The notes below the pieces were generated by a model. That model ran no database searches. It was not told the DNA's origin and saw nothing but the letters and a program-made list of their open reading frames with translations. This document shows, one piece after another, positions 1 to 64,000 of a stretch of 64,000 nucleotides of DNA. A program made the position numbers and the translations under genes. The DNA is from an uncultured delta proteobacterium (GTDB lineage Bacteria > Desulfobacterota > Syntrophobacteria > BM002), in contig CAVQGX010000014.1 in NCBI GenBank assembly GCA_963712115.1, forward strand, positions 22,878 to 86,877, in the 5' to 3' direction. Positions within the stretch are counted from its first letter, which is position 1. The number at the start of each line of letters is the position of its first letter.

Positions 1-14
1 AATGGTGATCTTTC

Positions 15-115
15 ACCCTCACCCTGAACCCCCTCCCGTCGAGGGAGGGGGGAAAGTCTAGTAAAGCTTTCCTACTAATTAAGTTAGGTCTTATGCCCTC
101 CGGGGGAGAGGGTAA
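15..115. repeat. REP-like palindromic element (CCCTCACCC..CCCCTCCCGTCGAGGGAGGG type)
   Basis: GC-rich hairpin motif also seen at about 2275-2385, 32340-32390 and 39415-39455. Confidence 0.6.
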
Positions 116-141
116 ATGAGGTAAACCTGGTGCTCTGAGAC

Positions 142-2266
142 ATGACGCTACCCGTCTTTTTACATTTTAGTGCAGCCCTTTTCTCTCTCGGTCTCGGCGT
201 TTTCTCAATTTACCGAGGCTCGCGCCATTTCTCCACACTGGGCTTTGGGTGTTGGAATGGCTGTATTCGCCACGGAGTCTTTTTTCTTGGGACTCAGCAC
301 CCTGGCCACTTCACCCGAAGAGTTAATACATTGGCAGAGGTGGAGGTTTGCAGCCGCAGCCTTGTTACCTGCGATTTGGCTCGTATTCAGCCTCAGCCTG
401 CCACATCTCAATTACAAGGCGGTATTAGCAAAATGGAAATGGATCATTTTGCTTACTTTTCTCATACCGGTAACCTTCGTGAGTCTTTTTGCCTCCCATT
501 TCTTCCAGGGGCTTCCGCAGTTTACCACACCAATGGGATGGCTTCTCCTGCTTGGTTGGTCCGGTAGAGCGTTCCAAATTTCCTTCTTACTAGGCTTTGT
601 TATCACCCTTATGCTTCTCGAAAGAACACTTCGTAGTTCCAGTGGATTAAAGCGTTGGAAGATTAAACCCCTTATTTTGGGAGTGGGGTGCATTATTGCT
701 TCTGGTGTCTACACAGCGAGCCAAGAGTTACTTTTCGGACTAGTGAATTTAAAACTTGAAGCCATTAACGCTGCAGCGCTGCTTATGGGAGGCCTTCTGA
801 TCTTGTCATCTCTTTTCAGAGCCAACACTTTACAGTTTGATATCTACTTTTCAAACAGAGTCCTTACCAATTCCATTGTCTTTATTTTTGCGGGCGTACT
901 TTTTTTGGCGGTTGGGATTCTATCTGTACTCTTACAGCCCGTAGACAATATGATCAAATTTCAACTCCATGTCTTCCTTATTTTCACAGCGCTCCTGGCG
1001 GGCTCGGCTGTAATCCTCTCACATAGACTGCGCCATGATTTAAAGCTTATCATTTCGCGACACTTCCGAAGACCTTACTACGACTACCGCGAGGTGTGGA
1101 CGTCCTTCGTGAGGAATACGATCTCCCATGCCGAGGTTCGAGGTTTTTGTGATTCAGTTTGCAAACTGGTGTCTGAGATACTCGGTATCCCGTCAGTTAG
1201 CATCTGGCTTTTAGACGAGGATCAGAAGCGGTTGAAGCTCACAGGATCCTCCTCCCTGCCGAGCTCTGAAATCACAGACATATCAGGGGTGCGAGAAAGT
1301 GACCTGGCTTCAGCCGGAAGGACCGGGGATGTGCAGGTTCTTTATAATGTCAGCACGGCTGAAAGTGTTCTCCCGGAAGGGCTCAGGAAATCCAATACAA
1401 ACTTCTTTCAGCACATTCAGGCGCAACACTGCGTCTTGTTGGTGGCATTAGATAGACCCGTCGGGTTAATGGCCTTCGGCGATCGAATTGGAGGAGCATC
1501 TTTCTCCCTCGAAGATGAGGAGCTACTTAAGATCTTAGCCAAACAGACGGCTGGAGGCTTGCTGAACCTGAGACTTCTCGAGCGCATGCGCCAGGCCAAA
1601 GAGATGGAAGCTTTTCAGACAGTCGGGGCCTTTTTTGTGCACGACCTGAAGAACCTGACTTCGACACTTTCACTGCTGTTACAGAATCTGCCGGCTCACT
1701 TCGACAATCCGGCATTTAGAGAGGACGCAGTGCGACTGTTGTCACAGGGTATTGATAGGATCAACGCCCTCTGTGGCTCCATTTCCTCATTGCAGGATCG
1801 ACTCGAAATCCAACCTGTCGAGACAGATTTTAACGGAATTGTCGCCAATGTGCTTGCACAGCTTGACGGTGTATTAGGTGGTTCTGTGGTCAAGAACTTG
1901 AATCCCCTACCCAAGATGCGCCTGGACCCGGAACAGATGCAGAAGGTACTGACCAACTTGCTTCTAAATGCACATGACGCTGCAGGTGAAAGTGGGAAAA
2001 TAAAGGTCACCACTGAAAGGCGGGACGGCTGGGTCGAACTGACAGTCAGCGACAACGGCTGCGGCATATCTCCAGAGTTCATCAAGGAATGCCTCTTCAA
2101 ACCCTTCAAAACTACCAAGAAGCAGGGAATAGGTATAGGCCTTTTCCAGAGTAAAATCATAGTTGAGAGGCATAATGGCAGAATAGAAGTGGAAAGTCAG
2201 GAAGGTGCAGGCAGCACGTTCAGGCTACTCCTGCCCGTGAAAGACAGCGCGGCAGCTCGCCACTAA
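142..2266 (+). CDS. prsK: PEP-CTERM system sensor histidine kinase PrsK; apparent frameshift near 220-235
   Basis: Multi-TM N-terminus, YDYREVW motif, GAF region, H-box AFFVHDLKN, HATPase N/G boxes; directly upstream of prsR. The hydrophobic N-terminus from ATG 142 continues in the frame of ORF 170..2266. Confidence 0.88.
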
Positions 2267-2274
2267 TTGTTTTT

Positions 2275-2385
2275 CCCCCTCCCCTGGCGGAAGGGGATAA
2301 AGGGGAGGGGGAAGCAATAAGTGGTTAGGATTTTTATTATTTCAGCACCCCCACCTTTATCCTCCCCCGTCGAGGGGGAGGAATT
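2275..2385. repeat. REP-like paired palindromes
   Basis: CCCCTCCCCTGGCGGAAGGGG...CCTCCCCCGTCGAGGGGGAGG. Confidence 0.6.
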
Positions 2386-2436
2386 TAGTGGTTATCGGAC
2401 ACGCACTATTATCCTTTTGAAGATTGCCTGAGACTG

Positions 2437-3798
2437 ATGGACAAAGTGAAGCTTCTTATTATTGAAGACGATGAAAACATCCGGAGTCAATTGAAATGGT
2501 CCCTGGCGCTGGACTACGAAGTTCTTATTGCCGAGAACCGACCAGATGCTCTTGAAATCATGAGGACAAGGCGGCCAGGTTTAGCTCTCCTGGACTTAGG
2601 ACTTCCACCAAAGCCTAACAGTGTCGACGAGGGCTTTAGCACCCTGGCTGGTCTACTTGCAGCGAATCCCTTCACGAAAATAATCATCATGACCGGACAG
2701 CAGGAAGAGGAGCACGCCGTTCGGGGCATTGCTCAGGGCGCATGTGACTATTTCTCCAAACCGATACAGATCGGTGACCTCAAAGTCGTCCTAAAACGAG
2801 CCGAACATGTTTTCCATCTGGAGGAAGAAAGCAGAAAGTTACTGGAACGCGGATCCGATGTATCCTTTGAAAGTATGTTAGGTGCAAGTCAACCAATGAA
2901 GAAGGTCTTCAAGACCATCCGTAAGGTAGCCTCTACTGATGTTTCTGTTTTGATTACTGGAGAAAGCGGAACAGGCAAGGAACTTACCGGGCTCGCTCTT
3001 CACAGGTTGAGCTCGAGATCAGAAGGTCCTTTCGTAGCTATTAATTGTAGCGCTATTCCCGATACGCTTTTGGAGAGCGAGCTTTTCGGATTCGAGAAAG
3101 GAGCTTTCACTGGAGCGGAGAAACAGAAAAAAGGGCGGATTGAATTAGCTCAAGGAGGCACGCTTTTTTTGGACGAAATCGGGGATCTGTCAACTTCTCT
3201 GCAAGTCAAGTTACTCCGGTTTTTGGAAGAACGCAAGTTAGTGAGAATAGGAGGCAGAGACAATATTTCGCTGGATGTTCGGATAATCTCTGCTACTAAT
3301 AGGGATCTTCAGACCGCAGTGGAGCAGGCAAGATTTCGCAGAGACCTTTATTTTCGGCTTGCAGTTGTCACTATTCCTATGCCTCCTCTAAGAGAACGGG
3401 GAGACGACATCCTCCTCCTGGCCAGGGCTTTTCTGAAAAGGTACGTGGAAGCAACCAATAGGAATATCAATGACTTCACACCTCAAGCCCTTGACAGTCT
3501 CGCAACTTACAACTGGCCTGGAAATGTTCGGGAACTCCAAAACCGTATCAATCGTGCGGTTATCATGGCGGAAGGGAAAAAACTTACACCAATAGATCTT
3601 GAACTCGACACGTCTTTTAGCAAATACAGCGGACAGACACTCAAAGAGGCCCGTGAATCACTCGAGAGAGATCTCATCCAGCGCGCACTGACGAGAAATA
3701 CGGGCAACATTACCAGAGCCGCAGCCGAGTTGGATATCAGCCGGCCTGCACTTTATGAATTGATGAAGAAGCTGAGCATTACCAAATCGAGAACTTAG
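2437..3798 (+). CDS. prsR: PEP-CTERM-box response regulator PrsR (sigma54 enhancer-binding protein)
   Basis: REC domain with LLDLGLPP, Walker A GESGTGKE, GAFTGA, FLDEIG, WPGNVRELQN, C-terminal Fis-type HTH. Confidence 0.92.
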   Translation: MDKVKLLIIEDDENIRSQLKWSLALDYEVLIAENRPDALEIMRTRRPGLALLDLGLPPKPNSVDEGFSTLAGLLAANPFTKIIIMTGQQEEEHAVRGIAQGACDYFSKPIQIGDLKVVLKRAEHVFHLEEESRKLLERGSDVSFESMLGASQPMKKVFKTIRKVASTDVSVLITGESGTGKELTGLALHRLSSRSEGPFVAINCSAIPDTLLESELFGFEKGAFTGAEKQKKGRIELAQGGTLFLDEIGDLSTSLQVKLLRFLEERKLVRIGGRDNISLDVRIISATNRDLQTAVEQARFRRDLYFRLAVVTIPMPPLRERGDDILLLARAFLKRYVEATNRNINDFTPQALDSLATYNWPGNVRELQNRINRAVIMAEGKKLTPIDLELDTSFSKYSGQTLKEARESLERDLIQRALTRNTGNITRAAAELDISRPALYELMKKLSITKSRT

Positions 3799-4026
3799 CT
3801 CCGCTAATGGAATGTTGGAATATTGGGTCTTAGTTGCAACGACGTAGAATTTTGCGTTTCGAGAGGGTTTTCGACATCAAGAAGGGACAACCTTTCGTTT
3901 GGGAATGCCATGATTGCCATGAAGGATTGGTTATAGAAATTCGAGACAGTTAGTCTGGCTTTTACCGTATCAAGGACCTTAATTGAGCGATTCTAGTGGA
4001 CGGCAAAATACAGGCAACACCATACA

Positions 4027-4173
4027 TGTCATTCTGAGCCATGCGACGGGCTCCCCGAGACAAGCTCGGGACAGGCGGGACAGGCAGGATAAACTCCGCG
4101 AATAATCTTATGGGTGGAGCCGCCTTCGAGATTCTTCGTCGTCCCGCCGCTGGCGGGACTCCTCAGAATGACA
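4027..4173. repeat. REP-like inverted-repeat element TGTCATTCTGAG...CTCAGAATGACA with nested small palindromes
   Basis: 12-bp terminal IR; relatives at 5251-5355 and 32425-32506. Confidence 0.75.
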
Positions 4174-4208
4174 GTAAACGGAGAATCGCTCAATTTAGGA
4201 AGGGATAG

Positions 4209-4325
4209 TGTCGGAAACCCTTACAAAAATCGCTAGATGTTGAAGAACCAACTAAGTAGCTGTGAATTCTGCATTTTTTTGAGAAAACCGTTATCGGACC
4301 GAGTAGACTGTCGGTATTCTTTACG
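4209..4325 (+). promoter_or_regulatory. Two candidate PrsR enhancer boxes (TGT-N11-ACA type)
   Basis: TGTCGGAAACCCTTACA at 4209-4225 and TGTCGGTATTCTTTACG at 4309-4325, exactly 100 bp apart, upstream of a sigma54 site and a PEP-CTERM gene. Confidence 0.6.
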
Positions 4326-4457
4326 ATACGTCGCATCTCGTAAGGCTGCTGAAGGCCATTTTTTGATGTAAGATGTGAGCATCTAAAAAAAGGATAATGT
4401 ATTAAATACAAGCGGTTACAAAAAATAAAAAGAAGAATCACACGTGTTGTCTCATTT

Positions 4458-4472
4458 TGGTACATTAATTGC
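4458..4472 (+). promoter_or_regulatory. sigma54 -24/-12 promoter
   Basis: TGGTACATTAATTGC (GG-N10-GC) about 57 bp before the PEP-CTERM gene ATG. Confidence 0.75.
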
Positions 4473-4528
4473 CTTCCATAAAGCACGTAGAGAATGGCGT
4501 CGAAAATTAACTGAGCGGAGATGAAACT

Positions 4529-5103
4529 ATGAGAAAAGTTCTTTTCGGAGTGGTAATGTGCCTGGCAATTCTAGCTCTTGCGACCCCAGGTCACTCTTTG
4601 CTGACGATTGGTGAGGACATGGATGGGAATAGTTGGGGACAGGCTTTTTGAACCGACTATACGACCAAACGTTATTAATCTGTACACCACCTCACCCTAT
4701 TTTGAGTTTGCGGAAGGGCTGCCGTCTGGCTGGAATTATCATCAGTCCGCAGATGGGAGTTTTGCCCAGCTCTACACGACCGGAGATTCTGGCCTGAGTA
4801 ATTTCATATGGACCCAGTGGTGGTGGGATCCACGGCCAACAAGAGAAAGTCCGCTCTACTTGGACTGGCAGGAAGTACATTATGACTGGACCAGCGGGTG
4901 AAATTATGAGTCCTGGACAGGAGGTCTTGAGATCAGGTCTTGGGAGATAGCTGAGTACGGAAATGCTGTGCGGTCCTGATTCCATAGTGAAACCGATAAC
5001 GGCGACACCGGAGCCGTCTTCCCTGGTCTTAATGGGTTCAGCCATGATCTTGATCGGCCTTTATGGAAGAAAGAGATATCAGGCGAAAATAATTGGCCAG
5101 TAG
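4529..5103 (+). pseudogene. PEP-CTERM sorting-domain protein, disrupted
   Basis: Signal peptide MRKVLFGVVMCLAILALATPGHS; frameshift at T-run near 4645-4649; second shift near 4897; in-frame TAG 4948-4950; C-terminus TPEPSSLVLMGSAMILIGLYGRKR. Confidence 0.8.
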
Positions 5104-5250
5104 TAAAATTATCAAGGAAAACTCGTAAACATTCAACAAGTTCACCCCATCTTTTGTATCGTCCGGACAATTCATGAATTGTCCGGGCTAGACCCTTCCC
5201 CTGCAAAAACCAGTAAGAGGCTTTCCGACAACCCACCGAATGCCTGCTGC

Positions 5251-5355
5251 TGTCATTCTGAGCCCTTCGGCAAGTTCAGGATAAACTCCGCGAAGAATCT
5301 CATGGATTTTGGTACTTACACGTCCGAGATTCTTCGGCTCACGCCTCAGAATGAC
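5251..5355. repeat. REP-like IR element (GTCATTCTGAG...CTCAGAATGAC)
   Basis: Terminal IR plus inner GAAGAATCTC/GAGATTCTTC stem. Confidence 0.7.
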
Positions 5356-5579
5356 GTTGTCGGACGGCCTCGTAAACCCCGTTAATCACTATATGTGACG
5401 TCAGAAATCAGTGCACATTTCCAACTGAAGCCCTGAACAACTGGGAAAGGGATGCGCACTTATTTATCACACCACGTATATTAGGAAGCTAGGAAAGCTC
5501 GGTTCACAAATTAAGATTGTAATCTCTCGCCTCATAATTTCTTCATTATTACTCAGTTTACTTCACTTCTATTAAATAT

Positions 5580-7937
5580 ATGGAGAGCCTGATGAAAATC
5601 TTTTCTTTTAGAGTATTTTTTCTTGTGTTTTTGCTTTTTGTAAGCTTTTCCTGCCACAGCCCAACCGAGAATCGCGTGAAGCACATGAAACGGGGAGATG
5701 GCTATTTTGAAAAGCAAGAGTTTGAGAAAGCCATTCTTGAATATAAGAATGCAATCCAGGCGGAGCCTGATTTTGCTCGGGCGCACTACCAGCTTGCGCT
5801 GGCTTATCTCAGAACCTCCCGACCCTTTGAGGCTCATCGAGAATTGTCAAAAACAGTGGAACTCGAACCTGACAATGTGGAAGCGCAGCTCAAGCTGGGC
5901 CAATTATATTTTCTTGGTAAAGACACGGAAAAAGCGCGAGAAAAGGCAAAATTAATCCTCGAGAAAAACCCACAGAACATCCAAGCCCTGCTTCTGCAAG
6001 CAGGAGTCTTGATCCAGGAAGGCAAACCAGATGAAGCAAACCACACACTCGAGAGGGTAATAGCCATCGATGAACAGAATATTAGGGCTTACCTGATGCT
6101 TGCGCGAATTGCTGCGACCTCCAAGGATTTTGATAAGGCCAAAGCTGTTCTTGGTAAAGCAGTGGATGTCAACCCCGAAGATCCCTCCGCAAGGTTGGAG
6201 CTTGCGCGGTTTCAAGAACAGCATGGCGAATACAAGGTGGCAGAAAGCCAAATTAAGGAAGCCATTTCCAGGAATAGCGGAAATGCAGCACTTCTCGACG
6301 CACTGGGAAATTTCTATGTCCGGCGAGGTAATTTAGAGGCAGCCGAGGATATATATCTCAGCACAACCGAACTCGAGCCCGAGCAAATCCGCCCGAAGAT
6401 GACCCTGGCGGCGTTGTATGTGTCCCAAAAGAAATGGGATAAGGCTATACATTGGATAGAGAAGGCGCGAGAATTGCAGCCTGAGAATACTGAAGTTCAG
6501 AATGCCCTTGCATCCCTCTATTTGGAAATGGGAAAAGTTGAAAAGTCCGAAGAGCTGGTCGATCGCATACTGGAAAAAGACAATCGTAACGTAAACGGCC
6601 GTTTCCTCAAGGCCCGTATTCTTCTCCGAGAAGAACAGTTGAGAGAAGCTGCAGGACTACTCGACACGATCTTACAGGACGAGCCACACCATGCCGCTGC
6701 CCTTTACTACCGTGGGTTGGTTCACCAAGCAGAAAAAAACAATTCTTTAGCGAAGCAATATTTGCTCAAAGCAATTGAATCTAACCCCCACAACTTGAAA
6801 GCGAGATTGGCTCTGGCTCAGATTCACCTGGCGGAGAGCGCAGCAGATCTTGCCCTCGAGCAGGCAGAAGCAGTGCTTGCCAGAAATCCCGAAAACTATG
6901 CTGCATACGTACTCAAAGGAGATGCCTATATTCTGAAAAGAGATGCAAAGCGCGCGCGAGAAGCTTACCAGCGTGCAGCTGAAATCGACCCGAACAATCT
7001 TGCTGCTTATTATCGACTGTCTCAGTTAGCCCAGGTCCAAGGCAACTACGAAGGTGCACATGTGTATATAGACAGGGCCCTGGCTTTAAAAAACGATCAT
7101 TTGCCTGCCATTGAGACAAAGGTCTCAATTTTTCTTGCTCAGCAGCTACCTGAACAAGCATTATCTTTTTTGCAGAAAGAAATTCAATTGCATGATCAAA
7201 ACCCGGAATTGTCGGCGGTTCTCCACGAAATGACAGGTCGCATTTTATTTGCCACAGAAAGTTTCGAACAGAGTGAGGCGGCATTTCAGAAAGCATTGAG
7301 TTTGAATCCTAATCTAATGACTTCCCACCTCTTACTGGCCGGACTCTACAGAGTAAGAGGCGAAAGCGGGAGAGCTATTTCTCAATATCAGACAATCCTA
7401 AAAAAACAACCGCAGTATGTTCAGGCTTACATGGGTTTGGGTGCTATGTACGAAGCCGGTGGGAGAGGCCAGGAGGCTTGCGCACTGTACGAAAAGGCCT
7501 TGGAAATCAATCCGGACTTTGCCCCCGCCGCCAATAACCTTGCTTGGATTATGCTCCAGAATGGTGAGGAGCCTCAGAAAGCCCTGGCCCTGGCCAGGAT
7601 CGCAAAAAAGGAACTTCCGGAAGATCCGCGGGTCGCTGACACCTATGCTCTTGCTCTCCTAGAAAATGGCCTTTACCAGAGTGCAATTATCGAGTTGACA
7701 GAGGCAACAAGGAAAATACCTCAGGAGCCCACTGTGCTATACCATCTCGGTCTGGCACACTGGAAAAGCGGAGATGAAGAAAGAGCGCTCGAGGCACTAA
7801 ACAAAGCATTGAAATTAAAAGTCGACTTCCCGGAGAAACAAAAAGCCTCAAAGCTACTGGAGGAAATTGAGGCCCTGGCAGGTCAGAGGTCAGAAGTCGG
7901 AGGTCGGAGGACAGTTTCACTAGGCACTAAGCAGTAA
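5580..7937 (+). CDS. Large TPR-repeat lipoprotein, PrsT-like
   Basis: Lipobox-like VSFSC, about 20 TPR-like repeats, ANNLAW motif, PEP-CTERM locus context; last 19 aa or so come from the repeat mosaic. Confidence 0.82.
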   Translation: MESLMKIFSFRVFFLVFLLFVSFSCHSPTENRVKHMKRGDGYFEKQEFEKAILEYKNAIQAEPDFARAHYQLALAYLRTSRPFEAHRELSKTVELEPDNVEAQLKLGQLYFLGKDTEKAREKAKLILEKNPQNIQALLLQAGVLIQEGKPDEANHTLERVIAIDEQNIRAYLMLARIAATSKDFDKAKAVLGKAVDVNPEDPSARLELARFQEQHGEYKVAESQIKEAISRNSGNAALLDALGNFYVRRGNLEAAEDIYLSTTELEPEQIRPKMTLAALYVSQKKWDKAIHWIEKARELQPENTEVQNALASLYLEMGKVEKSEELVDRILEKDNRNVNGRFLKARILLREEQLREAAGLLDTILQDEPHHAAALYYRGLVHQAEKNNSLAKQYLLKAIESNPHNLKARLALAQIHLAESAADLALEQAEAVLARNPENYAAYVLKGDAYILKRDAKRAREAYQRAAEIDPNNLAAYYRLSQLAQVQGNYEGAHVYIDRALALKNDHLPAIETKVSIFLAQQLPEQALSFLQKEIQLHDQNPELSAVLHEMTGRILFATESFEQSEAAFQKALSLNPNLMTSHLLLAGLYRVRGESGRAISQYQTILKKQPQYVQAYMGLGAMYEAGGRGQEACALYEKALEINPDFAPAANNLAWIMLQNGEEPQKALALARIAKKELPEDPRVADTYALALLENGLYQSAIIELTEATRKIPQEPTVLYHLGLAHWKSGDEERALEALNKALKLKVDFPEKQKASKLLEEIEALAGQRSEVGGRRTVSLGTKQ

Positions 7938-8240
7938 GCACTAGGCACTCCCGCTGACGAGGTTGGAGGCAAGAATTCAGAGGACGGAGGTCAGAGGTCG
8001 GAGGTCAGTTTCACTAGGCACTAAGCAGTAAGCACTAGGCACAGCAAGGCGAATCGGGGACGGGGAGAGACGGGAGCGGGGCAAGGTAGAGGACAGAGGC
8101 AGGAGGCAGTGACACGGACGAGGAGAGCAAAAGCAATTTCGGATGCGGATTTGGAACCACTACTGGGTCGCGTAGTGGAATGTTGGAAACGGAGCATAGG
8201 GCAGAAAGAAGTTCAAAGTCTCAAGTTCAAAGTTTAAAGT
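7880..8240. repeat. Intergenic mosaic of short-repeat modules
   Basis: Tandem 7-mers (GAGGTCA/GAGGTCG, GGCACTA, TTCAAAG) and the module TTTCACTAGGCACTAAGCAGTA, reused throughout the window. Confidence 0.85.
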
Positions 8241-8349
8241 TATACTTGCCTCTCCGGTTCAGAAACCCGGCTTGTGCATCCTGTGCCTCACCGAACCGTG
8301 AGTCTGCATTATAATTTCAACTACCTTACGGTTACCGTGAAGGAGGAAT

Positions 8350-10047
8350 ATGAAAGTGAGTGAACTTTATTCTGTGAGTCCTGATGGTGAGAAATTTCGA
8401 CTGCCGGCTCCGAGTGACTATGCGAAGGAATACGAGCGACTCCAACAATTAGTCGAAGAACAGCGCGCTCTGGGGCGTGAGATTGTGGTGGTCATGGGCG
8501 TGGGATTTGTGGGCGCGGTGATGGCTGCTGTTGTGGCTGACACTGAAGACAAGAAGGGTAATCCCAATAAGTTCGTCATCGGCATGCAGCGTCCCAGCGT
8601 TCGCAGTTTCTGGAAGATTCCTCTGCTCAACCGGGGGTTGCCACCAGTTGAGGCTGAGGATCCTGAAGTTGCCCCAATGATACACCGGTGTGTGAAGGAG
8701 AAAAAGACCCTCACAGCGACATTCACCTACGATGCTCTGAAGCTGGCTGATGTTGTAGTGGTGGACGTTCAGTGTGACTACCTGAAGGAGTCATTTGGAA
8801 ATGTACGGGACGGGCAAGCAAATATGGCTGCTCTCGAAGAGTCCCTGGGAATTATTGCAGAACACATTTCTCCTGAAACGCTAGTTTTGATCGAGACAAC
8901 AGTTGCTCCTGGCACAACCGAACAGGTGGCCTACCCCATCATGAGAAAAGTGTTTCGTAAGCGAGGCATTCATACTGACCCACTGTTAGCCCACAGCTTT
9001 GAGAGGGTGATGCCTGGGAAGAAATACGTTGCCAGTATTCGTGATTTCTGGAGGGTTTGCAGCGGTATAAATGATGAAGCTACACGGAGGACGGTTAAGT
9101 TTCTTGAAGACGTTATCAATACTGAAGAGTATCCATTGACAGTATTGGACCGGCCCATTGAATCGGAAACGGCAAAAATCGTGGAAAACAGTTTTCGCGC
9201 GACCATTCTGGCCTTTCTTGACGAGTGGAGTATTTTCGCAGAGCGAAATGGCGTAGATCTTATCAAGGTAATCGAGGCCATCAAAGTTCGGCCCACGCAC
9301 AGCAACATCATCTTTCCGGGCCCAGGCATTGGCGGCTATTGTCTGCCGAAAGATGGTGGTCTTGGCTTTTGGGCTTATCGGCACATCCATGGATTTGAGG
9401 ACGACATTTTTAAGATCACACCTCTGGCCATTGACATAAATGACACCAGGGCCTTGCATGTTGCTCAGCTCACCCGGGACGCTCTTCGCAATATGGGCCG
9501 CCCACTCGCGGCAGCAGAAATACTGGTCTTGGGAGCCTCCTATCGGGAAGATGTGGGAGATACCAGGTATAGCGGTTCCGAGTTAATCGTACGTCGGCTC
9601 ACCGAGATGGGGGCTGAGCTGCGAGTCCACGACCCTTATGTCAAGCATTGGTGGGAATTCGAGAAACAGGATGTGTACCCATCACCGACCCACAGTCTAA
9701 AAAGATTCTTCCGCGGCCAGGAGAAATTACAGGATCTGCTTGTGGAGCAGGATCTGGCCAAAGCTTTGCGAGGAACTGATTGTGTTATTTTTGCAGTAAG
9801 GCACAAGCATTACCTGGACCTTGATCCTGATGAGGTTGTGGAAATTGCTGGTGGGCCCATGGCTGTAATTGACTGTTTCGGGATCCTGGATGATGCGAAG
9901 ATTAAGCGCTACTTCGAGCTGGGCTGTGAAGTTAAAGGCTTGGGGCGTGGTCACGTGAAGAGGATTAAGGATCAGGTGCGGGCGGAGAGGGAGGAGATGT
10001 TGCTGCGGATGAGTGGGGAGACAAAGGTCAAGCTGGTTGGGAAGTGA
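8350..10047 (+). CDS. Nucleotide-sugar (UDP-glucose/GDP-mannose family) dehydrogenase
   Basis: GVGFVG Rossmann motif, ETTVAPGTTE, AKIVEN, catalytic GIGGYCLPKD, C-terminal GASYREDVGDTRYS. Confidence 0.9.
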   Translation: MKVSELYSVSPDGEKFRLPAPSDYAKEYERLQQLVEEQRALGREIVVVMGVGFVGAVMAAVVADTEDKKGNPNKFVIGMQRPSVRSFWKIPLLNRGLPPVEAEDPEVAPMIHRCVKEKKTLTATFTYDALKLADVVVVDVQCDYLKESFGNVRDGQANMAALEESLGIIAEHISPETLVLIETTVAPGTTEQVAYPIMRKVFRKRGIHTDPLLAHSFERVMPGKKYVASIRDFWRVCSGINDEATRRTVKFLEDVINTEEYPLTVLDRPIESETAKIVENSFRATILAFLDEWSIFAERNGVDLIKVIEAIKVRPTHSNIIFPGPGIGGYCLPKDGGLGFWAYRHIHGFEDDIFKITPLAIDINDTRALHVAQLTRDALRNMGRPLAAAEILVLGASYREDVGDTRYSGSELIVRRLTEMGAELRVHDPYVKHWWEFEKQDVYPSPTHSLKRFFRGQEKLQDLLVEQDLAKALRGTDCVIFAVRHKHYLDLDPDEVVEIAGGPMAVIDCFGILDDAKIKRYFELGCEVKGLGRGHVKRIKDQVRAEREEMLLRMSGETKVKLVGK

Positions 10048-10305
10048 GATCAGAGGTCGGAGGACGGAGGTCGGAGGACAGTTTCACTAGGCACTAAGCA
10101 GTAGGCACTAGGCACTCCCGTTGACGCGATTGGAGGCAAGAACTCAGAGGTCGGAGGTCAGGCAGGCGTGGTTCAGCAAGCAGCAAAAGATAATTAACCG
10201 CAGAGGGCGCTGAGAGCGCAGAGAAAAACCTAACCGCAGACGAACACAGACGTTTTATTAGACAGGATTAACAAGATGTACAGGATGAGAACGAAGAGAA
10301 AACAG

Positions 10306-10393
10306 GATCGCTTAGGTGCCCCCGCTAAGCGGGGCGTCCCGATGGGCACATCGGGACTAATGGGAAGGAGTTTTCAGCAGCCCTTAAGCGATT
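10306..10393. repeat. Branched-hairpin element copy 1 (orientation B, long arm mostly deleted)
   Basis: GATCGCTTAG...TTAAGCGATT ends; CCCCGC/GCGGGG and TCCCGATG/CATCGGGA hairpins; flanked by GACAGGATTAAC...GTTAATCCTGTC. Confidence 0.8.
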
Positions 10394-10562
10394 CAAAAAT
10401 GGATTCGGTTAATCTTGTCTCTTTCATCCGGTAGATCCTGTTAATCCTGTCAAATTAACTTAGGAATTTACGTTAACTGGTCGTCGTTTAGCGTCACAAT
10501 CAAAATAAAATGGTAGAAAGATAATTGTCATAGATCAATAATATTAGTAGTGGAGAAATATA

Positions 10563-10772
10563 ATGATTTTGTCATACTGCAAACATTGCGAACATCATTC
10601 TACGTTAGAAATAGACGGTCATATTCATTCAAGATGTCTGAAGGAAAATTGTCTAGTTATTTATAGTAAATGCTTGACGGAAAAAGCTGTCGAGAAGCTT
10701 TTACGCGAGAATGAAGATCACAAAAAAGAGCTGGAAAATTCTGCACTGGATATATGTTATCCAAAGGCGTAA
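10563..10772 (+). CDS. Small Cys/His-rich hypothetical protein
   Basis: RBS GGAG; CKHCEHH...C...C...C pattern. Confidence 0.65.
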   Translation: MILSYCKHCEHHSTLEIDGHIHSRCLKENCLVIYSKCLTEKAVEKLLRENEDHKKELENSALDICYPKA

Positions 10773-11266
10773 GGCGAAGGGCATAGAGCATGGAGCATAG
10801 GGCATGGAGTTAGAGGTCGGAGGTCGGAGGTCAGAGGAAAGAAGTCAGATTGCGAAGTGCGAATTGAGGAAAGGCGCAAGGCGTAGGGCGCAAGGCGATT
10901 TGGGTCATTAGGCTTCGCCGTCATTAGGTCACTACGCTACGCTGTCATTTATTGTAAGAGGTAGAGGTCAGAGGTCGGAGGACAGAGGTCGGAAGACGGA
11001 GGTCAGTTTCACTAGGCACTAAGCAGTAAGCACTAGGCACAGCAAGGCGAATCGGGGACGGGGAGAGACGGAGACGCGGGGGAAAAAGGCAGAGGCCAGA
11101 TGAGGATTTCGGATTGCGAAACTGGGAACTCGCCCGAAGGGTGGGAGTCCGAAGGACAATTTAAAAGCAAGGAGACAGGAGTCAGCCCTTCGACAGGACC
11201 TGTCGACGAGCTCAGGTCGAGTCGCTCAGGCGAGTCGAGGCCCGCCCTACCAGTTGATAATACCGG

Positions 11267-11536
11267 TTAGCTTGTTTTATCTATTAGCCCCTTTTCTCGC
11301 TGTACTCTCTCGTGTAGCCATATTTTGATCAAAGCTCCTCGATCTACCCCGATTGTAGCTCTGATGCGATCGATATCATTGACTAGTTCTTCAGCAATAT
11401 CAACTGTAATACGGACCTTCTTGCCATGCCTGATGACCCTGGCCTTGGACGTGTCAATAAGGTCATGAATATCCTCACCGTCATCGAAACGTTGATCAAA
11501 CTCCTCAGTACTTTTAGCCGATCTCTTTCTCGCCAT
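11267..11536 (-). CDS. CopG/BrnA-like antitoxin
   Basis: EEFDQRFDDGEDI N-terminus and RHH-like C-terminus; overlaps brnT. Confidence 0.75.
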   Translation of the reverse strand: MARKRSAKSTEEFDQRFDDGEDIHDLIDTSKARVIRHGKKVRITVDIAEELVNDIDRIRATIGVDRGALIKIWLHERVQREKGLIDKTS

Positions 11537-11786
11537 ATAGCGTAGCCTCCTTTTTCCTGGCGCGTCTCACGGAAATGATTCGGATTGCCTTGCCACGCCA
11601 AGTAAATACCGCTGTCCAGAGCTTCTTTTGGATCTTTCCTATGAGAATGCCTCTGTTCTCAAGTGGATACGGCGGGTGGATTTCCACTCGACTATCATCC
11701 TTCCACAATTGTTTGGCGGTATCAAAATCGATACCATGCTTTATCTTGTTTGTGCGACTCTTGTCTTCGTCCCACTCGAATTCCAT
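11514..11786 (-). CDS. brnT: BrnT family toxin
   Basis: FEWDEDKSRTNKIKHGIDF...IRIISVRRA signature. Confidence 0.9.
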   Translation of the reverse strand: MEFEWDEDKSRTNKIKHGIDFDTAKQLWKDDSRVEIHPPYPLENRGILIGKIQKKLWTAVFTWRGKAIRIISVRRARKKEATLYGEKEIG

Positions 11787-12356
11787 GATGTCACTTTACT
11801 TTATTTGTACAAAAAAGCAACATATTTTGTATATATGTTCAAAAAACAACGCTTTCGTCGGTCCGAGTTACAGTGTTGAGATTAAGGGAACAGGGATCGG
11901 CGGGGAGAGGGAAGTCGGAGGTCAGTTTCACCAGGCACTAAGCAGTAAGCACTAGGCGCTCCCGCTGACGTGGTTGGAGGCAAGAATTCAGAGGTCTGAG
12001 GGCAGAGGTCGGAGGTCGGAGGACAGACTTCAGCCGGCAGCGGGCAGCAGGATGACGCGGTGAAGGGGAGAGACGGAGACGCGGCGTTGGGAGTCATTAG
12101 GCTTCGCCGTCATTAGGTCACTACGCTACGCTGTCATTTATTGTAAGAGGTAGAGGGTCAGAAGATTGCGAATTGAAGGAAGGTGTCAGGTGTCGGGTGT
12201 CAGGAGGCAGAAGGCAGAGAGTTGGAGGTTGGAGGAGCGGCCGAAGAATTTCGGAATGCGGATTGCGGATTGCGGATTTAAAAGCAAGGAGTCAGGAGAC
12301 AGAGGTTGGTCGTTTAAACCGTTGAAGTCGTTGAAATCGTTAAGGTCGTAGACTGG

Positions 12357-12572
12357 CTAAATGGCATCTCTGGAAAGCTTGTAGTTAACAGGCAACAGTC
12401 GGTCTAGATTGACATGCTTGGAGGCGTCAAGTATTTCGATGCCTATGATTTTATCTCCGTCACCGATGTCTAACACCACATCCTCAGACAGGCGCCTGTT
12501 AATAACTTCCTGCTTTCTGTCATCCAATCGGATATAAAGAAGGTCGGTTTTATCATTATATGAAACGTGCAT
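12357..12572 (-). CDS. DUF2283 family protein
   Basis: MHVSYNDKTDLLYIRL...IIGIEILDAS. Confidence 0.85.
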   Translation of the reverse strand: MHVSYNDKTDLLYIRLDDRKQEVINRRLSEDVVLDIGDGDKIIGIEILDASKHVNLDRLLPVNYKLSRDAI

Positions 12573-12573
12573 T

Positions 12574-12837
12574 TTATGCCTCCCACTTTCCGTAAAACAC
12601 ATAAACCGTAACAGTTACTATCAAATCTTCTTCCTTTACATAAAAGACCTCTACCATTTTCTGTTCATAATTTCTACCATGGCGTTCTTTTCTGAATTTA
12701 TACACTTTAGCTTTCCCAATTCTGCCGCGCTTTGCGGGTATCTCAAAGCCCGTCTCAATTACATCAGTAATTTCCTCCTCACTCGTTCCACGCTCTTCTG
12801 CTGTTTCTAGAGTATGCTGGTCAATTTGGATTCGCAT
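12574..12837 (-). CDS. DUF4258-like protein (putative toxin partner of DUF2283)
   Basis: HTLE.AEERG, C-terminal IVTVTVY; typical pairing with DUF2283. Confidence 0.7.
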   Translation of the reverse strand: MRIQIDQHTLETAEERGTSEEEITDVIETGFEIPAKRGRIGKAKVYKFRKERHGRNYEQKMVEVFYVKEEDLIVTVTVYVFYGKWEA

Positions 12838-13160
12838 CTAACCTCCTCAGCACAACTTTACTATCAGATAAACCCAATAATAGCAATGATAGCAGAGGAC
12901 AGAAGAGAATTTCGAATTTCGCCCGCCCGCCTCGCCTGAGCGAGCAGGCTCGCGATGGCGGGCAGGGATTGCGAATTTGCCTTAAGACTTAAGGCTTACG
13001 GCGTAAGGCGAAAGGGAATGAGTCAGGAGAAAAGCAATCAAAATAGAGTTTTTCTCAACTACTGGCTACCGGATTCTATGAATTTGTCTTGGGCCGTGCG
13101 CCTTGTGCCTTTTGCCGGATAAGAAGCGACCTGAGCAACTTTAATTTAGACGGGTAGTTC

Positions 13161-14530
13161 ATGGACAAGCGGTTTGAAAACAACGGAACCAGCATGCGGC
13201 TTTCGGCCCATGTTCTCGAGGATGTCTGTAAGAAGATGATCAGGATGATCCTCTTCTGTCTCCCAGATACGTTCAGAGGGACGATTTACTCTGTAGGACC
13301 TATTCCCGACCTCCGAACGATCCGTATTGCGAGTGGACGCAGAAATGGACAAACAGACGAGATCATCTGGGGTTTCGCAAATCCGTCAGATTATGATTAC
13401 CCCGGTAAAGGATGGGAAGACTACCGCGATCGTCCAGGTGGTATTTTGGAAGCGATGGCCTGGTGTGTGGAAACACAGAAAAGCTGGACGGCGGACGACC
13501 CGGAGAACAACATCAGATGCGTGCGAAAACAACTGGAGGGCAAGGCCAGCGAAGACTACCACCACATGGAACCTGTGCTAGTTAAGAAAGCAGATCTTTG
13601 GGATGAAATGCCACCCTCCGGCTCGTTTCCTGTGGACAGCTCAGGAAAACCGCTCTGGGTGGATAGCCCTTACGCAACCGTGGCAGTTATTAAAATACAT
13701 TTCCTGCCGGGAACAATAAAACAGGGTGACAGGTCCACGAGAGTTATAAAAGAATTGTCTCATTCATTGGGAACCCAGATGCTTTCCCTGCACGCCAGGG
13801 AAGTTGCTCTGGAAAAAGGAGAGAGACTTATAGAAGAAAGAAAGGAAACCTGCGACATACTTGCCCATGAATTCAGGAACCTGGTGCCAAGGATGGGATT
13901 TGCCTACCGTGCTATTAATAATGAGATCTCTTACTTGCGTGAAATGTGGGAGAACTTGCTTCATGAGCACTGCCCTGAGCAGTCAAGCAAAAAGGTGATT
14001 TTGGGTCAATTAGTATAGCATTTTGCTTGATTTGGAAGAAAGACCATGATGATTCAAACTTATTAAATGAAATTGGTAGATTATCACGCTATCAAAAGCA
14101 ATTGATGGAATCTTGTCTTTTGCCTCATCAAAATGAGTCGTGGTTGCGTAACAAGATAAGGCCCTTATGGCAGGTGATTCTTTCCAAGACCGACTTAAAC
14201 TCGGATGTGAAAAGCCAAGTCGAGGAACTCCTGGAAGATTTAAGAAAGTCGTTTCATCTGGGGCTGGACAAGGAACTTAGAGATAAAATTGACGCTATCC
14301 CCGAAGAATTAAAGGAGAAATGGGTTGAGTTGGCTTACCGGGAGCTGAATGGAAGAAATAATGTAATGCTCAGGGAATACATACAGCTGCTCGACAATGT
14401 AGATTTAGACTTGCCGCGTAAGAGGCACTGTGTGAAGAATTTGGTTTACTTGAAATCGTTGGTGGAATTGATACCGGAGGTGGAGGAGAAGCTAAATCAC
14501 CGACTGGAGCAGTTGAAAAACTCGAAGTGA
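13161..14530 (+). CDS. Hypothetical protein with HisKA-like H-box; split by frameshift(s) near 14010-14040
   Basis: Two abutting ORFs (13161..14018, 14027..14530); CDILAHEFRNL motif; no HATPase motifs seen. Confidence 0.6.
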
Positions 14531-14640
14531 CCGAGTTTTTTAGGCACGGGTCGCCTTACAGAATTCCACGGATCTAAAGGCTTTTATCTCTCACAGAGAG
14601 CGCAGAGATCTCAGAGGATAACCCCTCAGTAGATACAAGA

Positions 14641-14778
14641 GGATCGCCAAGAGTCCAACGGTGACCCTACAGAGAGGGAAAATAAGCGAGCTTGTTTTCC
14701 TCTCTGTAGGGACCCCCTAGTGTCTCGATGGCTCCCCATCGTGACACCCGCCTGTCGGCGGAAACCCTTGAGCGATCC
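14641..14778. repeat. Branched-hairpin element copy 2 (orientation A); right-end fragment also at 14894-14923
   Basis: GGATCGC...GCGATCC ends; long stem CCCTACAGAGAGG..AAGCGAGCTT..CCTCTCTGTAGGG; CGATG/CATCG and CCGC/GCGG hairpins. Confidence 0.85.
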
Positions 14779-15141
14779 GAACACATCTCCTCATTTGTTT
14801 TCATTTGAGCTCTCGGAGGGCTCGAGCGAGACCGCAGAGCGGGGGAGTGGGCGAGAGATGCTTATCCGTGTAATTCGTCAAACCTGCCATCACGCCCACC
14901 TAGCGGGGTCCTTTAAGCGATCCGTGCATTCACTCAATTTCTCTTGTTTCTCTCATCCTGCATATCCTGTTAATCCTGTCTCATTATGGCCTTTTCGTTC
15001 ATTGCAGATTGGAGTGTAGTGTATGTTTGTCTGCTAACTCCTGCTGTTAAGTCCCCGCTGTTGTCTTCTTTTTACCCATGCCCTATGCCTAATTTGGTTG
15101 ATTTGGGTTAGAAGAATTTTGGAGAGCCCACACGGAGGCCC

Positions 15142-15495
15142 ATGCTAATGACTAATCGTCGTAGGGAACCAAGGTTTACCATGCGGTTTCCGGTGAGACT
15201 CTGCAGGGATCGATTGAACCTGTGGTTTGAGGGCACGAGTGTGAATATGAGCCAGATGGGGGCCTTTATCAGGACAGAAGACTGGAGCTCTTTCCAGGTT
15301 AACGACGAGGCAATCGTCACCTGTTTTCTCCCACCAGATTTTAGCGGACAGGATGAATTCATAGCCTTGCAAGGGGAGGCGACAATTCGGAGGCTTGATC
15401 CAGTGAATAAGTGTGTGGCTGTGGAGTTTGTGAAGAGTTTTAAGCAGTTTGAGAGGTGCGTTGACGAGTCAACGCGCATGGGGAATGGAGCATAG
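15142..15495 (+). CDS. PilZ domain protein
   Basis: RxxxR (RREPR) and NxSxxG (NMSQMG) c-di-GMP motifs. Confidence 0.85.
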   Translation: MLMTNRRREPRFTMRFPVRLCRDRLNLWFEGTSVNMSQMGAFIRTEDWSSFQVNDEAIVTCFLPPDFSGQDEFIALQGEATIRRLDPVNKCVAVEFVKSFKQFERCVDESTRMGNGA

Positions 15496-15721
15496 AGCAT
15501 GGGGTTAAAAACATTACAGGCGCATAATTCAAACTTTTTGGTGGATGAAGGGGGCACAAAACAATGGCAAAATTCAGATTTCAAGATCTACGAATCTGGC
15601 AGTTGGCAATTGAAATAGCTAATGAACTATTTGATATTGCAGATGAGCTCGAAAGGAAAAAATTATACCGGTTTGCTGACCAGCTCAGAGGCTCCGGAAT
15701 GTCTATGTCTAACAATACGCG

Positions 15722-15994
15722 GCCTGTGAAATAAAGAAATGTATTATGTTTACGTTCTAAAATCAGAGCGCGATGGTGGTTTTTACATCGGTTGTTCAAA
15801 AGACCTGAGGCAAAGGGTTGAGAACCATAAAGCAGGAAGGGTGAAGTCGACGCAGAACAGACTCCCCATTGAGTTGGTTTACTATGAAGCGTGCCTGGAC
15901 CGGAGCGATGCCTTTCGCAGAGAGAAGTATTTAAAAACTACTTATGGAAGAAGATACCTGCGAAACCGGCTGAAAGGATATTTCACAGGCTAAA
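15722..15994 (+). mobile_element. IR-bounded GIY-YIG mini-element
   Basis: Perfect 12-bp IR GCCTGTGAAATA (15722-15733) / TATTTCACAGGC (15979-15990) enclosing only the nuclease ORF; splits a host gene. Confidence 0.8.
15739..15993 (+). CDS. GIY-YIG nuclease (UPF0213-like, standalone)
   Basis: YYVYVL...FYIGCSKDLRQRVENH...LVYYEA...AFRREKYLK. Confidence 0.9.
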   Translation: MYYVYVLKSERDGGFYIGCSKDLRQRVENHKAGRVKSTQNRLPIELVYYEACLDRSDAFRREKYLKTTYGRRYLRNRLKGYFTG

Positions 15995-16281
15995 AAGGTT
16001 CAGGATCTTCATCAAAGAAGGAATTCAGACGTTTCCTTAGCATCGCACGAAGGTCAACTTTCGAGAACGCTAATATTGTCATTCTATTGGAGATGAGAAA
16101 GCTTATAACCAGTAATACTTTGGATTCTCTTCTAGATCGGCTCGACAGCCTGTGCCGACAAATTACTAGTTTCCAGAATTCGCTTTGACCTATCAGTCTT
16201 TCCCTATGCTCTATGCCCTCTGCCCTATGCCTCACCTACTGACTACTACATCCAACACCTCGCGCGTCTGAAGTATGGCCT

Positions 16282-17831
16282 ATGTATTTGTCACATTACA
16301 ATTTAGCTGAGAAGCCGTTTCAGATAAGTACTGATCCGAAGTTTCTCTGGCTGGGGGAGAAGCACAGGGAGGCTTTGGCGGTGCTGAAGTACGGCATTAT
16401 CAACAACCAGGGCTTTGTCCTGCTCACCGGTGACGTGGGTACCGGCAAGACCACCCTGATCAATGCCCTGGTAAACAGCCTGGACAAAGACACCATTGTT
16501 GCGGTTGTGTCTGACCCGAAACTAGACAGGCTCGAGTTCTTTAACCTCATTGCCAAGGCTTTCAGATTCAAAAAATCATTCAAAGACAAGTTGGATTTCA
16601 CCATCTATTTCAGCCAGTTTTTGAAAGCTGCATACAGAGCAAACAAAAAAGTGCTGCTGATTATAGACGAAGCACAGAACATTTCTTTGGATTTGCTGGA
16701 AGAGATTCGATTACTATCAAATATAGAGATTCCAGAGAGAAAGCTCTTGAATATATTTTTCGTAGGGCAGAATGAATTCAATAATATCTTAATGCGAAAC
16801 AAGAATGCAGGCCTCTAAGACAGAGAATTACAGTAACCTATAATATTGAACCTCTGACTGAGACCGAAACAGGAGAATACATTACACATCGATTAAAAGT
16901 TGCCGGGGCCACCAGTGAAATATTCACTAAAGGGGCAATTGGAAAAGTATACTCCTTCTCCAAAGGTTACCCACGTCTGATCAACATTATGTGTGATCAT
17001 GCCTTGCTGACTGGTTATGTTAAGGATCTTACGACAATCACACCTAAAACAATTAAGGAATGTACCAAGGAACTCAGACTTCCTGGTGAAATCAAATCCA
17101 GTAAGGCACAAAAAGTAAGACCCAAACAGAGAGAAGGGAAAATATTCGGGAAAAGAGCTATTCTTTATTCTTGCTTGCTCTTCCTTCTGATCCCTCTTTT
17201 TTACCCTCCTGTGTCAACTACACTAAAAGGTTATCTCACCAATGTGATCAATTTCTACGACGAGTTATTTCAGCAGCTTGCCGGTCTGGCACACAGCTAT
17301 AATGCCCAGGAGGTAGGAGTAAAGGAGTATGAGAGAGCAAGTCAAACTACCACTCCGTCGCTGAATCAATTAAGTAATACAGACAGCAAACCATCTTCCG
17401 ATGATATTGTTAAAATAGATAAATCTCCTGGTGACGAATCATCAAATCTAGGTGAACATAGCTTTAATCTAACTGATTGCCAGCTGACAATCCCATTTGG
17501 ATACAATTCAAATGAAGTACCAGAAACTGCTTATGGTCCATTGGACAAATGCGCTTCGATGATGTTGCAGAACCCATCAATTGCCATGATTATCAAGGGC
17601 TACAGTGATGGCGCCGGCCCTTATGCTTACAATAATAAGCTTTCAGAATTTCGCGCAAACATTGTGAAAAGTTATCTTGTCGGCCAAGGGATAAGCCCCA
17701 AGCGAATCAAGACTGTAGGTATGGGGGAGGAGAGTCCCTTGGAGTCCAACACTACGGCAGCGGGGCGGAGAGCCAATAGGAGAGTAGAAGCGGAGGTAGA
17801 GATCAGAGGTCAGAAGTCAGAGGTCAGATGA
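16282..17831 (+). CDS. ExeA-family AAA ATPase with C-terminal OmpA-like domain; frameshift near 16800
   Basis: Walker A GDVGTGKT, IIDEAQ, GQNEF; the shifted frame resumes ECRPLRQRI...YPRLINIMCDHALL; TM segment; OmpA motifs GYSD..G...YN.KLS..RA and RANRRVE. Confidence 0.85.
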
Positions 17832-17880
17832 CAGACTTCAGCTGGCAGCAAAAAGCATATTAACCGCAGACAGGCGAGAG

Positions 17881-18050
17881 TGGGGTACTAAAACCAAATT
17901 CATGCATCCTTCCGATTTACGAAGTCAGTCAGATTGTTCTAAACTAAGAACAGTTCACGTTCCTGCAACCATTCTCCACGAGAGACAATCTTTTGGTTCT
18001 GCGCTGATCCGGTCGGATTTCTCACACAAGTTTTCACTTACCAGTAACGT
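17881..18050 (-). pseudogene. Gene-end remnant, duplicated at about 28687-28850
   Basis: Minus strand reads IVSRGEWLQERELFLV*NNLTDFVNRKDA*; the other copy reads VIVSRGEWLQERELVLVYNNLTDFVNRKDA*. Confidence 0.55.
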
Positions 18051-18183
18051 ACTATGATTCTATGCCGTGGCTGGCCCTATTGGCCTCTGCATTGTCAGGC
18101 AATGTGGGCATTCCCATAAAACCTGCTCTACTTGAGATAATTACCAATGGCTCTCACACCCAATCCTGGGAGGTTTACCTGCG

Positions 18184-18369
18184 ATGACCCATACATGCCC
18201 TCGCTGCAATAGAAAGTTCTCAGAGGATAAACCCCCGATGTTTATCGCCGCTGGTAAAGCAATTTATTTTTTCTGTTGCATTCGATGCCGAGACAAATGG
18301 GTGTACCCCAGTGATTCAAGATTGAATTTGGAGCAGAATCAGTCTGATATTCAACGGGATTTTTCGTGA
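18184..18369 (+). CDS. Small TRASH/YHS-like zinc-binding protein
   Basis: RBS GGAGG; CPRC...YFFCCIRC. Confidence 0.65.
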   Translation: MTHTCPRCNRKFSEDKPPMFIAAGKAIYFFCCIRCRDKWVYPSDSRLNLEQNQSDIQRDFS

Positions 18370-18387
18370 TTCACCGTGGTTGTCTCT

Positions 18388-18649
18388 TAACCCGGATGTT
18401 TCATGAATGGCCTGCTGCGACCGTGGATACGACCGTCCTTCTCTCCGAGCTGTAGGCTCTACGAGCCGGAAGCCTGGAGTCCTCGGGTGTTCCTTCGATA
18501 AGGGAACTTGTCCTGAGCGTAGCGAAGGAGGACAAGCTCACCCTGCGACGTACTGTTCAAGTACGCCTCGGGTCCAACCCCCTGCGGTTTCCCGGTGGCA
18601 CAGTCTTCTCCAGGGTCTCGCGACGGCAATTCATGAAACAGCCGGGTTA
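18388..18649. mobile_element. MITE-like IR element with nested palindromes
   Basis: TAACCCGGATGTTTCATGAAT ... ATTCATGAAACAGCCGGGTTA terminal IR. Confidence 0.7.
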
Positions 18650-18658
18650 GGCGAAATT

Positions 18659-18913
18659 ATGAATCAACGCCTGAGTGACAAATGTGGAGATTGTGTCTGG
18701 TGGTATGAAGGGCCTCTTTTGTGCGAAGGTTGCCCTAACAATCCAGCATCCGAGACAATGAAACTGCATTGTTCACAGTGTGAAAAGAACCTAGTTGTGG
18801 GCGATTCTTGTGAGATAGCCTTCGAAAATGACCGCTTTCACTTGTTCTGTAGCAAGGGGTGCAAAGAAAAGTGGGAGGAACTTAGGACCTCGAAACAGGA
18901 ATGTCCGACCTAA
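18659..18913 (+). CDS. Small Cys-rich protein with TRASH-like C-terminal motif
   Basis: CGDC..CEGC..CSQC..LFCSKGC; the upstream part of the tracked ORF is MITE sequence. Confidence 0.65.
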   Translation: MNQRLSDKCGDCVWWYEGPLLCEGCPNNPASETMKLHCSQCEKNLVVGDSCEIAFENDRFHLFCSKGCKEKWEELRTSKQECPT

Positions 18914-19117
18914 GCACTAGTTCTCTTACTCCCATCTCATGCAAAGGCAGAAAACCGGCACAAAACTTGCTGACTCGATTTATCCGGATACTCACTCTCC
19001 TTTTCAAAACCGAAAACATCCAGTTCAATTTCAGTAGTTTTTTGGCTCAGTAAGGTCGCTTGAGCCTGCTTGAGGACAGAGCTGGGAGCTAACAATTGCA
19101 AGCTTAGTGGTAAGCTT

Positions 19118-19468
19118 ATGGATACATCTATGGTAACCTTTAAGCGACAATGCAACAGATTCAATGGTAATTGGCCTGTTGTTGTCCTGACCGCTCACGG
19201 TGCTCTAGTAGCAGAGACATCCAATATTAGCCCTCAAGGGGCCTATATCGCTTGTGAAAAGCCGCTGCCCTCGAAAACAGAATTGAGACTTTTCATTATG
19301 TTTTCCAACGGCCGCTACGTTGAGATACTCGCCAAGGTGATTTGGTCCTATCCCTACGGATCTACTGTTGACAATAGCCCTTGTGGGATGGGCGTTCAAT
19401 TTACTAGAGTTGCTGATGCGGACCGAGAGTTCATCTCCTCTCTGTCATCGGGGTACCTCAAATTTTAG
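19118..19468 (+). CDS. PilZ domain protein
   Basis: RQCNR, NISPQG, GMGVQF. Confidence 0.8.
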   Translation: MDTSMVTFKRQCNRFNGNWPVVVLTAHGALVAETSNISPQGAYIACEKPLPSKTELRLFIMFSNGRYVEILAKVIWSYPYGSTVDNSPCGMGVQFTRVADADREFISSLSSGYLKF

Positions 19469-19634
19469 TCTGCAAACGATTTACTAGTATCTAATAATCC
19501 CATTACCTCGATCGAATCTCTCCTCCCATGATGCGATGCGCATTAGTTCTTAATCCCTGAGGTTGGCATCGCCGAGCTTGAAGTTCAGATACTTTACCCT
19601 AATATTGCAAATCCAGACCGGCAAAACCCGCTGC

Positions 19635-19683
19635 GCGAGCCCTGTTGAATAAGGTTCCCTTCGGGAAATTCAACAGGGCTCGC
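19635..19683. repeat. Short palindrome resembling the GIY-YIG element ends
   Basis: GCGAGCCCTGTTGAAT...ATTCAACAGGGCTCGC. Confidence 0.6.
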
Positions 19684-19783
19684 TGGTTCAGTTCAAAATA
19701 GGAGTTTTCTTGCATATATTCTCATTCTTTTCGATGTGTTCAATAAACTCTAGGTTGTAATCTGTGAAAGGAGGCAGGATGCC

Positions 19784-20770
19784 ATGAAGAAGGGACTTGT
19801 AGGATTTATTGTTGTTATTTTTCTCGTCATTACCATAGCAAGTGTCGGTTTTGCACAAGATATGGGTATCATTACAGGAGGCCAGAAAGGAACTTATTAT
19901 CAGTTTGGTTTAAATTTGGCAGAACTGGTCAAAAGAAATGGAATTAGCCTTAATGTCTACAATTCAAGCGGTTCGGTAGAAAACGTTTATGCGGTTTACA
20001 GGAAACCCCGCACCCAGTTAGGAATTGTACAGGCGGATGTACTGGCCTTTGTCGCAAAGGTTCAGACCGATCCGGTTTTGAAAAGAATCGCGAAAAAAAT
20101 CAAAATGGTTTTTCCACTTTACAATGAAGAGATACATCTGCTTGGCCGAAGAGAAATAACGGACTTTGATGATTTGGCTGATAAGAGGGTGGCCATTGGG
20201 AAAGAAGGAAGCGGCACCTATCTTACAGTGAGACTCTTATTCGAAATTTCAGATGTAACTCCGCGGGAAATGGTCGCCATTGGAACTGACGACGCCTTGG
20301 TGCAACTGAAGGAAGGAAAGATCGACGCAATGTTCTATGTGGCTGGTTTGCCTGTCAAATTATTTGCAGAAAACGTTTCAGAGGGAGACGGGCTTGGCCT
20401 AATCCCAATTATGAACAAAAGCATTTTGGAATTTTACCCCAGAACCGAGATTCCGGCGAATACATACACCTGGCAAAATGAATCGGTAAGTACCGTTGCA
20501 GTTAAAGCCGTACTTGTTTCGTTCGATTTTAGGAGAAATCATTGTGAAAATGTGGGGAAACTTGCTCGAATTCTTGACGATAATCTGGACTGGCTTAGAG
20601 AGAATGGACATCCAAAATGGAAATTCGTCGAGCTAGATTACCCTCTCAAAGGGTGGGAGCAATACGATTGTGTGAAAAAACATCTTAAGCCATCCCAGCG
20701 GGCTAGCGGGGAAAAAAACCAACTAATCAACCCGGTTTTGGAGGCGATAAAAGAAATGTTCGGTGAGTAG
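19784..20770 (+). CDS. TAXI-family TRAP solute-binding protein
   Basis: Signal peptide, TGGQKGTYY, SSGSVEN, LYNEEIH, GKEGSGT. Confidence 0.88.
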   Translation: MKKGLVGFIVVIFLVITIASVGFAQDMGIITGGQKGTYYQFGLNLAELVKRNGISLNVYNSSGSVENVYAVYRKPRTQLGIVQADVLAFVAKVQTDPVLKRIAKKIKMVFPLYNEEIHLLGRREITDFDDLADKRVAIGKEGSGTYLTVRLLFEISDVTPREMVAIGTDDALVQLKEGKIDAMFYVAGLPVKLFAENVSEGDGLGLIPIMNKSILEFYPRTEIPANTYTWQNESVSTVAVKAVLVSFDFRRNHCENVGKLARILDDNLDWLRENGHPKWKFVELDYPLKGWEQYDCVKKHLKPSQRASGEKNQLINPVLEAIKEMFGE

Positions 20771-20893
20771 AATTCTTTCCGCTTCCCAGATAAGCGGTAA
20801 TAATCTTTAAGCCTACAAATCCGTCATTTCTGTGACGTCGGTCTCTCAGTGTTAGAATATGTCCACTGTCATCCTTTACAGAGATGGGCATAA

Positions 20894-22438
20894 ATGTATC
20901 TTTCTCACTATAATTTAAAAGAGAAACCTTTTCAAATAAGTACAGACCCGAGATTTCTGTGGCTCGGAGAGAAACACAGAGAGGCCTTGGCGGCTCTGAA
21001 ATACGGAATTTTGTATAATGACGGTTACATACTTGTAACAGGGGACGTTGGCACAGGAAAAACCACGCTGGCGAACGCCCTAATTGATAGCCTTTCTAAT
21101 CAAACAGTTTACGCAAAGGTTGCCGATCCTGGTGTTGAAATTCTCGACTTTTTTAGATTCATCAGTGACGCTTACGGTATAGACAAAGATTTTGATAGCA
21201 AAGGCTCCTTCCTTAAACATTTCAATTCTTTTCTCCGTAATTCTTTTTCTGAAGGAAAAAGAGTAGTACTTATCATCGATGAAGCTCAGAGAATAAGTCC
21301 TGAACTTTTAGAAGAATTACGGCACCTATCGAACATTGAAGAGAATGGCACAAGGATTCTGAATCTCGTTTTTGTTGGGCAGAATGAATTTAATGATATT
21401 TTGTTGGAGGATGCAAACAGAGCTCTAAGGCAAAGAATAACTATTAATTACGACATTGCACCCCTGACAGAGGATGAGACCAGAGATTATATTTCGCATC
21501 GCCTCAAGCTAGCTGGATTAGAAAAAAATATTTTTTGCTCAGACGCAATTCACGAAATCTTTCTCTTCTCTGACGGTATCCCCCGTTTAATCAATGTGAT
21601 TTGTGACCTAGCTCTCTTAAGTGGGTATTTGGATAATGCAGATACAGTAGAAGAAGAGATTATTAAAGAATGTGCAGAACAACTTCGTCTACCTAATGAG
21701 AAAACTAAATTGGGTTGGGAAAAGCGAGAGTCTTTACCTGAAATTGAAAAGGAAAACATAGAGGATACAGAAGAGAAAATCGCATCAAAGTTTGTCAGTG
21801 AAAGCAGGACGAAACCTTTGCGCACTAAAATAATCTCAGTTGCGCTTCTTGCTCTCATTTTAATTGTCTTTGGGTATGTTTACTTTTTGTATGAAAATCG
21901 TGTGCCTCAGAACTCAACTACACTTAAGGAATTTAGCGAACAGGCGAAGGAGGAAAGCAGCAGGGATCTGGGTAACAACAATGTTTTCAAATATGACGGT
22001 GCAGCAGCCACACCAGTGACCAAGTCGTCGCTTGCTATTGAAAAACTGGAGCATTTAGAAAGTCAGCTTAAGGATTTAGATTCCTCGTTGGAAAAAAAAG
22101 ATTCGAGCACGCTACAGCAAATTAGTAATCCCAATGTGGTAAATGTTACCAGGATGAAATCTGAAACTATGAATGACAATAGCACTGGAAAGTCGCCGGC
22201 CTCTCTTAAAAAGGACTTTATAGAATTTTTGCGAAAGGAAAGCAGATTCCATGAAATAGAAAAAGGAATAGCAGGGGGGGAAAGCACTAATTTGGCCAGT
22301 GGAGATGAAAAAGCAATTGAGGCCAACAAGGACAGCTCTCGAGATTCGCGACAGGAAAATCCGGAAAAAGAAGCAGAATCACCAGATCCCACAGAAGTAA
22401 TCGACTGGCTTCTTAATGAGCACTCAGGAAGTAAATAG
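20894..22438 (+). CDS. ExeA-family AAA ATPase with TM segment
   Basis: Paralog of the 16282 ORF: MYLSHYNL.EKPFQISTDP, GDVGTGKT, IIDEAQ, GIPRLIN. Confidence 0.88.
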   Translation: MYLSHYNLKEKPFQISTDPRFLWLGEKHREALAALKYGILYNDGYILVTGDVGTGKTTLANALIDSLSNQTVYAKVADPGVEILDFFRFISDAYGIDKDFDSKGSFLKHFNSFLRNSFSEGKRVVLIIDEAQRISPELLEELRHLSNIEENGTRILNLVFVGQNEFNDILLEDANRALRQRITINYDIAPLTEDETRDYISHRLKLAGLEKNIFCSDAIHEIFLFSDGIPRLINVICDLALLSGYLDNADTVEEEIIKECAEQLRLPNEKTKLGWEKRESLPEIEKENIEDTEEKIASKFVSESRTKPLRTKIISVALLALILIVFGYVYFLYENRVPQNSTTLKEFSEQAKEESSRDLGNNNVFKYDGAAATPVTKSSLAIEKLEHLESQLKDLDSSLEKKDSSTLQQISNPNVVNVTRMKSETMNDNSTGKSPASLKKDFIEFLRKESRFHEIEKGIAGGESTNLASGDEKAIEANKDSSRDSRQENPEKEAESPDPTEVIDWLLNEHSGSK

Positions 22439-22825
22439 GTAATCCCTAATGTTGCAAACCCACACCAGCAAAAATCGCTTCGCTCGCGTGATAGTCCCGC
22501 TTCAGCGGGACGCCCGTGCTCGGCTCAGACACGATCTCACGTACGGTCAAGTACTGTTCATCTTGTCCGAGCCTGCGCGCGATCACATCTGGATAGCTCT
22601 GACGCGTTTTTTCTCGACGTGGGTCTGCAACATTAGGGTAAATTTTAGACAAGTGAGCATTAAGGGATCTCCATTCCGCTCCCACCCCTCCATGCTTTCC
22701 ATCTAATAGAAAAAATGAAATTTTTTCCAGTTTCACGGTAAATTTCTACTCACCATCCTAAATTCAATTTCCCGTTGTTTTTGTTAAGCACTTGAGATAT
22801 CAGAATATATACTCTTTAATCACTT

Positions 22826-22840
22826 TGGCATAGCGTTTGC
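22826..22840 (+). promoter_or_regulatory. sigma54 promoter
   Basis: TGGCATAGCGTTTGC (GG-N10-GC). Confidence 0.75.
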
Positions 22841-22851
22841 TCTCCTAGTCA

Positions 22852-22935
22852 CCGACCTCCTTTCTGCATATTGTTCCTCGCCACCTCTCCTTAGTCCCCA
22901 TCGATTATGGCCTCGATCGATGGGGCTTTTCTTTT
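22852..22935 (+). ncRNA. Candidate sigma54-dependent sRNA with anti-SD motifs
   Basis: Lies between the sigma54 site and the terminator CCCCATCGAT/ATCGATGGGG+T-run; contains ACCTCCTTTCT and CCACCTCTCCTT; no RBS/ORF. Confidence 0.6.
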
Positions 22936-23030
22936 GTCTCAACTCGCTATCTTCGAAGGTACAGTTTTTGCAGAACTAGAAAGCTCATGAGCTTGTACCC
23001 ATTATGACCATAATCTAGTAAAGGGGCGAC

Positions 23031-23201
23031 ATGAAAGAAGACAAACAACTTCCACACTGCCCGCATTGCAAGGGCTTATTGACTTCAGATGTATCAAGGG
23101 GGTGGTGTGAGAGAGAATGGTCTGACTATTACTGCCACTACTGCCAACAGGACTTCTTTGAAGATCATATAGCTGATAGCCAGAGTTCTCCTTCTGTCTA
23201 G
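23031..23201 (+). CDS. 56-aa zinc-ribbon protein (not in the ORF track)
   Basis: RBS AAGGGG; MKEDKQLPHCPHC...YYCHYCQQDFF. Confidence 0.7.
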   Translation: MKEDKQLPHCPHCKGLLTSDVSRGWCEREWSDYYCHYCQQDFFEDHIADSQSSPSV

Positions 23202-23251
23202 TCGGACATTTTTCAAAAAAAGCTAGGGAGTTTTAGCTCTGCTTTTTTTGT

Positions 23252-23266
23252 TGGCATTGGGTTTGC
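23252..23266 (+). promoter_or_regulatory. sigma54 promoter
   Basis: TGGCATTGGGTTTGC (GG-N10-GC). Confidence 0.7.
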
Positions 23267-23277
23267 GTTGGTGATTC

Positions 23278-23355
23278 CGTGGGGTGAGCGCAGGGTTCAT
23301 CCCGTTGGTGTGCGGATGCCCCCATCGGCATTGGGTCGGTGGGGGCTTTCTTTTT
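23278..23355 (+). ncRNA. Second candidate sigma54-dependent sRNA
   Basis: Hairpin GGGGTGAGC/GTTCATCCC, then a 12-bp terminator stem with G-U pairs (23318-23346) and T-run. Confidence 0.5.
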
Positions 23356-23592
23356 CCCCTTACATGCTTTCCGCCTGATATTCTAAATGATGATTCTCCG
23401 TTCGATTGACAAAGTATAGCCTTATATGAAATAAGACGCTTGCGCTGTTTATTAATCCTTTCAATTGGTATGTCAATTTGGTCAAGATTGCCCCAACTGA
23501 TTCACCTCTCTTCATTCCCAAAACCAACTTGAAGTTAGGCATTATTGCTCTGGGTCGCTTCCAGTGTTTCATTCCGGGTGGGAAGTTAGATT

Positions 23593-23988
23593 ATGCAAAA
23601 AGAGAAACGAAAGCATCCAAGAATCGAAGTGGGATGGCCCGTTACAATGATGACCACGGAGGGCAATATAAAAAGTCCGAGCCGTTTAGATTTAAAAGCA
23701 GCTAAGCGTAGGCCTTTTGATGGCAAAATAGAGAACATCAGTGCTGACGGTGCTTATATTCGCTGTGAGACGCAGCTATTTCAAAATGCCCTTTTTCTCA
23801 TGGGTATTTCGGGTTTAGAACGAAAGCCTTTGTGGATGGGGGCGGAAGTAGTCCGGACAGAAGTCACCTTCACCCCTGATTTGAGGCCAGCCCAAATTGG
23901 CATGGGAGTTCGTTTCACTACTATCTCTAAAAAAGATCGCCAATTCCTTGCCGATATGGTCTCGGAGCATATCAAGCAAGAGTACTAG
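23593..23988 (+). CDS. PilZ domain protein
   Basis: RKHPR, NISADG, GMGVRF. Confidence 0.85.
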   Translation: MQKEKRKHPRIEVGWPVTMMTTEGNIKSPSRLDLKAAKRRPFDGKIENISADGAYIRCETQLFQNALFLMGISGLERKPLWMGAEVVRTEVTFTPDLRPAQIGMGVRFTTISKKDRQFLADMVSEHIKQEY

Positions 23989-24068
23989 AAAGAATCCTCT
24001 CCGGCTCTGCTGTTTTTAAATTTTATTTCCGCATTGGAGAGATCAAAAAATTGCCTCATTGACAAATC

Positions 24069-24083
24069 TGGCATAGGCTTTGC
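24069..24083 (+). promoter_or_regulatory. sigma54 promoter
   Basis: TGGCATAGGCTTTGC. Confidence 0.65.
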
Positions 24084-24207
24084 TGCAGCCCTGTGATGCC
24101 AGGTTCCACTCGAGTTTATTTGGGTACGGCCCATCTAACCAGGCGTTTTTTTAAATCATCAACATGCAGCAGATAAAACCTGGTAATACTCTCCTAAAGG
24201 AATAGTC

Positions 24208-25194
24208 ATGTGGCAGACTTTTGTGAGAAAGATATCTAAGCCAAACATAAACTTAGCGTCAATAAATTGGGAGCTAGACAAGAGACGGATATGGGCCATT
24301 ACTCGCTCACTTTTAGAAAATAACATCTATAAGTATAAAAGGTTCGGAGGAAAAAGGAAAAGTCATTGGCCTTTATTTGTGCGTCTAGCCCTTGTTTTTG
24401 GCTTTATTCTAAAAACATTTAAATTGTATAAAAGAGGATGTGATAATGCTAAGAATATTATAGTTAAAAATATTGTTATCAACTTTACTGATCTTCCTAA
24501 ATCTTTTGATTCATATAGAATTCTTCATCTTACTGACTTGCACCTCAATTCTATTGAAGGGATTGAAGATATTATCTGTAATAAAATAAAAAAATTGGAA
24601 TATGATCTCTGCGTGATGACCGGAGATTACCGGGACAGAATAGATGGTGGTTTTAAACATATCTTAAATCCCATGAAGAAAATTACATCAAAAATAAGAG
24701 CTAAGGACGGAATTCTGGCCACCTTAGGTAATCATGATACTTATTTAATGATACAGCATCTGGAAGAAATGGATGTTAGAATACTTGCGAATGAAACGAT
24801 CGTGATTCGCAGAAGTAGAGAAAAGCTAGCTGTGACTGGCATAGACGATCCTCATTATTACTACACCGATCAAGCGGTCAGTTCTCTTGAGGAGGAGATT
24901 AATGAATTCAAAATCGTCTTGGCTCACTCTCCTGAGCTGTACGATTTAGCAGCTGATAATGGATACAAACTATACCTATGCGGACATACCCATGGAGGAC
25001 AAATTTGTCTTCCCGGGGGGATTCCAATCTTTACTCATCTTTACAGTAGAAGAAGATTCTATCGGGGTTTATGGTGTTATGCTGATATGAAAGGGTACAC
25101 CAGTCAGGGGTGTGGAGCTTCGGCCATCCCAATTAGGTTTAATACTCAGGGTGAGATCGCACTAATTACCTTGAAGAAAAAGTATTCTGAGTAG
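24208..25194 (+). CDS. Metallophosphoesterase (YkuE/YaeI-like)
   Basis: DLH, TGD, GNHD, HSP, GHTHGGQ motifs. Confidence 0.9.
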   Translation: MWQTFVRKISKPNINLASINWELDKRRIWAITRSLLENNIYKYKRFGGKRKSHWPLFVRLALVFGFILKTFKLYKRGCDNAKNIIVKNIVINFTDLPKSFDSYRILHLTDLHLNSIEGIEDIICNKIKKLEYDLCVMTGDYRDRIDGGFKHILNPMKKITSKIRAKDGILATLGNHDTYLMIQHLEEMDVRILANETIVIRRSREKLAVTGIDDPHYYYTDQAVSSLEEEINEFKIVLAHSPELYDLAADNGYKLYLCGHTHGGQICLPGGIPIFTHLYSRRRFYRGLWCYADMKGYTSQGCGASAIPIRFNTQGEIALITLKKKYSE

Positions 25195-25553
25195 TACTGC
25201 ACCTCAAAATGAAGATCACTCATTAGTAAATAAACTCTCTCACCCTATTTAGGGGAGTGTACGTTACATATTTTACACTTTTGCTGTTCAAAATCTACCA
25301 TAACACCTTGGTTGTGGAGCTATGCATTTTTCAAAGAATACTATGGAGCTTCGGTTCCGCTTGTTTATAGTCTCAATATCTTGTGGCAAATTAAATTTGA
25401 GCCAAGTGTGAAGGATATGAACTCTTATATTGAAACTCTGGGAGTTTAAATGTGTCATCACTGTTTGCTTTTTTGCTAATTTCTCTCTTCCTTTTTATCC
25501 ACGTCACTGTGATCCCATACCGGTTATTTCTTGCCCGAAAGCACATTATTTTT

Positions 25554-26450
25554 GGTAATTGTAAAAGTTTTGCCACTAGATTAAGCTAGTGGTATGGACT
25601 TGGTAGCCATTCAAAAGCTTGTTATAACAGAAGAAAAATCCAGGAGATTTTTTCTCAAGTTTCGGTGGAAAAACTACCGAAAAATCTGCCCACGATGCCA
25701 TGGCAGAAATGTAGTTAACGTACGCAGAAAACGTCTTCTTTGTCTTGGCTGTCGTTACGAGTTTGGTCACTTCACCGGAACATACCTCGGCTCGCTTCGG
25801 ATCGGGTTCAGGAAATGGCTCCTGCTTATCAAAGTGTTCGAGCTGGAGGCCTCTGCCAGAAGAGCAGCTCGCGAAGTGGGGATTTCCTATCCCACTGCAC
25901 TTAAAGGGTTTCATACCATCCGCACAGCGATCCTGGCCCAAGACAAGGACTCTCACTTGCTCAAAGGGGAAGTGGAAGCTGATGAGGCCTATTTCGGCGG
26001 TCGTCGAAAAGGAAAACGAGGTCGTGGTGCTGCAGGGAAGGTCCCCGTCTTTGGTATTCTGGAGAGGGCAGGCAAGGTTACCGTTGAGGTTGTTCCTGAC
26101 GTCAAAGCAGAGACGCTGCTGGAGTTGACGGTGAAGAAGGTGCGCCGGGGCTCTATCGTTTACACTGACAAATTCAAAGGGTACGATAGTCTTATGTTTT
26201 GTGGATTTAGACATCTCAAAGTCGATCATGGAAAACGGTTTGCCAGAGGCAAGGTCTACATCAATGGCCTAGAGGGGTTTTGGAGCTATGCTAAAGAGCG
26301 GTTGATCAAATTTCACGGCGTATCCAAACACAACTTCCCCCTCTATCTCAAAGAACTCGAGTTCAGGTACAATCACCGCAAAGATGAAAATATTATCCAA
26401 ACCATCGTTAACTACCTGACTACACCCGTGGCAGATCTTTTATAATTACC
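25554..26450 (+). mobile_element. IS1595-family insertion sequence
   Basis: IRs GGTAATTGTAAAAG../..CTTTTATAATTACC; 8-bp TSD TTATTTTT at 25546-25553 and 26451-26458. Confidence 0.92.
25594..26445 (+). CDS. IS1595-family transposase
   Basis: Zn ribbon CPRC/CLGC, EADEAYFGG, YTD, INGLEGFW, ELEFRYN. Confidence 0.92.
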   Translation: MDLVAIQKLVITEEKSRRFFLKFRWKNYRKICPRCHGRNVVNVRRKRLLCLGCRYEFGHFTGTYLGSLRIGFRKWLLLIKVFELEASARRAAREVGISYPTALKGFHTIRTAILAQDKDSHLLKGEVEADEAYFGGRRKGKRGRGAAGKVPVFGILERAGKVTVEVVPDVKAETLLELTVKKVRRGSIVYTDKFKGYDSLMFCGFRHLKVDHGKRFARGKVYINGLEGFWSYAKERLIKFHGVSKHNFPLYLKELEFRYNHRKDENIIQTIVNYLTTPVADLL

Positions 26451-26523
26451 TTATTTTTTATACTTAAGCTTATAGTTTTTGTCTCTCCCGCCGGTCTGGG
26501 ATTCTAATCTGGGGAAACAAGAC

Positions 26524-27785
26524 TGACCTGACCCCCTTACACCGGTCCAGGTTTTGTGAGAGAATCATAGTGCAGCCTGGAGAAATGCATAAGGAGGTCA
26601 GAATGAGCCGGAAACGATTTAAAACTGAGCAGATCATCAGAATGCTGCGAGAGGCTGAGGTTGGTCTTTCTCAAGGGATGAAGATCAGAGATATCTGCAG
26701 AGGTCTTGGGATATCTGAGCAGACTTACTATCGCTGGCGCAGAGAATACGGTGGCTTGAAAGTATCGCAAGTCAAACGGTTTAAGGAACTTGAGAAAGAA
26801 AATTCACGTTTGAAGAAAGCTGTTGCCGAGTTAACCTTAGACAAGTTGATTCTCAAGGAGGCGCTTGAGGGAAACTACTAAGCCCCGCCCGGCGCCGGCG
26901 ATGCGTTGCATATGTTCAGGGAAAACTTGGCATATCGGAAAGGCGAGCATGCCGGGTTATCGGGCAGCCGCGGTCAACCCAGAGACACAATCCGGTTGTC
27001 AAAGGTGACGAGGAGGCTCTAACAGCCGACATTATCAGGCTGGCCAGTCGATATGGTCGCTACGGTTATCGTCGGATCACGGCCCTGTTGAGACGGGAGG
27101 GCTGGAGGGTCAATCACAAGCGGGTACAACGCATCTGGCGGCAGGAGGGGCTTAAGGTTCCACAAAAACAACCTAAACGGGGCAGGTTGTGGCTTCATGA
27201 TGGGTCCTGCATGAGGCTTCGGCCTACACACAGAAACCACGTCTGGTCATATGATTTTCTTATGGATCGTACCCATGATGGGCGCTCCATTAAGATACTG
27301 ACTGTGATCGATGAGTTCAGCCGTGAGTGTTTGGCTATTTTGGCTGACCGAAACATAAGAGCCGATGATGTACTCCATTGCCTGACGGATCTTTTTATAG
27401 AGCATGGAGTACCGGAGCACATACGCTCAGATAACGGTCCTGAGTTCACGGCCAAAGCGGTACGCGATTGGCTTGCTCGAATAGGTGTAAAGACTCTTTT
27501 CATTGAGCCTGGTAGTCCGTGGGAGAATGGCTATAATGAAAGCTTTAACGGTAAACTTAGAGATGAGTTACTCAATGGGGAGGTCTTCTACACCCTAAAA
27601 GAAGCCCAGGTGCTGATAGAAAAGTGGCGGCAAGAATACAACACCTTAAGGCCACACAGTGCTTTGCAGTACAAACCACCGGCACCTGAAGCAATAAAAC
27701 CGCGACTCCTAGATTCAACTTGGTTGCAGATTAAAACGGATAACACTCTAACTCTAAAGGTGGTACATTAATTGGGGGCAGGTCA
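26524..27785 (+). mobile_element. IS3-family insertion sequence (IS407-like)
   Basis: TGACCTG...CAGGTCA ends; orfA/orfB with slippery GGGAAAC at 26869-26875; no TSD seen. Confidence 0.92.
26603..27771 (+). CDS. IS3 transposase OrfAB (programmed -1 frameshift)
   Basis: OrfA HTH 26603..26881; OrfB rve core [24 protein letters not shown]. Confidence 0.9.
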
Positions 27786-27866
27786 TGGTTTTATCTCGGT
27801 TAATTCATAGCAAATTTTTAATCACACCTAACGAATGAATTGCAAATGCTTCTCAGTCTTTCAGCT

Positions 27867-27881
27867 GGGCATTCCAATTGC
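27867..27881 (+). promoter_or_regulatory. Possible sigma54 promoter
   Basis: GGGCATTCCAATTGC (GG-N10-GC). Confidence 0.5.
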
Positions 27882-27961
27882 AATGGTAATATCTTGAAAT
27901 ATCTCAGCAATGCAACAAAAAGGGCAGTGGCGAAAATGACTAAGATACTTGGATTAACGCA

Positions 27962-28393
27962 ATGAGATTGTTAACTTTCAAATGCCTGAGAGAGCCCAAA
28001 ATATTCCATATCCCTCTACCACCTCCGCTAAACTCTGTGCTTCTAATATTTCTGGGCATACTCATATATACAACGTCTTCTTATGCGACACAGTTGACTC
28101 TTGAGTGGGATGCCAATGCGGAGCAAGACCTTGCTGGCTATATTATCTATTAAGGTACTTCCAGCAGAGATTACGATGCTTCGATGGATGTTGGGAACTG
28201 GACAAGCGCGACAATTGCAAATCTTGAAGACAATGAGACCTACTACTTCGCATTGACAGCTTACGATACTGATGGCAAGGAATCCGGATACTCAAATGAG
28301 GTTTGTATAAATTGCCAAACCATTAGCAGTGCTTAGAGTGGTGGTGGGTGTTTCATCGACACAGCAGCCTACGGGTTCCGAAGGGTCAGGTAA
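27962..28393 (+). pseudogene. FN3-domain / truncated CFI-box-CTERM protein with two in-frame stops
   Basis: LTLEWDANAEQDLAGYIIY*GTSSRDY...YYFALTAYD..ESGYSNEV...A*SGGGCFIDTAAYG; TAA 28151, TAG 28334. Confidence 0.8.
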
Positions 28394-28433
28394 TTCCAAG
28401 TTCAAATGTGAACAGTATCAGATCATTAGTAAC

Positions 28434-28466
28434 AAAAGGCGGGACTGATTTCCCGCCTTTCTTTTT
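28434..28466 (+). terminator. Rho-independent terminator
   Basis: AAAGGCGGGA/TCCCGCCTTT + T-run. Confidence 0.7.
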
Positions 28467-28862
28467 CGTAGCCGAACAATAGATGACTGACTTCATTTAA
28501 GTGATTTATCTAAAGCCTTTATCAGTCTACTGAAAATTTAGATTACTTTAATCTACAGTTTGCCCTTTAAGACCCGCCTCCCACATTTTGTATTGAGTTT
28601 TCTGAAGGGAAATTATAGATTAAGGGAATACAAAGTCAGCTCCCACCGCTCCATGCTGCCCACCTCAGTTTCCCATTGGTATTATAGGGGTACTAAAGCC
28701 AAAATCATGCATCCTTCCTATTTACAAAATCAGTCAGGTTATTGTAAACTAAGACCAACTCACGTTCCTGCAACCATTCTCCACGAGAGACAATAACTTT
28801 GTTCTGATCTGGTCGAATTGATCCTAGAAGTTTTCGCTTACTAGTGTCTGAGGAGGATACTC

Positions 28863-29207
28863 ATGAGGCGTTGGTGGTTAACCTTCGTGGTTTTCGGTGT
28901 TTTGTTGTTCGGTATTACAAACACAAGCTCGGCAATGACAATCACTGATCTCCCAGTGATAAATGCTGATTTGAATCTTAATATTGATTCAGAGATTAGT
29001 AGCTTCGCTAACCTTGTCTGGGACTTTTTTGCCGATGTACTAAATTCATCTAATCAACTGGAGCCAATGGTCAAAAAAGATAAGGATAAGGATAAAGATA
29101 AGGATAAAGACAAGGGTATTCCATCTAGTCCCGAACCGGCTACCTGGCTCCTCATTGGAACAGGCGCTGGTGGTTTGATTCTCCTCAGAAAGAAGTTCAA
29201 AAAGTGA
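28863..29207 (+). CDS. Small PEP-CTERM protein with (DK)n linker
   Basis: RBS GAGGAG, signal peptide, SPEPATWLLIGTGAGGLILLRKK. Confidence 0.9.
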   Translation: MRRWWLTFVVFGVLLFGITNTSSAMTITDLPVINADLNLNIDSEISSFANLVWDFFADVLNSSNQLEPMVKKDKDKDKDKDKDKGIPSSPEPATWLLIGTGAGGLILLRKKFKK

Positions 29208-29249
29208 AGCATTTATAATAGCAAGTGAGCGCTTGTCATAACCAATCTG

Positions 29250-29274
29250 GCGGAGCATCGACTCCGCTTTTTTT
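29250..29274 (+). terminator. Rho-independent terminator
   Basis: GCGGAG/CTCCGC + T-run. Confidence 0.6.
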
Positions 29275-29391
29275 ATCACTCACTGCTATTCGTAACCCAT
29301 TACACTTTTCGCTGCTTCATTGGCTTTCTTCTTGCAGATTGTCCGATGGTCATGATCTCCTTCTCCATAGCGACACCGAAAATCGACGAAA

Positions 29392-30243
29392 ATGAAAAGA
29401 GTGTTAAGCATATCTGATTTAAGAAAGAAGCACCTACTCGTGGGAGGCCTAGCTCTGCTCGCCACGATCTTCCTGTGCTACGGCCAAATCCTCTTCGAAA
29501 TGGCCAAACGATGGACTGTTGATCCCAATTACTCTCATGGATTCCTTATACCTCTCCTATCTGGATATCTTTTATGGAGGAAGAAGGATGCTTTCAGCCT
29601 GTCAGCTATTAACCCAGAGCTCAAGGGCTTGCCCATACTCGTCTTAGGCTTGTTCCTAATGGTTTTGGGAAAAGCCGGCACTATAGACTTTGCGATGCTT
29701 TTCTCCTTTCTTATGGTGCTCTTGGGACTGATAGTATTTTTACTAGGTACAAACATCACTAAATCCGTGCTTTTCCCGCTAAGTTACCTGATTTTCATGA
29801 TACCTTTGCCTTCTGTCTTTTACAACGACCTTACCTTCCGCCTAAAACTCCTAGCCAGCATAATTGCCACTAAACTTCTAGCGCTTATCGGAATGGCAGT
29901 CTTTCGGGAGGGCAATATCATCCATCTTAATGAAACGTCCTTGCAGGTTATCGATGCTTGCAGTGGCCTACGCTCTCTTATTTCCCTGTTGGCTCTTGCA
30001 GTGCTTTTTGCATACTTCACCCAGAAGTCAATTTGGAAAAGACTTTCTTTAGTCCTTCTAACGATACCCATAACAATATTCTCAAACTCATGTAGGCTAA
30101 CGGTGACAGCAATCCTCGTAGATCACATCGGCCCTCAAGCTACAGAGGGATTTTTCCATATTCTTACGGGTATAATAATGTTTGTTATTGCTTTGGTTCT
30201 TCTAATGTTGTGCGGGACTATCCTGAAACGATTTAGGCAATAG
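29392..30243 (+). CDS. Exosortase (EpsH/XrtA-like)
   Basis: NYSHGFLIP, FMIPLP, ACSGLRSL (catalytic Cys), N..R, FFH. Confidence 0.92.
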   Translation: MKRVLSISDLRKKHLLVGGLALLATIFLCYGQILFEMAKRWTVDPNYSHGFLIPLLSGYLLWRKKDAFSLSAINPELKGLPILVLGLFLMVLGKAGTIDFAMLFSFLMVLLGLIVFLLGTNITKSVLFPLSYLIFMIPLPSVFYNDLTFRLKLLASIIATKLLALIGMAVFREGNIIHLNETSLQVIDACSGLRSLISLLALAVLFAYFTQKSIWKRLSLVLLTIPITIFSNSCRLTVTAILVDHIGPQATEGFFHILTGIIMFVIALVLLMLCGTILKRFRQ

Positions 30244-30247
30244 CGGT

Positions 30248-30898
30248 ATGAAAAGACGTTTTTTCACACATCTGACAGTCTCTCTCGCATTACTCATTTC
30301 AACCTTTATGCTTCTTCAGTATATTGAGGGGGTAAACAGGACACCTATTAGAAAGAAACTGGCTCTCTTTCCCGACCGCTTGGGTGAATGGCAAGGATCG
30401 GATACTGCCCTAAGTGCCGAGGAACTCCGAGTGCTTGGGATGGAAGACTACATGCTGCGCAGATATTCTAATGGACGGGATCCTGATATCTGGGTCTACG
30501 TAGGGTACTACGAAAGTCAGACTAAGGACGACATAATTCATACTCCCAAGAATTGTCTCCCTGCCTCCGGCTGGATACCTATATCTAGCAGCATGGAAAG
30601 GATTCATTTCCCAAAGGGCCCAATTAGAATGGCAGGAGTTAAGAGGTATCTAGTGCAAAAGGGCGTGGAGAAAGACATCGTTGTTTATTGGTATCAGTCT
30701 AGGGGTCGAGTGTTAGCGAATGAATACTTAGCAAGGCTCTATCTTATTTGGGATTCGATCACCAAGAAACGCTCCGATGGCGCCCTGGTTAGAGTATATT
30801 GTTCAGTTGATCCAGATGAGATTAGCGCATGGCGACATTTAGTGAGCTTTATCCAGGAGTTTTTGCCCGTTTTGTATGAGCATTTACCCGATGCATAG
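30248..30898 (+). CDS. epsI: Exosortase-associated EpsI family protein
   Basis: FP.RLGEW.G, HTPKNCLPASGW, YWYQSRGR, RSDGALVR. Confidence 0.9.
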   Translation: MKRRFFTHLTVSLALLISTFMLLQYIEGVNRTPIRKKLALFPDRLGEWQGSDTALSAEELRVLGMEDYMLRRYSNGRDPDIWVYVGYYESQTKDDIIHTPKNCLPASGWIPISSSMERIHFPKGPIRMAGVKRYLVQKGVEKDIVVYWYQSRGRVLANEYLARLYLIWDSITKKRSDGALVRVYCSVDPDEISAWRHLVSFIQEFLPVLYEHLPDA

Positions 30899-30904
30899 TG
30901 AGAC

Positions 30905-32027
30905 TAGTATTTAGTTGCACAATTTAGCGCTATATAGTATATGGGGTTGCATGAGTAGAAAAGCAATCCCCATTAAATTGACAGCAGAGGACAAGCGAAC
31001 CCTGGAGCAGTGGGTTCGCTCAAGCAAGACCGAACAGCGGTTGGTATTGCGAGCGCAGATTATTCTCTCGGCTGCGAAAGGAGAAGCTACCAAGGTGATT
31101 GCCGAGAACCTTAAAGTGCGGCCGGCTACCGTGAGCAAATGGCGAACTCGCTTTGCCAAAGACGGTATGGCAGCTCTGCAAGATGCACCGCGTTGTGGTG
31201 CTCGCAAGGTCTATGACGATACCACCGACAGAAGGATCTTGGAGGCAGTTGACGGTGAACCTCCCGCCGGGCATGCCACCTGGAGTGGGAGCTTATTGGC
31301 TAAGACGTTGGGAGATGTCTCCAAACACCAGGTGTGGCGGGTGCTCAGGCGGCATGGCATCCATTTGCAGCGTCGACGATCGTGGTGTATCAGTACAGAC
31401 CCTGAATTTGCGCCGAAGGCGGCAGACATCGTTGGTCTTTACCTGGAGCCCCCTGACAGTGCGGTTGTGATCTGTGTGGATGAAAAGCCTCACATCCAGG
31501 CACTGGAGCGAGCCCAGGGGTGGCTTAGGCTTCCCAATGGCAAAGCCCTTACCGGTTTCAGCCACGGCTATAAGCGACACGGAACCACCACCCTGTTCGC
31601 CGCCTTGAATGTGGCCACAGGACAGGTCAAAGCCGGCCACTACAAACGGCGGCGACGTCGGGAGTTTCTCGATTTTATGAACGAAGTCATTGCTGACTAT
31701 CCCGACCAGGAGATTCACGTGATCTTGGATAATCTCAACACCCATAAACCAAAGCACGATGTCTGGTTGGCTCGCCACAAAAAAGTGTGCTTTCACTACA
31801 CGCCAACCCACGCCTCCTGGCTAAACCAGATTGAGATTTGGTTCAGCATCCTCAGCCGCAGAACGCTCAAAGGTGCTAGTTTCACCTCACCACAACAGGT
31901 TCGTAATGCTATCGACCTTTTCGTTGCCACCTATAACAGAGAGGCTGCCCCTTTCGAGTGGCGAAAGCGAGAAGTTTATCCGAAAAGGCTCAGTAAAAAT
32001 TACTCTGATTTATGCAACTAGATACTA
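30905..32027 (+). mobile_element. IS630-family insertion sequence
   Basis: IR CTAGTATTTAGTTGCA / TGCAACTAGATACTAG with CTAG (TA target) at both ends. Confidence 0.9.
30951..32021 (+). CDS. IS630 transposase
   Basis: HTH, CVDEK, YKRHGTTTLFAAL, LDNLNTH, SWLNQIEIWF. Confidence 0.92.
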   Translation: MSRKAIPIKLTAEDKRTLEQWVRSSKTEQRLVLRAQIILSAAKGEATKVIAENLKVRPATVSKWRTRFAKDGMAALQDAPRCGARKVYDDTTDRRILEAVDGEPPAGHATWSGSLLAKTLGDVSKHQVWRVLRRHGIHLQRRRSWCISTDPEFAPKAADIVGLYLEPPDSAVVICVDEKPHIQALERAQGWLRLPNGKALTGFSHGYKRHGTTTLFAALNVATGQVKAGHYKRRRRREFLDFMNEVIADYPDQEIHVILDNLNTHKPKHDVWLARHKKVCFHYTPTHASWLNQIEIWFSILSRRTLKGASFTSPQQVRNAIDLFVATYNREAAPFEWRKREVYPKRLSKNYSDLCN

Positions 32028-32394
32028 GCATCAGGCGGCATGACAAAATGCTTTCCGTACTTCTGGAAGTCTCCACATCGTATTTTAGAGAAAGATGTCC
32101 CGCTTTTGACCTATCCCAAGACTTTGTGCTAGCCTTTTTAGAAGCTGACGTTAGATGGGTAATATTCAGGATCTTTCAGAGATCGAGGTGCGTTTCTATG
32201 TCTCGTCATTAAATACAAACAGTTAGGGGCTTGCCGTCGTAATTTGATGATAAGGCTGTTATCCTTGTCCGACTGGTCTTACTTTCTACCGAGCGCTAGT
32301 GTCGTGTCTCACAAATAACATTCATAAAAAGCTGAACTCACACCCGCCCAAACCCTCCCCAGCACGGTGAGGGGGAGGTCGAGGGGCTTATAAC

Positions 32395-32529
32395 GAGTGC
32401 CCATCCGGAAACCGCGTCTATGGGTGTCATTCTGAGGAGCAAAGCAACGAAGAATCTCATAGTTACTGGATCCCCGCCGAGATTCTTCGCTTCGCTCAGA
32501 ATGACATGGAGGGGCTTCCGGATGGAAAC
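32395..32529. repeat. REP-like IR element
   Basis: CCATCCGGAA..TGTCATTCTGAG...CTCAGAATGACA..TTCCGGATGG nested IRs. Confidence 0.7.
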
Positions 32530-32581
32530 TAACTAATGAAAAGTATTTCTGATACGCAAAAATAGGACCACTTAGAATGCT

Positions 32582-34183
32582 TCATTGCGAATCAGCAATG
32601 GTAATCTCAAGCGTTGGACGTTGTGTCTCGTCACCCCAATCCTCGAAGTCCGCGGATTCCACGAATGACTTTCCCGTATGGTATTCAGTGTCTGCCGAAC
32701 TGAGAGCGAAGCTAATGTGGGTATCGGAACTGGCCATCGCCACAGCTCTTGTAACATCCCAAACAGCCTCCGGCAAGTTGTCCCATCCAGTTTCGGTTGC
32801 GCCAGTTCGATCTACCCAGGTTCCAGCGATATTCTCAAAGGGAAAGGGTGCGTTGTTCCAGTTAATGTTGGCCGCTGTCCAAGGTGTCTGGCCGTCGACT
32901 AGCGTGTTAGCAACTGGAAATACCTGAATGAGAGATCGCTCCCCCTCATCACCACCACTAGTAGGTAACTTGTGGTGGAGAATCAGACGGGCCGATACAA
33001 CAACCTTGTCCAGCGGTAGCTTCCATAAAGGAAATTTGACATAAATCTTCGCAAAGCAGGGCCAGTCAGCGTAATCTGCCTGATTTTGGATGTGGAAATA
33101 GTTGCGTTCGGTATTGCCCCCCCAGCTATCGGGACCATCACCAAAATTGTATAGGTCGTCTCCAGAACAGAGTACCTCCGAGGACCCTACCGTGGCATTT
33201 TCCACCTCGTCACCGTCTAAGCCGCGCCGAATGGTTATGATCTGCTCGGTGCCTTCAATATAAGGCCCTGAAGTATGTTGAATGGTGTACGATGGCTGTC
33301 CGTTTCCTTCCGTACTGCCACTCTCGTTCCAGGTTAAAAAATGGGCGTCCAAAAATTGCCATCTACCCCAGGTTAATGGGTCTGTGTCATCAAGAGAGGG
33401 CGAAGGCCAATATTGAGGATCTCCGCCAACGCTTCCATCCATGTTATCACGATCGTGAGAAACAAGCGCCACCCGCCATGTATTGTGGGAATCACCAATA
33501 GGCGGCCCGGTTAACCCAAGAGCATCAAAGCCAAGATAAAACGTAATTGACCAACCACGGCTTTCGTCCCTTCCCTCGCCGCGATAGCCGTTTTCAAGGT
33601 TGATAGCGACCGGTTCAAGTTTCACTGAACTGCCAAGCTGAATATCTGACGGAACCCATACTCCCCCATTACCCTGATAAATATAGGTTTGTTCCGTGCC
33701 GTGACGGTGAGCCTGAGCATCGATTCGAAAAGAACGCTCGTCAATAGTATACTTTTCCTCATCTCCATCGAGATCGATGTACAAACTTATGGAGTCCCAT
33801 TGAGAGAGTTGGTCCTCTTCCGACTCATCGTAGATTTTTTGGTCAAAGACCGCACAGCGGATCATCAGAAACTGATCGTTGTAGCCGACCCGGACATCGG
33901 TGTAGTTATTTTGTGAATCGACTCTTCCAAACCAGAAAATAGTGCTACGTTGCATATATCTCCAGATCTCATTGCTTCCATCATCCGGTACAATACGTGG
34001 AATAAACAAATGGTGATATTGACTGGGTTCGATTAAAATGGTTGGGTTTTCACTGCCCGAATCATTCGAGTCTCCGGTGCCCGAAGAATCAGTGCCACAG
34101 GCAGAAAATGCAACCATAATAAGAAACATGCCCACGAGTCTAGGCAAGCTAGCCAATATCGACAACAGAGCTTTCTGTTTCAT
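32582..34183 (-). CDS. Secreted lipoprotein with CBM9-like and DNRLRE-like carbohydrate-binding domains
   Basis: Lipobox FSAC; DVRVGYNDQFL..D..SLYIDLD; C-terminal YVKFPL..VVSARLIL..WDVT..RPTLEI. Confidence 0.6.
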   Translation of the reverse strand: MKQKALLSILASLPRLVGMFLIMVAFSACGTDSSGTGDSNDSGSENPTILIEPSQYHHLFIPRIVPDDGSNEIWRYMQRSTIFWFGRVDSQNNYTDVRVGYNDQFLMIRCAVFDQKIYDESEEDQLSQWDSISLYIDLDGDEEKYTIDERSFRIDAQAHRHGTEQTYIYQGNGGVWVPSDIQLGSSVKLEPVAINLENGYRGEGRDESRGWSITFYLGFDALGLTGPPIGDSHNTWRVALVSHDRDNMDGSVGGDPQYWPSPSLDDTDPLTWGRWQFLDAHFLTWNESGSTEGNGQPSYTIQHTSGPYIEGTEQIITIRRGLDGDEVENATVGSSEVLCSGDDLYNFGDGPDSWGGNTERNYFHIQNQADYADWPCFAKIYVKFPLWKLPLDKVVVSARLILHHKLPTSGGDEGERSLIQVFPVANTLVDGQTPWTAANINWNNAPFPFENIAGTWVDRTGATETGWDNLPEAVWDVTRAVAMASSDTHISFALSSADTEYHTGKSFVESADFEDWGDETQRPTLEITIADSQ

Positions 34184-34522
34184 CACGGGTTCCTTTACAA
34201 AGATTTCCGTCAAGATACGAACTAAAAACGCAGATTTTTTCCATCCTAAATGATCATTCAATCTATTTGGCTTTGGAGCAAAAACTGTGCCTTCATCATT
34301 AGTATCTAAAGTGCGCACCGGTCTTCTGGAAGTTTACATATCACACATGGAAGTCGTTCCCCTCCTTTGACCTACCCTTCCATGACATGTTTTGGTCTTG
34401 GGGGGGATGTTCAGATATAGAGATCTAAACTTTTACATCAGTCGTGTTGAGTTTAGACTATTCATCAAGATCCTTGTGATTACAAGAATGAAATTCCTTA
34501 TAACGACAAACTAAACAATAAA

Positions 34523-35140
34523 ATGACTAATCCCTGTTTTCCCAAAGTGATTCTTTTTGACTTGAATGGTGTCCTGGTGGATTGGGACGGAATAAGTCCG
34601 TTGATTGTTCTTGCTAAGGGAACTTTAAGTGAGGAGCAAGCTAGGCGTTTTTACCTAGAATCTCCATGGGTAAAGAAGTTTGATATGGGCCTCTGTTCCA
34701 AGAATGATTTTGCATCTGGAGTTGTCGATGAGTTGAAATTAGAGACTTCGCCGGAGGAATTCTTGGAGCAATTCCTAACATGGCACGGCAGTATATTTCC
34801 CGGGATATCCAAGCTTTTGGACAGACTAAAAAATAGGTTTATCTTGGCTTGTCTTAGCAATAATAATAAACTACATTGGAAGTCATTGACTGAAAAAACG
34901 GATCTAGCCGAAAAGTTCGATCATATTTTTCTCTCTTTTGAAATGGGGCTCATGAAACCTGCAAAGGAGGCATTTGAACACGTCAGTCACATTACCGGCT
35001 ATCTCGCCGAAGATATTCTGTTTCTTGATGATAATCAAGAACATGTTACTACAGCAAGAGATCTCGGATTTCAGGCCTATCGGATTTCAGGAGTGGATGG
35101 TGTTTTTTCTGTTTTACGAAGTCTAAAGATTAAAGTATAA
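34523..35140 (+). CDS. HAD-family phosphatase (YihX-like)
   Basis: FDLNGVL, LSN, MKP, FLDD. Confidence 0.88.
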   Translation: MTNPCFPKVILFDLNGVLVDWDGISPLIVLAKGTLSEEQARRFYLESPWVKKFDMGLCSKNDFASGVVDELKLETSPEEFLEQFLTWHGSIFPGISKLLDRLKNRFILACLSNNNKLHWKSLTEKTDLAEKFDHIFLSFEMGLMKPAKEAFEHVSHITGYLAEDILFLDDNQEHVTTARDLGFQAYRISGVDGVFSVLRSLKIKV

Positions 35141-35842
35141 AATGCACTGCATAGTGCCACGCTTAAGAGAATTTATACCTATATTCTATTCCTCAAGAAT
35201 CAATTCGGAGTCACTGGCCCCGCTTTTCCTCCCTACCCATAGAACCTAAAGTCAGGACCAGTTTACAGGAAGTGTGCATTACATATTAAAGAAGACAGGA
35301 GTCAGGAGAGAGTAAGGAATTTTGGAATGATGGAATGGTGTAATGTTGGGCGAAGAGCCCAGAGGTCGGAGACACCCGCCTTCGCTAAAGCTACGGCGCG
35401 GCATGGGGCATGGAGCATAGGGCGTAGGGTTAGAGGTCAGAGGATGGAGGTCGGTTTCACTAGGCACTAAGCAGTAGGCACTAGGCACAGCAAGGCGAAT
35501 CGGGGACGGGGAGAGATGGAGACGCGGAGAGGAAAAGCCAGAGGTCAGAAGTCGGAGTTCAGAGGTCAGACGTCGGAGGTCGGAGGTCAGACTTCAGCTG
35601 GCAGCAGACAGCGGGCAGCAGGATGACGCGGTGAAGGGGAGAGACGGAGACGCGGGGGAGAAAGGCAGAGGCCAGATGAGGATTTCGGATTGCGAAACTG
35701 GGAACCCGCCCGAAGGGTGGGAGTCCGAAGGACAATTTAAAAGCAAGGAGACAGGAGTCAGCCCTTCGACAGGACCTGTCGCCGAGCTCAGGTCGAGTCG
35801 CTCAGGCGAGTCGAGGCCCGCCCTACCAGTTGATAATACCGG

Positions 35843-36112
35843 TTAGCTTGTTTTATCTATTAGCCCCTTTTCTCGCTGTACTCTTTCGTGTAGCCATACT
35901 TTGATCAAAGCTCCTCGATCTACCCCGATTGTAGCTCTGATGCGATCGATATCATTGACTAGTTCTTCAGCAATATCAACTGTAATACGGACCTTCTTGC
36001 CATGTCTGATGACCCTGGACTTGGACGTGTCAATAAGGTCATGAATATCCTCACCGTCATCGAAACGTTGATCAAACTCCTCAGTGCTTTTAGCCGATCT
36101 CTTTCTGGCCAT
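35843..36112 (-). CDS. CopG/BrnA-like antitoxin (second copy)
   Basis: 2 aa differences from the 11267 copy. Confidence 0.75.
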   Translation of the reverse strand: MARKRSAKSTEEFDQRFDDGEDIHDLIDTSKSRVIRHGKKVRITVDIAEELVNDIDRIRATIGVDRGALIKVWLHERVQREKGLIDKTS

Positions 36113-36362
36113 ATAGCGTCGCCTCCTTCTTCCTGGCGCGTCTCACCGAAATGATTCGGATTGCCTTGCCACGCCAAGTAAATACCGCTGTCCAGAGCTT
36201 ATTTTGGACCTTTCCTATGACGATGCCTCTGTTCTCAAGTGGATACGGCGGGTGGATTTCCACTCGACTATCATCTTTCCACAATTGTTTGGCGGTATCA
36301 AAATCGATACCATGCTTTGTCTTGTTTGTGCGACTCTTGTCTTCATCCCACTCGAATTCCAT
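36090..36362 (-). CDS. brnT: BrnT family toxin (second copy)
   Basis: 5 aa differences from the 11514 copy. Confidence 0.9.
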   Translation of the reverse strand: MEFEWDEDKSRTNKTKHGIDFDTAKQLWKDDSRVEIHPPYPLENRGIVIGKVQNKLWTAVFTWRGKAIRIISVRRARKKEATLYGQKEIG

Positions 36363-37016
36363 GCTGTCATTTTACTTTTTTTGTACAAAAAAGCAACATA
36401 TTTTGTATATATATCCCAATAGCAACGCTATCGTCGGTCCGAGTTACAGTGTTGAGATTAAGGGAACAGGGATCGGCGGGGAGAGGGAGGTAGGAGGGTA
36501 GATAATTGCGGATTTGGAATTCAGATTGCGAAGTTATCGCTTTGCTATTGTCCGTAGTTCCACCTTAGGCTGATCAGTTGCCCGTTGCAAATGAATGGAG
36601 CATGGGGAAAGACAGCGGGAGGCAGGCAGCGGACAGCCCCATTATGTTGGAGGGTGGAGCCAGTCTTAAGAGACGCGGAGATGGGGAGAAACGGAGACGC
36701 GGCGTTGGGAGTCATTAGGCTTCGCCGTCATTAGGTCACTACGCTACGCTGTCATTTATTGTAAGAGGTAGAGGGTCAGAAGATTGCGAATTGAAGGAAG
36801 GTGTCAGGTGTCGGGTGTCAGGAGGCAGAAGGCAGAGAGTTGGAGGTTGGAGGAGCGGCCTTCGACAAGCTGAGGCCTTGAGGTTGGAGGCAAAGCCGAA
36901 GGCTGGAATGATGGAATGTTGGGCAATGAGCATGGGATAAGTAGTCAGGAGCCAGGAGACAGAGGTTGGTCGTTTAAACCGTTGAAGTCGTTGAAATCGT
37001 TAAGGTCGTAGACTGG

Positions 37017-37232
37017 CTAAATGGCATCTCTGGAAAGCTTGTAGTTAACAGGCAACAGTCGGTCTAGATTGACATGCTTGGAGGCGTCAAGTATTTCGAT
37101 GCCTATGATTTTATCTCCGTCACCGATGTCTAACACCACATCCTCAGACAGGCGCCTGTTAATAACTTCCTGCTTTCTGTCATCCAATCGGATATAAAGA
37201 AGGTCGGTTTTATCATTATATGAAACGTGCAT
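37017..37232 (-). CDS. DUF2283 family protein (second copy)
   Basis: Protein identical to the 12357 copy. Confidence 0.85.
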   Translation of the reverse strand: MHVSYNDKTDLLYIRLDDRKQEVINRRLSEDVVLDIGDGDKIIGIEILDASKHVNLDRLLPVNYKLSRDAI

Positions 37233-37233
37233 T

Positions 37234-37497
37234 TTATGCCTCCCACTTTCCGTAAAACACATAACCCGTAACAGTTACTATCAAATCTTCTTCCTTTACA
37301 TAAAAGACCTCTACCATTTTCTGTTCATAATTTCTACCATGGCGTTCTTTTCTGAATTTATACACTTTAGCTTTCCCAATTCTGCCGCGCTTTGCGGGTA
37401 TCTCAAAGCCCGTCTCAATTACATCAGTAATTTCCTCCTCACTCGTTCCACGCTCTTCTGCTCTTTCTAGAGTATGCTGGTCAATTTGGATTCGCAT
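37234..37497 (-). CDS. DUF4258-like protein (second copy)
   Basis: 2 aa differences from the 12574 copy. Confidence 0.7.
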   Translation of the reverse strand: MRIQIDQHTLERAEERGTSEEEITDVIETGFEIPAKRGRIGKAKVYKFRKERHGRNYEQKMVEVFYVKEEDLIVTVTGYVFYGKWEA

Positions 37498-37734
37498 CTA
37501 ACCTCCTCAGCACAACTTTACTATCAGATAAACCCAATAATAGCAATGATAGCAGAGGACAGACGAGGATTTCGAATTTCGGATTGCGCCCGCCCGCCTC
37601 GCCTGAGCGAGCAGGCTCGCGATGGCGGGCAGGGATTGCGAATTTTAAAGGCAGGAGTCAGTAGTCAGCCCTTCGATCCATTCGACAGGCTCAGGGCAAG
37701 CAGGCTCGGGACAGGAATTCATGAAATATACGGG

Positions 37735-38166
37735 CTAGGTATCGACACTTTTTAGAGTGGGCAGAAAGCTTTCCACCTTCAAACTGATATGGGCGGCCAT
37801 GAGGTCGAAGTGGGCATCGGCATGAACAACTGTGGATCCTTTTTTCAAAGCGCATGCAGCAATCAAAATGTCAGTATAGGGCAATGTTATCCCATTTCGT
37901 CGTAACTTGAATGCCAGATCATATGACTTTTCCCAAAGAGGAGCATCCAGTTCAACACTGTCCAGGGCATCGAGCCTGCGCTTAAGGCGTTGGAATTCAG
38001 TTTCAGTTTTTGTTCCCCCCAGAATTTCCAGTTTGACCATGCCAGTTGTAATGATGGCGTTCTCTTTGAGCAAATAGTCTATTCGCTCTTTGACTGACGG
38101 GACAAAATCCTTTCTCAAAGCAAGAATCCAGGCAGAGGTATCCACCAGAAAAGAGTTATTCGACAT
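37735..38166 (-). CDS. vapC: VapC PIN-domain toxin
   Basis: LVDTSAWI, E, DILIAACA, HADAHF. Confidence 0.9.
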   Translation of the reverse strand: MSNNSFLVDTSAWILALRKDFVPSVKERIDYLLKENAIITTGMVKLEILGGTKTETEFQRLKRRLDALDSVELDAPLWEKSYDLAFKLRRNGITLPYTDILIAACALKKGSTVVHADAHFDLMAAHISLKVESFLPTLKSVDT

Positions 38167-38362
38167 TTCTCAGCCGCTCCAATTCGTCCAGGGTAAGCTC
38201 GATATCAAAGGTACCGAGCTCTCTCCGAAGAGCCTCCCTGTTGTATTCTCTGACCAGAGCTCTGAGCCCAGCCTCAATGGCCTCTTTCTTAGATCTGGCC
38301 CCTATGGCTTCTATGGCGTCTTTCAACAATTTCTCGTCGATTACGACAGTGGTCTTACTCAT
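38156..38362 (-). CDS. vapB: VapB antitoxin
   Basis: KTTVVIDEKLL..A....SKKEAIEAGL; overlaps vapC. Confidence 0.85.
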   Translation of the reverse strand: MSKTTVVIDEKLLKDAIEAIGARSKKEAIEAGLRALVREYNREALRRELGTFDIELTLDELERLRNVE

Positions 38363-38712
38363 AGCCATCTCCATAATACATATTATCTGCACATCAATAA
38401 TATACATACTGAACTGAAGTGTCAAGCGAGGGCAGAGGTCGGTGGGCAGAGGACAGTTTCACTAGGCACTAGGCACTCCCGCTGACGCGGTTGGAGGCAA
38501 GAATGCAGAGGTCGGAGATCAGAGGACAGACTTCAGCTGGCAGCCCTTCGACGGGCTCAGGGCCTAGCGGCGGACAGCTTCCCGCAAGACAAAGCTCATA
38601 GCCCAAAGCGGGAGAGAGTTGATTAGAAAATTAGTTGATTGGTCAAAACGTTAGGAGGACGATGGCGGGCAGGCGATTTGAACGACTGGAATGTCGGTCA
38701 GATTGTTTCTCG

Positions 38713-39132
38713 CTACGTGAGCCATTCGACGGTTATTAGACCCTCTTTTTCAAGTGACTTGAACTCAGGGTCTCCAGTCAGCAGAGGACATTTGTTGATC
38801 ATAGCCATAGCCGCAGCAAAGCAGTCGGCATAAGAAATAGGATGATTTGCCTTCACGGTGGCAGCCTGCAAAAGTAGTTTTTCATCAATGTATTCAACAA
38901 TTTTCAGGGGAAGAGCTTTAATTCTAGAATAAGCAAGATCTGCCAAGGTCTGACCTTGTTCCCTTAGCGTGATATAAAAGACTTCGCCCAAATGAATTGC
39001 ATGGAAGTATAGCCGAGGGTCTCCCTTTTTTGCATTGGTAAGGAGCTCTTGAATCCGGCCAGAGAAAGACTCATTCTCGAGGTATCCTATCACAGCATAA
39101 CTATCCAGCACGAAGCTATTTGGCCTTTGCAC
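38713..39132 (-). CDS. vapC: VapC PIN-domain toxin
   Basis: VLDSYAVI, ISYADCFAAA, LLTGDPEF. Confidence 0.9.
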   Translation of the reverse strand: MQRPNSFVLDSYAVIGYLENESFSGRIQELLTNAKKGDPRLYFHAIHLGEVFYITLREQGQTLADLAYSRIKALPLKIVEYIDEKLLLQAATVKANHPISYADCFAAAMAMINKCPLLTGDPEFKSLEKEGLITVEWLT

Positions 39133-39376
39133 CTTTTTTCTTCTCCCTCAGCTTTTCCAGTTCTTTTTCCTTCATATAGGCTTTCAATATCCCAGAACCC
39201 TCCAACATCCCTCGAGCAGCTTTAATAGGATCCTCAGATTCAGGCACGATCAAGATTCCTTCCTCACTTTCGATCCACCGTATGGCGGTTGCTGGATGTA
39301 TCCCATACTTTTCCCGCAACCATTTGGGGATTACAACCTGCCCTTTTGACGTAACCTTTGACACGACGGTTTTCAT
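39116..39376 (-). CDS. AbrB/MazE/SpoVT antitoxin
   Basis: KVTSKGQVVIPKWLREKYGI. Confidence 0.88.
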   Translation of the reverse strand: MKTVVSKVTSKGQVVIPKWLREKYGIHPATAIRWIESEEGILIVPESEDPIKAARGMLEGSGILKAYMKEKELEKLREKKKGAKAK

Positions 39377-39772
39377 ATAAACTCCCTTAAGAGGCTGTAC
39401 GATAAACTTATACTCCCCCTCCCCCCTTTATCCCCTCCCGCCAGGGGAGGGGAAAGGTGTCCTCAGAGTAAAGCACTCTTTCGCTAATAGCTAATATCAA
39501 CGTAGTCTAAAAGTAAGAATTAATCAAGTCTTAATTCTTACTTTTTTTAGTCTGTGATTGATGACTGAGACGGTTGAAGTCTGAATCAACCGCAGATTCA
39601 CTCCAGTGGAATAGGATAATTCATTCAACAGGGCAGACGCTGACATATTGTTTTTTTTGGCACGGGTCCCGCCCTGCGGGACACACGGATTTCACGGATA
39701 ACAAGAATTTCTTAACCGCAGACGGCCGCAGACCACCGCAGACTTTAAACACTTCATTGTGGACACTTTAAC

Positions 39773-39901
39773 GATCGCTCAAAAGCATAACGGGGACGTC
39801 CCGCAGTCACTAATAAGCAAGCTTATTATCGCCTGCGAGGACTCCCTTTCTCACCGATCTACTCGATCGGCTTCCCGCTGTGCGGGAGCTTTTAAGCGAT
39901 C
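39773..39901. repeat. Branched-hairpin element copy 3 (orientation A)
   Basis: GATCGCTCAAAAGC...GCTTTTAAGCGATC; apex TAATAAGCAAGCTTATTA; CCGATC/GATCGG; TCCCGC/GCGGGA. Confidence 0.85.
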
Positions 39902-40419
39902 AGTGCACTCTTATGTTCCTCCGGTTCCGACCCATTGAGATTATTGACAAGCGCAGACGAGTTTAGCAGGCAGATGACAGCGGACAGCCCCAATATGTTG
40001 GAGGTTGGAGGTGTGAGGTTGGAGGCAAGAACCCAGAGGTCAGAGGACGGAGGACAGAGGGCAGATGGCAGATTGATTTTCGTCAATTAGTCAATTCGTT
40101 GATTAGTTAATTCGTCAAATCGCCGATTGATCATTTGTTGTATTTGATTGTCTGCGGTCGACAAAAAAGGCGGGCACAGTTCAGCCGGGAGATTGTAGCT
40201 GGCAGGTTTTAACTAGGCACTTGGAACTAAGCACTTGGAACTAAGCACTAGGCACAATCTTTGGCGAGACTGGCGAGACGAGACGAGCGAGACGGGGAAA
40301 AAGATAAGGCGGGCACGAAGGCCCGCCCCATTCACAGGTAAGGGGTTAGAGGTTATAGGCAAAACCAAACTTGCTCTTGCTTGCTTCTTTTCTTGCCTCA
40401 GACCTCCAACCGTGAAATT

Positions 40420-42696
40420 TTAAACCTGATATTTTTTCCTTCTATAAATCAGCGCGTAGATACTCAGTACACTGATTATCAGCATAAAACCGAGCAGAAT
40501 CAACGTCGCGAGAGAACTCCTAACCAGGATGTAGCTCACTCCCGCAAGTGGCGTGAGCAGGACACGGACGATGGGTTGTAACCAGTCGTGCTCTTCAATG
40601 TAACTCGCTGTGTGCAGCTTCACATGGGGTTCTATGTACGTACCAGAAGCCGCGGTGGCTATAAAGCAACCACCTCCTGCACCTGAATCAGCTGCGACAG
40701 ACTCCACAACTCCACTTGGATCAACAATAACTCCATTCGCTACGCCATCGCTATCACCTTGACCACCGTCCTTAAGTTCAACTGTGACGGACTTCCCATC
40801 CGGATTAAAGGTTACGTACTGAGTGTAGTCCCGCCAACCATTGACGGTATCATAGAGGTAGAAGCTATTGGCCCCTGAAATATCTTCCGAATAGTAGACT
40901 GTGACATTTACGGTGTCACCGACCTGGTTCAAACGGAGCCGGTAGGCAGCCAGTCCGAACAAGAAGTTTTTCGGCTTATTCTTCTTGTCCAAGATCTCGG
41001 AAGGATGAATTGGCTCTAGCAGCTCAATGCTTTTAATTGAAGCGGAAGCCTTGTTGACACCGAGAGGCTTTTTGCCGGCAACGGCTGAGTGTGCAGATTT
41101 AATGACGTCTGGTTGGTCGTTATCCGCCGTGCCATCCTCATTGAGGTCAACAGTATCGTCCACCTCATTATCGTCGGGAATACCGTCGCTGTCAAAATCG
41201 ACAACACCGTTATGGGTGGTGAATTCCACCGGGTCAGACCAAGGTGATGGTTCAGAGTAAGCATCGACAAACTGGACGCTCACATTGTAGGTCGTGTTTC
41301 GATCTAAGACAGCGTGCGGAACAGGGATTTCAGTCAGGTGTTGGTTACTTACTATCTCCAAAACAACCGAAGCATCCGCAGCCTTGACAATCTGCCACTG
41401 GGTCTCTTTGTGAGTATCTCCGTTAGGATCAGAGAATGGTTCTGTCTGTACTGTGAGGAGTAAATCGGTCTCCACTTCACCATCGTAGGGGGAGGCGATA
41501 ACCGGCTGGTTAGGAGGCAGATTGGAGGCTGGGGGCTCAGCAACCTGGATTAGGGTTGTGACATTATCTGTTGCACCGTCATCATCTGTAACCGTTAGGG
41601 TAACGGTATAATTACCGGAGTTGTTATACGTGTGACTGGCGGTCACACCCGAGCCAGTTGAACTGTCACCGAAGTTCCAGGAATAGGAGACAACGCTTCC
41701 GTCAGGGTCATTTGAGCTTGATCCATTAAAAGTCACTGTCAGCGGTGCATTTCCGGATGTGGGACTTGCCGTAAAGCTTGCCGTCGGCGCTTGGTTGGGG
41801 ATGGGTGTTGTCGCGACCTGGATTAGGGTTGTGACATTATCTGTTGCACCGTCATCATCTGTAACCGTTAGGGTAACGGTATAATTACCGGAGTTGTTAT
41901 ACGTGTGACTGGCGGTCACACCCGAGCCAGTTGAACTGTCACCGAAGTTCCAGGAATAGGAGACAACGCTTCCGTCAGGGTCATTTGAGCTTGATCCATT
42001 AAAAGTCACTGTCAGCGGTGCATTTCCGGATGTGGGACTTGCCGTAAAGCTTGCCGTCGGCGCTTGGTTGGGGATGGGTGTTGTCGCGACCTGGATTAGG
42101 GTTGTGACATTATCTGTTGCACCGTCATCATCTGTAACCGTTAGGGTAACGGTATAATTACCGGAGTTGTTATACGTGTGACTGGCGGTCACACCCGAGC
42201 CAGTTGAACTGTCACCGAAGTTCCAGGAATAGGAGACAACGCTTCCGTCAGGGTCATTTGAGCTTGATCCATTAAAAGTCACTGTCAGCGGTGCATTTCC
42301 GGATGTGGGACTTGCCGTAAAGCTTGCCGTCGGCGCTTCGTTTGTACCAGCAGGATAGAGGTGTTCTTCATTGGAATTCCCACTTTCGCCATAATCATTA
42401 AACGCTCGAACAACGAAATGATAGGTAGTACTTTCATCCAGTCCGGGGATAATGCATGTAGTGGTAGTGCCCTGCCAATCAGGTAAGGTGTAATCGTAAT
42501 TTTGCCCGTCTTCACGGTAGAACAGCCTGTAACCCTCAGCTCCGCTGCTGGGATCCCAAGCCAGGGTGACGTCAACCGCGGCAAAGGTCAGGGAGGCGCA
42601 AAAGAGTATATAAAGAAAGACAGAAAAAGCTAAAAGAAAAATTATATATTTTATATTGTAACTTTTTCTATACGTATAACCAAAATTAGCCCCCAT
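40420..42696 (-). CDS. Surface protein: FN3 + 3 PKD + Ig-like + choice-of-anchor U + CFI-box-CTERM
   Basis: VTLAWDPS/YHFVVRAFN FN3; PKD YSWNFGD x3; LKDGGQGDSDGVANGVIVDP; GGGCFIATAA; start placed after RBS AGAGG and the sigma54 site. Confidence 0.85.
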   Translation of the reverse strand: MGANFGYTYRKSYNIKYIIFLLAFSVFLYILFCASLTFAAVDVTLAWDPSSGAEGYRLFYREDGQNYDYTLPDWQGTTTTCIIPGLDESTTYHFVVRAFNDYGESGNSNEEHLYPAGTNEAPTASFTASPTSGNAPLTVTFNGSSSNDPDGSVVSYSWNFGDSSTGSGVTASHTYNNSGNYTVTLTVTDDDGATDNVTTLIQVATTPIPNQAPTASFTASPTSGNAPLTVTFNGSSSNDPDGSVVSYSWNFGDSSTGSGVTASHTYNNSGNYTVTLTVTDDDGATDNVTTLIQVATTPIPNQAPTASFTASPTSGNAPLTVTFNGSSSNDPDGSVVSYSWNFGDSSTGSGVTASHTYNNSGNYTVTLTVTDDDGATDNVTTLIQVAEPPASNLPPNQPVIASPYDGEVETDLLLTVQTEPFSDPNGDTHKETQWQIVKAADASVVLEIVSNQHLTEIPVPHAVLDRNTTYNVSVQFVDAYSEPSPWSDPVEFTTHNGVVDFDSDGIPDDNEVDDTVDLNEDGTADNDQPDVIKSAHSAVAGKKPLGVNKASASIKSIELLEPIHPSEILDKKNKPKNFLFGLAAYRLRLNQVGDTVNVTVYYSEDISGANSFYLYDTVNGWRDYTQYVTFNPDGKSVTVELKDGGQGDSDGVANGVIVDPSGVVESVAADSGAGGGCFIATAASGTYIEPHVKLHTASYIEEHDWLQPIVRVLLTPLAGVSYILVRSSLATLILLGFMLIISVLSIYALIYRRKKYQV
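41543..42338 (-). repeat. 273-bp tandem repeat x about 2.9 (PKD domains)
   Basis: CCTGGATTAGGG recurs at 41544, 41817 and 42090; copies look identical by eye. Confidence 0.95.
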
Positions 42697-42767
42697 TTGA
42701 TCACCTCTATGCCATTGAATTATCAAGATTTTTATTGTTTGACTAATATTTTGTGCCTTATATAAGA

Positions 42768-42782
42768 GCAATGGGGGTGCCA
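42768..42782 (-). promoter_or_regulatory. sigma54 promoter
   Basis: Minus strand TGGCACCCCCATTGC, a consensus match. Confidence 0.8.
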
Positions 42783-43240
42783 AAGACGGAAGGGATAGGG
42801 CATGAAGCATGGGGCATGGAGCGTATTTTCTTGTGATTACGGGAGTATATAGAGCAGATTGTGGTAGGATTTGTTATACTTTGGGGGTGGTTTTGGGGGG
42901 AGTTTTTGCAGAAAAGTATGTCTAAGTATACAATTATGGCTCTATGCCATGTAATGTCGGGTACGGTGTATACAAAACGGTGAGTATCAAGCGAGATGGC
43001 GCACGGCTCAAGGCGCAGGGCGTAGGGCGAAGCCCAGCTGGCAGCAGACAGCGGACAGCTTGCAGCAAGACAAAGCTCATAGCTCTAAGCTGAAAGCTCA
43101 AAGAGAGAAGTCTTAGAAATCGTGGAAGGCGTGCTATTGAGCCGGAATAGGCTTTTGGGAGGTATTACTTCAGGACAAGAAATGGTATATTAACGGCAGT
43201 ACGGAATGAGGGGATAATAATAGCAACAAAAGCAGAGGAC

Positions 43241-43462
43241 ATGGATATGAAATTTCATGTTGTGCTAACACCGGCAGATGAGGGAGGGTACAATGTCTCC
43301 GTGCCTGCTCTAGAGGGATGTTTTACCCAGGGTGAAACTGAAAAAGAGGCGTTAGAGAATGCCAAAGAGGCGATTCTCTGCTATCTCGAGGGTCTAGAAA
43401 AAGTTAATGAGATTAAGGCTCACCCCGGCGCCAATTTGAGAGAAGTAGAAGTCACTTTATGA
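43241..43462 (+). CDS. hicB: HicB family antitoxin
   Basis: [31 protein letters not shown]. Confidence 0.9.
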
Positions 43463-43674
43463 GCAAAACTTTCTCTGGAAGACAGGTAGTCAAAGCTCTG
43501 CGACGAACAGGGTTTGTCGTTGATCATCAGCGAGGTAGCCACATTTTCCTACATAATCTCGAGAAAAACATTTCAGTTGTTGTGCCTCTACATAAAGAAC
43601 TCAAGAAAGGTACCTTGCACAGTATATTGAAAAAAGCTGGATTGACACTCGATCAGCTGAAAGAACTTGTATAA
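43459..43674 (+). CDS. hicA: HicA family toxin
   Basis: GF..HQRGSH...[15 protein letters not shown]. Confidence 0.9.
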
Positions 43675-43694
43675 AAATGCCTATGACGGATATC

Positions 43695-43883
43695 TCAAAT
43701 TAAGTCAGGCAGATCTTCTGTTCCGGGCTGCTCTCCCAGGCATAAATCGATGACTTCCTGGATATTCTTCATAAGTTCATCTAGAGTCTTTCCTTGTGTG
43801 TAACAACCACGTAGCTGAGGAACCTCTCCGATAAAAACGCCATCCTCGTCACGTTCAATAACCACATAAAACTCTCGCTTCAT
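43695..43883 (-). CDS. hicB: Orphan HicB family antitoxin
   Basis: ERDEDG..VPQLRGCYTQGKTLDEL. Confidence 0.85.
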   Translation of the reverse strand: MKREFYVVIERDEDGVFIGEVPQLRGCYTQGKTLDELMKNIQEVIDLCLGEQPGTEDLPDLI

Positions 43884-44305
43884 AAATATTTAGCCTCCCA
43901 TAAAGGAAATATAATCACAATTACTGTAAAGAATACAGCACAATAACAAGGCTAACACTATACAGTCTAACACGCAACTGCTTTCCCAAGGGCTTAGATC
44001 TTTGAAGGCGTCCAGTCAGTTCATAGCTGAAGGCTCAAAGGAAAGGCATAGGGCAGCAGAACGAAGCGGAGATGGGGAGAGACGGCGACGCGGCGCGTTG
44101 AGCGTCATTAGGCTTCGCCGTCATTAGGTCATTACGCTACGCTGTCATTTGTTGTGACAGGTAGAGGACGGAGGTCGGATGTCGGAGGTCGGAGGGCATT
44201 AGAAGCTCATAGCTGACAGCTCACAGCTGACAGGAAAGACAAAAGGAAATTTCGGATTGCGGAGTGCAAATGGGGAATTGATGCAAGGTGAAACCAGTAA
44301 GGTTA

Positions 44306-44605
44306 TTATTTGGAATTTTTGTGCAGATCGCTTAATAGATCTCTAAATTGCTCGTAGACATCTCTCCTGTGCCCAACATAGTAAACCTGGATGACTCCCT
44401 CTTCTTCATCAATGGCGTATAAAACCCGATATCTTTTTATCTTGTATGATTTGAAACCTGATAACTCTTGCTGCAGGTCATCCCCCAGATAAGGACTTTG
44501 GCGAAGTTCATCGAGGCCTGCTTTGATAAATTTTTTAGCTTCGAGATGAAGTTTTGCTAATAATCTTGCTGCCTCAGGTGTAAATTTGAGCCTGATCTCT
44601 TTCAT
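44306..44605 (-). CDS. RelE/ParE family toxin
   Basis: PYLG..L...LSG..YRVLY..VGHRRDVY. Confidence 0.88.
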   Translation of the reverse strand: MKEIRLKFTPEAARLLAKLHLEAKKFIKAGLDELRQSPYLGDDLQQELSGFKSYKIKRYRVLYAIDEEEGVIQVYYVGHRRDVYEQFRDLLSDLHKNSK

Positions 44606-44871
44606 TCGCCAAACACTCTGTCGGAATCAACCCACATACCTTTGCGAGCCTCTTTGATTGACTTTCTGATCGATTTCATGGCCTTCTCGTCGGAGAGTAT
44701 TTCTAATGTGTCCATCAAGCCCTTGAATTTCTTCATACTTATCAGTACAGCCTCAGGCACACCGTTTTTGGTAATAGCAATAGCGTCGTCGGAATCTTCA
44801 ATTCTTCTAATTAGGTCCAACAACGCGCTTTTAGCCTTTGAAACAGGAATGTACTCTTGTATTGTTTCCAT
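44602..44871 (-). CDS. Phd/YefM antitoxin
   Basis: VSKAK..L...ITKNGVPEAVLIS...TLEILSD. Confidence 0.9.
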   Translation of the reverse strand: METIQEYIPVSKAKSALLDLIRRIEDSDDAIAITKNGVPEAVLISMKKFKGLMDTLEILSDEKAMKSIRKSIKEARKGMWVDSDRVFGE

Positions 44872-45186
44872 TCTATCCTCCCAGATGTTATGTGGTCATT
44901 ATAATAGTCACATTTATTCTGTCAATCCCGAAAGCTGAGATTAACCGCAGACGGACGCAGACCACCGCAGACAGAGACAGAAGGCTTGGCCCTTCGGGCC
45001 TCAAAGTTGGAGGCAAAAACCCAGAGTTCAGATGACAGACGAGAATTGCGAATTGATTAGACGGCGAGAAAGGGCCAAGGCACTTGTCATTTCGAATTGC
45101 GGATTGCGGATTTGGGAAGGCATAGGGTCAAACCGAAATATTGGAATTATGATAATGGTGGAATGCTGAGTAGACGAAGAGGAATC

Positions 45187-45612
45187 TTAACTTGATTTTC
45201 TGTTATTTCTCTTGGGGGAAAGGATCTTCAGTTCCGGGAAATATGACTTGTAGAATCCCCTATCGCGAGTTAAAAAACGTTCCGCTTTCGACACTGCGTG
45301 TGCGCCTATGAGGAAGTCAGTAATAATTCGTTTCCTTGTTCCGCCGGATTTCCTGTATAGTCCCCATTTCTTGCCTGCCAAATAAGCGATATCAGTATCC
45401 ACAGATGACAAGGTTACGTTTATAGTCGCCAGGGTGTTGTCTAACATGGATCTCTCGTCAAATTGAGGAACAAGCTCAGCATATACGATGTCGCAGATGA
45501 TCAGCGCCCCTTCGTCGTATGCCTGTTTGAGTAGCCTAGAGGAGTCAGCAGCGAAGGTTTTGTCAGGCAGGAAGACATCGAGCAAGATGCTTGTATCAAC
45601 AGCCGTGATCAT
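45187..45612 (-). CDS. vapC: VapC PIN-domain toxin
   Basis: AVDTSILLD, DFLIGAHA, LTRDRGFY. Confidence 0.9.
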   Translation of the reverse strand: MITAVDTSILLDVFLPDKTFAADSSRLLKQAYDEGALIICDIVYAELVPQFDERSMLDNTLATINVTLSSVDTDIAYLAGKKWGLYRKSGGTRKRIITDFLIGAHAVSKAERFLTRDRGFYKSYFPELKILSPKRNNRKSS

Positions 45613-45827
45613 CGACCTCGGACCTCCTCAATGTAACTATCCGTATCATCAGATGGACGATCAAGAATTCCGATCACTTGATCGACAGGATGCTTGCTGC
45701 GACTACGTTTCTGGATCAAGACACCTTCTTTTTTTGCCACGAGCTCAACTTCGACGTCTTTGGTAAATCCGAATCGATCACGAAGGGCTTTCGGGATGGT
45801 AATTTGCCCTCTTTCAGAAATTTTCAT
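45609..45827 (-). CDS. AbrB/MazE/SpoVT antitoxin
   Basis: MKISERGQITIPKALRDRFG. Confidence 0.88.
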   Translation of the reverse strand: MKISERGQITIPKALRDRFGFTKDVEVELVAKKEGVLIQKRSRSKHPVDQVIGILDRPSDDTDSYIEEVRGR

Positions 45828-46023
45828 ACTTATTTCCTCCGTTTTTCTGAGTAAGTAATTCATATCATTATGGCATCACATTGTCAAGTTTGTTGAAATA
45901 TTTGAAACCGTTGAAAACGTTGAAGGCGTTGATTAGATAATTAGAAGATTAGAAAATTAGGGAACTAGGGAATTAGAGAATTAGTTGATGAGTTTTTTGG
46001 CTTCACTATGAAGTTTTGCAACA

Positions 46024-47184
46024 TTAGGAGAGCCATTTGGGTGGAGAGGTGAGGAGGAATTTTTCCACTGGTATCCCTTGAGCTCCTACCAACAATTTCT
46101 TCGTCACTCGAAATTCGGTCGAGAAGACCTCAATGCCCGGCAAAGTAACTTTTCTGCGTCCGCTTTTAACTTCCAGGGCCACCAGAGATTTTCGTCGGGA
46201 GAGTACGAAGTCCACTTCTCGATTACGGCTGGACCAATAGAAAAGCTCAATATTCTCACCTCTGAGACCGTTCATCAAGGCAGCCCCAATGGCTGATTCA
46301 ACTAGCCTGCCCCAGAAATCGGTATCCTGCTTCGCTTCCCCCAGGTTAAGCTGAGATTGAGCTGTAATCAACGCTGTATTGAGCACTAGAAGTTTAGGGC
46401 TTGACGCTCTTTGCCGAACACGCTGACCAGCATATTTAGACAATCCCGCAAGAAGGCCCGCACCCTCAAGTAAATTGAGATAGTGAGCAAGTGTGGTGGT
46501 GTTGCCGGCATCCTGGAGCTGGCCAAGCATCTTCTGATACGAGAGAATTTGGCCCGAGTAGGAACAGCCGAGTTCAAATAGGCGACGGAGAAGTGCCGGT
46601 TTGTCAACCCGGGTCATCAGCAAAATATCTCGTGAGATTGTAGTCTCTATAAGGGCGTCCTTGATGTAGTTAGACCATCTTTTTTGATCATTGATCAGAT
46701 CGGCGCCACCGGGATAGCCTCCAAAGAATATATATTCATCTAAACCCCAATCGAAAGCCTCGCGCATTTCCGCAAATGACCAGTGCGTAACCGGGATTAC
46801 TTCGAATCGTCCCGCGAGGCTTTCGGTCAAGCCCCGCTGTACCAATAGTGGGGATGACCCCAACAGCATCACGTGTAGTGGAAGACCTTTGGCTGTATCC
46901 TCGTCCCACAACCTTTTCACCGTTTCTGACCAGCCGTCGATTTTTTGGGCCTCGTCCATGACAAATAATGCGTTCTTTTCAGATTCCACCTTAAGCCTGG
47001 CGATTTCCCACTGCTGCTCAATCCAGGTTCGATCCTTCAAGGTGGGCTCGTCCGCAGAGGCATAGTGGCTGGGGATCTCAAGATCAGCCATAACCTGATG
47101 TGCGAGGGTAGTCTTGCCCGATTGTCTTGGTCCGTAGAGTACTTGCATGAACCGTCTGGACTCAGACATTCTTTCCATTAGCAT
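46024..47184 (-). CDS. AAA_14 / DUF4143 ATP-binding protein
   Basis: GPRQSGKTT, DEAQ, LLGSS, ESLAGRF, GGYPG, EVDFVL..EVK. Confidence 0.9.
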   Translation of the reverse strand: MLMERMSESRRFMQVLYGPRQSGKTTLAHQVMADLEIPSHYASADEPTLKDRTWIEQQWEIARLKVESEKNALFVMDEAQKIDGWSETVKRLWDEDTAKGLPLHVMLLGSSPLLVQRGLTESLAGRFEVIPVTHWSFAEMREAFDWGLDEYIFFGGYPGGADLINDQKRWSNYIKDALIETTISRDILLMTRVDKPALLRRLFELGCSYSGQILSYQKMLGQLQDAGNTTTLAHYLNLLEGAGLLAGLSKYAGQRVRQRASSPKLLVLNTALITAQSQLNLGEAKQDTDFWGRLVESAIGAALMNGLRGENIELFYWSSRNREVDFVLSRRKSLVALEVKSGRRKVTLPGIEVFSTEFRVTKKLLVGAQGIPVEKFLLTSPPKWLS

Positions 47185-47231
47185 GCCATGAATTGGTCTT
47201 TTAAATATTTGAATTCCCCTGATTTTACAAT

Positions 47232-47273
47232 TTACTCAATATATTGAGTAAATTTACTCAAAACGTTGAGTAA
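47232..47273. promoter_or_regulatory. Tandem palindromic operator-like sites
   Basis: TTACTCAA-N4-TTGAGTAA twice, 22-bp period. Confidence 0.6.
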
Positions 47274-47601
47274 TTGTCAACTATAAATTCGGTCCGCTGC
47301 TCAGTTGACCCCAGACCATTACCAGTTGGCAGCAAGACAAAGCTCATAGCTCGAAGCTGAAAGCTCTAAGCTCAAAGCAAAAGCAAAGATTTAAAACGCA
47401 GACGGACCCTCCCGCCTCGCCTGAGTCCGCCTCAGGCGGACGATGGCGGGCTGGGAGCGCGGAGAAGAGAATTCACCACGGAGTTACACGGAAATCCACG
47501 GATTTTCTAACCACGAAGAACGCGAAGGGCACGAAGAAAAGGCATGGCTCTCACAGAGCCCACAGAGAACACAGAGAAGAATCTGTTTATGACAGTGCAG
47601 C

Positions 47602-47736
47602 GATCGCTTAAAGGTCCGCGCATGGCTGCGCGTCCCGATAGAAAGCTATCGGGAACAATGAGCAGCCATTGAGGCCAAAAATAAACGAGCTTATTTTTGG
47701 CCTCAATAGGCTACCCATAATGCCCTTTAAGCGATC
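47602..47736. repeat. Branched-hairpin element copy 4 (orientation B)
   Basis: GATCGCTTAAAG...CTTTAAGCGATC; long stem ATTGAGGCCAAAAATAA..TTATTTTTGGCCTCAAT. Confidence 0.85.
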
Positions 47737-47971
47737 CAGCATAGATAATATACAAATCTTCTACTATCCATTGATAATGAAAGGGAGTCCACTGAGGTAT
47801 TTAAGGAGCTCTCGGAGGGCTCCGGAGGCCGCGGGGCTTGCATGAAAGAATTAGTGTTCTCGGCGGATTTGATCGTTTGGTGCTTAGTGCGTAGTGCCTA
47901 GTGCCTAGTAAGATGGGTAATAAAAAGAGGTATGCCAGCCATTAATGATGGGTATCGAGGGGAGGGGTTGA

Positions 47972-48115
47972 TTAGCGAGTGGAGTTTTTTTCGATTTCGC
48001 GGAGCTCTATTTCAACAGCCTGCTCTTCTCTCAGGATGAAGAAAATCACTCGGGCCAGCAAAATCAAAATCACTGCCACTGCGAAGATTAGTATGTAGCC
48101 AACTATGCTTATCAT
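47972..48115 (-). CDS. 47-aa single-TM peptide (not in the ORF track)
   Basis: MISIVGYILIFAVAVILILLARVIFFILREEQAVEIELREIEKNSTR; GGGAG upstream. Confidence 0.45.
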   Translation of the reverse strand: MISIVGYILIFAVAVILILLARVIFFILREEQAVEIELREIEKNSTR

Positions 48116-48299
48116 GATAAAACCTAGACTCCCGGTTCAAGGCGAAGGGCAATTTGTGTCATTAGGCTTCGCCGTCATTAAGTCATTACGCTGCGCTGTC
48201 ATTTATTGTAAAAGGTAGAGGTCAGAACTTCGAAATATTCTGCTCTACTCTTTGGTTTTTTGACTCCTTTCGCTATGCGCTATGCTCTATGCGCTATGC

Positions 48300-48647
48300 T
48301 TAACTCTGTCCTACTGCATCGGCCAGGGGTACTGGTTCAAAGTTCCTGAATTTCCTGGTAAATTTTACTCCTATTCCCTTGTTTTTCTGGTCCACTCTGA
48401 TAATGACAGCTTCTCCCCGAAGCAGAATGGTCTTTTCTTGACCTGTGTAATCAGGCGGGAGAGAGAATGCGATGACTGCGTAATCTTTGACTTTAAGAGC
48501 TCGCCACTGACTGGTCTTGATAAAGGCCCCTCCCTGGCTCACATCAACACTTGTTCCGTCCAAGGAATGACGCGATCCTTGTTTGAAAAGTTCCACGCGA
48601 AAACTCTGTCTCAGCCTGGGGTATTTGCGACGATCGGGTGCTTCCAT
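48300..48647 (-). CDS. PilZ domain protein
   Basis: RKYPR, DVSQGG; paralog of 15142 and 52405. Confidence 0.85.
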   Translation of the reverse strand: MEAPDRRKYPRLRQSFRVELFKQGSRHSLDGTSVDVSQGGAFIKTSQWRALKVKDYAVIAFSLPPDYTGQEKTILLRGEAVIIRVDQKNKGIGVKFTRKFRNFEPVPLADAVGQS

Positions 48648-49011
48648 GGCTTCATCCAGCAAATAGTAAAATCCAGGATCTACAATCCACTGTTTCGGCA
48701 AATATGCAAAAATTATGCAGGCTTATAGATTTTCCATTTTTACTTGTCTTTTCAAATAGTTGATGGATTAGGCACTGGCAGGCAAGTACGAAATGTAGTC
48801 GTCACATTGGGTAATTAAATGCCAATTGTGGAAAAAAAATGGATCAGTTTGGCCGGTTGAGCCGGTTTAGCCCGCTAGGAGCTTTCAACGGACAGCTGGC
48901 AGCAAAAGAAATTTAACCGCAGAGAGCGCTGAGAGCGCAGAGAAGACCACCTAACCGCAGACCCACGCAGACGAACGCAGACTTCAAGAATTCTCTCGGA
49001 GAATAAGCAAC

Positions 49012-49136
49012 GATCGCTTAAGGCCACCATGTGGCGTCCCGATTGAAAGCATCGGGAACTCATCCTTGTCATCAGTCACTGCCCATTGCTGCCGATGTAA
49101 AACATCGGTGCCAGATTCGCTGGCCCTTAAGCGACC
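49012..49136. repeat. Branched-hairpin element copy 5 (chimera: B-type left half, A-type right half)
   Basis: Two CCGAT/ATCGG hairpins and only the 3' arm of the long stem. Confidence 0.8.
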
Positions 49137-49854
49137 ATTACGATGGCATATTCACTCTGTCTCTTTAGACAAAGACTATTGACAGGCGCAGACGTCTCAT
49201 TAGACAGGATATACAGGATAGATAACATAAGAAGCTCCTACCATTGAAATGAAGGGGAGCCACTGAGGTATTTAAGGAGCTCTCGGAGTCTAGGCATGGG
49301 GCATAGGGGATGGGGCCCTTTGGGTCATTTCTTCGCCCTCGCTTCGCTCCGCTCAGTCCCGCAAGCGGGTCCCTAGTTCGGCTTCGCCGTCATTAGGTCA
49401 TTACGCTACGCTGTCATTTATCGTAATAGGTAGAGGGCCAGAAGATTTCGGATTGCGGATTTGGGATATGGGATGTGAGATAATTATCGCAGAGCGCAGA
49501 GCGTTAAGGGCGCAAGGCACTAGGTTCAAGGCAAGGGATCAAGGGCTGATCTATCGACTTCTACGATTTCTACGACTTATACGGTTTTTACGACTTCCGC
49601 TTTGAGCTTTCAGCTTAGAGCCATGAGTTTTACCTCTGCTGTCCTCTGATCTCCGACTTCCGACCTCTGGGTTCTTGCCTCTAACCTCTAACCTCTAACC
49701 TCCAACATCAACCTTGAGGCTTAGGTCTTTTGCTTTGCTCACATTGCTATTAACACTGATATCTGGTAATTAATGATCTGAAAAAGAGGAAGTACCAGTT
49801 AGAATCGACATTCAGCCGGATATGAAGCATAGAGCAATAGATATAGTGGAGTAA

Positions 49855-50082
49855 GTGATGAAAAAATATGAAAAAATTGAGATTAACCCAAACATAATGT
49901 TTGGAAAACCAGTAATCAAGGGCACACGGGTTACGGTCGAACAAATATTGCGCAAACTTGCAGGAGGGATGACAGCTGAAGAGATCATCACTGATCATCC
50001 ACACCTGCGGAAAGAGGATATCTTAGCCGCGCAAGAATTTGCAGCTGACTACTTAGCTGACGAGGAGATCGCCTTCGGGTAA
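49855..50082 (+). CDS. DUF433 antitoxin
   Basis: INPNIMFGKPVIKGTRVTVE..L..G...EEI. Confidence 0.9.
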   Translation: MMKKYEKIEINPNIMFGKPVIKGTRVTVEQILRKLAGGMTAEEIITDHPHLRKEDILAAQEFAADYLADEEIAFG

Positions 50083-50093
50083 ATGGGGACGAA

Positions 50094-50450
50094 TTGAAAT
50101 TCCTTGCCGACGAATGTTGTGATACTGGTCTGGTCGCATCCTTGAGAAAAGATGGCCACGATGTACTGTATGTCACAGAGAAAAAGGCTGGCGCCATTGA
50201 TGACGAAATCTTATCTGACGCTTATAAAGAAGAGCGCATTCTGATCACTGAGGACAAAGACTTCGGTGAGTTAATTTACCGTTTTAAGAAGCCTACTTAT
50301 GGTGTTGTCCTTCTCAAAATCGATGTCCACGAACGGCAGATCAAATGGTCCCGATTAAAGAAACTGATCGATGATTATGGGACTAGATTGCAGGGGCATT
50401 TTACAGTCGTGGACGCTCAAAAATTTCGTTTTCGCCCTTTGTCAATCTAA
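50094..50450 (+). CDS. DUF5615 PIN-like toxin
   Basis: KFLADE, GHDV, D.EI, ILITEDKDFG. Confidence 0.88.
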   Translation: MKFLADECCDTGLVASLRKDGHDVLYVTEKKAGAIDDEILSDAYKEERILITEDKDFGELIYRFKKPTYGVVLLKIDVHERQIKWSRLKKLIDDYGTRLQGHFTVVDAQKFRFRPLSI

Positions 50451-50620
50451 AATAATCTACCCTGCCCTCTTTTTATCTTACTAGCGGCTACCCGCCACTT
50501 AGTACTTACCTAGATCCGGAATCCAAAATGCTGCCTGCTGACAGCTGGCAGTAAAAGAAATTTAACCGCAGACGGACGCAGACCGCCGCAGACCTAAAAG
50601 CCTTTGAGAGAATAGGCAAA

Positions 50621-50747
50621 GATCACTTAAGCCCAGAATGGAGAGTGCCTGATTCGAAGAATAAGTAAACTCCTTCTTGTCATCAGGCACTCCACATTCC
50701 CAACGATCTAACCGATCGGCGCCAGCGTTGCTGGCATTTAGGCGATC
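50621..50747. repeat. Branched-hairpin element copy 6 (orientation A)
   Basis: GATCACTTAA...TTAGGCGATC; GAGTGCCTGAT/ATCAGGCACTC stem; CGATC/GATCG; GCCAGC/GCTGGC. Confidence 0.8.
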
Positions 50748-50965
50748 CAGCTATTTAGCCTATTCTCCCATCATTGAAGTGATTTGGAGCTCGCTGAGGT
50801 ATTGGGAACTCTCGGAGTTTTAAAAAGCTGGAGAGCATGGAGTATGGGGCATAGGGTTAGAGGACAGAGGACAGGTAATAGGATTTCGGATTTAAAAACT
50901 GCCTACCGGGATTTCTGAAATAAACGATTTAAACGGTTTCGACGATTTCAAAGATTTCAACGGTT

Positions 50966-51298
50966 TTAACTCTCATAGAAACAACTCTCTAACTGGAGAG
51001 CGAGCACCACTTTTCGAGAAACCTCTAACATTGTTTGTTTGTCCAAGGTCCCCACATATTTTTCCAATTTTTTTTGAGGAACAGTATGGAGATTATCTGC
51101 TTGTACAAAAGAAGGTTCCTGTAAGTTAGCTTTTTGTCCAATAAATACCTCTGTTGGATAACCTTTTCCTTTCGTGGTTATCTCAGCAACTGTAACCTTG
51201 TTCAAGTATTGCAGGACGTTTTGCCTTGTGAGAACAACTATCGGTCTAGTCCCGATCTTTCCGCCCAGGTTAATCATCCATATATCCCCGCGGTTCAT
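50966..51298 (-). CDS. mazF: MazF/PemK toxin
   Basis: RGDIW, RPIVVL, VAEITT, VGTL. Confidence 0.88.
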   Translation of the reverse strand: MNRGDIWMINLGGKIGTRPIVVLTRQNVLQYLNKVTVAEITTKGKGYPTEVFIGQKANLQEPSFVQADNLHTVPQKKLEKYVGTLDKQTMLEVSRKVVLALQLESCFYES

Positions 51299-51528
51299 GA
51301 TTCACCCCACTGTTCGACCTCAATCCATGCGTCAGAATCATCTAAATCTGGAGGGTTTTCCTTGAGTTTTGTGATCCATTCGTCTTCGAATTTTTTTACT
51401 TCACGTTCTCGTATCCAGGCTTTCAAAGCTTCCCTTATCACCGCAGAACGGGAGAGATTCGAGGAGGAGGCAATTCGGTCTACGGCGCTGAGAAGGTTCT
51501 CGTCAAAGCTAATCTGTACGTTCTTCAT
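51295..51528 (-). CDS. RHH/CopG antitoxin
   Basis: QISFDENLL.AVD...SRSAVIREAL. Confidence 0.85.
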   Translation of the reverse strand: MKNVQISFDENLLSAVDRIASSSNLSRSAVIREALKAWIREREVKKFEDEWITKLKENPPDLDDSDAWIEVEQWGES

Positions 51529-51768
51529 TGAACACTCCTATTAAGATCGATATTTTAAAACATTATTTAATACATAATAATATACGCTATCACATACATA
51601 AAAATCAACCCCGAAAGAATGACAGTGTGAATTTATTGCAACCAAATCACGTAGGCGCCGGGTTTACCTGCACAGATTATTAACCGCAGAGAACACAGAG
51701 CACGCAGAGAAAACCACTTAACCGCAGACGAACGCAGACGAGAAAGCTTCAATGAACTTGAAAGCAAC

Positions 51769-51896
51769 GATCGCTTGAAACCCAAATGGGAAGCTCTCGC
51801 AGCCATCGATAAGCCAGCTTGTCGCTGCCAGCGAGGACTTCCCATTTACGCCGATGTAGTCCATCGGCGCCAGCTTCGCCAGGCTTTCAAGCGATC
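51769..51896. repeat. Branched-hairpin element copy 7 (orientation A)
   Basis: GATCGCTTGAAA...TTTCAAGCGATC (compensatory TTG/CAA); AAATGGGAAG/CTTCCCATTT; CGCCGATG/CATCGGCG. Confidence 0.85.
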
Positions 51897-52404
51897 ACTG
51901 CCTTTACTTATTCTCACAATTCCGACTATTGACATTGTTGACAGTCGCAGACTAAAGGAATTGGCAAGAGCTTGAATCCAGAATTCAGGAGAAAAAGATC
52001 AAAATCGAGTGCCTCACATGGCGGCCTAAACTACTTCGACTATTTCAAATAGTTAAACGTTTTCCCGCTTTGAGCTTTCAGCTTAGAGCCATGAGCTTTG
52101 CCTCTGCCATCCTCTGATCTCCGACTTCCGACCTCTGACATCTGGGTTCTTGCCTCCAACCTCAAGCGAAGCGCCCCTCCAACCTCCAACAGCAACCTTG
52201 GGCCTTGCGCCCTGAGCCTTATGCCGTTTCTTTCCAGTTACAGCTATGGTTTGAAAAAGTGCACCTGCCAATTTTTCCAGGCTCCTTTGGCCCTCATATC
52301 TAAGTGTTTGTATTTGTTTATTTTTATTTAGATGAAGGAGTAAAAAATCTTTTTTAGGCATACTTTCGGCCTGCTTTTCGGATGGGAATGGAATTTGCAT
52401 TAGC

Positions 52405-53367
52405 ATGGGGCTGACTCTACTAAATGATGCGTCTGAAACACCTGGATGCCTATCCATGGCAGTAGAAAAGAAACATATGACCAACGAGGAAAAGCGTAAG
52501 CACATCAGAATTAAAAGATTCTTCCGGACGAAACTGTCCAAAGATGGAATGTCGCAACCTATTGAAGGAAACACCGAGAATGTGAGCCAGGGCGGAGCTT
52601 ACATAAAAACAAAGGACTGGCATTCTTTCAAACCAAATGATAAAACTACCATCACGGTTTACCTCCCACCTATTTTTTCCGGTCAGGATGGGATTATCGG
52701 GCTGCAAGGCTCTGCTAGAATAACCAGGGTGGACGAGGACGACGAGGGTGTAGCAGTCCAGTTTCTGCAAAACTTCAAACAGTTCGAAAGAATTGAAGAA
52801 ATGGATATACCAGGAAAAATTAGATACAAGAACTTGGCCCACTATCTCTCAGCCACCTCGAGCATTCCATCGAAAGCATTTGCCGAGATGCACCCTGACG
52901 GTTTCCTGGTGGAAAAAACACAAAAGAGCATGGATAAAGAGGTCATCTTTCAGTTCAGCACCAAGTCATTCGAGGATGAGGAAGTGCTGAGGGCGCAGAG
53001 GCAAGGCGTGGTACTGGGAGACATCCTCGAGGCCAGAGTAATAGAGATAAAAGAGAGAAAAGAATCGACAACTCCTTCTCATGTCACCATAGGCCGGGCT
53101 GCTCAGAATGATATCATCCTTTACAACAAGATGGTTTCCAAGGATCACGCTTATCTGGAGATTCCTGAAAAAGGTGGGAATTGTTCCCTGGTGGATGTGG
53201 GGTCCAAGAATGGGACGCTCCTGAATGGGGATGAGGTGACCCCGAATAAGACATATCCCCTCAGAGATGGGGACGAGATATCCTTTGGTCCTGAGACCAA
53301 GGTGGTGTACTTCTCTTCAAGAACCTTCCATGAGTTTTTGACGCAACTTAAGACGCCTTCCGGCTAG
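52405..53367 (+). CDS. PilZ-FHA fusion protein
   Basis: N-terminal RKHIR/NVSQGG; C-terminal FHA IGR..NDI..VSKDHA..GSKNGT.LNG; start may be 52456. Confidence 0.85.
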   Translation: MGLTLLNDASETPGCLSMAVEKKHMTNEEKRKHIRIKRFFRTKLSKDGMSQPIEGNTENVSQGGAYIKTKDWHSFKPNDKTTITVYLPPIFSGQDGIIGLQGSARITRVDEDDEGVAVQFLQNFKQFERIEEMDIPGKIRYKNLAHYLSATSSIPSKAFAEMHPDGFLVEKTQKSMDKEVIFQFSTKSFEDEEVLRAQRQGVVLGDILEARVIEIKERKESTTPSHVTIGRAAQNDIILYNKMVSKDHAYLEIPEKGGNCSLVDVGSKNGTLLNGDEVTPNKTYPLRDGDEISFGPETKVVYFSSRTFHEFLTQLKTPSG

Positions 53368-53680
53368 TAACCTCTACTAGACACAAATCCGAATTAACTG
53401 CAGACGATTTGCTAGCGGGCAGCGGACAGCTGACAGCAAAAGATAATTAACCGCAGAGAACGCTGACCCGCACGCCTCGCCTGAGCGGCCCGTCCGCCTC
53501 GGCTGAAGCCTCGCGATGCCGGGCGGGCTCGCGATGGCGGGCTGGGAGCGCAGAGAAGAAGATTCACCACGGAGTTACACGGAAAGTCACGGGCTTTTTA
53601 ACCGCAGACGGACGCAGACAGATTGGTACCGCATAAGTGCATTGGTCTGCGGTTAGAAATAAAAAGGCTGGCACTGAGTC

Positions 53681-53959
53681 CTAATATGCGACGCTGCGGT
53701 GGGAGGCAGCAAGCATGAACACTATTTTCTCGTCATCATCGATTTCATAGAAGAAGCGGTAGGCGCCGATTCGATATCGCCAGGTGTCTGGATCGAAACC
53801 CTTTAGCTTCTTGATATTTGGTCCGAAGTGTGGATGCTCACGCAATTGAGGGTAGACATAATCGCGAAGTTTCTGTGCCACTTTGGGCTGGCCGGAACTG
53901 CCAATACGGCGTAAGTCATCTTGAAACTGTTCGGTTTCAAAAATCCGGTACTTACTCAA
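53681..53959 (-). CDS. RelE/ParE family toxin
   Basis: PHFGPNIKKL..WRYRIGAYRFFY..HR..AY. Confidence 0.88.
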   Translation of the reverse strand: MSKYRIFETEQFQDDLRRIGSSGQPKVAQKLRDYVYPQLREHPHFGPNIKKLKGFDPDTWRYRIGAYRFFYEIDDDEKIVFMLAASHRSVAY

Positions 53960-54194
53960 CGAAACTCCCTTTACGGAGACGAGCCTCCTGCGAACCCTTC
54001 TCGATACGTTTCATGAGCTCTTTGCTTGCCATGATCTCTGCTACCTCGACATCATCGGCGAATTGTTGCTCGCGGACTTTGGCCAAGGCAGCAGTCTCAA
54101 TTAGGTTCGACAGTGACCGATTTTCGGCCTTAGCTGCTTCCAAGAAAGTGATGTACGTTTCGTCACTCAGTCTAAGAGTTACCGTCTTAGGCAT
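53952..54194 (-). CDS. RHH-type antitoxin
   Basis: KTVTLRLSDE...AAKAENRSLSNLI; overlaps the toxin. Confidence 0.8.
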   Translation of the reverse strand: MPKTVTLRLSDETYITFLEAAKAENRSLSNLIETAALAKVREQQFADDVEVAEIMASKELMKRIEKGSQEARLRKGSFVE

Positions 54195-54403
54195 TTTGCA
54201 CCTACCTTGTTATTCTTTTTTATTCTATTGTATTCACAACGAAGAAAATGTCAACTGCAGACAAAAGAATTCACCACGGAGTCGCACGGAAAGTCACGGG
54301 CTTTTTAACCGCAGACGAACGCAGACCACCGCAGACGTTTCATTAGACAGGATTAACAGGATGTACAGCATAAGATAAACGAGAGAAGTCGGATTGATGC
54401 CAG

Positions 54404-54535
54404 GATCGCTTAAAGTCACAATGGTGAACCCACAGATGGGAAAACGAGCGAGCTAGTTTTCCTATCTTAGGGTTCCCCCTTTGTCCCGATGATTCCATCG
54501 GGACCACCCGCCGTGCGAGTGACCCTTAAGCGAAT
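54404..54535. repeat. Branched-hairpin element copy 8 (orientation A), inside an insertion at 54337-54586
   Basis: GATCGCTTAA...TTAAGCGAAT; apex GAGCGAGCT; GTCCCGATG/CATCGGGAC. Confidence 0.85.
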
Positions 54536-54727
54536 GTTACCTTGACATACTCACCCACTTTTTTACAGTGAATAATTATTGACATTCGCAGACAGATTGG
54601 TACCGCATAAGTGCATTGGTCTGCGGTTAGAAATAAAAAGGCAGGCGCGGTGGCCTGCCCAACTGGATTCTGACTACTGGCTGCTAACTACTTACTCTAT
54701 GCGCTATGCGCTCTGCTCTATGCGAAT

Positions 54728-55255
54728 TTAGGGCATAAATCGTTCGCCCGCAGGTTCCATAAGGGGTTCTGCCACGGGATCCATGAGAGGTTCGTAACGT
54801 GGTATTTCAAGAGGGGCAACCCAGATTTCCACCCTTATGTTAATTGAAGTAACCTGCATGTTGATAAGACAGATTCGGCTCTCCTTTTGGTAGAAGAGCA
54901 AGGTCCGAGTATATTTGAGACTGGCCTGCAACATCCAGCCGTTCTTCGCCATGGTCCCCTCAAAGAACTTGAGTAGCGACTCGTAGTCTACATTCCCGTT
55001 ATACACCAGGTTGCCCGTAGCGAATTCAGCAGTCATGTAAACAAAGGACTCTTTCGCATCTAAGTCGAGTTCTTTAGGTATGGGAACGTCGGGGAATTCG
55101 CGGATGGTCACGATTGGGGTGGGGCCTTCTTCCCCGGTGGGTTCTGTGTGAACCGTCTTGGTACAGCCTGAACATAGCAAAAAGAGGGTTAGTGCAATAC
55201 CGACGATCATTGACTTTTGCTGGCAAATGATCATGGTTATCTCCTTCTGTGTCAT
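54728..55255 (-). CDS. Hypothetical lipoprotein
   Basis: Lipobox CSGC; FPDVPIP..L...F...M..NGW. Confidence 0.7.
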   Translation of the reverse strand: MTQKEITMIICQQKSMIVGIALTLFLLCSGCTKTVHTEPTGEEGPTPIVTIREFPDVPIPKELDLDAKESFVYMTAEFATGNLVYNGNVDYESLLKFFEGTMAKNGWMLQASLKYTRTLLFYQKESRICLINMQVTSINIRVEIWVAPLEIPRYEPLMDPVAEPLMEPAGERFMP

Positions 55256-55580
55256 TATTCAAAGATCTAGCCCGGATATTTCACGTATCATTAGTCAAGA
55301 CCACCTACTTGTCAACCCGTAATCATTGAACATTTAACATTTCTTCGCGCTCACCCTGCTCCGCTCAGGCCCGCAAGCGGGTCCCTGGTGACGCATTTCT
55401 CATTGGTCATTTATCAGAGTCTCCTCTTGTATTAACCGCAGAGAACGCCGAGAGCGCAGAGTAGATCTAATTTAGATCCGCGAAGTACGCGAAGAAAGCG
55501 AATAGAGTAATCTGAATTCTTCAGACAGTATTTACAGGATGTACCGGATGTGACAAGCAAATGTAGAAGAGTTGATGATA

Positions 55581-55715
55581 GGATCGCTTAAGTAACCCCG
55601 CGGAGCGGGGCGTCCCGATGGACACATCGGGACAAATGGGAAAGCATCTGGTGGACGAAAGTAAGCTAGCTTGCTTTCGTCCACCAGCGCTTCCCATTCA
55701 GCTCTTAGGCGATCC
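55581..55715. repeat. Branched-hairpin element copy 9 (orientation B)
   Basis: Near reverse complement of copy 11. Confidence 0.88.
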
Positions 55716-56073
55716 TATCTTCTATTTGTCTTCTTCGTGGTTCTGTCTTTTATCCGTGTAATCCGCCTGCCCGCCATCGTCCGCCTGAGGCGGACTCAGG
55801 CGAGGCGGGCGGGTGTGTCCCGCCCTCGGCGGGACCCGTGCCAAAAAAACCGCTTCTCTAGGATCTATAACCCTCCGTGGTGAAAGTTTTTTGTCTGCGG
55901 CGGTCTGCGTGGGTCTGCGGTCAATTCGCAAAAGAGTGGTTCTTATCGGCTCTGTAGGCTGATTACTTGAAATACCCCTCGTGATGCACTATTATCTCAA
56001 CAAACATATTGAGACATGGAGCACGTAACACTCCAATAATCCATGGCCCTTTTGTTTCACCGCGAAGGGCTAG

Positions 56074-57588
56074 TTGGATACGCCAGGATCAACTGACATT
56101 ACGAGGTTTATGCTCATTAAAGATCAGGACTCTCATCTAAAGAACAAAAAGGGAATATTTAACCAGATAATTGAATGGGTTGCGCCACTTCGCCGCAAAA
56201 CAGAAGCCGGTGACACAGCGGTTTCACCCCACCTGCCTGATGGAAAAACCTTCACCGAATTTAACCTTAGTGACGAAATCCTAAAAGGTATCGAGAATGC
56301 CGGCTTCTTCCGTTGCACCCCCATCCAGGAACTAGCCCTACCTATAACGCTGGCAGGGGAGGATATTGCAGCTCAGGCGCAGACCGGCACCGGAAAAACC
56401 GCCGCTTTTCTCATCACCCTCTTTCAGCATCTGCGTAAAATTGACAAGCGCAAGCCAGGTATGCCCTCGGCCCTTATTCTGGCACCTACCAGGGAACTGG
56501 CATTGCAAATCTACCAAGACGGCCAGGTCCTTGGTAAATACACTGGGCTCAAAATGGTCGCTGTATTCGGAGGCATTGACTATCAGAAACAGGCCTCACA
56601 ACTACGCGAAGGAGTCGACATAGTAATCGCCACCCCGGGAAGACTGATCGATTACATGAAACAAAAGGCTTTTATTCCTGAACGGATCAAGATCCTGGTG
56701 GTTGATGAGGCAGACCGAATGTTCGATATGGGCTTCATTAAGGACCTGCGCTATATTCTAAGACGTTTGCCCTCCTATGACCAGCGCCAGTCAATGCTTT
56801 TTTCGGCAACTTTGTCGTCACGCGTCCTGGAACTGACCTACGAGTACATGAACCTGCCCAAGGAAATCTATGTCACGCCGGACGAGATAACCGTGGAAAC
56901 TGTGGAGCAGTCTGTCTTTCACGTTGCTAAACACGAGAAACTACGTTTGCTGTTAGGGGTGCTTGCAAAAGAACCTTGGGAAAGGGTGCTTATTTTTGCT
57001 AACACCAAGGCCACGGTGGAGTGGCTAAGCGCAAAACTCAAAGGAAATGGTTATCCAGTCAAGGGACTGAGCGGAAATCTTAATCAACGGCAAAGGCTAA
57101 AAATCATTAACCATTTTAAGTCCGGAGATCTCAAGATCCTCGTTGCTACTGATGTGGCCTCTAGAGGTCTGCACGTGGAAGAAATCTCTCATGTTATCAA
57201 CTACGATTTGCCGCAGGATCGGGAAGATTACATACATCGGATTGGTCGCACCGCCCGGGCCGGTATGTCAGGCAAGGCCATTAGTCTGGCCTGCGAGGAG
57301 TACGTTTACTCACTGGAGGCCATTGAGGAATATATAGGCGAAAAAATACCCGTATTCTGGCCTGAAGATGATTGGCTATTACCAGACAAATCGGGGAGAT
57401 TCCGTGCTGCTGACCGGCCAAAAATGGGGCAAAAAAGAAGGGGCTCTCCTCCCCGTAAGGGAAAACCCGGCCAGCGATCCCGTGGAGGAACTCGACCGAA
57501 AAAGCAATCGCGGGGCAAAAGTTCGCAAAGCGCAAAGCGTAAGAAGCCAGAGGGCAGAGGTCCGAAGTCAGAGGTCAGTAAAAACTAG
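56074..57588 (+). CDS. DEAD-box RNA helicase (RhlB-like)
   Basis: CTPIQ, AQTGTGKT, PTRELA, TPGR, DEAD, SAT, HRIGRTARAG, SLACEEY. Confidence 0.92.
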   Translation: MDTPGSTDITRFMLIKDQDSHLKNKKGIFNQIIEWVAPLRRKTEAGDTAVSPHLPDGKTFTEFNLSDEILKGIENAGFFRCTPIQELALPITLAGEDIAAQAQTGTGKTAAFLITLFQHLRKIDKRKPGMPSALILAPTRELALQIYQDGQVLGKYTGLKMVAVFGGIDYQKQASQLREGVDIVIATPGRLIDYMKQKAFIPERIKILVVDEADRMFDMGFIKDLRYILRRLPSYDQRQSMLFSATLSSRVLELTYEYMNLPKEIYVTPDEITVETVEQSVFHVAKHEKLRLLLGVLAKEPWERVLIFANTKATVEWLSAKLKGNGYPVKGLSGNLNQRQRLKIINHFKSGDLKILVATDVASRGLHVEEISHVINYDLPQDREDYIHRIGRTARAGMSGKAISLACEEYVYSLEAIEEYIGEKIPVFWPEDDWLLPDKSGRFRAADRPKMGQKRRGSPPRKGKPGQRSRGGTRPKKQSRGKSSQSAKRKKPEGRGPKSEVSKN

Positions 57589-57789
57589 GCACAATCTGTG
57601 GCGAGACGCGCGAGACAGGGAAAACATAAGTCGGACACGGAGGCCCGCCCTGCTGGCTACTGACTGGACATAATCTCAGTAACATCCGCGAAGTACTCGA
57701 AGAGCACGAATAAAGAAAGCTGAATTAATTTGACAGGATTTACAGGATATACCGGATAAGAGCAGCATGAGAAACTGAGCCGATGAAGG

Positions 57790-57922
57790 GATCGCTTAAA
57801 AGGTCCATGTGGGAACCTTGAGCATCAAAAATAAGCCAGCTTATTTTTGAGCTCTAGGGTTCCACATTAATCCCGATGATCCCATCGGGGTCACCCGCTA
57901 TGCGGGGTACTTTTAAGCGATC
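57790..57922. repeat. Branched-hairpin element copy 10 (orientation A)
   Basis: GATCGCTTAAAAG...CTTTTAAGCGATC; TCAAAAATAAGCCAGCTTATTTTTGA. Confidence 0.88.
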
Positions 57923-58022
57923 TCAACTCTCTGCGTGCTCTGCGTTCCCTGCCCGCCATCGTCCGCCTGAGGCGGACTCAGGCGAGGCGGGCGGGTCTGC
58001 GGTTAATCGGTAGGGGTTGTAG

Positions 58023-58277
58023 ATGCGTGCTGCCAGACTTTTGGGAGAATTGGAGTCCTTGGCGGAAAAGCTTGGAGTCGAGGTCGTTTACGAACGATTG
58101 CCCCGCTGCCGCAGTGGCCTCTGTCGAGTAAATGAGCAGTATCTTCTTTTTGTGGATAGAGCTCTGCCCGAAGATGCGCAAGTGGACGTGTTTATCTCTG
58201 CCCTTTCACGCTTTCCTCTGGATGATCTTCAAGTGCTCCCCTACGTCAGGGAAATTTTCGAGTCCCACAAATTATAA
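58023..58277 (+). CDS. Small hypothetical protein
   Basis: 84 aa; LAEKLGVEV.YE..GLCRV..LFVD pattern, reminiscent of an ImmA/IrrE N-terminal half without HExxH. Confidence 0.65.
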   Translation: MRAARLLGELESLAEKLGVEVVYERLPRCRSGLCRVNEQYLLFVDRALPEDAQVDVFISALSRFPLDDLQVLPYVREIFESHKL

Positions 58278-58488
58278 AGCATAGAGTGAGAAGCCAGTAG
58301 TCAGTAGCCAGTAGTAATTTCGAAATTTGAAACTGAAACTCCGCAATCCGAAATCATCTCCCTATTCCCCTCGCCTTCCTAAATCCACGAAGTACGCAAA
58401 AAACGCGAATAGAGGAATCTGAATTCTTTAGACAGGATTAACAGGATATACAGGATTAGAGAAGCAGAATGAACTGAGTCTATTGAAG

Positions 58489-58618
58489 GATCGCTTAAGG
58501 GCTGAATGGGAAGGCCTGGTAGACGAAAGTCAGCTAGCTCACTTTCGTCTACCAGGCTTTCCCATTGGTCCCGATGTGCCATCGGACACCCCGCTTCGCG
58601 GGGGGCACTTAAGCGATC
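58489..58618. repeat. Branched-hairpin element copy 11 (orientation A)
   Basis: GATCGCTTAAG...CTTAAGCGATC; GCCTGGTAGACGAAAG/CTTTCGTCTACCAGGC. Confidence 0.88.
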
Positions 58619-58745
58619 TCTACTCTCTGCGTGCTCTGTGTTCTCTGCGGTTAACAATCCGTGCAATCCGCGTGTCCCGCGGAGTGGGACCCGTGCCAAA
58701 AATAGTCTGCGTCTGTCTGCGTGGGTCTGCGGTGAGATGGGAGGA

Positions 58746-59162
58746 TCAAGCCTCGGCAAGGGACCTGAGGAGGGAGATGAGTTTTTCTCTCTCAGCGGGA
58801 GAGACGTCCACAAAATTCAGACCAACATCGAACTGATGTTTCCTCTCGCTCTCGAACTTGTTGTACCAGAGCACCTGGGCTTTAATGGTCCACGAGTCCC
58901 CCTCACCCGAGGAAGATAGTGTAAGAACTAGCGGTGTATTACCCGAGGGATCATTGTCCAGGTGCAGATGGTGCCCCTGAATTAACATGTGATTGGTTTG
59001 AAGACAGGCTCCAATTGGAGAGATATCGGTGAGTCGTCCTTGCACCTTATCGGTGCGGGGTCTTTGTTCGACAGAATCCCAGACCTGAAATTCCACGTCT
59101 ACAGCCGCGGAATATCGCGAATGCCTGCGACGCTCCAGACCAAGATACTTTCTAAGCCCCAT
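58746..59162 (-). CDS. PilZ domain protein
   Basis: RRHSR, DISPIG, VGLNF. Confidence 0.85.
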   Translation of the reverse strand: MGLRKYLGLERRRHSRYSAAVDVEFQVWDSVEQRPRTDKVQGRLTDISPIGACLQTNHMLIQGHHLHLDNDPSGNTPLVLTLSSSGEGDSWTIKAQVLWYNKFESERKHQFDVGLNFVDVSPAEREKLISLLRSLAEA

Positions 59163-59423
59163 GGTGGTGCCCCCCATCGGGTTATTATGAGATTTTTTCA
59201 CAAGCCTACAGTATTAAGCGACAATTAACACAATTTGTCAAGGAAAAGTGGTAAAGGGGTGAACGGTGAACGGTGAACGGTAACCAGTTGAGATAACAAA
59301 CTTAATTAATTGCCTGATTTGTCAAAATCAAGCTGACTGTTTTCAGCTGGCAGCAAGAGAAATCTAACCGCAGACGGCCGCAGACCACCGCAGACAAAAA
59401 ATTTCTTACGCAGAATAGACAAT

Positions 59424-59550
59424 GATAGCCTGAAAGCGCAATGGGAGCACCTGCAGCCATCAATAAGCAAGCTTATTATTGCCTGCCGCCACCCCCATTC
59501 CTGCCGATGTAATCCATCGGCATCCCGCCTCGCGGGACTTTCAAGCGATC
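59424..59550. repeat. Branched-hairpin element copy 12 (orientation A)
   Basis: GATAGCCTGAAAG...CTTTCAAGCGATC; AATAAGCAAGCTTATT; TGCCGATG/CATCGGCA; TCCCGC/GCGGGA. Confidence 0.82.
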
Positions 59551-59704
59551 ATTATCCATATTCACTGAATTTTCGCACCTGAAGAAGTATTGACATACGC
59601 GGACTTTTCGACGTCCTGGTCTGCGGCTGGAAATAAAAAGCGAGCACAGAGGCCCGCTCTAGTACGTCTATCGTGCACAGTTTGTGGTGCTCAGTGCATA
59701 GTGT

Positions 59705-61000
59705 TTAGTGCCTAGTGCCACGACTCCGTCGTGGCTTGCTTCGCTTCAGATAGATCACCCCGAAGACCACTGCCGCAAGCATTAAAATCACAAATATTAT
59801 GCCTAACCCGTGATCTTTGGTGATAAGGGCCGCGCTGTGCAATACTTGCCTGAAAAAACCTGCCAGAGGCACATCTTGGACAGCCACTAACGGTACAGTT
59901 TTAAATACTTTTTCCTTAGTGGCAATTACAGCCTCTCCTATACTTTGACCACTCTCAATTGGCGCAAATAATCTCTCGGGGATCCTGGCCTGCCAGGAGA
60001 TATCAGCCTGTAGATCAATGGGCAAGGTGACAATTCCAGGTTCGGAGGCAGCCAGTTCCACCTCCCCCACGGTCCCTTTCCAAACGGGAAGTTTAAGAAG
60101 CACATCTCCTTGCTTGAATAGGTTCACCGCCGCAAAATTCCGGAAGCCGTAATTGAGCAGCCGCAGGGCTTCTCGTTCTCTAATAGCCTCGCTTTTTGCT
60201 CCCATCACCACTGCGATGAATCGTTGATCACCCCTCTTAGCGGTGGCCAGCAGATGATAGCCTGCATTTTCTGTGTGCCCAGTTTTCAAGCCGTCAACTG
60301 TGGGATCGCGCCGGAGGAGACCATTGCGATTTTTTTGACGGATATTCTCATGGGTAAAGTCCTTGAGTTGATGATATTTTATGGCTTGTGGATGTTCTTG
60401 AACATAGACTCTTGCTATTAGGGCCATATCTCTGGCGCTGGTGTATTGGTCCGGAGCGGGCCAACCATTTACCGTCTGAAACTGGGTGTTTTCGAGCTGA
60501 AGCTCTTGCACTCTCTCATTCATTTTCACAACAAAAGCCTGCTCATTCCCCTGGAGAAATTCGGCCACTGCAATGCAGGCATCGTTGCCGGAGACGACCG
60601 CAATTCCTTTGATTAATTCTTCTAAAGGAACACGATTGCCCTGACGGACAAACATCTTGGAACCGCCTGTGCGCCAGGCTTTTTCGCTGATCCACACCTT
60701 GTCCTCAATAAGAACCTGGCCGTGGTCTACTGCATCGAATATTAATAAAAGAGTCATTAATTTGACAAAACTTGCAGGACTTATTCGCTCATCAGGATTT
60801 TGGCCGTAGAGGAATTCCCCAGAATTGGCATCGATTAGAACGGCGGATTGCGCCGCCAACGCAAAGGGGTGCGGCATCTCCTGCGCCCAGGCCGCTTTCA
60901 ATGAACCCAAGAGCAAAACGGTAAGCCAAATACTCATTAAAAGTATTGCTCTTTTCCTGATTCTTGGCATGAGATTCTCCTGGATAGACATTAAATTCAT
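59705..61000 (-). CDS. dacA: D-alanyl-D-alanine carboxypeptidase (PBP5/6 family)
   Basis: SxxK (SFVK), SGN, KTG motifs, PBP5_C-like domain, C-terminal TM. Confidence 0.9.
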   Translation of the reverse strand: MNLMSIQENLMPRIRKRAILLMSIWLTVLLLGSLKAAWAQEMPHPFALAAQSAVLIDANSGEFLYGQNPDERISPASFVKLMTLLLIFDAVDHGQVLIEDKVWISEKAWRTGGSKMFVRQGNRVPLEELIKGIAVVSGNDACIAVAEFLQGNEQAFVVKMNERVQELQLENTQFQTVNGWPAPDQYTSARDMALIARVYVQEHPQAIKYHQLKDFTHENIRQKNRNGLLRRDPTVDGLKTGHTENAGYHLLATAKRGDQRFIAVVMGAKSEAIREREALRLLNYGFRNFAAVNLFKQGDVLLKLPVWKGTVGEVELAASEPGIVTLPIDLQADISWQARIPERLFAPIESGQSIGEAVIATKEKVFKTVPLVAVQDVPLAGFFRQVLHSAALITKDHGLGIIFVILMLAAVVFGVIYLKRSKPRRSRGTRH

Positions 61001-61452
61001 TTACCGCTTTTTACTGCCAGCTGCCCGCTGCATTTTGGACCGCGCTTATAGCATAGCAAACGTGGGTTGTAAAGTAAGGCCAATAGCATAGAGCATGGGA
61101 AAATACAGCGGGCAGCTGTCAACTGGCAGCGGGCAGAGATGAAAACTAGGCACTAGGCACAGCAGGGCGACGCGGTGAAACGGCGAGACGGAGACGCGGC
61201 GCGTTGAGCGTCATTTGGCTTCGCCGTCATTAGGTCACTACGCTACGCTGTCATTTATTGTAAGAGGTGGAGGGCCAGAAGATTGCGGATTGCGAAAAAA
61301 TTGAACTCTATGCGCTATGCTCTATGCCCTTTGCCTTGGGCCTTGCGCCTTGCGGAGGGGGCACAGTTATTGCTTACCTTCCTTTGATCTTTCATTTGTC
61401 AAATAGTTGATTAGTCAATTAGTCAATTAGTAAAATAGCTTGGCGCAGATCT

Positions 61453-63436
61453 ATGGCAGAGTTCGAGCCCATTCGTTTCGGAAAATATCTCATTCTTGAC
61501 AAAATCGCCACAGGCGGCATGGCTGAAATGTATCTGGCCAAGATGACCAGCCTCGAAGGTTTCGAAAAGCTTGTTGCCATCAAAAAAATCCTGCCAAACC
61601 TCACACAGGACAAAAATCTGGTCAAGATGTTCATTGACGAGGCCAAGCTCGCCGCCATGCTCTTCCACCAAAACATTGTCCAGATCTACGACCTTGGCAG
61701 CATGGAAGGCGCCTATTTTATTGCCATGGAGTACATTCACGGCAAGGATTTGCGGGTCCTCGGCAGGAAGGCCAAAGAGAGAAACCTGCCACTCCCCCTG
61801 GAGTACGCCCTCTACGTCACCTGTCGAATCTGTTCGGGCCTTGATTATTCACACAATCTCAAGGACTTTCAGGGAAATCCCCTCGAGCTCATCCACAGGG
61901 ACATCAGCCCGCAGAACATATTGGTCACCTACCAAGGTGAGGTAAAAATCGTCGATTTCGGGATCGCCAAAGCTGCCAAGAAATCGTCAGACACCAAGGA
62001 AGGGTTGATCAAGGGCAAGGTATCTTACATGTCCCCCGAACAAGCGGCCGGAAAACCCATAGATAACCGCTCTGACATCTTTTCCACCGGTATCCTTCTT
62101 TATGAGATGGTCACCGGGAAGCGCATGTTTGAGGGGGACGATTTGCAGGTTCTGGAGCGGGTGCGCAAAGCAGATTTTGAGCCTGCCGAGAATATCGTCC
62201 CAGACCTGCCCCGGGAGGTGGGCGAAATACTCGATCGGGCCCTGGCTAAAGGGGTTACTCGCCGTTACAAGTCCTGCATTGAGATGCTTGCTGATCTGGA
62301 GGCGTGCCTGGCTGCCTTCCCAGTCCGGCCCAGTGCTGAAGGTCTTTCCCAATACATGAAGGCTCTATTCGCTGAGGAGATTGCTGCCGAGGCTGCCGCT
62401 CTCCAGCGCGCTGAAGTTCAACTTTCCGCATTCAAAGGAAAACCAGTTTCTGAGGCGCAAACAAAGACTCTGCAGATATTGGAGCACATCGAACCAGTAC
62501 CTACCAAAAAAACCGAGGTGCCCCGCAGCACGCACAGGCTCTGGCTTGGTACCTGGGCAGCAGTCATGGTGGTGGGTGCGGTTGTCCTCGCTCTCCTCAT
62601 AAAGCAGAAACCTTCTTCAGCGCCAGGCCAGAACAAACCATTTGCAGCAGTTAAGACTAATGAGGTATTGCCACCCGCCAAGACCAAACCTTCGGTTGCG
62701 CCTGAACCGACCAAGCGCGACCAAGCCTTGGAGGCTTTGGAGAAAAAGCAATTTGCCAAAGCAGCAGCACTTTTTGAAGAAATTCTTGCCAGTGAGCCTG
62801 GAGAGAAGCAAGCAATCGCCACCCCTTACGCCCAGGCACTAGTGGGTGGAGCAACCAGTATATTAGATACTAAACCGAAGCAGGCGGAGGCTTTGCTGAT
62901 AAAGGCGGCCGATCTCGATCCTAAAAATGCTGAGGCCCATTTTTATTTGGGAAAGCTGTACACGTCAGCGAAAGATATTGCCCAAGGCTATACGGGCTTA
63001 TGATAAAGCTATCGGCCTGGATCCTTACTTTACCGATGGGTTCTTCAATCTCGGCTTTCTCTATTACGCAACCAAGGCTTACGCCAGGGCTGAACAAATG
63101 TTTGGCAGGGTTGTGGAACTCCAACCTTCCTACTTAGACGAGGCCTATTTCAACCTGGCAGTGGTCCAAAATTTGCAGGGTAAAAACGAGGAGAGTATTA
63201 GAAATTTGGAGAAAGCTCTGGAGGTAAACCCTGCTAACAAAAGAGCAAAGAAGTTTCTGCTTCGCATTAGGCGCACTTCAGAAAATGGCAGTAAAACAAA
63301 GCAGTCGGAAAATCAGAATATTATTACTGCTAGGGCTGGTATTCACCCTGACACTTTCGGGCTGCGCCACAGTGGACAAATATGTACAGCAAATAAACCA
63401 AAAACTGCCTTCCTGGGCCAAAAGCTCCGAGTCTAA
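61453..63436 (+). CDS. Membrane Ser/Thr protein kinase with C-terminal TPRs; frameshift near 62975
   Basis: ATGGMA, VAIK, HRDISPQN, DFG, YMSPEQ; TM; TPRs continue in ORF 62927..63436 (true stop uncertain). Confidence 0.88.
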
Positions 63437-64000
63437 AGCTTCCTATCACTATCACAAGGTACGCTATTCCGGCGAATCCCTTTCGGTTATTGCCGAATGG
63501 TATACGGGAGACGTTGAAAACTGGCCTTATCTGGCAAAGGCAAATTCAAAAATAGACCCGGATCACATTACCATCGGAACAACTGTCCTAATACCCAAAA
63601 ATCTCCTCCACACCAATAAACCCATGCCCCAGGAGTTCGTGGAGGCAGTTGCCAAAAGGCACAAAAACGAGAAAGCCCAGGTTGCCAAGGCACCTCCTAA
63701 GCCTGCGTACTACTACCACAGAGTAAAGTACTCAGGTGAAACACTCTCGATAATCGCCAAATGGTACACCGGTGATGTGGAAAATTGGCAGGCACTGACA
63801 AAGGCGAACCCCAAGCTTGACCCGGACCGCATCAACGTTGGTGACAAAATCCGTATACCGAAAAAGATTCTCAACACAAGAAAACCAATGCCTCGAAGTT
63901 TTGTTGTCGCTTCAACGAAAAAAAAGCAAACAAAGTCATCCTCGACTACTCCTTCCGAAGTCAAAACCACCAAGACTGCCAAAAAAGAATCAGAGTCATC
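63285..64000 (+). CDS. Lipoprotein with two LysM domains (runs off the window)
   Basis: MAVKQSS...LSGC lipobox; two repeats H.V.YSGE.LS.IA.WYTGDVENW..L.KAN..DPD.I.IG..I.IP. Confidence 0.85.
   Translation, partial: MAVKQSSRKIRILLLLGLVFTLTLSGCATVDKYVQQINQKLPSWAKSSESKASYHYHKVRYSGESLSVIAEWYTGDVENWPYLAKANSKIDPDHITIGTTVLIPKNLLHTNKPMPQEFVEAVAKRHKNEKAQVAKAPPKPAYYYHRVKYSGETLSIIAKWYTGDVENWQALTKANPKLDPDRINVGDKIRIPKKILNTRKPMPRSFVVASTKKKQTKSSSTTPSEVKTTKTAKKESES

Follow-up and report, generated by a model that had tools for sequence, protein, structure and literature searches.

A family of branched, structure-conserving repeats in uncultured sediment bacteria, possibly a non-autonomous DNA element

Introduction

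A repeat of about 130 nt recurs between positions 10306 and 59550 of the window, the 64,000-nt stretch of DNA from an uncultured delta proteobacterium that was analysed here. Is this repeat folded DNA or RNA, is it kept by its host or mobile, and what enzyme might act on it? To our knowledge, few DNA elements are recognised by their folded shape, the main ones being integron attC sites, REPs and the ends of IS200/IS605 elements. In every case this led to an unusual enzyme, and an abundant element with clear pairing rules offers a search image for a new DNA-structure-specific enzyme. A preliminary description had proposed a selected four-way-junction element, of single-stranded DNA or RNA, distinct from tRNAs, attC sites and known REPs and lacking a cognate enzyme in the window.

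Results

Copies and architecture

A covariance model built from ten window copies matched the window at 12 places only. These are the places already listed, and all of them, together with the additional fragment, are present in the sequence: ten copies are full-length, two are degenerate and one is a fragment (Table 1). The full-length copies in the window score 83.5–126.8 bits. Most full-length copies measure 126–138 nt, and the element comprises four helices, namely a closing stem (GATCGCTTAA/TTAAGCGATC), a long arm of ~27 bp and two short arms. In orientation A, the order is closing stem, long arm, CCGATG arm and CCCGC arm. The ends are GATCGCTTAA and TTAAGCGATC across 103 distinct copies, and the end motif GGATCGCYWAR (at most one mismatch) occurs 22 times in the window, compared with 7.2 ± 3.15 (maximum 15) in 100 shuffles. 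Three copies (10306, 47602 and 55582) are inverted relative to the others, a point absent from the preliminary description. The chimera at 49012 consists of reversed short arms, one long-arm strand and then forward short arms.

Table 1. Copies of the element and associated composite units in the window (R1, model score of window copies; z, single-stranded DNA folding z-score).
Feature	Position	Strand	Evidence
Palindromic GACAGGAT array composite surrounding the truncated 10306 copy	10261–10451		
Truncated copy, long arm nearly all deleted	10306–10393	−	R1 54 bits; fold
~271-nt TCTCTCAC...GGGCGAGAG composite unit carrying the 14642 copy (extent approximate)	14586–14859	+	
Full-length cloverleaf copy, orientation A	14642–14777	+	R1 83.5 bits; z −9.23
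Fragment from the right end of another copy, itself disrupted (short GC arm, 3′ half, with TTTAAGCGATCC)	14894–14923	+	Read in sequence
Full-length copy	39773–39901	+	R1 102.2 bits; z −6.32
Full-length copy, opposite orientation	47602–47736	−	R1 116.3 bits; z −12.78
Mirror-like chimera without paired long arm	49012–49136	+	R1 45.4 bits; sequence; fold
Full-length copy, ends decayed	50621–50747	+	R1 83.7 bits; z −5.49
Full-length copy	51769–51896	+	R1 109.5 bits
Full-length copy, decayed right end (GCGAAT)	54404–54535	+	R1 104.6 bits
Full-length copy, opposite orientation	55582–55714	−	R1 123.6 bits
Full-length copy in the gap between a DEAD-box helicase gene and a small ORF	57790–57922	+	R1 111.6 bits; syntenic loci compared
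Full-length copy, top score of the window	58489–58618	+	R1 126.8 bits; z −12.88
Full-length copy beyond the terminator-like site of a carboxypeptidase gene	59424–59550	+	R1 92.9 bits

Fold and covariation

Folded as single-stranded DNA, the 12 window copies have z-scores of −4.8 to −12.9, and none of 200 shuffles was as stable. The four-way junction is the minimum-energy fold in nine of the ten full-length copies, the copy at 50621 folding without the closing stem. Among 103 distinct copies, 90.3% of pairing cells are paired, against 75.8% when shuffled and 31.6–46.3% with slid partners, and two-sided changes occur in 47 of 50 pairs (756 cells against 200.5 shuffled); because these alignments were fitted to the model's structure, the pair counts lean towards it, while the single-sequence folds are independent. 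The compensatory changes quoted in the preliminary description, GGTGGACG/CGTCCACC against GGTAGACG/CGTCTACC and TTAA/TTAA against TTGA/TCAA in the closing stem, are real, and its central claim of a structure kept while the long-arm sequence drifts holds, with covariation far above the controls.

Per-column conservation is mostly 0.9–0.98 in the closing stem, in each short arm and at the long-arm tip, 0.59–0.9 in the outermost pairs of these parts, and 0.28–0.8 midway along the long arm. In the three most similar copy pairs (at least 90% identity), all changes are one-sided, and compensated changes accumulate with divergence between copies. Such growth is as expected from ordinary selection on structure, and fits a host-selected and a mobile element equally.

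Distribution

The element occupies 33 places in this genome, and 32 of the 33 copies avoid ORFs of at least 150 aa. It was found in 18 of the family's 21 other genomes and in none of 100 from the class's other five families, a restriction to a single family of uncultured sediment sulfate-reducer relatives. There it amounts to hundreds of copies across about 20 species, and to occurrences on at least 120 metagenome contigs. Genomes of one genus carry anywhere from 0 to dozens of copies. The element is dispensable, since a member of that genus with a single-contig assembly (87% completeness) has no copy.

Repeat mosaics and turnover

The element is not free-standing: it forms the core of larger mosaics, in which phased 7–10-nt arrays fill many intergenic regions. 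A carrier unit of 260–314 nt, with ends TCTCTCAC.../...GGGCGAGAG and unrelated outer flanks, holds 28 copies. TA stands beside 14 of its 28 left ends and 10 of its 28 right ends, and could equally be inverted-repeat sequence. No clean pair of filled and empty alleles, which would define the exact ends and any target duplication, was obtained.

At syntenic loci, copies are gained, lost, replaced and inverted. Presence and absence vary between relatives both in copy number within the genus and at the helicase/small-ORF/PilZ locus, where the first gap of one species contains an inverted copy from another subfamily and its second gap is empty; in another species the first gap has no copy. Copy pairs with matching flanks share orientation in 11 cases and are inverted in at least eight, and the copy at 55582 is inverted relative to that at the syntenic locus in another species. 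Positional partners are 0.57–0.98 identical, and a copy is often more closely related to one at another position; copy pairs within a genome reach 95–98% identity. Copies without the long arm were seen at 10306, C59:12638 and C52:3575. The same syntenic gaps hold copies across species, a persistence that could also mean a host function. Because the element turns over and inverts at syntenic loci, the selection proposed at the outset may act on its own spread and not on a function for the host.

Search for an enzyme and for known families

No cognate enzyme was evident in the window, as first reported, yet transposase genes of IS1595, IS3 and IS630 are present there; the ends, worked out for the IS630, are unrelated to those of the element, and IS630-type copies have other ends. 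In this genome, a 94%-complete draft, no insertion sequence with matching ends was found, nor any long-range pair of cloverleaf ends around a transposase gene. Tabulation of neighbouring genes at 80 metagenome loci revealed no family recurring beside copies (largest cluster, 6 of 80). Neither Y1 transposase nor integron integrase co-occurs with the element in the genomes compared, and no plasmid or phage match to it was found. In line with the preliminary description, which did not recognise it as a tRNA, ARAGORN predicted no tRNA or tmRNA genes in the window, and Rfam gave no matches there at the gathering threshold; in E-value mode, only miRNA-precursor models appeared, at 19–32 bits against thresholds of 70–97.

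Discussion

The reading that we prefer, with confidence about evenly balanced, is that of a DNA element that moves or recombines in a structure-dependent, non-autonomous way, served by a trans-acting enzyme. It would be a lineage-specific, non-coding DNA repeat, active as a folded strand or extruded cruciform, and the folded DNA would be the substrate of the putative enzyme. Protein recognition likely falls on the parts whose sequence is kept, namely the closing stem, the long-arm tip and the two short arms, while the middle of the long arm would need pairing only. The spread or exchange of copies between intergenic sites may involve transposition, gene conversion or the two together. Copies often lie within other short repeat modules, and they would decay by point mutation and hairpin deletion.

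Several other readings were weighed against this one. A structured RNA selected by the host, whether as a 3′-end protector, processing site, terminator module or small RNA, would act on whichever strand is transcribed. Very strong covariation, stable folds and the retention of copies in the same intergenic gaps across species suit such an RNA, as do a T run that in orientation A follows the short GC arm inside the closing stem and the terminator-like score of one copy (57894–57906); one report also describes E. coli REPs as mostly transcribed (PMC4550694). However, mismatch cells among the 103 distinct copies are 147 G.T and 169 A.C of 5094 (98 and 104 in a smaller copy set). In a functional RNA, G.U is normally tolerated far better than A.C. 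Placement is intergenic and strand-neutral: copies lie between divergent and between convergent genes, and in 13 same-direction contexts, assigned partly by reading gene maps, their orientation is split four against nine. Within the scanned stretch 44000–62000, only this one window copy scored as terminator-like, and other terminator-like sites (54660–54639 and 59660–59637) stand between a gene end and a copy. Rfam holds no matching family, and 29 queries with variable long-arm sequences gave one chance-level 16-nt match in the rest of the genome. With strand-symmetric mismatches, no fixed gene orientation and two copies beyond terminator-like sites, the evidence leans to DNA over RNA, so that of the two forms first proposed the DNA side is favoured and the RNA reading appears unlikely. 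Still harder to credit is a template for a retron-like or other reverse transcriptase, read in orientation B. Retron ncRNAs have closing a1/a2 repeats, short msr hairpins and a long msd hairpin, and the element, with closing repeats, its short hairpins and a single long variable one, shows some resemblance to this layout; against it stand tens of copies per genome, the lack of a recurrent neighbour family, the absence of reverse transcriptase from the ten most recurrent neighbour clusters at the 80 metagenome loci, and the lack of strand bias.

An attC-like site in an integron-like system, with the toxin-antitoxin and PilZ genes as the cassettes that it bounds, is very doubtful, even though the element has a length in the attC range and a structure kept without sequence, single genes or operons (many of them toxin-antitoxin pairs) separate successive copies from 47602 to 59550, and all six genomes of the family with an integron integrase above the cut-off carry the element. 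The attC core sites R″ (RYYYAAC) and R′ (GTTRRRY) are not at its ends, which are GATCGCTTAA/TTAAGCGATC. The genome's own integron, on contig C27 (integrase C27:2350–3303), has canonical attC sites unrelated to the element in sequence, in agreement with the earlier view that this is not attC. Rather than forming a one-orientation array beside an integrase, the window copies are of mixed orientation and the integrase lies on another contig. Moreover, 13 of 19 element-bearing genomes have no integron integrase above the cut-off, and of 19 genomes from other families, 9 have an integrase but lack the element. Because the helicase/small-ORF/PilZ order is kept across species while copies vary, it is not the genes that move. 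More credible, but still improbable, is a DNA architecture module kept by the host like the enterobacterial mosaic REP clusters (BIMEs). In this view nucleoid proteins, gyrase or a regulator would use it as a binding or cruciform site, and it would spread mainly by recombination and gene conversion and not by its own transposition. The embedding in mosaics of phased arrays across many intergenic regions would fit, as would conserved arms that are palindromic, like operators of dimeric proteins, and copies kept at syntenic gaps yet replaced there or inverted about breakpoints that fall outside the closing stem. Duplex palindromic sites would, however, leave the compensated changes in the long-arm middle unexplained, and copy numbers within one genus vary widely, the member without any copy marking the element as dispensable.

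A bolder and rather improbable reading makes the cloverleaf the substrate of a novel single-strand- or junction-specific DNA recombinase or transposase. This would add a new class beside the integron integrase/attC and Y1 transposase/hairpin pairs, with an enzyme that reads a four-way junction of three sequence-specific arms and one free-sequence spacer arm. Preferential insertion into the centres of other small palindromic repeats would then explain the nested mosaics. The element also explains the poor assembly of genomes from this sediment lineage and offers a lineage marker; even as a passive repeat only, it would illustrate an unusually rich intergenic repeat mosaic outside cyanobacteria and enterobacteria.

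Comparison with known systems

Integron attC sites resemble the element in length (about 60–140 nt), in conserving structure over sequence, in acting as folded single-stranded DNA, as is proposed for the element, and in their association with small accessory genes, toxin-antitoxin pairs among them. The tips of large attC sites can be branched. The element differs in lacking R″/R′ boxes, in its mixed orientation, in its place within conserved housekeeping synteny and in not tracking integron integrase. Bacterial MITEs, such as Correia/NEMIS, ERIC, RUP and Nezha, are likewise intergenic, non-coding sequences of 100–300 bp with inverted ends that vary between relatives. Terminal inverted repeats are present both in the cloverleaf (10–12 bp) and in the carrier unit (TCTCTC.C / G.GAGAGA), and the latter, given its TCTCTCAC ends and the TA that often flanks it, has the look of a classic MITE. 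However, any folding of a MITE is through its terminal repeats, and internal hairpins are not required, whereas three internal arms covary here, and no parent insertion sequence was found in this 94%-complete draft genome.

REP/BIME mosaics with RAYT are also intergenic palindromic repeats, present in tens of copies in either orientation and joined with other short motifs into mosaics. One account gives REPs as single 20–40-bp hairpins with a GTAG or CGTC tag (PMC3733652). In contrast, the element is a 130-nt four-way junction with no GTAG tag seen at its ends, and the single RAYT-like gene examined is accompanied by GTAG hairpins of its own, consistent with the element's earlier separation from known REPs. 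One genome (G014) has 19 element matches and no PF01797, while three others (G013, G018 and G021) have PF01797 and no element.

IS200/IS605 elements use hairpins in single-stranded DNA as recognition structures, and their stems can change if pairing is kept; by analogy, the arms of the element may be comparable. Unlike these ends, the element does not co-occur with Y1 transposase (PF01797), and IS200-like copies in this genome carry other hairpins. No conserved flanking tetranucleotide was seen at the element ends, where adjoining flanks vary. In the inverted terminal repeat of parvoviruses (AAV), an outer stem closes smaller hairpins and inverted "flip/flop" states exist. The element shares these nested palindromes, the outer stem over internal hairpins and the two inverted states. 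The AAV repeat, however, is a viral telomere with two inner arms, whereas the element is an interspersed chromosomal repeat with three arms, whose inversions break outside the closing stem.

Structure of the element

The repeat family reported in the preliminary description was confirmed, and a reading of the 13 places that it named yielded ten full copies, the truncated copy 10306 (copies are named by their start position in the window), chimera 49012 and an isolated right end. The element is approximately 126–136 nt long and follows a fixed plan, P1-P2-P3-P4, the order that defines orientation A. The closing stem P1 pairs GATCGCTTAA(A/G) with (C/T)TTAAGCGATC, and encloses a long arm, P2, of approximately 27 pairs with the base AATGGGRAG/CTYCCCATT, a variable middle and the tip AATAAGCNAGCTTATT. 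P2 is followed by the short arm P3, formed by TCCCGATG, a loop of 4–6 nt and CATCGGGA, and by the short GC arm P4, in which CCCGC and GCGGG are separated by a loop of 3–4 nt. Eight full copies have orientation A on the + strand of the window, while two (47602 and 55582) and the truncated copy have it on the − strand. The end motif occurs 22 times in the window, compared with 7.2 ± 3.15 times in shuffles. Folds of single sequences, which are independent of any model, gave z-scores of −4.8 to −12.9 for 12 window copies as single-stranded DNA, with a four-way junction as the minimum-energy fold in nine of the ten full copies. With RNA parameters, 17 copies from the genome folded at −47.6 to −87.1 kcal/mol.

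Covariation and sequence conservation

RNAalifold predicted 40 pairs in the ten aligned window copies, 21 of them showing two-sided changes. An initial covariance model (R1) was built after the full four-helix structure had been written onto this alignment, and copies were collected from the window's own genome and its relatives, comprising first 58 full-length copies and then 121 matches, 103 of which were distinct. In the 103 distinct copies, whose alignment is fitted to the model and hence flatters the structure, standard pairs occupied 90.3% of 5094 cells, compared with 75.8% when partners were shuffled and 31.6–46.3% when they were slid by 1–3 columns. Two-sided changes were found in 47 of the 50 pairs, and 756 cells carried such a change, compared with 200.5 in shuffles. 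None of the observed pairing measures was reached by any of 500 shuffles, and the smaller copy set gave the same covariation picture. The structure originally proposed is strongly supported.

Per-column conservation is mostly 0.9–0.98 in P1, P3, P4 and the P2 tip (0.59–0.9 in the outermost pairs) and 0.28–0.8 in the P2 middle, so that the former are constrained in sequence and the latter is constrained only to pair. The element is a conserved four-way junction: three of its arms are constrained in sequence and the fourth only in pairing.

Distribution

The covariance-model search proposed in the preliminary description places the element in a single family. In the window's own genome, R1 gave 62 matches at 33 places, 12 of them on the window's contig and ten on contig C31. 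Across 41 genomes, 19 were matched by R1, including 16 of the 17 others of the genus, two of four from the family's remaining genera and none of 19 from other families. A later, better model (R2) matched 19 of 122 genomes across the whole class, with 18 of the family's 21 other genomes and none of the 100 from the other five families. A scan for the exact pattern in one genome per prokaryote species found 59 loci, 43 of which were confirmed by R2; the other 16 are chance matches in unrelated taxa. All but one of the confirmed loci (42/43) come from metagenome-assembled genomes that bear the label Desulfobacteraceae, Syntrophobacterales, Syntrophobacteria, Deltaproteobacteria, Desulfatiglandales or Desulfobacterota. 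The remaining locus (L087) is a full copy on a 763-bp contig filed under Methanosarcinales; it is 96–98% identical to copies in a bin labelled Desulfatiglandales, and the contig is probably mis-binned rather than an archaeal occurrence. The exact pattern is also present on at least 120 metagenome contigs and on none of the viral contigs, and a 341-nt query gave no matches in plasmid and phage databases. Sequencing runs containing parts of the window were sampled from marine sediments, estuaries and mangroves.

Genomic setting

The left-hand half of the window contains regulators, polysaccharide genes and three transposase genes, while the right-hand half is rich in toxin-antitoxin pairs and carries three PilZ proteins near ordinary genes (DEAD-box helicase, D-Ala-D-Ala carboxypeptidase). 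Matches to the IS630-type gene score identically at three genomic sites, on contigs C14, C39 and C53. A duplication of approximately 1.5 kb is also present, and its ORFs had no Pfam matches. Three tandem 273-nt repeats lie within a surface-protein gene and are taken, from their sequence, to encode repeated PKD-like domains.

Positions of variant copies, repeats and neighbouring features (window coordinates, or contig:position for other contigs of the same genome)
Feature	Position	Strand	Description
Chimera copy	49012-49136		Mirror-like: reversed short arms, single long-arm strand, then forward short arms
Right end only	14894-14923
Regions with 7-nt-core arrays (among others)	7860-12050, 17780-17850, 35400-35660, 38400-38550, 40000-40130, 44150-44200, 57520-57590
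63-nt repeat family	Contigs C2, C11, C20, C26, C27, C30, C33, C37, C46, C51, C68
55-nt variant of the 63-nt family	~53600-53654
Array pair without cloverleaf	C15:16138-16207
70-nt minimal unit	C47:5395
Six toxin-antitoxin pairs	43241-54194		Dense run: HicAB, ParE/Phd, PIN/MazE-like, DUF433/DUF5615, PemK/RHH, ParE/RHH-like
IS1595-type transposase gene	25594-26445
IS3-type transposase gene	27088-27771		Integrase core only
IS630-type transposase gene	30899-32033
IS630 ends	30899-30927, 32005-32033		Unrelated to the element
Duplication	11040-12586, 35616-37246		96-100% identical, 24.6 kb apart
Duplication ORFs	11575-11955, 36151-36501
Tandem 273-nt repeats	41540-42358		100%, 100% and 95% identical
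Surface-protein gene	40420-42810	−	796 aa
Chromosomal integron (locus L158)	C27:1-3303		At least four small cassettes, divergently oriented; array cut by contig end
RAYT-like Y1 transposase gene	C20:238180-238446		GTAG-tagged GC-rich hairpins on both sides, unrelated to the cloverleaf

In many intergenic regions, short arrays form mosaics in which a 7-nt core (for example GAGGTCA, CGCAGAC, CACAGAG, ACAGGAT, CACGAAG or CACTAGG) recurs every 7–10 nt. These arrays resemble the short tandem heptamer repeats of heterocystous cyanobacteria, although the host here belongs to a Desulfobacterota lineage. Arrays around the four-armed element, or cloverleaf, point inwards: the seven-mers common upstream reappear downstream as reverse complements; CACAGAG, for example, occurs 20 times upstream, and downstream 15 times as its reverse complement and once in the same sense.

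The cloverleaf has at least three recurrent settings. In the first it is held by a carrier unit, a larger discrete repeat of 260–314 nt (n = 28) that is bounded by (TA)TCTCTCACAGAG... and ...GGGCGAGAG(ATA) and set in unrelated outer flanks. Double units, in which two cloverleaves lie approximately 350 nt apart, also occur. In the second setting the cloverleaf lies between TTAACCGCAGAC arrays and their inverted partners, and in the third between GACAGGATTAACAGGAT arrays. The 301-nt carrier unit does not form one long hairpin, as its arms fold locally. TA precedes TCTCTC in 14 of the 28 carrier units and A-TA follows GAGAG in ten, which may be what is left of a TA duplication or just an extension of the inverted repeat. 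No insertion sequence with carrier-unit ends was found in the draft genome. A separate family of 63-nt repeats, bounded by the inverted ends AACCGCAGAAT...ATTCTGCGGTT, comprises 21 copies of 63 nt and a single copy of 62 nt, lying in either orientation, and its end motif is shared with the arrays flanking some cloverleaves. Pairs of AACCGCAGA ends without a cloverleaf belong to other small repeat families.

Dynamics of the copies

When the 70-nt left and right flanks of 33 copies were searched separately against the genome by BLAST, only other filled sites were recovered. An array pair without a cloverleaf on contig C15 looks like a deletion remnant, because it retains GCGATC, and a 70-nt minimal unit on contig C47 looks like a hairpin deletion. 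Other species of the genus retain the gene order helicase/small ORF/PilZ. In one of them the first gap carries an inverted copy of another subfamily and the second carries no copy, and in another species the first gap has no copy. Between-species intergenic alignments are too divergent for breakpoints to be placed.

Outer flanks 160–600 nt from the copy identified matching loci, at which 11 pairs of copies have the same orientation and at least eight are inverted. In the mapped inversions the directly aligning segment passes the closing stem, by 24 nt upstream in one pair and approximately 77 nt downstream in another, which places the breakpoints within the inverted arrays around the element rather than at P1. 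Copies at matching loci share 0.57–0.98 identity, and 17 such pairs showed 95 compensated two-sided, 116 one-sided and 16 uncompensated two-sided changes. In three aligned pairs the flanks are approximately 90% alike and P1, P3 and P4 are alike, while the P2 middle is rewritten on both strands. Since the positional partner is often not a copy's closest relative, and P1, P3 and P4 are common to any two copies, the simplest reading of the sequences is that copies are replaced or converted by another family member, rather than changing rapidly in place.

Among all pairs, the three that are at least 90% identical differ by 12 one-sided and no compensated changes, and compensated changes increase with distance, reaching 0.20 per pair position among the most distant pairs, a pattern read from sequence comparison as lineages of working copies with private damage to each copy. 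Near-identical copies (95–98%) within one genome show that duplication has been recent. The long arm is absent from copies 10306, C59:12638 and C52:3575, and these copies, together with chimera 49012, reflect the usual instability of long palindromes. Such a chimera would be produced by template switching, or by recombination between copies in opposite orientations.

Nature of the element and candidate enzymes

A host RNA element would account for a structured family that folds stably with RNA parameters, but is improbable. An A.C cell on one strand is a G.U wobble on the other, and an RNA working from one strand should show a clear G.U excess. In orientation A the mismatches comprise 147 G.T and 169 A.C cells (98 and 104 in the smaller set), and the lack of an excess leans towards DNA. 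ORFs of at least 150 aa are avoided by 32 of 33 copies, and copies are found between tandem as well as convergent and divergent genes; in 13 readable tandem contexts, orientation A would be on the transcribed strand in four cases and orientation B in nine. Downstream of the lipoprotein and carboxypeptidase genes, a terminator-like hairpin with a T-run separates the gene end from the copy, while a terminator-like score was obtained for one window copy only. The variable arm was rejected as a guide or antisense sequence, as 29 long-arm queries against the genome gave a single chance-level match. Mismatch symmetry, placement, terminators and the lack of targets together lean towards DNA, and are still compatible with transcription.

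Sequencing-run data consisted of short Logan contigs of relatives, sharing at most 0.28 of sampled words. RNA-library contigs cover genes, and the low cover of five element bins is not evidence of absent transcription. In one RNA-library contig (record 12) the helicase end is joined to the small ORF by 91 letters, compared with 415 bases in the window, and in another (record 14) the small ORF is joined to the PilZ gene by 163 letters, compared with 408. Both were placed at 88% likeness and may derive from other species; they serve only as a hint that relatives lack the mosaics. Precise excision was not seen at any run-contig joint.

The copies are strand-neutral, intergenic, lineage-restricted and dynamic. 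That they belong to a mobile, structure-dependent DNA element has, in our judgement, about an even chance of being correct, while their serving as a module of host DNA architecture is unlikely. In the mobile reading, a trans-acting protein would recognise the folded single strand or cruciform and move or exchange the element, and nesting within small palindromic repeats would reflect a target preference or recombination among such repeats. The tabulation of neighbouring genes suggested in the preliminary description was carried out over 80 metagenome loci, where no gene family recurs beside the copies. The largest cluster covers six loci, so recurrent neighbours were rejected as the source of a cognate enzyme; the ten most recurrent clusters are ordinary genes and include no transposase, recombinase or reverse transcriptase. 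The IS630-type transposases were rejected because of their unrelated ends. Y1 transposases (PF01797) are widespread and were also rejected, as their presence does not track the element: genome G014 carries the element (19 matches) and lacks Y1 matches, and the reverse holds for G013, G018 and G021.

An integron integrase (TIGR02249; 486.9 bits, cut-off 265) is encoded on contig C27, in a chromosomal integron whose small cassettes upstream of the gene carry canonical attC sites with RYYYAAC...GTTRRRY ends. It was rejected as the cognate enzyme, since its own attC sites are unrelated to the element and integrases above the cut-off do not track it (they occur in 6/19 element-bearing genomes and in 9/19 of the genomes examined from other families, which lack the element). 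The attC-like and retron-like readings are each less probable than either host-based reading.

Comparison with known systems

At gathering thresholds the Rfam search proposed earlier gave no matches, and at permissive thresholds the long hairpin matched only microRNA-precursor models (19–32 bits, thresholds 70–97). ARAGORN found no genes in the window. The genome's IS200-like copies and the one RAYT-like gene inspected there have their own hairpins, unlike the cloverleaf, and the latter with its hairpins looks like a classic REP/RAYT pair. The original judgement that the element is not a tRNA, attC or REP sequence was borne out by the ARAGORN result, the unrelated canonical attC sites and the GTAG hairpins of the RAYT-like gene. 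No description of the element was found in the literature searched, which took in few subscription journals. Its significance is tempered by a MITE-like mosaic setting; its clean four-way junction and missing enzyme raise it well above an ordinary repeat. Among known systems it groups with structured interspersed DNA repeats, namely attC sites, REP/BIME sequences, hairpin-ended IS derivatives and MITEs, yet it fails tests that define each of these.

Follow-up and report, generated by a model that had tools for sequence, protein, structure and literature searches.

Behind each of three flank modules in the 64,000-nt stretch analysed here (the window), a branched core repeat lies in either of two orientations, which raises the question of whether the interior of this element inverts independently of its flanks and, if so, by what means. 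All six or seven sites on which the preliminary description based this observation are present as noted, and orientation ‘A’ of the core is the plain reverse complement of orientation ‘B’. Copies were located with a covariance model (CM, scores in bits) together with nhmmer, and coordinates are those of the whole stretch. The cores, the core-less mini-element, the flank modules and a neighbouring repeat are as follows.

10305..10394, + strand: core with most of the long hairpin deleted (90 nt; CM R1 68.9 bits)
14641..14778, − strand: class 1 core, with a CTCTCGCCC hairpin arm 5′ and a CTCTGTG arm 3′ in the B frame (CM 85.9 bits)
14894..14923, − strand: core fragment, 5′ closing-stem arm and hairpin 1 (nhmmer E = 0.18; CM 13.4 bits), adjoined by an ACAGGAT array at 14955
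39772..39902, − strand: class 2 core (CM 91.1 bits) with TGATCGCTTGAAAG ends, 5′ GTCTGCG..TGTCAATA and 3′ (GTCTGCGnn)3TTAA
47601..47737, + strand: core with the CACAGAG arm 5′, the reverse of the usual class 1 layout (CM 97.6 bits)
49011..49137, − strand: chimeric core, a class 2 5′ half head to head with another core’s inverted 5′ part, hairpins 1 and 2 (CM 50.9 bits and sequence reading)
50620..50748, − strand: class 2 core (CM 81.4 bits)
51768..51897, − strand: class 2 core (CM 92.7 bits)
53598..53656, + strand: mini-element lacking a core, comprising a TTAACCGCAGAC arm, a loop and a GTCTGCGGTTAG arm (from sequence)
54403..54536, − strand: core (CM 91 bits) in an element with TTAACCGCAGAC (54305) at one end and GTCTGCGGTTAG (to 54637) at the other, directly 3′ of the terminator of gene 54728-55255
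55581..55715, + strand: class 3 core, flipped relative to module (i) (CM 127.8 bits)
57789..57923, − strand: class 3 core, usual orientation relative to module (i) (CM 121.7 bits)
58488..58619, − strand: class 3 core, usual orientation relative to module (i) (CM 117.6 bits)
59423..59551, − strand: class 2 core, right after the terminator of a carboxypeptidase gene (CM 81.7 bits)
55477..55580, + strand: module (i), comprising a CGAAG array, a unique linker, an ACAGGAT array and a 31-nt spacer; further copies at 57685-57788 and 58383-58487
10257..10304, + strand: module (ii), an ACAGGAT array with spacer; copy at 54342-54402 (+) and mirrored copy at 10426-10451 (−)
14588..14640, + strand: module (iii), the class 1 foldback arm CACAGAG/CTCTGTG; its counterpart at the other core, 47548-47600
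55766..55813, + strand: hairpin repeat ‘j’ (48 nt), right of the core; second copy at 57948-57995

The core is a ~133-nt four-way junction, in which a 13-bp closing inverted repeat (GGATCGCTTAAG…) encloses three hairpins. Its TIR word occurs 22 times in the 64-kb window, where 5.4 occurrences are expected. RNAalifold on 14 copies gave 46 pairs, 23 of them compensatory. Across 70 distinct copies, 92.5% of cells are paired, as against 35-52% in slid controls, and 37 of the 46 pairs change on both sides, a figure equalled by none of 500 shuffles. The branched fold noticed in the preliminary description is thus real. The closing stem, GCTTAA(G/A) … (C/T)TTAAGC, consists of 13 contiguous pairs (94.6% paired) and, like hairpin 2, is also conserved in sequence; conserved positions are nearly all helical, with few among the unpaired ones. 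On one strand, G:T pairs outnumber A:C (154 vs 59), which fits single-strand folding; B is probably the strand that folds, in our view more likely as lagging-strand template DNA than as RNA. A complete class 1 element is predicted to fold into a single rod tipped by the junction (z = −8.3). No Rfam 15 family matched the 64-kb window at gathering score, and a search of four core loci at E ≤ 1 returned chance-level matches only.

The genome, that of an uncultured bacterium of sulfate-reducer type, holds 33 core places at E ≤ 1.6e-7, including 12 in the window, and an nhmmer search of the genome added just two fragments. The family is found in 16 of 17 other genomes of the genus, in two of four genomes from other genera of the same family, and in none of 19 from other families of the class; it is therefore confined to one family of uncultured Desulfobacterota. 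All 33 copies lie between ORFs and are flanked by mosaics of array modules, and the 12 copies in the window are contig-internal and intergenic. Genes between copies run in both directions, with conserved housekeeping genes among them, and copies sit between small genes, toxin-antitoxin pairs included. Several are directly 3′ of intrinsic terminators. The arms consist of short heptamer arrays with a period of 9-10 nt (CGCAGAC, ACAGGAT, CACGAAG, CACAGAG and others). The element is a REP/BIME-like, non-coding intergenic repeat specific to one lineage.

The three modules do not bear equally on the question of inversion. Flank local alignments score 85-106, where the 99th percentile of the null is 21. 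The module (ii) string ATTAGACAGGATTAACA.GATGTACAG precedes core 10305-10394 (+) at 10257 and core 54403-54536 (−) at 54342, and the module (iii) string CTCTCACAGAG..CAGAG..CAGAG precedes core 14641-14778 (−) at 14588 and core 47601-47737 (+) at 47548. The preliminary description missed that module (ii) recurs in mirror image across core 10305, at 10426-10451, and that module (iii) forms half of an inverted-repeat pair bracketing the core. Since the arms are mirror images, neither module requires an inversion. This polarity is general: across 86 cores, all but two module matches run forward when 5′ of the core and reverse when 3′ of it. The c-y-d module never scores above 20 in the wrong polarity, and is present on both sides in 5 of the 16 cores that carry it; four loci (core 10305, L061, L056 and L058) have self-symmetry scores of 35-45. 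Flank modules thus nearly always meet the core in mirror polarity; module (i) presents a different case.

The module (i) string ATCC(G/A)CGAAGTAC…GACAG..TTACAGGAT begins at 55477, 57685 and 58383, in each case ~104 nt before a core: 55581-55715 (+, ‘B’), 57789-57923 (−, ‘A’) and 58488-58619 (−, ‘A’). Self-symmetry at these loci is 19, 17 and 13 respectively, below the null 99th percentile of 21, and the CGCAGAG array stays 5′ in the core frame at all three. When 55581 is aligned globally with 58488, the score is 168 as is, rises to 300 if the core alone is inverted and drops to 128 if the whole stretch is; the maximum, 304, is reached with boundaries no more than 11 nt from the core. For 57789 and 58488, which served as control, inversion lowers the score from 224 to 132. 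The flanks of 55581 and 58488 align left to left (103) and, modestly, right to right (30), while left against the reverse complement of right gives 14 and the converse 17; they run colinear to left and right alike and do not mirror each other. The two cores are 79% identical. This pair thus constitutes one clean paralogue difference equal to a core-only inversion. The repeat ‘j’ on the right is an independent family, with 44 genome copies, two of them near cores, and 96-100% identity in other species.

A comparison of orthologous loci, which had been suggested as a check, gave a concordant result. At the matching locus of the sister species G006, the core lies on the opposite strand inside colinear outer flanks that match on the same strand, and the two cores are reciprocal best matches (87%). 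The score of 67 as is rises to 235 with the core inverted and to 95 with everything inverted, the best (255) being reached with boundaries 40-55 nt outside the core. Inverted core doublets also occur in G006. In a third pair, 57789 and L061, which are 90% identical, core inversion raises the score from 118 to 262; the best value, 290, comes with boundaries in the ACAGGAT/ATCCTGT arrays, 55 and 62 nt out. Inversion at the core’s own terminal repeats thus fits 55581/58488, but the other two comparisons score best with boundaries placed 40-62 nt beyond the core, in the inverted-repeat pair that comes next. Breakpoints are accordingly the core’s own repeat or the next repeat pair outward. Module side is scattered over the core tree (135 columns, with most branches weak), the ‘L’ state taking three changes for three rows; well-supported branches alone force at least two. 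Taken together, these sequence comparisons support a flank-independent inversion of the core, over evolutionary time only. The part of the original proposal that stands is thus the part built on module (i), joined now by the sister species; modules (ii) and (iii) are explained by mirror arms. The same intergenic spots in G006, G007 and G012 carry other core subfamilies or none, and this frequent core replacement or re-insertion could mimic inversion.

Our leading, though still tentative, reading is that of a mosaic foldback repeat whose asymmetric centre, the core, is passively inverted between nested inverted repeats. The 133-nt four-way junction, closed by its 13-bp inverted repeat, would lie inside further nested inverted-repeat arms, so that every layer is an inverted-repeat pair; exchange from arm to arm would therefore flip just the enclosed part. 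Recombination, or replication template-switching, between paired arms would invert what is inside and leave the outside untouched, and as the family spread and diverged, repeated inversions could have placed ‘flip’ and ‘flop’ cores behind the same flank. We infer no enzyme but a passive process driven by the inverted repeats themselves, with recombination or template switching as the candidate route. A repeat of 12-13 bp is short for homologous recombination, which counts against this reading.

Four other readings have to be weighed against passive inversion. The mirror polarity and its two exceptions, the both-sided c-y-d modules, the self-symmetric loci and the full accounting for modules (ii) and (iii) would be expected of a fully mirror-symmetric ancestor whose copies lost one side or the other, with no inversion at all; indeed, the both-sided c-y-d modules and the constant 5′ position of the CGCAGAG array make loss of different halves possible. 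The three module (i) loci nevertheless lack self-symmetry, and 55581 and 58488 match colinearly and on the same strand in both of their unlike flanks, so that different complete halves of a much larger hypothetical ancestor would have to have been lost. We regard this history as unlikely. The core might alternatively be a mobile MITE in its own right, inserting either way into the middle of palindromic arm elements already in place, in the manner of those insertion sequences that target REP hairpins. It has MITE-like traits (terminal inverted repeats, small size, non-coding sequence and many copies); core-less arms exist (53598-53656, C47:5338 and C31:145687), near-identical class 2 cores occupy differing loci in G006 and G012, presence or absence varies among species at shared intergenic spots, and the 55581/58488 boundary falls within 11 nt of the core ends. 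Against this, reading the flanks of 33 plus 33 copies by eye showed no direct repeats at core ends that would indicate target-site duplication, and core subfamily tracks arm type in classes 1, 2 and 3. Between 55581 and 58488, core (79%) and left flank (score 103) are similarly diverged. The sole core-less class 3 scaffold, C15:16138, retains 7 nt of terminal repeat and is therefore a deletion, not an empty site, and pairs of core terminal repeats 600-3500 nt apart belong, genome-wide, to neighbouring cores only, with no larger autonomous element among them. Independent mobility of the core is thus distinctly improbable.

Programmed flip/flop, in which a site-specific invertase, or HUH hairpin nicking and resynthesis, inverts the core at its closing repeat, was the analogy originally drawn, and several features recall it: the ITR-like geometry of a long palindrome around small asymmetric hairpins, the conservation of closing stem and hairpin 2 as for a protein site, the G:T excess on one strand, and four Y1/HUH genes (PF01797) in the genome. 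These genes, however, lie on other contigs (C20, C48, C56 and C64), none beside a core, and their flanking hairpins differ from it; the hairpin flanking the sole RAYT-like gene (on C20) is of a different, GTAG type. Rolling-hairpin resolution would moreover have no substrate here, because the sites are chromosome-internal and not linear ends. Nor is an invertible switch borne out: the Pfam scan of window ORFs detected no recombinase, PF00239 (serine recombinase) had no match in the genome, and none of its 12 tyrosine recombinase matches (PF00589) is on C14 or C31, the contigs holding most core copies, although at 94% genome completeness an enzyme could be missed. A promoter consensus scan, which is weak evidence, gave no promoter-like site in cores 55581, 57789 and 58488, and one in the flank at 55550-55579. 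In two of three comparisons, too, the best boundary is outside the core. We consider programmed flip/flop very improbable. A further view, compatible with the others, takes the core as a structured RNA of 3′ untranslated regions whose orientation is set by local transcription. Strong covariation and the G:U excess on the B strand would suit it, and a crude ORF proxy has the B strand running in the direction of the upstream gene in 22 of 35 copies; by that same proxy, it does not in 13. The Rfam result, conservation confined almost wholly to helices and the copies placed right after intrinsic terminators also speak against an RNA, and we give this view little credence.

The element and its proposed passive inversion have partial parallels in several known systems. 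Parvovirus ITRs flip and flop at every replication through Rep (HUH) nicking and hairpin transfer at linear DNA ends. They share with our element an outer palindrome around small asymmetric hairpins and an interior in two inverted configurations, but the core is chromosome-internal, has no linked HUH gene and inverts at varying boundaries. The core also differs from the fimS and hin switches, having no site-specific recombinase gene beside it. Integron attC sites are defined by R″/R′ boxes (RYYYAAC … GTTRRRY), extrahelical stem bases and the integron integrase, and long ones have a branched interior. The core resembles them in conserving structure over sequence, in its folding-strand bias and in its position between small genes; its GCTTAAG/CTTAAGC closing stem, however, has neither the AAC/GTT triplet nor extrahelical bases, and no integrase (tyrosine recombinase) is on the contig. 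The genes between core copies, which run both ways and include housekeeping genes, set it further apart.

Modular mosaics are familiar from foldback transposons (Drosophila FB) and from NIME, BOX, ERIC and Correia elements. As in these, long inverted arms of short tandem sub-repeats surround a centre in a modular fashion; distinctive here are the arrays of two to four heptamer units, the conserved branched centre and the lack of a known transposase partner. The bacterial mosaic repeats covered in PMC3049150 also count among the nearest known systems. REP/BIME/REPIN sequences with RAYT (Y1 HUH), described for Enterobacteria and Pseudomonas in PMC2817692, PMC3333891 and PMC3116915, are intergenic palindromes in mosaics. 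They agree with our element in combining with short motifs, occurring in both orientations and in tens of copies or more, often following genes, and marking places where the gene content of relatives differs. A REP is a simple 20-40 nt hairpin, whereas the core is a 133-nt four-way junction in nested heptamer-array arms. REPs carry a GTAG or CGTC head, while core ends read GGATCGCTTAAG, and no RAYT is flanked by core copies. The hairpin-associated small inversions of chloroplast non-coding DNA, treated in the review PMC12371153 (citing Kelchner & Wendel 1996), provide a parallel for the flip itself. According to that review, a segment between short inverted repeats flips while its flanks stay, no dedicated enzyme is needed, and the events are recurrent and scattered on phylogenies. 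The loops it describes are organellar and typically 4-50 bp, whereas the interior here is a structured 107 nt within a multi-copy bacterial repeat, and inversion at the outer repeats takes in up to ~250 nt.

The core, an element of about 133 nt, is bounded by a 12-13-bp inverted repeat, GGATCGCTTAAG … CTTAAGCGATCC, whose terminal-repeat word occurs 22 times in the window against 5.4 expected (≤2 mismatches). Three hairpins lie between the terminal arms: hairpin 1, short and G+C-rich (CCCNGC … GCNGGG); hairpin 2, with the conserved stem TCCCGAT … ATCGGGA; and a long hairpin of about 25 pairs with a conserved base (AATGG/CCATT), a conserved apex (ATAAGCNAGCTTAT) and a middle that varies among copies yet is still paired. 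On the strand here called B (+) the order is hairpin 1, hairpin 2 and then the long hairpin, and A (−) denotes the reverse complement of B. From 14 copies, RNAalifold predicted a four-way junction of 46 pairs, 23 of them with compensatory changes. In an alignment of 72 copies (70 distinct) that was fitted to a covariance model and hence leans towards it, 92.5% of cells are paired and 37 of the 46 pairs have changed on both sides, with a large margin over the controls. None of 500 shuffles reached any of five pairing measures, and sliding the partners left 35-52% paired.

The covariance model, used to score 150 of about 1000 first-look candidates, located 33 distinct cores at E ≤ 1.6e-7 and two further, weak ones in the 4.9-Mb genome; an independent whole-genome nhmmer search added two fragments only. 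Twelve of the 33 lie in the window.

Cores in the window (position, strand, description)
10305, +, truncated core with class-3 flanks
14641, −, class-1 core
39772, −, class-2 core
47601, +, core
49011, −, chimeric core
50620, −, class-2 core
51768, −, class-2 core
54403, −, class-2 core
55581, +, class-3 core
57789, −, class-3 core
58488, −, class-3 core
59423, −, class-2 core

The family is present in 16 of the 17 other genomes of the genus and in two of four genomes from the family's other genera, and was not found in 19 genomes drawn from five further families of the same class. Scanning one genome per species with an exact pattern gave 40 loci. The model matched 33 of these at 74-131 bits, 32 in records titled Desulfobacterota or ‘Deltaproteobacteria’ MAGs, the sole exception being a 763-nt contig titled Methanosarcinales. 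A cyanobacterial origin, suspected from GCGATCGC-like words, was rejected because the window encodes a sigma-54 activator and an exosortase, alongside PilZ proteins and many toxin-antitoxin pairs, and because the other seven pattern loci (cyanobacteria, Cognaticolwellia, Acidobacteria and one more record) fail the model. Rfam gave no match at gathering score in the window and none at E ≤ 1 on the four loci tested; a limited literature search together with Rfam, a thin basis, yielded no earlier description of the family.

Read in the B frame, the flanks sort into three classes.

Flank classes (order from 5' to 3', or composition)
Class 1: ATCTCTC, hairpin GCCCG…CTCGAG, (N)CAGAG arrays, about 20 nt, core, about 40 nt, CTCTGAG/CTCTGTG arrays, AGAGAT
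Class 2 (39772, 50620, 51768, 54403, 59423): GTCTGCGnnTGTCAATA, about 40 nt, core, about 25 nt, (GTCTGCGnn)3TTAA, with TTAACCGCAGAC arrays at the far end
Class 3 (55581, 57789, 58488, 10305 and, on contig C59, C59:16850): arrays of ACAGGAT, CACGAAG and CACGGAT

Class 1, of which 14641 is a member, is the commonest, and a complete class-1 element folds as a single long rod that ends in the junction (z = −8.3). The contig that holds the window, C14 (87 kb), carries 10 of the 11 genomic CGCAGAC arrays, six of the seven ACAGGAT arrays and 12 of the 33 cores, and classes 2 and 3 are nearly private to it; it may be an island, or reflect a binning issue. The ACAGGAT arrays at 10261, 54346, 55524, 57732 and 58431 consist of (T)ACAGGAT(G) three times at 9-nt spacing, and would in this respect resemble the repeated GGA motifs of CsrB-type RNAs, to which CsrA binds.

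Across 86 cores from this genome and its relatives, all but two of the flank-module hits are forward matches 5' of the core or reverse-complement matches 3' of it, and the 78-nt c-y-d module gives no wrong-polarity score above 20. The purine-rich version of an arm sits 5' of the core whichever strand is read. This mirror polarity places the core in the middle of a larger palindrome, of which no other part is strongly asymmetric, so that mirror symmetry alone leads one to expect the same module before both core orientations. In four nearly identical class-1 copies from a Desulfatiglandales-titled MAG (L034, L039, L047, L048), the arm hairpin lies on the opposite side; this switch concerns four of 30 arm matches, the other 26 class-1 copies having the usual side, and the Desulfatiglandales spacers are not significantly alike (right versus right scores 17-22), so that either the core or the arm may have moved.

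The preliminary description had three left-flank modules each preceding both core orientations: (i) at 55477, 57685 and 58383, (ii) at 10257 and 54342, and (iii) at 14588 and 47548. The sites are as described, and the observation of both orientations behind the same flanks is confirmed; for modules (ii) and (iii), mirror arms explain it. Module (iii) is the CACAGAG/CTCTGTG arm pair, and module (ii) flanks the 10305 core left and right, with copies at 10261 (+) and 10426 (−). Inverting the core in silico hardly raises the score for these two modules (best 71 and 63).

Module (i) behaves otherwise. When the left flank is scored against the reverse complement of the right flank, the cores at 55581, 57789 and 58488 show no self-symmetry (19, 17 and 13; the null reaches 21 at its 99th percentile). 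The cores at 55581 and 58488 have a left flank in common on the + strand (local score 103), made up of a CGAAG array, a unique linker, an ACAGGAT array and a 31-nt spacer. Their right flanks are more weakly alike (score 30) over about 36 nt, ATCCGTG.AATCCG and a GGCACGGGTC-type hairpin, and the cross-flank comparisons score 14 and 17. A global alignment of the two loci over 349 nt scores 168 as it stands, 128 with everything reverse-complemented and 300 with exactly the core inverted; the optimum, 304, places the inversion boundaries at most 11 nt from the core ends. In the same-orientation control, 57789 against 58488, inversion lowers the score from 224 to 132. Taken together, the gain and the drop in the control show that the core lies inverted within a scaffold that is itself asymmetric and colinear, as had been proposed. 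A 48-nt hairpin repeat, CCTGCCCGCCATCG…GGCGGGCGGG, also lies at 55766-55813 and 57948-57995; it has 44 copies in the genome, only two of them near cores, and is 96-100% identical in other species of the genus, far above the conservation of the surrounding genes.

The same arrangement is seen between species, in the intergenic region upstream of a DEAD-box helicase gene (56074-57588) that is 91% identical in the sister species (G006). There the outer flanks match on the same strand and the core on the opposite strand, and the two cores are reciprocal best matches among 69 (87%). When every possible inversion boundary was tried, the score was 67 without inversion, 95 after inverting the entire stretch and 235 after inverting just the core; the optimum, 255, belongs to a segment that runs beyond the core into the ACAGGAT/ATCCTGT arrays, by 40-55 nt on the left and 50-60 nt on the right. 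A third comparison, of 57789 with L061 (90% identical), goes the same way: core inversion raises the score from 118 to 262, and the optimum of 290 has its boundaries 55 and 62 nt outside the core. In all three comparisons, then, an inverted-repeat pair delimits the inverted segment, though it need not be the core's own: the terminal repeats of the core, to which the inversion had been ascribed, fit 55581/58488, whereas in the G006 and L061 pairs the boundaries lie further out. These alignments support flank-independent inversion for a single module and for a single locus in the sister species, and only over evolutionary time. A conserved 26-mer to the left of the 55581 core, used to scan metagenomes, retrieved a single contig, which is arranged as the G006 locus. 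In four public runs over 54000-60000, the contigs are unitigs of 120-520 nt from mixed related populations; the listed joints connect different repeat copies, and none bridges core and flanks informatively.

Re-insertion of elements could imitate inversion, and the same intergenic spots do hold different, extra or no cores among relatives. Upstream of the helicase gene, three other relatives (G010, G011 and G012) have no core, with other repeats or a gene instead. The PilZ-carboxypeptidase interval has one class-2 core here, two opposite cores in G006 and a class-3 core in a further relative (G007), and a class-2 core of G012 is nearly identical to a G006 core at a different locus. Such unstable spots imply that elements are often gained, lost or replaced. 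It is also possible that, in some cases, different halves were lost from a symmetric ancestor instead. Among the 16 cores that carry the c-y-d module it lies on the left in three, on the right in eight and on both sides in five, the last as this reading would have it. On a weak tree of these cores (135 columns), side changes nine times against a shuffled mean of 9.0, no more clustered than by chance; given the well-supported branches, the ‘left’ state must have arisen at least twice. Arms without a core occur at 53598-53656, C47:5338 and C31:145687, and a class-3 scaffold at C15:16138 retains only 7 nt of the terminal repeat.

Two G006 loci, L070 (G006:C96:2076-2492) and L071 (G006:C335:1942-2339), each hold two opposite cores 131-152 nt apart inside one pair of TTAACCGCAGAC/GTCTGCGGTTAA arms, a palindromic doublet versus the singlet here. 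In the region 53598-54637, TTAACCGCAGAC … GTCTGCGGTTAG arms lie on either side of a ParE-type toxin-antitoxin pair (53681-54194), as do the two copies of a direct repeat about 60 nt long (53617-53670, 54587-54650); G006 has no such pair at the corresponding place. A segmental duplication (10957-12978 and 35540-37645) contains two toxin-antitoxin loci (BrnT-type and DUF4258/DUF2283), 93.6% and 98.3% identical.

As to mechanism, the preliminary description had likened the core to rolling-hairpin (HUH) termini of parvoviruses or to an invertible switch, and both analogies are unsupported. The genome (94% complete) gave no serine-recombinase match, and none of its 12 tyrosine-recombinase matches is on C14 or C31, the two contigs that hold 23 of the 33 cores. 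Its four Y1/HUH genes (two identical IS200/605-like copies, one further copy and one RAYT-like gene) are located away from cores, and neither cores nor their hairpins were found beside them; other hairpins are there instead. The identical copies (C64:8012-8374 and C48:16547-16906) have end hairpins CCCCGCAGCTTGCTGCGGGG and ACCCTGCAGCTTGCTGCAGGGT, and the RAYT-like gene (C20:238180-238446) is flanked by GGGGCGGGG…CCCCGCCC hairpins next to GTAG. A likeness between the long-hairpin apex, AGC(A/T)(A/T)GCT, and the end loops of the C64 and C48 copies was set aside, 8 nt being too short. Since the sites are internal to the chromosome, terminal resolution of the parvoviral type would have no substrate. 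It is very improbable, in our estimate, that the core is a strand-specific single-stranded DNA substrate whose four-way junction on the lagging-strand template is nicked at the base of the closing stem and resynthesised by hairpin transfer, with flip and flop as enzymatic products like those of parvoviral ITRs; this would be a bacterial, chromosomal counterpart of rolling-hairpin resolution, perhaps served in trans by an orphan Y1/HUH protein.

The simplest reading is passive inversion between inverted repeats. It would proceed by recombination between them or, alternatively, by template switching at a stalled fork, a process with a literature background in bacteria. The chimeric core (49011-49137) joins a class-2 5' half (closing arm, hairpins 1 and 2, 5' arm of the long hairpin) head to head with the inverted closing arm and hairpins 1-2 of another core. 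It is what would be expected as the remnant of an inversion or template switch that broke inside the palindromic long hairpin; no reciprocal product was found. A review attributes small hairpin-associated inversions of chloroplast DNA to the same kind of process (PMC12371153).

Template switching in quasi-palindromes would also restore stem pairing, so part of the core ‘covariation’ may be mutational rather than selected. A purely neutral view of the core is at odds with its wobble pairs, which are strand-biased in all four helices (154 G:T versus 59 A:C on the B strand, counts inflated by the model-fitted alignment and by relatedness of the copies). This bias points to B as the strand that folds when single. 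In 22 of 35 copies B runs in the direction of the gene upstream, as judged with a crude ORF proxy. Its context is G-rich (leading-strand sequence) in 21 of 34 copies; outside C14 the figure is 18 of 22, a weak hint only, as ten of these are on one contig and the signal is confounded with gene direction. Several elements start right after the T-tract of an intrinsic terminator (54639-54660, −; 59637-59660, −; the C59:17100 region), and those of classes 2 and 3 share an identical junction, …CTTTTTATTTC|TAACCGCAGAC…, which suggests that elements target terminators. Because several copies directly follow terminators, we hold, loosely, a role at the DNA level to be somewhat more likely than an RNA role.

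Few mosaic elements of this intergenic kind are on record for bacteria, and these results add a well-defined, structure-conserved family found in an uncultured lineage related to sediment sulfate reducers; they also offer a clean bacterial example of inverted-repeat-bounded segments flipped in colinear DNA, among paralogues and between sister species. The elements disrupt assemblies and gene order, as where the toxin-antitoxin pair sits between two arm-repeat copies. Covariation as strong as that of the core could pass wrongly as evidence of a functional RNA, and the strand-biased wobble pairs open a way to test single-stranded DNA against RNA as the selected form. Enzymatic flipping, if true, would be far more important; nothing found points to it.

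Among known systems, the core departs from parvoviral flip/flop termini in its lack of a DNA end and a linked HUH gene, and from invertible switches in having no adjacent recombinase. It differs from attC sites in its R boxes and in lacking extrahelical bases and an integrase, and an integron reading was rejected on the same grounds. Its resemblance to MITEs is partial, with neither target duplication nor partner found. From REP sequences proper it is set apart by its size, its head motif and the lack of a flanking RAYT. In the way it works, the element is nevertheless most like REP/BIME/REPIN mosaics and foldback elements, and its core flips work like the hairpin inversions of chloroplasts.

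Follow-up and report, generated by a model that had tools for sequence, protein, structure and literature searches.

Candidate gene-less hairpins of the GxxExxY-arm family on either side of a toxin-antitoxin pair, and the probable loss of a module from one of them

Introduction

In an uncultured delta proteobacterium, a toxin-antitoxin (TA) gene pair lies between two copies of one intergenic block. The first copy (block A) is uninterrupted, and the second (block B) is split by a 250-bp unit that holds a branched element. Are these the empty and the filled version of one site, and if so, which version is the older, and what kind of repeat is involved? The original prediction, made from the letters of the window (the whole stretch analyzed, 64,000 nucleotides of contig CAVQGX010000014.1, whose positions are used throughout), was that the unit had been inserted into a target like block A with duplication of CGCAGAC and that the TA pair is an excisable cassette. 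The arms of these blocks connect the locus with genes for GxxExxY proteins (PF13366), a very large family whose function is listed as unknown in the accessible part of the only paper characterizing it (PMC3424549). A literature search over main texts and abstracts found no description of the arms or of the junction element.

Results

A BLAST search of block A against the whole assembly matched two places. Its left part (L) corresponds to 54269-54326 (58 bp, 55/58 or 94.8% identical, E = 1.2e-19) and its right part (R) to 54587-54642 (56 bp, 100% identical, E = 6.8e-23). The two matches share exactly the heptamer CGCAGAC on the block A query (53613-53619), and between them copy B holds an extra 10-mer and the 250-bp unit. 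Direct reading and the pairwise alignment that had been proposed as a check agree that the split recurrence of block A is real (54269-54336 and 54587-54642, separated by 250 bp) and that the additional 10-mer is present; the end of block B at 54642 stands as first given, and its start moves from 54270 to 54269. The parts are as follows.

53406-53561, + strand: upstream modules, CGCAGAG-type words and a GC-rich hairpin
53562-53668, + strand: block A, a cargo-less hairpin (direct reading, alignment and BLAST)
53568-53594: CACGGA-type array of three in block A
53600-53619: two AACCGCAGAC units in block A
53620-53644: 25-nt center of block A
53645-53654: inverted arm GTCTGCGGTT of block A, followed by an A-rich extension
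54269-54336, + strand: left part of block B, a CACGGA-type array of three (54275-54301) and three AACCGCAGAC-type units (54307-54336, the extra one at 54327-54336)
54337-54586, + strand: 250-bp cargo unit, with ACAGGAT-type words (54347-54371), a four-way-junction palindrome (54399-54539) and a tail with TTGACA (54579-54584)
54542-54569: promoter-like site in the unit
54587-54642, + strand: right part R of block B, 56/56 identical to 53613-53668, with CGCAGAC (54587-54593), a 25-nt center, the inverted arm GTCTGCGGTT (54619-54628) and an A-rich extension
54639-54660, − strand: terminator-like hairpin 3' of a lipoprotein gene (54728-55255, − strand), with the A-rich end of R as its T-run

Block A, an inverted repeat doublet, folds into a hairpin: its terminal inverted repeats, TTTTTAACCGCAGAC ... 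GTCTGCGGTTAGAAA, form a 15-bp stem with one mismatch, and 53594-53660 as single-stranded DNA folds at −12.6 kcal/mol (z = −3.7). It is gene-less and cargo-less and of the CRCAGAC arm type. Homologues of the upstream modules sit ahead of the same arm set in genomes G005 and G001. We dropped the terminator T-run in R as an indicator of copying direction: copies a and j (listed below) have this A-rich extension after their right arm as well.

The branched element in the unit, a four-way junction that scores 114.5 bits with model R1, was found only within the window's own bacterial family. This genome has 33 copies, with a median pairwise identity of 0.65 and just one near-identical pair (0.94); the best paralog of the 250-bp unit is 75% identical, so that the genome holds no close donor copy. 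If the element were the gene of a structured non-coding RNA, the filled and empty forms would reflect gain and loss of that gene. Its strongly conserved structure, with compensatory changes in 25 of 42 predicted pairs, would fit such a gene, as would the promoter-like hexamers of the tail and the RNA-library contigs that touch the element, but these contigs are multi-copy repeat matches and may be DNA carry-over. In the stems, moreover, G-U cells (114) are as common as A-C cells (131) among 86 distinct sequences, and the two strands of the unit are alike in stability when folded as DNA (−36.5 and −36.8 kcal/mol; z = −8.5 and −7.7). Given the compensatory pairs, the equal G-U and A-C frequencies and the equal folding of both strands, we read the element as a DNA palindrome. 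Neither the orientation of the copies nor the type of gene gap (divergent, convergent or tandem) is fixed, and the Rfam 15 covariance models gave no match at the gathering threshold anywhere in the window, only microRNA-hairpin noise with E values up to 5. An RNA gene is therefore a very improbable account of the element.

The window has 41 copies of the heptamer CGCAGAC, where chance predicts 5.06 and 100 shuffles gave at most 11. An element follows within 70 nt downstream at 6 of the 10 CGCAGAC arrays in the window. The arrangement that several copies had been predicted to share, repeats on the left and TTGACA-NN-CGC(A/G)GAC about 45 nt to the right, was borne out: the motif has five occurrences in the genome, all on the + strand of this contig, each 41-45 nt past a branched element and downstream of two or three AACCGCAGAC units.

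39717-39958, + strand: frame copy a, three arm words, element at 39768-39905 and TTGACA-NN-CGCAGAC
44946-44972, + strand: second cargo-less arm, three CGCAGAC arm words with no element after them
48956-49193, + strand: frame copy c
50567-50751, + strand: copy d, three arm words and element, without TTGACA-NN-CGCAGAC on the right
51723-51952, + strand: frame copy e, two arm words
about 54310-54593, + strand: the frame at block B
59369-59632, + strand: frame copy j, with the frame proper to about 59604, then a short center and the inverted arm GTCTGCGGCTGG

Homology across eight units stops abruptly at a CGCAGAC-type word on both sides, and the right flanks all differ. Such a pattern is also expected of a site-specific element, which counts against replication slippage.

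Comparison with relatives bears on which form came first. In G006, where the flanking genes share 92% and 84% identity with those of this genome, the orthologous intergenic site reads arm (three words), unit, ATTATTGACAT-CGCGGAC-AGA; it has neither TA pair nor block A, and its equivalent of R is strongly diverged. G005 and G001 have the three-word arm, the unit, TTGACATTCGCAGAC and an R-like center, that is, a unit-CGCAGAC-R junction, and in G016 a unit 80% identical to the 250-bp unit is likewise followed by TTGACATTCGCAGAC. A metagenome contig of 651 nt (run X2, record 18) places the unit (54330-54586) immediately next to R and the toxin gene and so has the unit at site A; it differs from the window by 26 letters in the 408-nt R/toxin piece and by 23 letters plus 14 gaps in the unit piece. 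Because the filled form is found in all of these, it is older than the empty one, and its distribution suggests that the module was lost from block A rather than inserted into block B. Since R is identical in A and B at 56 of 56 positions and L at 55 of 58, with so diverged an R equivalent in G006, the A/B duplication is recent. A single 267-bp deletion from the second word to the right-hand word yields AACCGCAGAC-GAACGCAGAC-AGATTGG, which is block A except for one base, and this explains block A better than an insertion, which also needs the extra 10-mer.

These results divide the original prediction. That the element inserts or excises at a CGCAGAC core is supported for the position of the junctions, which do fall in a CGCAGAC-type word, and is not supported for the assigned order of states: the older filled form, the best paralog at only 75% and the more parsimonious deletion all speak against block A as an empty target, and the second CGCAGAC belongs to the words of the arm itself and need not be a target-site duplication.

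Junctions lie in the word in the comparison of A with B, of loci B and j (right halves) with G006, of site A with the metagenome contig, and of the 857-bp segment described below. At locus j, the right half in G006 holds a second, inverted unit; both right halves, that of B and that of j, are filled in G006 and empty in this genome, G005 and G001. With 80% identity, the two units of G006 are closer to one another than to any other unit, which could mean gain at the right halves. We found no consistent duplication outside the arms. The orthologous gaps in relatives carry other repeats, so that they offered no clean empty site. Three further candidate cases were rejected for similar mosaics: for element i (58484-58622) the corresponding gap in G006 holds other modules instead of a clean empty site; a clean deletion from copy c through a PemK/RHH TA pair to copy e was sought in G012, which has a different mosaic; and the gaps in relatives that might have revealed a target duplication at the GxxExxY gene G000:C46 are filled with other word repeats. 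An inversion in G012 has its ends in repeat-filled gaps of this kind.

Gene calls and domain hits confirmed that blocks A and B bracket a TA pair of the ribbon-helix-helix/RelE kind. The two genes overlap by 8 nt at the toxin start, and the pair has the features of a type II TA system.

53681-53959, − strand: ParE/RelE-family toxin, 92 aa (PF05016, E = 2.8e-10)
53952-54194, − strand: antitoxin, 80 aa, ribbon-helix-helix type, with weak hits to VAPB_antitox (PF02697, 8.5e-5) and DUF6290 (PF19807, 6.6e-4)
54227-54254, − strand: promoter-like site of the TA operon, TTGACA, 16-nt spacer, TACAAT (11/12 consensus matches)
53396-53405, + strand: AACTGCAGAC, left bound of an 857-bp segment (direct reading)
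54253-54262, + strand: AACTGCAGAC, right bound of that segment (direct reading)

DNA homologs of the toxin gene, at 79-83% identity, occur in G008, G014 and G004, and none was found in G006 or G012. We also searched four public runs, each in the form of contigs, the best of which contains 0.20 of the sampled words; several joints with sides under 30 nt were not used. Strain contigs lack the 857-bp TA-bearing segment, with breakpoints within the AACTGCAGAC 10-mers (53395 joined to 54253 and 53398 to 54257, in contigs of runs X2 and X1). The TA pair is thus variable among strains and relatives, but the breakpoints lie at 53396-53405 and 54253-54262 and not at blocks A and B. The search for excision circles gave none separable from an alternative strain arrangement in the contigs of these four runs.

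The same contigs bear on whether the locus could be an assembly artefact, that is, a strain-mixed contig in which block A or the A-TA-B order exists in no single cell. The bin has 70 contigs and an estimated contamination of 5.99%, and support for block A's empty junction comes from this assembly only: no contig of the four runs spans it, and X1 has no cover at 53624-53731. Strain contigs also show other adjacencies, namely, unit-R-toxin and, in some, the gene ahead of block A joined straight to block B. The repeats, however, are just 56-58 bp long and L differs at 3 positions, so that copies A and B can be told apart; a false join by a 7-bp word should be impossible at usual k-mer sizes, and cargo-less arms are found also at 44946 and in relatives. 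We consider an artefact very unlikely.

Integron cassettes commonly carry TA pairs, and the genome encodes a genuine IntI (C27:2356-3300; TIGR02249, 486.9 bits against a cut-off of 265), which raises the idea that the blocks are attC-like sites and the TA pair a cassette moved by this integrase. Eight CGCAGAC arms in the same orientation stand between TA pairs and single genes from 39.7 to 54.3 kb, and the block is an imperfect palindrome with a GTTAGAA end. Yet the genome's own attC sites (∼115 bp, near-identical to one another) are unrelated in sequence, lie only beside intI (C27:1-1760) and are absent from C14. The block cores TTTTAAC and GTTAGAA each miss the outermost position of RYYYAAC and GTTRRRY, the genes between the arms include housekeeping ones (DEAD-box helicase, PBP5) that are syntenic in relatives, and the same arms surround GxxExxY genes distant from any integron. 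An integron array therefore has little chance of being the right description.

What, then, are the arms? On sequence grounds, the 10-mer arrays are of the kind of inverted arms that bracket genes for GxxExxY (PF13366/TIGR04256) nucleases. The arms of GxxExxY cassettes are inverted arrays of about three tandem words of 9 to 11 nt on either side of the gene. Scoring as an arm match at least three inverted 7-mers common to both flanks, we found a match at 33 of the 50 GxxExxY genes examined (13/23 in the genus and 20/27 across the phylum), compared with 291 of 2,450 mismatched flank pairs. The arm words vary with the lineage of the gene and agree across both of its flanks in these 33; types include CACGGA, CACGAAG, CGCAGAG and ACAGGAT, and CACGGA-type arms occur at gene-bearing cassettes in G007, G003, G014 and G159. 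All five GxxExxY genes of this genome have inverted arm arrays. A CRCAGAC-type bracket in G004 (C389) contains the gene, then an internal direct arm and then the branched element, and a second bracket of this type surrounds a GxxExxY gene in G156. The same GxxExxY gene type is found in G002 at a non-orthologous location, and the intergenic slot of a GxxExxY gene in G000 and G005 is filled in G007 by a 23S_rRNA_IVP (PF05635) gene with inverted word arrays of its own. Blocks A and B contain no GxxExxY gene and are therefore gene-less derivatives. Searching solved structures with the GxxExxY protein sequence gave nothing meaningful (best E = 0.64).

These observations allow for a GxxExxY nuclease that, acting in trans, recognizes CRCAGAC words and cuts or joins at them, so that the unit and the TA segment would leave and enter exactly at the word, in line with the original prediction. 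The sharp ends of unit homology in eight copies are in keeping with such an enzyme, as are the at least five independent presence/absence comparisons with a junction in this word type and the non-orthologous placement in G002. Matching lineage-specific arms would fit specific recognition, and the G004 bracket unites gene and unit. On the other side, none of the five GxxExxY genes of this 94%-complete assembly has CGCAGAC arms, the absence of near-identical copies gives no sign of recent movement, neither a circle nor a new-insertion junction was seen in contigs of the four public runs, and the biochemical activity of the family is not known. We regard such an enzyme as a possible minority explanation.

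Discussion

With a probability of roughly 0.55, we favor the reading that blocks A and B are gene-less hairpins of the GxxExxY-arm family, in which a module is gained or lost between copies of the arm word, and that A lost its module by the 267-bp deletion. Each hairpin has a left arm of two or three helically spaced 10-mers, AAC-CGCAGAC, and a right arm with the inverted word GTCTGCGGTT; in block B the cargo (spacer, four-way-junction DNA palindrome and tail) lies between the left arm and a further direct copy of the word. Modules would come and go by recombination between direct word copies, and the ancestral state at the locus was the filled form. A recent copy of the block may then have become block A by the deletion from CGCAGAC at 54320-54326 to that at 54587-54593. 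Recombination among dispersed repeats would have placed a block on either side of the TA pair, in whatever order the events occurred, and the TA-bearing segment itself is strain variable, with breakpoints in 10-mers of the same kind. Slippage or a nuclease could each be the mechanism; we infer that replication slippage over the strongly folding palindrome is the most likely. At 857 bp, the indel between 10-bp repeats would be a large one for slippage to produce.

What is new is the series of filled and empty forms, together with the cargo at the junction and the connection with TA pairs. The series is graded, from a full double unit (G006) through half-filled forms (blocks B and j) to an empty hairpin (block A), and every one of its junctions falls in the arm word. 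Further additions from this locus are a four-way-junction cargo restricted to one lineage and TA pairs between arms of the same orientation. Whether it depends on a nuclease or on plain slippage, the process would explain the build-up and reshuffling of repeat-rich intergenic DNA in these sediment bacteria. For annotation, the many tandem words of 7 to 10 nt in these genomes can be recognized as what is left of a single kind of element. A more speculative and rather doubtful extension is that GxxExxY nucleases recognize the word arrays and, as word-specific recombination enzymes, shuffle cassettes in intergenic DNA independently of integrons. If so, arms of three helically phased words would be slots for the exchange, deletion and duplication of cargo at the word, this cargo being the nuclease gene itself, four-way-junction palindromes or TA pairs.

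Several known systems resemble this locus in part. In classical E. coli work, palindromes enclosed by short direct repeats are lost through replication slippage. Here, too, a 7-bp direct repeat surrounds a strongly self-pairing 250-bp insert and the product retains one repeat copy, but an enzyme would account just as well for the repeated use of one word. The ORF-bearing intervening sequences of 23S rRNA place a small, selfish-looking gene in a long stem of inverted flanks; the arms described here are intergenic rather than in rRNA, blocks A and B are gene-less, and the likeness is one of layout, which need not involve RNase III processing. Integron attC sites share the imperfect palindromes in one orientation between single genes and TA pairs, with TA content variable among relatives, and differ in that the genome's real attC sites are another sequence family on another contig and that conserved chromosomal genes lie in the array here. 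Like MITEs, the blocks have terminal inverted repeats; in place of a transposase partner with matching ends, the gene-bearing partners encode GxxExxY proteins, no IS-type transposase with such ends was found, and the near-identical copies of recent spread are missing. The IS630, IS1595 and IS3 copies in the window have inverted-repeat ends unlike the arms.

The BIMEs of E. coli, the NIME/Correia repeats of Neisseria and the BOX, RUP and SPRITE elements of pneumococcus are mosaic repeats. BIME, NIME and BOX are made up of modules, and none of these families is known to have the word arrays phased at about 10 bp, the four-way-junction module or the GxxExxY link seen here. In the accessible part of a MITE review that covers such intergenic repeats (PMC10969869), the likeness lies in a few modules of variable order and number, nesting, changes in sub-unit copy number and rearrangements. 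The RAYT-like gene of this genome (C20:238180) is flanked by its own, unrelated REPs, and none of the four PF01797 genes in the genome has tandem word arrays beside it. The REPIN/RAYT system, as described in the part of Bertels and Rainey (2011; PMC3116915) consulted, in which REP doublets form hairpins, nevertheless offers a close parallel: short extragenic inverted doublets, single-stranded DNA hairpins, many gene-less copies, and a small cognate gene that has these repeats on both sides and whose lineage goes with the type of repeat. Set against that same description, the gene here encodes a PD-(D/E)XK-fold GxxExxY protein instead of a Y1 HUH transposase, each arm consists of about three tandem words of 9 to 11 nt instead of one palindrome, and the cargo of the hairpins is interchangeable, being a gene in some, a four-way junction in others and absent from the rest.

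Two blocks that differ by one unit

Block A (53562-53668) reads without a break. A BLAST search with it against the whole 4.9-Mb, 70-contig assembly returned only two further pieces, both of which contain the query's heptamer CGCAGAC and which form the left and right (R) parts of block B:

54269-54326, left piece of the block A match, 58 bp, 94.8% identity (BLAST)
54327-54336, extra 10-mer of block B, between the two matched pieces
54337-54586, 250-bp unit, between the two matched pieces
54587-54642, right piece of the block A match, 56 bp, 100% identity (BLAST)

Direct reading, alignment and BLAST bear out the original prediction's description of the two blocks and the insert. CGCAGAC, hereafter the word, has 41 occurrences in the window where 5 would be expected, and 18 of the genome's 20 tandem CGCAGAC-N3-CGCAGAC sites fall on the window's contig. 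One frame is common to five copies of the unit in the window: 2 to 3 AACCGCAGAC units (the arm), a spacer, the branched element, and a tail of ~45 nt that ends in TATTGACA-NN and is followed by one further CGCAGAC. The spacer is ~28 nt in four of the five and longer in copy f, where it holds ACAGGAT words. Homology between units ends at the word on either side, and the sequence after the right-hand word is different in each copy. Among related genomes of the genus, the same frame is present in G006, G004, G005, G001, G016, G007 and G011; as a search pattern it gave 13 matches in 8 of 18 genus genomes, compared to 1 for a reversed control.

The branched element

The branched element within the unit is a stretch of ~135 nt with four parts:

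Part 1, outer stem GATCGCTTAAG/CTTAAGCGATC
Part 2, long hairpin
Part 3, CCGAT-N-ATCGG hairpin
Part 4, CCCGC-N4-GCGGG hairpin

Compensatory changes were seen at 25 of the 42 predicted pairs in an alignment of 14 copies. A covariance model made from this alignment (cutoff, E < 1e-7) identified 33 distinct copies in the genome, 12 of them on the window's contig and every one of those within the window. The element was found in 18/21 genomes of the window's own bacterial family and in 0/39 genomes from five other families of the class, and in species-representative genomes its pattern occurred mainly in Desulfobacteraceae, Syntrophobacterales, Desulfatiglandales or Deltaproteobacteria MAG records; Rfam held no match. 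Across 86 distinct sequences the stems comprised 3031 Watson-Crick cells, 114 G-U and 131 A-C. DNA folding of the window copy was equal for both strands (z of -8.5 and -7.7), and copies lie in both orientations and in gene gaps of all kinds. We read the element as a DNA palindrome cluster, not a strand-specific RNA. The copies are old: pairwise identity among them has a median of 0.65, and the closest paralog of the unit in the window reaches 0.75; no young copies were found.

The unit's tail also contains a promoter-like site (54542-54569; TTGACA, 16-nt spacer, TACAGT; 10/12 matches) directed at the convergent lipoprotein gene. At several loci of the genome (G000), branched elements of the same orientation lie ~300 to 700 bp apart within one CACAGAG-type bracket:

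G000:C31:162538-163035, 174902-175733 and 345616-346100, paired branched elements
C1:18707-19199, paired branched elements
C9:52446-52879, paired branched elements

The gap of one pair holds a GxxExxY gene; those of the others are short and may be remnants.

Age of the filled junction

The closest relative found, G006, has flanking genes 92% and 84% identical to those of the window. Its orthologous gap contains neither the TA pair nor block A, but holds an arm of three words, the unit, and AAATTATTGACATC-CGCGGAC-AGAATCTTG, a junction whose homology to AATTATTGACATT-CGCAGAC-AGATTGG of the window is plain. In G005, at about 75% gene identity, and in G001, for which we infer about the same, upstream modules resembling those ahead of block A lead into CACGGA and CACGAAG arrays, an arm of three words, the unit, TTGACATTCGCAGAC and an R-like center. 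In a 651-nt contig of the public sequencing run X2 the unit abuts R and the toxin gene, so that site A is there in its filled state; the part of the contig that covers R and this gene differs at 26/408 letters. Blocks A and B agree at 56/56 positions of R, yet R has strongly diverged in G006; the duplication behind the two blocks is therefore much younger than the filled junction.

One deletion, from the second arm word (54320-54326) to the right-hand word (54587-54593), would take out 267 bp, and its product is block A save one base. An insertion route to the same difference would call for one more arm unit as well as a donor copy, and the genome holds no such donor (best paralog, 0.75). Given that the filled junction is older, that one deletion suffices and that an insertion lacks a donor, block A is best read as a deletion derivative. 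The same evidence (G006, G005, G001, the X2 contig and the missing donor) speaks against the original prediction that block A is a pre-insertion empty site.

G006 further differs in that it carries complete palindromic doubles both at this locus and at that of copy j (arm of three words, unit, tail and word, short center, inverted word and tail, inverted unit, inverted arm of three words). Both loci have an empty right half in the window, where GTCTGCG is followed at once by GTTAG or GCTGG, and in G005 and G001 too; the junction of the difference between the window and G006 lies once more in the word. G006's two right-half units are mutual closest relatives (0.80 identity), which could point to a gain there and not to a loss elsewhere.

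The TA pair and its surroundings

Between the blocks, the minus strand encodes a ParE/RelE-type toxin and a small antitoxin, with a good promoter-like site nearby (54254-54227). In X2 (side 44, 9 shared letters) and in a second run, X1 (side 35), contigs pass straight from 53395 to 54253 and from 53398 to 54257; the strains concerned are missing 857 bp, in which lie the upstream modules, block A and the TA pair. The breakpoints fall within a direct repeat, AACTGCAGAC, at 53396-53405 and 54253-54262. That an assembly artefact lies behind the arrangement in the window we regard as improbable.

At the DNA level, the pair was found in G008, G014 and G004 (79 to 83% identical, in different surroundings) but searches of G006 (61% complete) and G012 (83% complete) did not find it. 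In G004, a unit with TTGACAGG-CGCAGAC is ~120 nt away from the end of the toxin. The window region at 37 to 54 kb has at least seven TA-type loci, eight CGCAGAC arms share a single orientation, and in G012 (stretch L086, G012:C21:15000-29000) the lipoprotein gene-to-PBP5 segment runs in the opposite direction to that of the window. Given this presence and absence among strains and relatives, the TA-rich region and the inversion, we concluded that the pair is a variable cassette within a recombination-prone stretch. It had been predicted to be an excisable cassette bracketed by the blocks; its variability agrees with this, but the observed breakpoints are not at blocks A and B, and the contigs of the public runs revealed no excision product. 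An integron reading of the blocks and TA pair, to which the encoded IntI might point, is weak because the genome's attC sites are of a different family and on another contig.

That integron is genuine (G000:C27:1-3300, outside the window), with intI at 2356-3300 (TIGR02249, 487 bits), at least four classical attC sites of ~115 bp and small cassettes up to the contig end. The TA-rich stretch includes a HicB/HicA pair (PF15919, PF07927; 43241-43674). In the G004 homolog of the TA pair (L089:2455-2790, G004:C193), a 340-bp insertion with a CACAGAG x3 array and a GC-rich hairpin separates toxin and antitoxin genes, and in L086 a different repeat mosaic replaces the stretch of the DUF5615 gene and PemK/RHH pair. 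Elsewhere in the window, direct repeats at 11040-12586 and 35616-37246 (96 to 100% identical, 24.6 kb apart) enclose IS1595, IS3 and IS630 transposase genes and exosortase genes, and a PKD-domain gene (40420-42810, minus strand) has three tandem 273-bp copies (95 to 100% identical) at 41540-42358. The DUF4143/AAA_14 ATPase gene (46024-47184) is 93% identical to its counterpart in G010, compared to 74 to 78% for G010 housekeeping genes, which suggests a recent transfer within the genus.

Arms, GxxExxY genes and a possible mechanism

All five PF13366 (TIGR04256, GxxExxY) genes of the genome lie between inverted arrays of three 9- to 10-nt words, CGCAGAG at one gene, CACGAAG at two and CACAGAG at two, the last two with the branched element on one or both gene sides. 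Among 50 such genes, 23 from the genus and 27 from a phylum sample, 33 had at least three inverted 7-mers common to both flanks, compared to 291/2450 mismatched flank pairs. The arm word varies by gene, yet agrees across one gene's two flanks. ACAGGAT words serve as arms in G108, CRCAGAC arms surround genes in G156 and on contig G004:C389, and arms of the CACGGA type, to which the left part of the predicted block belongs as a left arm, surround genes in G007, G003, G014 and G159. A single bracket on G004:C389 holds, in this order, a hairpin and gene, an internal direct arm of two words, the branched element and an inverted arm of three words. Together with the arms around GxxExxY genes, this layout makes cargo modules set apart by direct arm-word copies a regular feature, and block A is the same bracket without cargo. 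One intergenic slot holds a GxxExxY gene in G000 (C46:9416-9766) and G005, and short tandem words only in G016, G012, G017 and G004; in G007 (L179:2063-2482, G007:C192) it is occupied by a 23S_rRNA_IVP (PF05635) gene that has inverted word arms of its own.

Sequence comparison establishes the anatomy, the family relations, the age of the filled junction and alleles whose junctions fall in the word; the process behind them is inferred. Module boundaries that are sharp, recurrent use of a single word and the 857-bp indel would all fit a word-specific action of a GxxExxY nuclease. We consider this unlikely at this locus: CGCAGAC arms occur at none of the five GxxExxY genes that the assembly yielded, and young copies are lacking. 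We favor recombination between short direct words without a dedicated enzyme, at slightly better than even odds (about 0.55); replication slippage helped by the palindrome would be its most likely form.

Comparison with known systems

Literature searches on GxxExxY and PDDEXK_3 turned up no description of the arms. In their working, the arms and blocks most resemble REPIN/RAYT systems (PMC3116915) and mosaic repeat clusters such as BIME, NIME and BOX (PMC10969869). They differ from both in defining features: no RAYT bears the arm repeats, and there is no transposase partner with matching ends. A RAYT-like Y1 transposase gene (G000:C20:238180-238446) has its own GC-rich REP hairpins on its flanks, unrelated to the arms. 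Outside the arms there was no consistent host target-site duplication, and orthologous gaps in relatives were filled with other repeats. We class the system as non-autonomous hairpin repeats that go with a small gene flanked by them.
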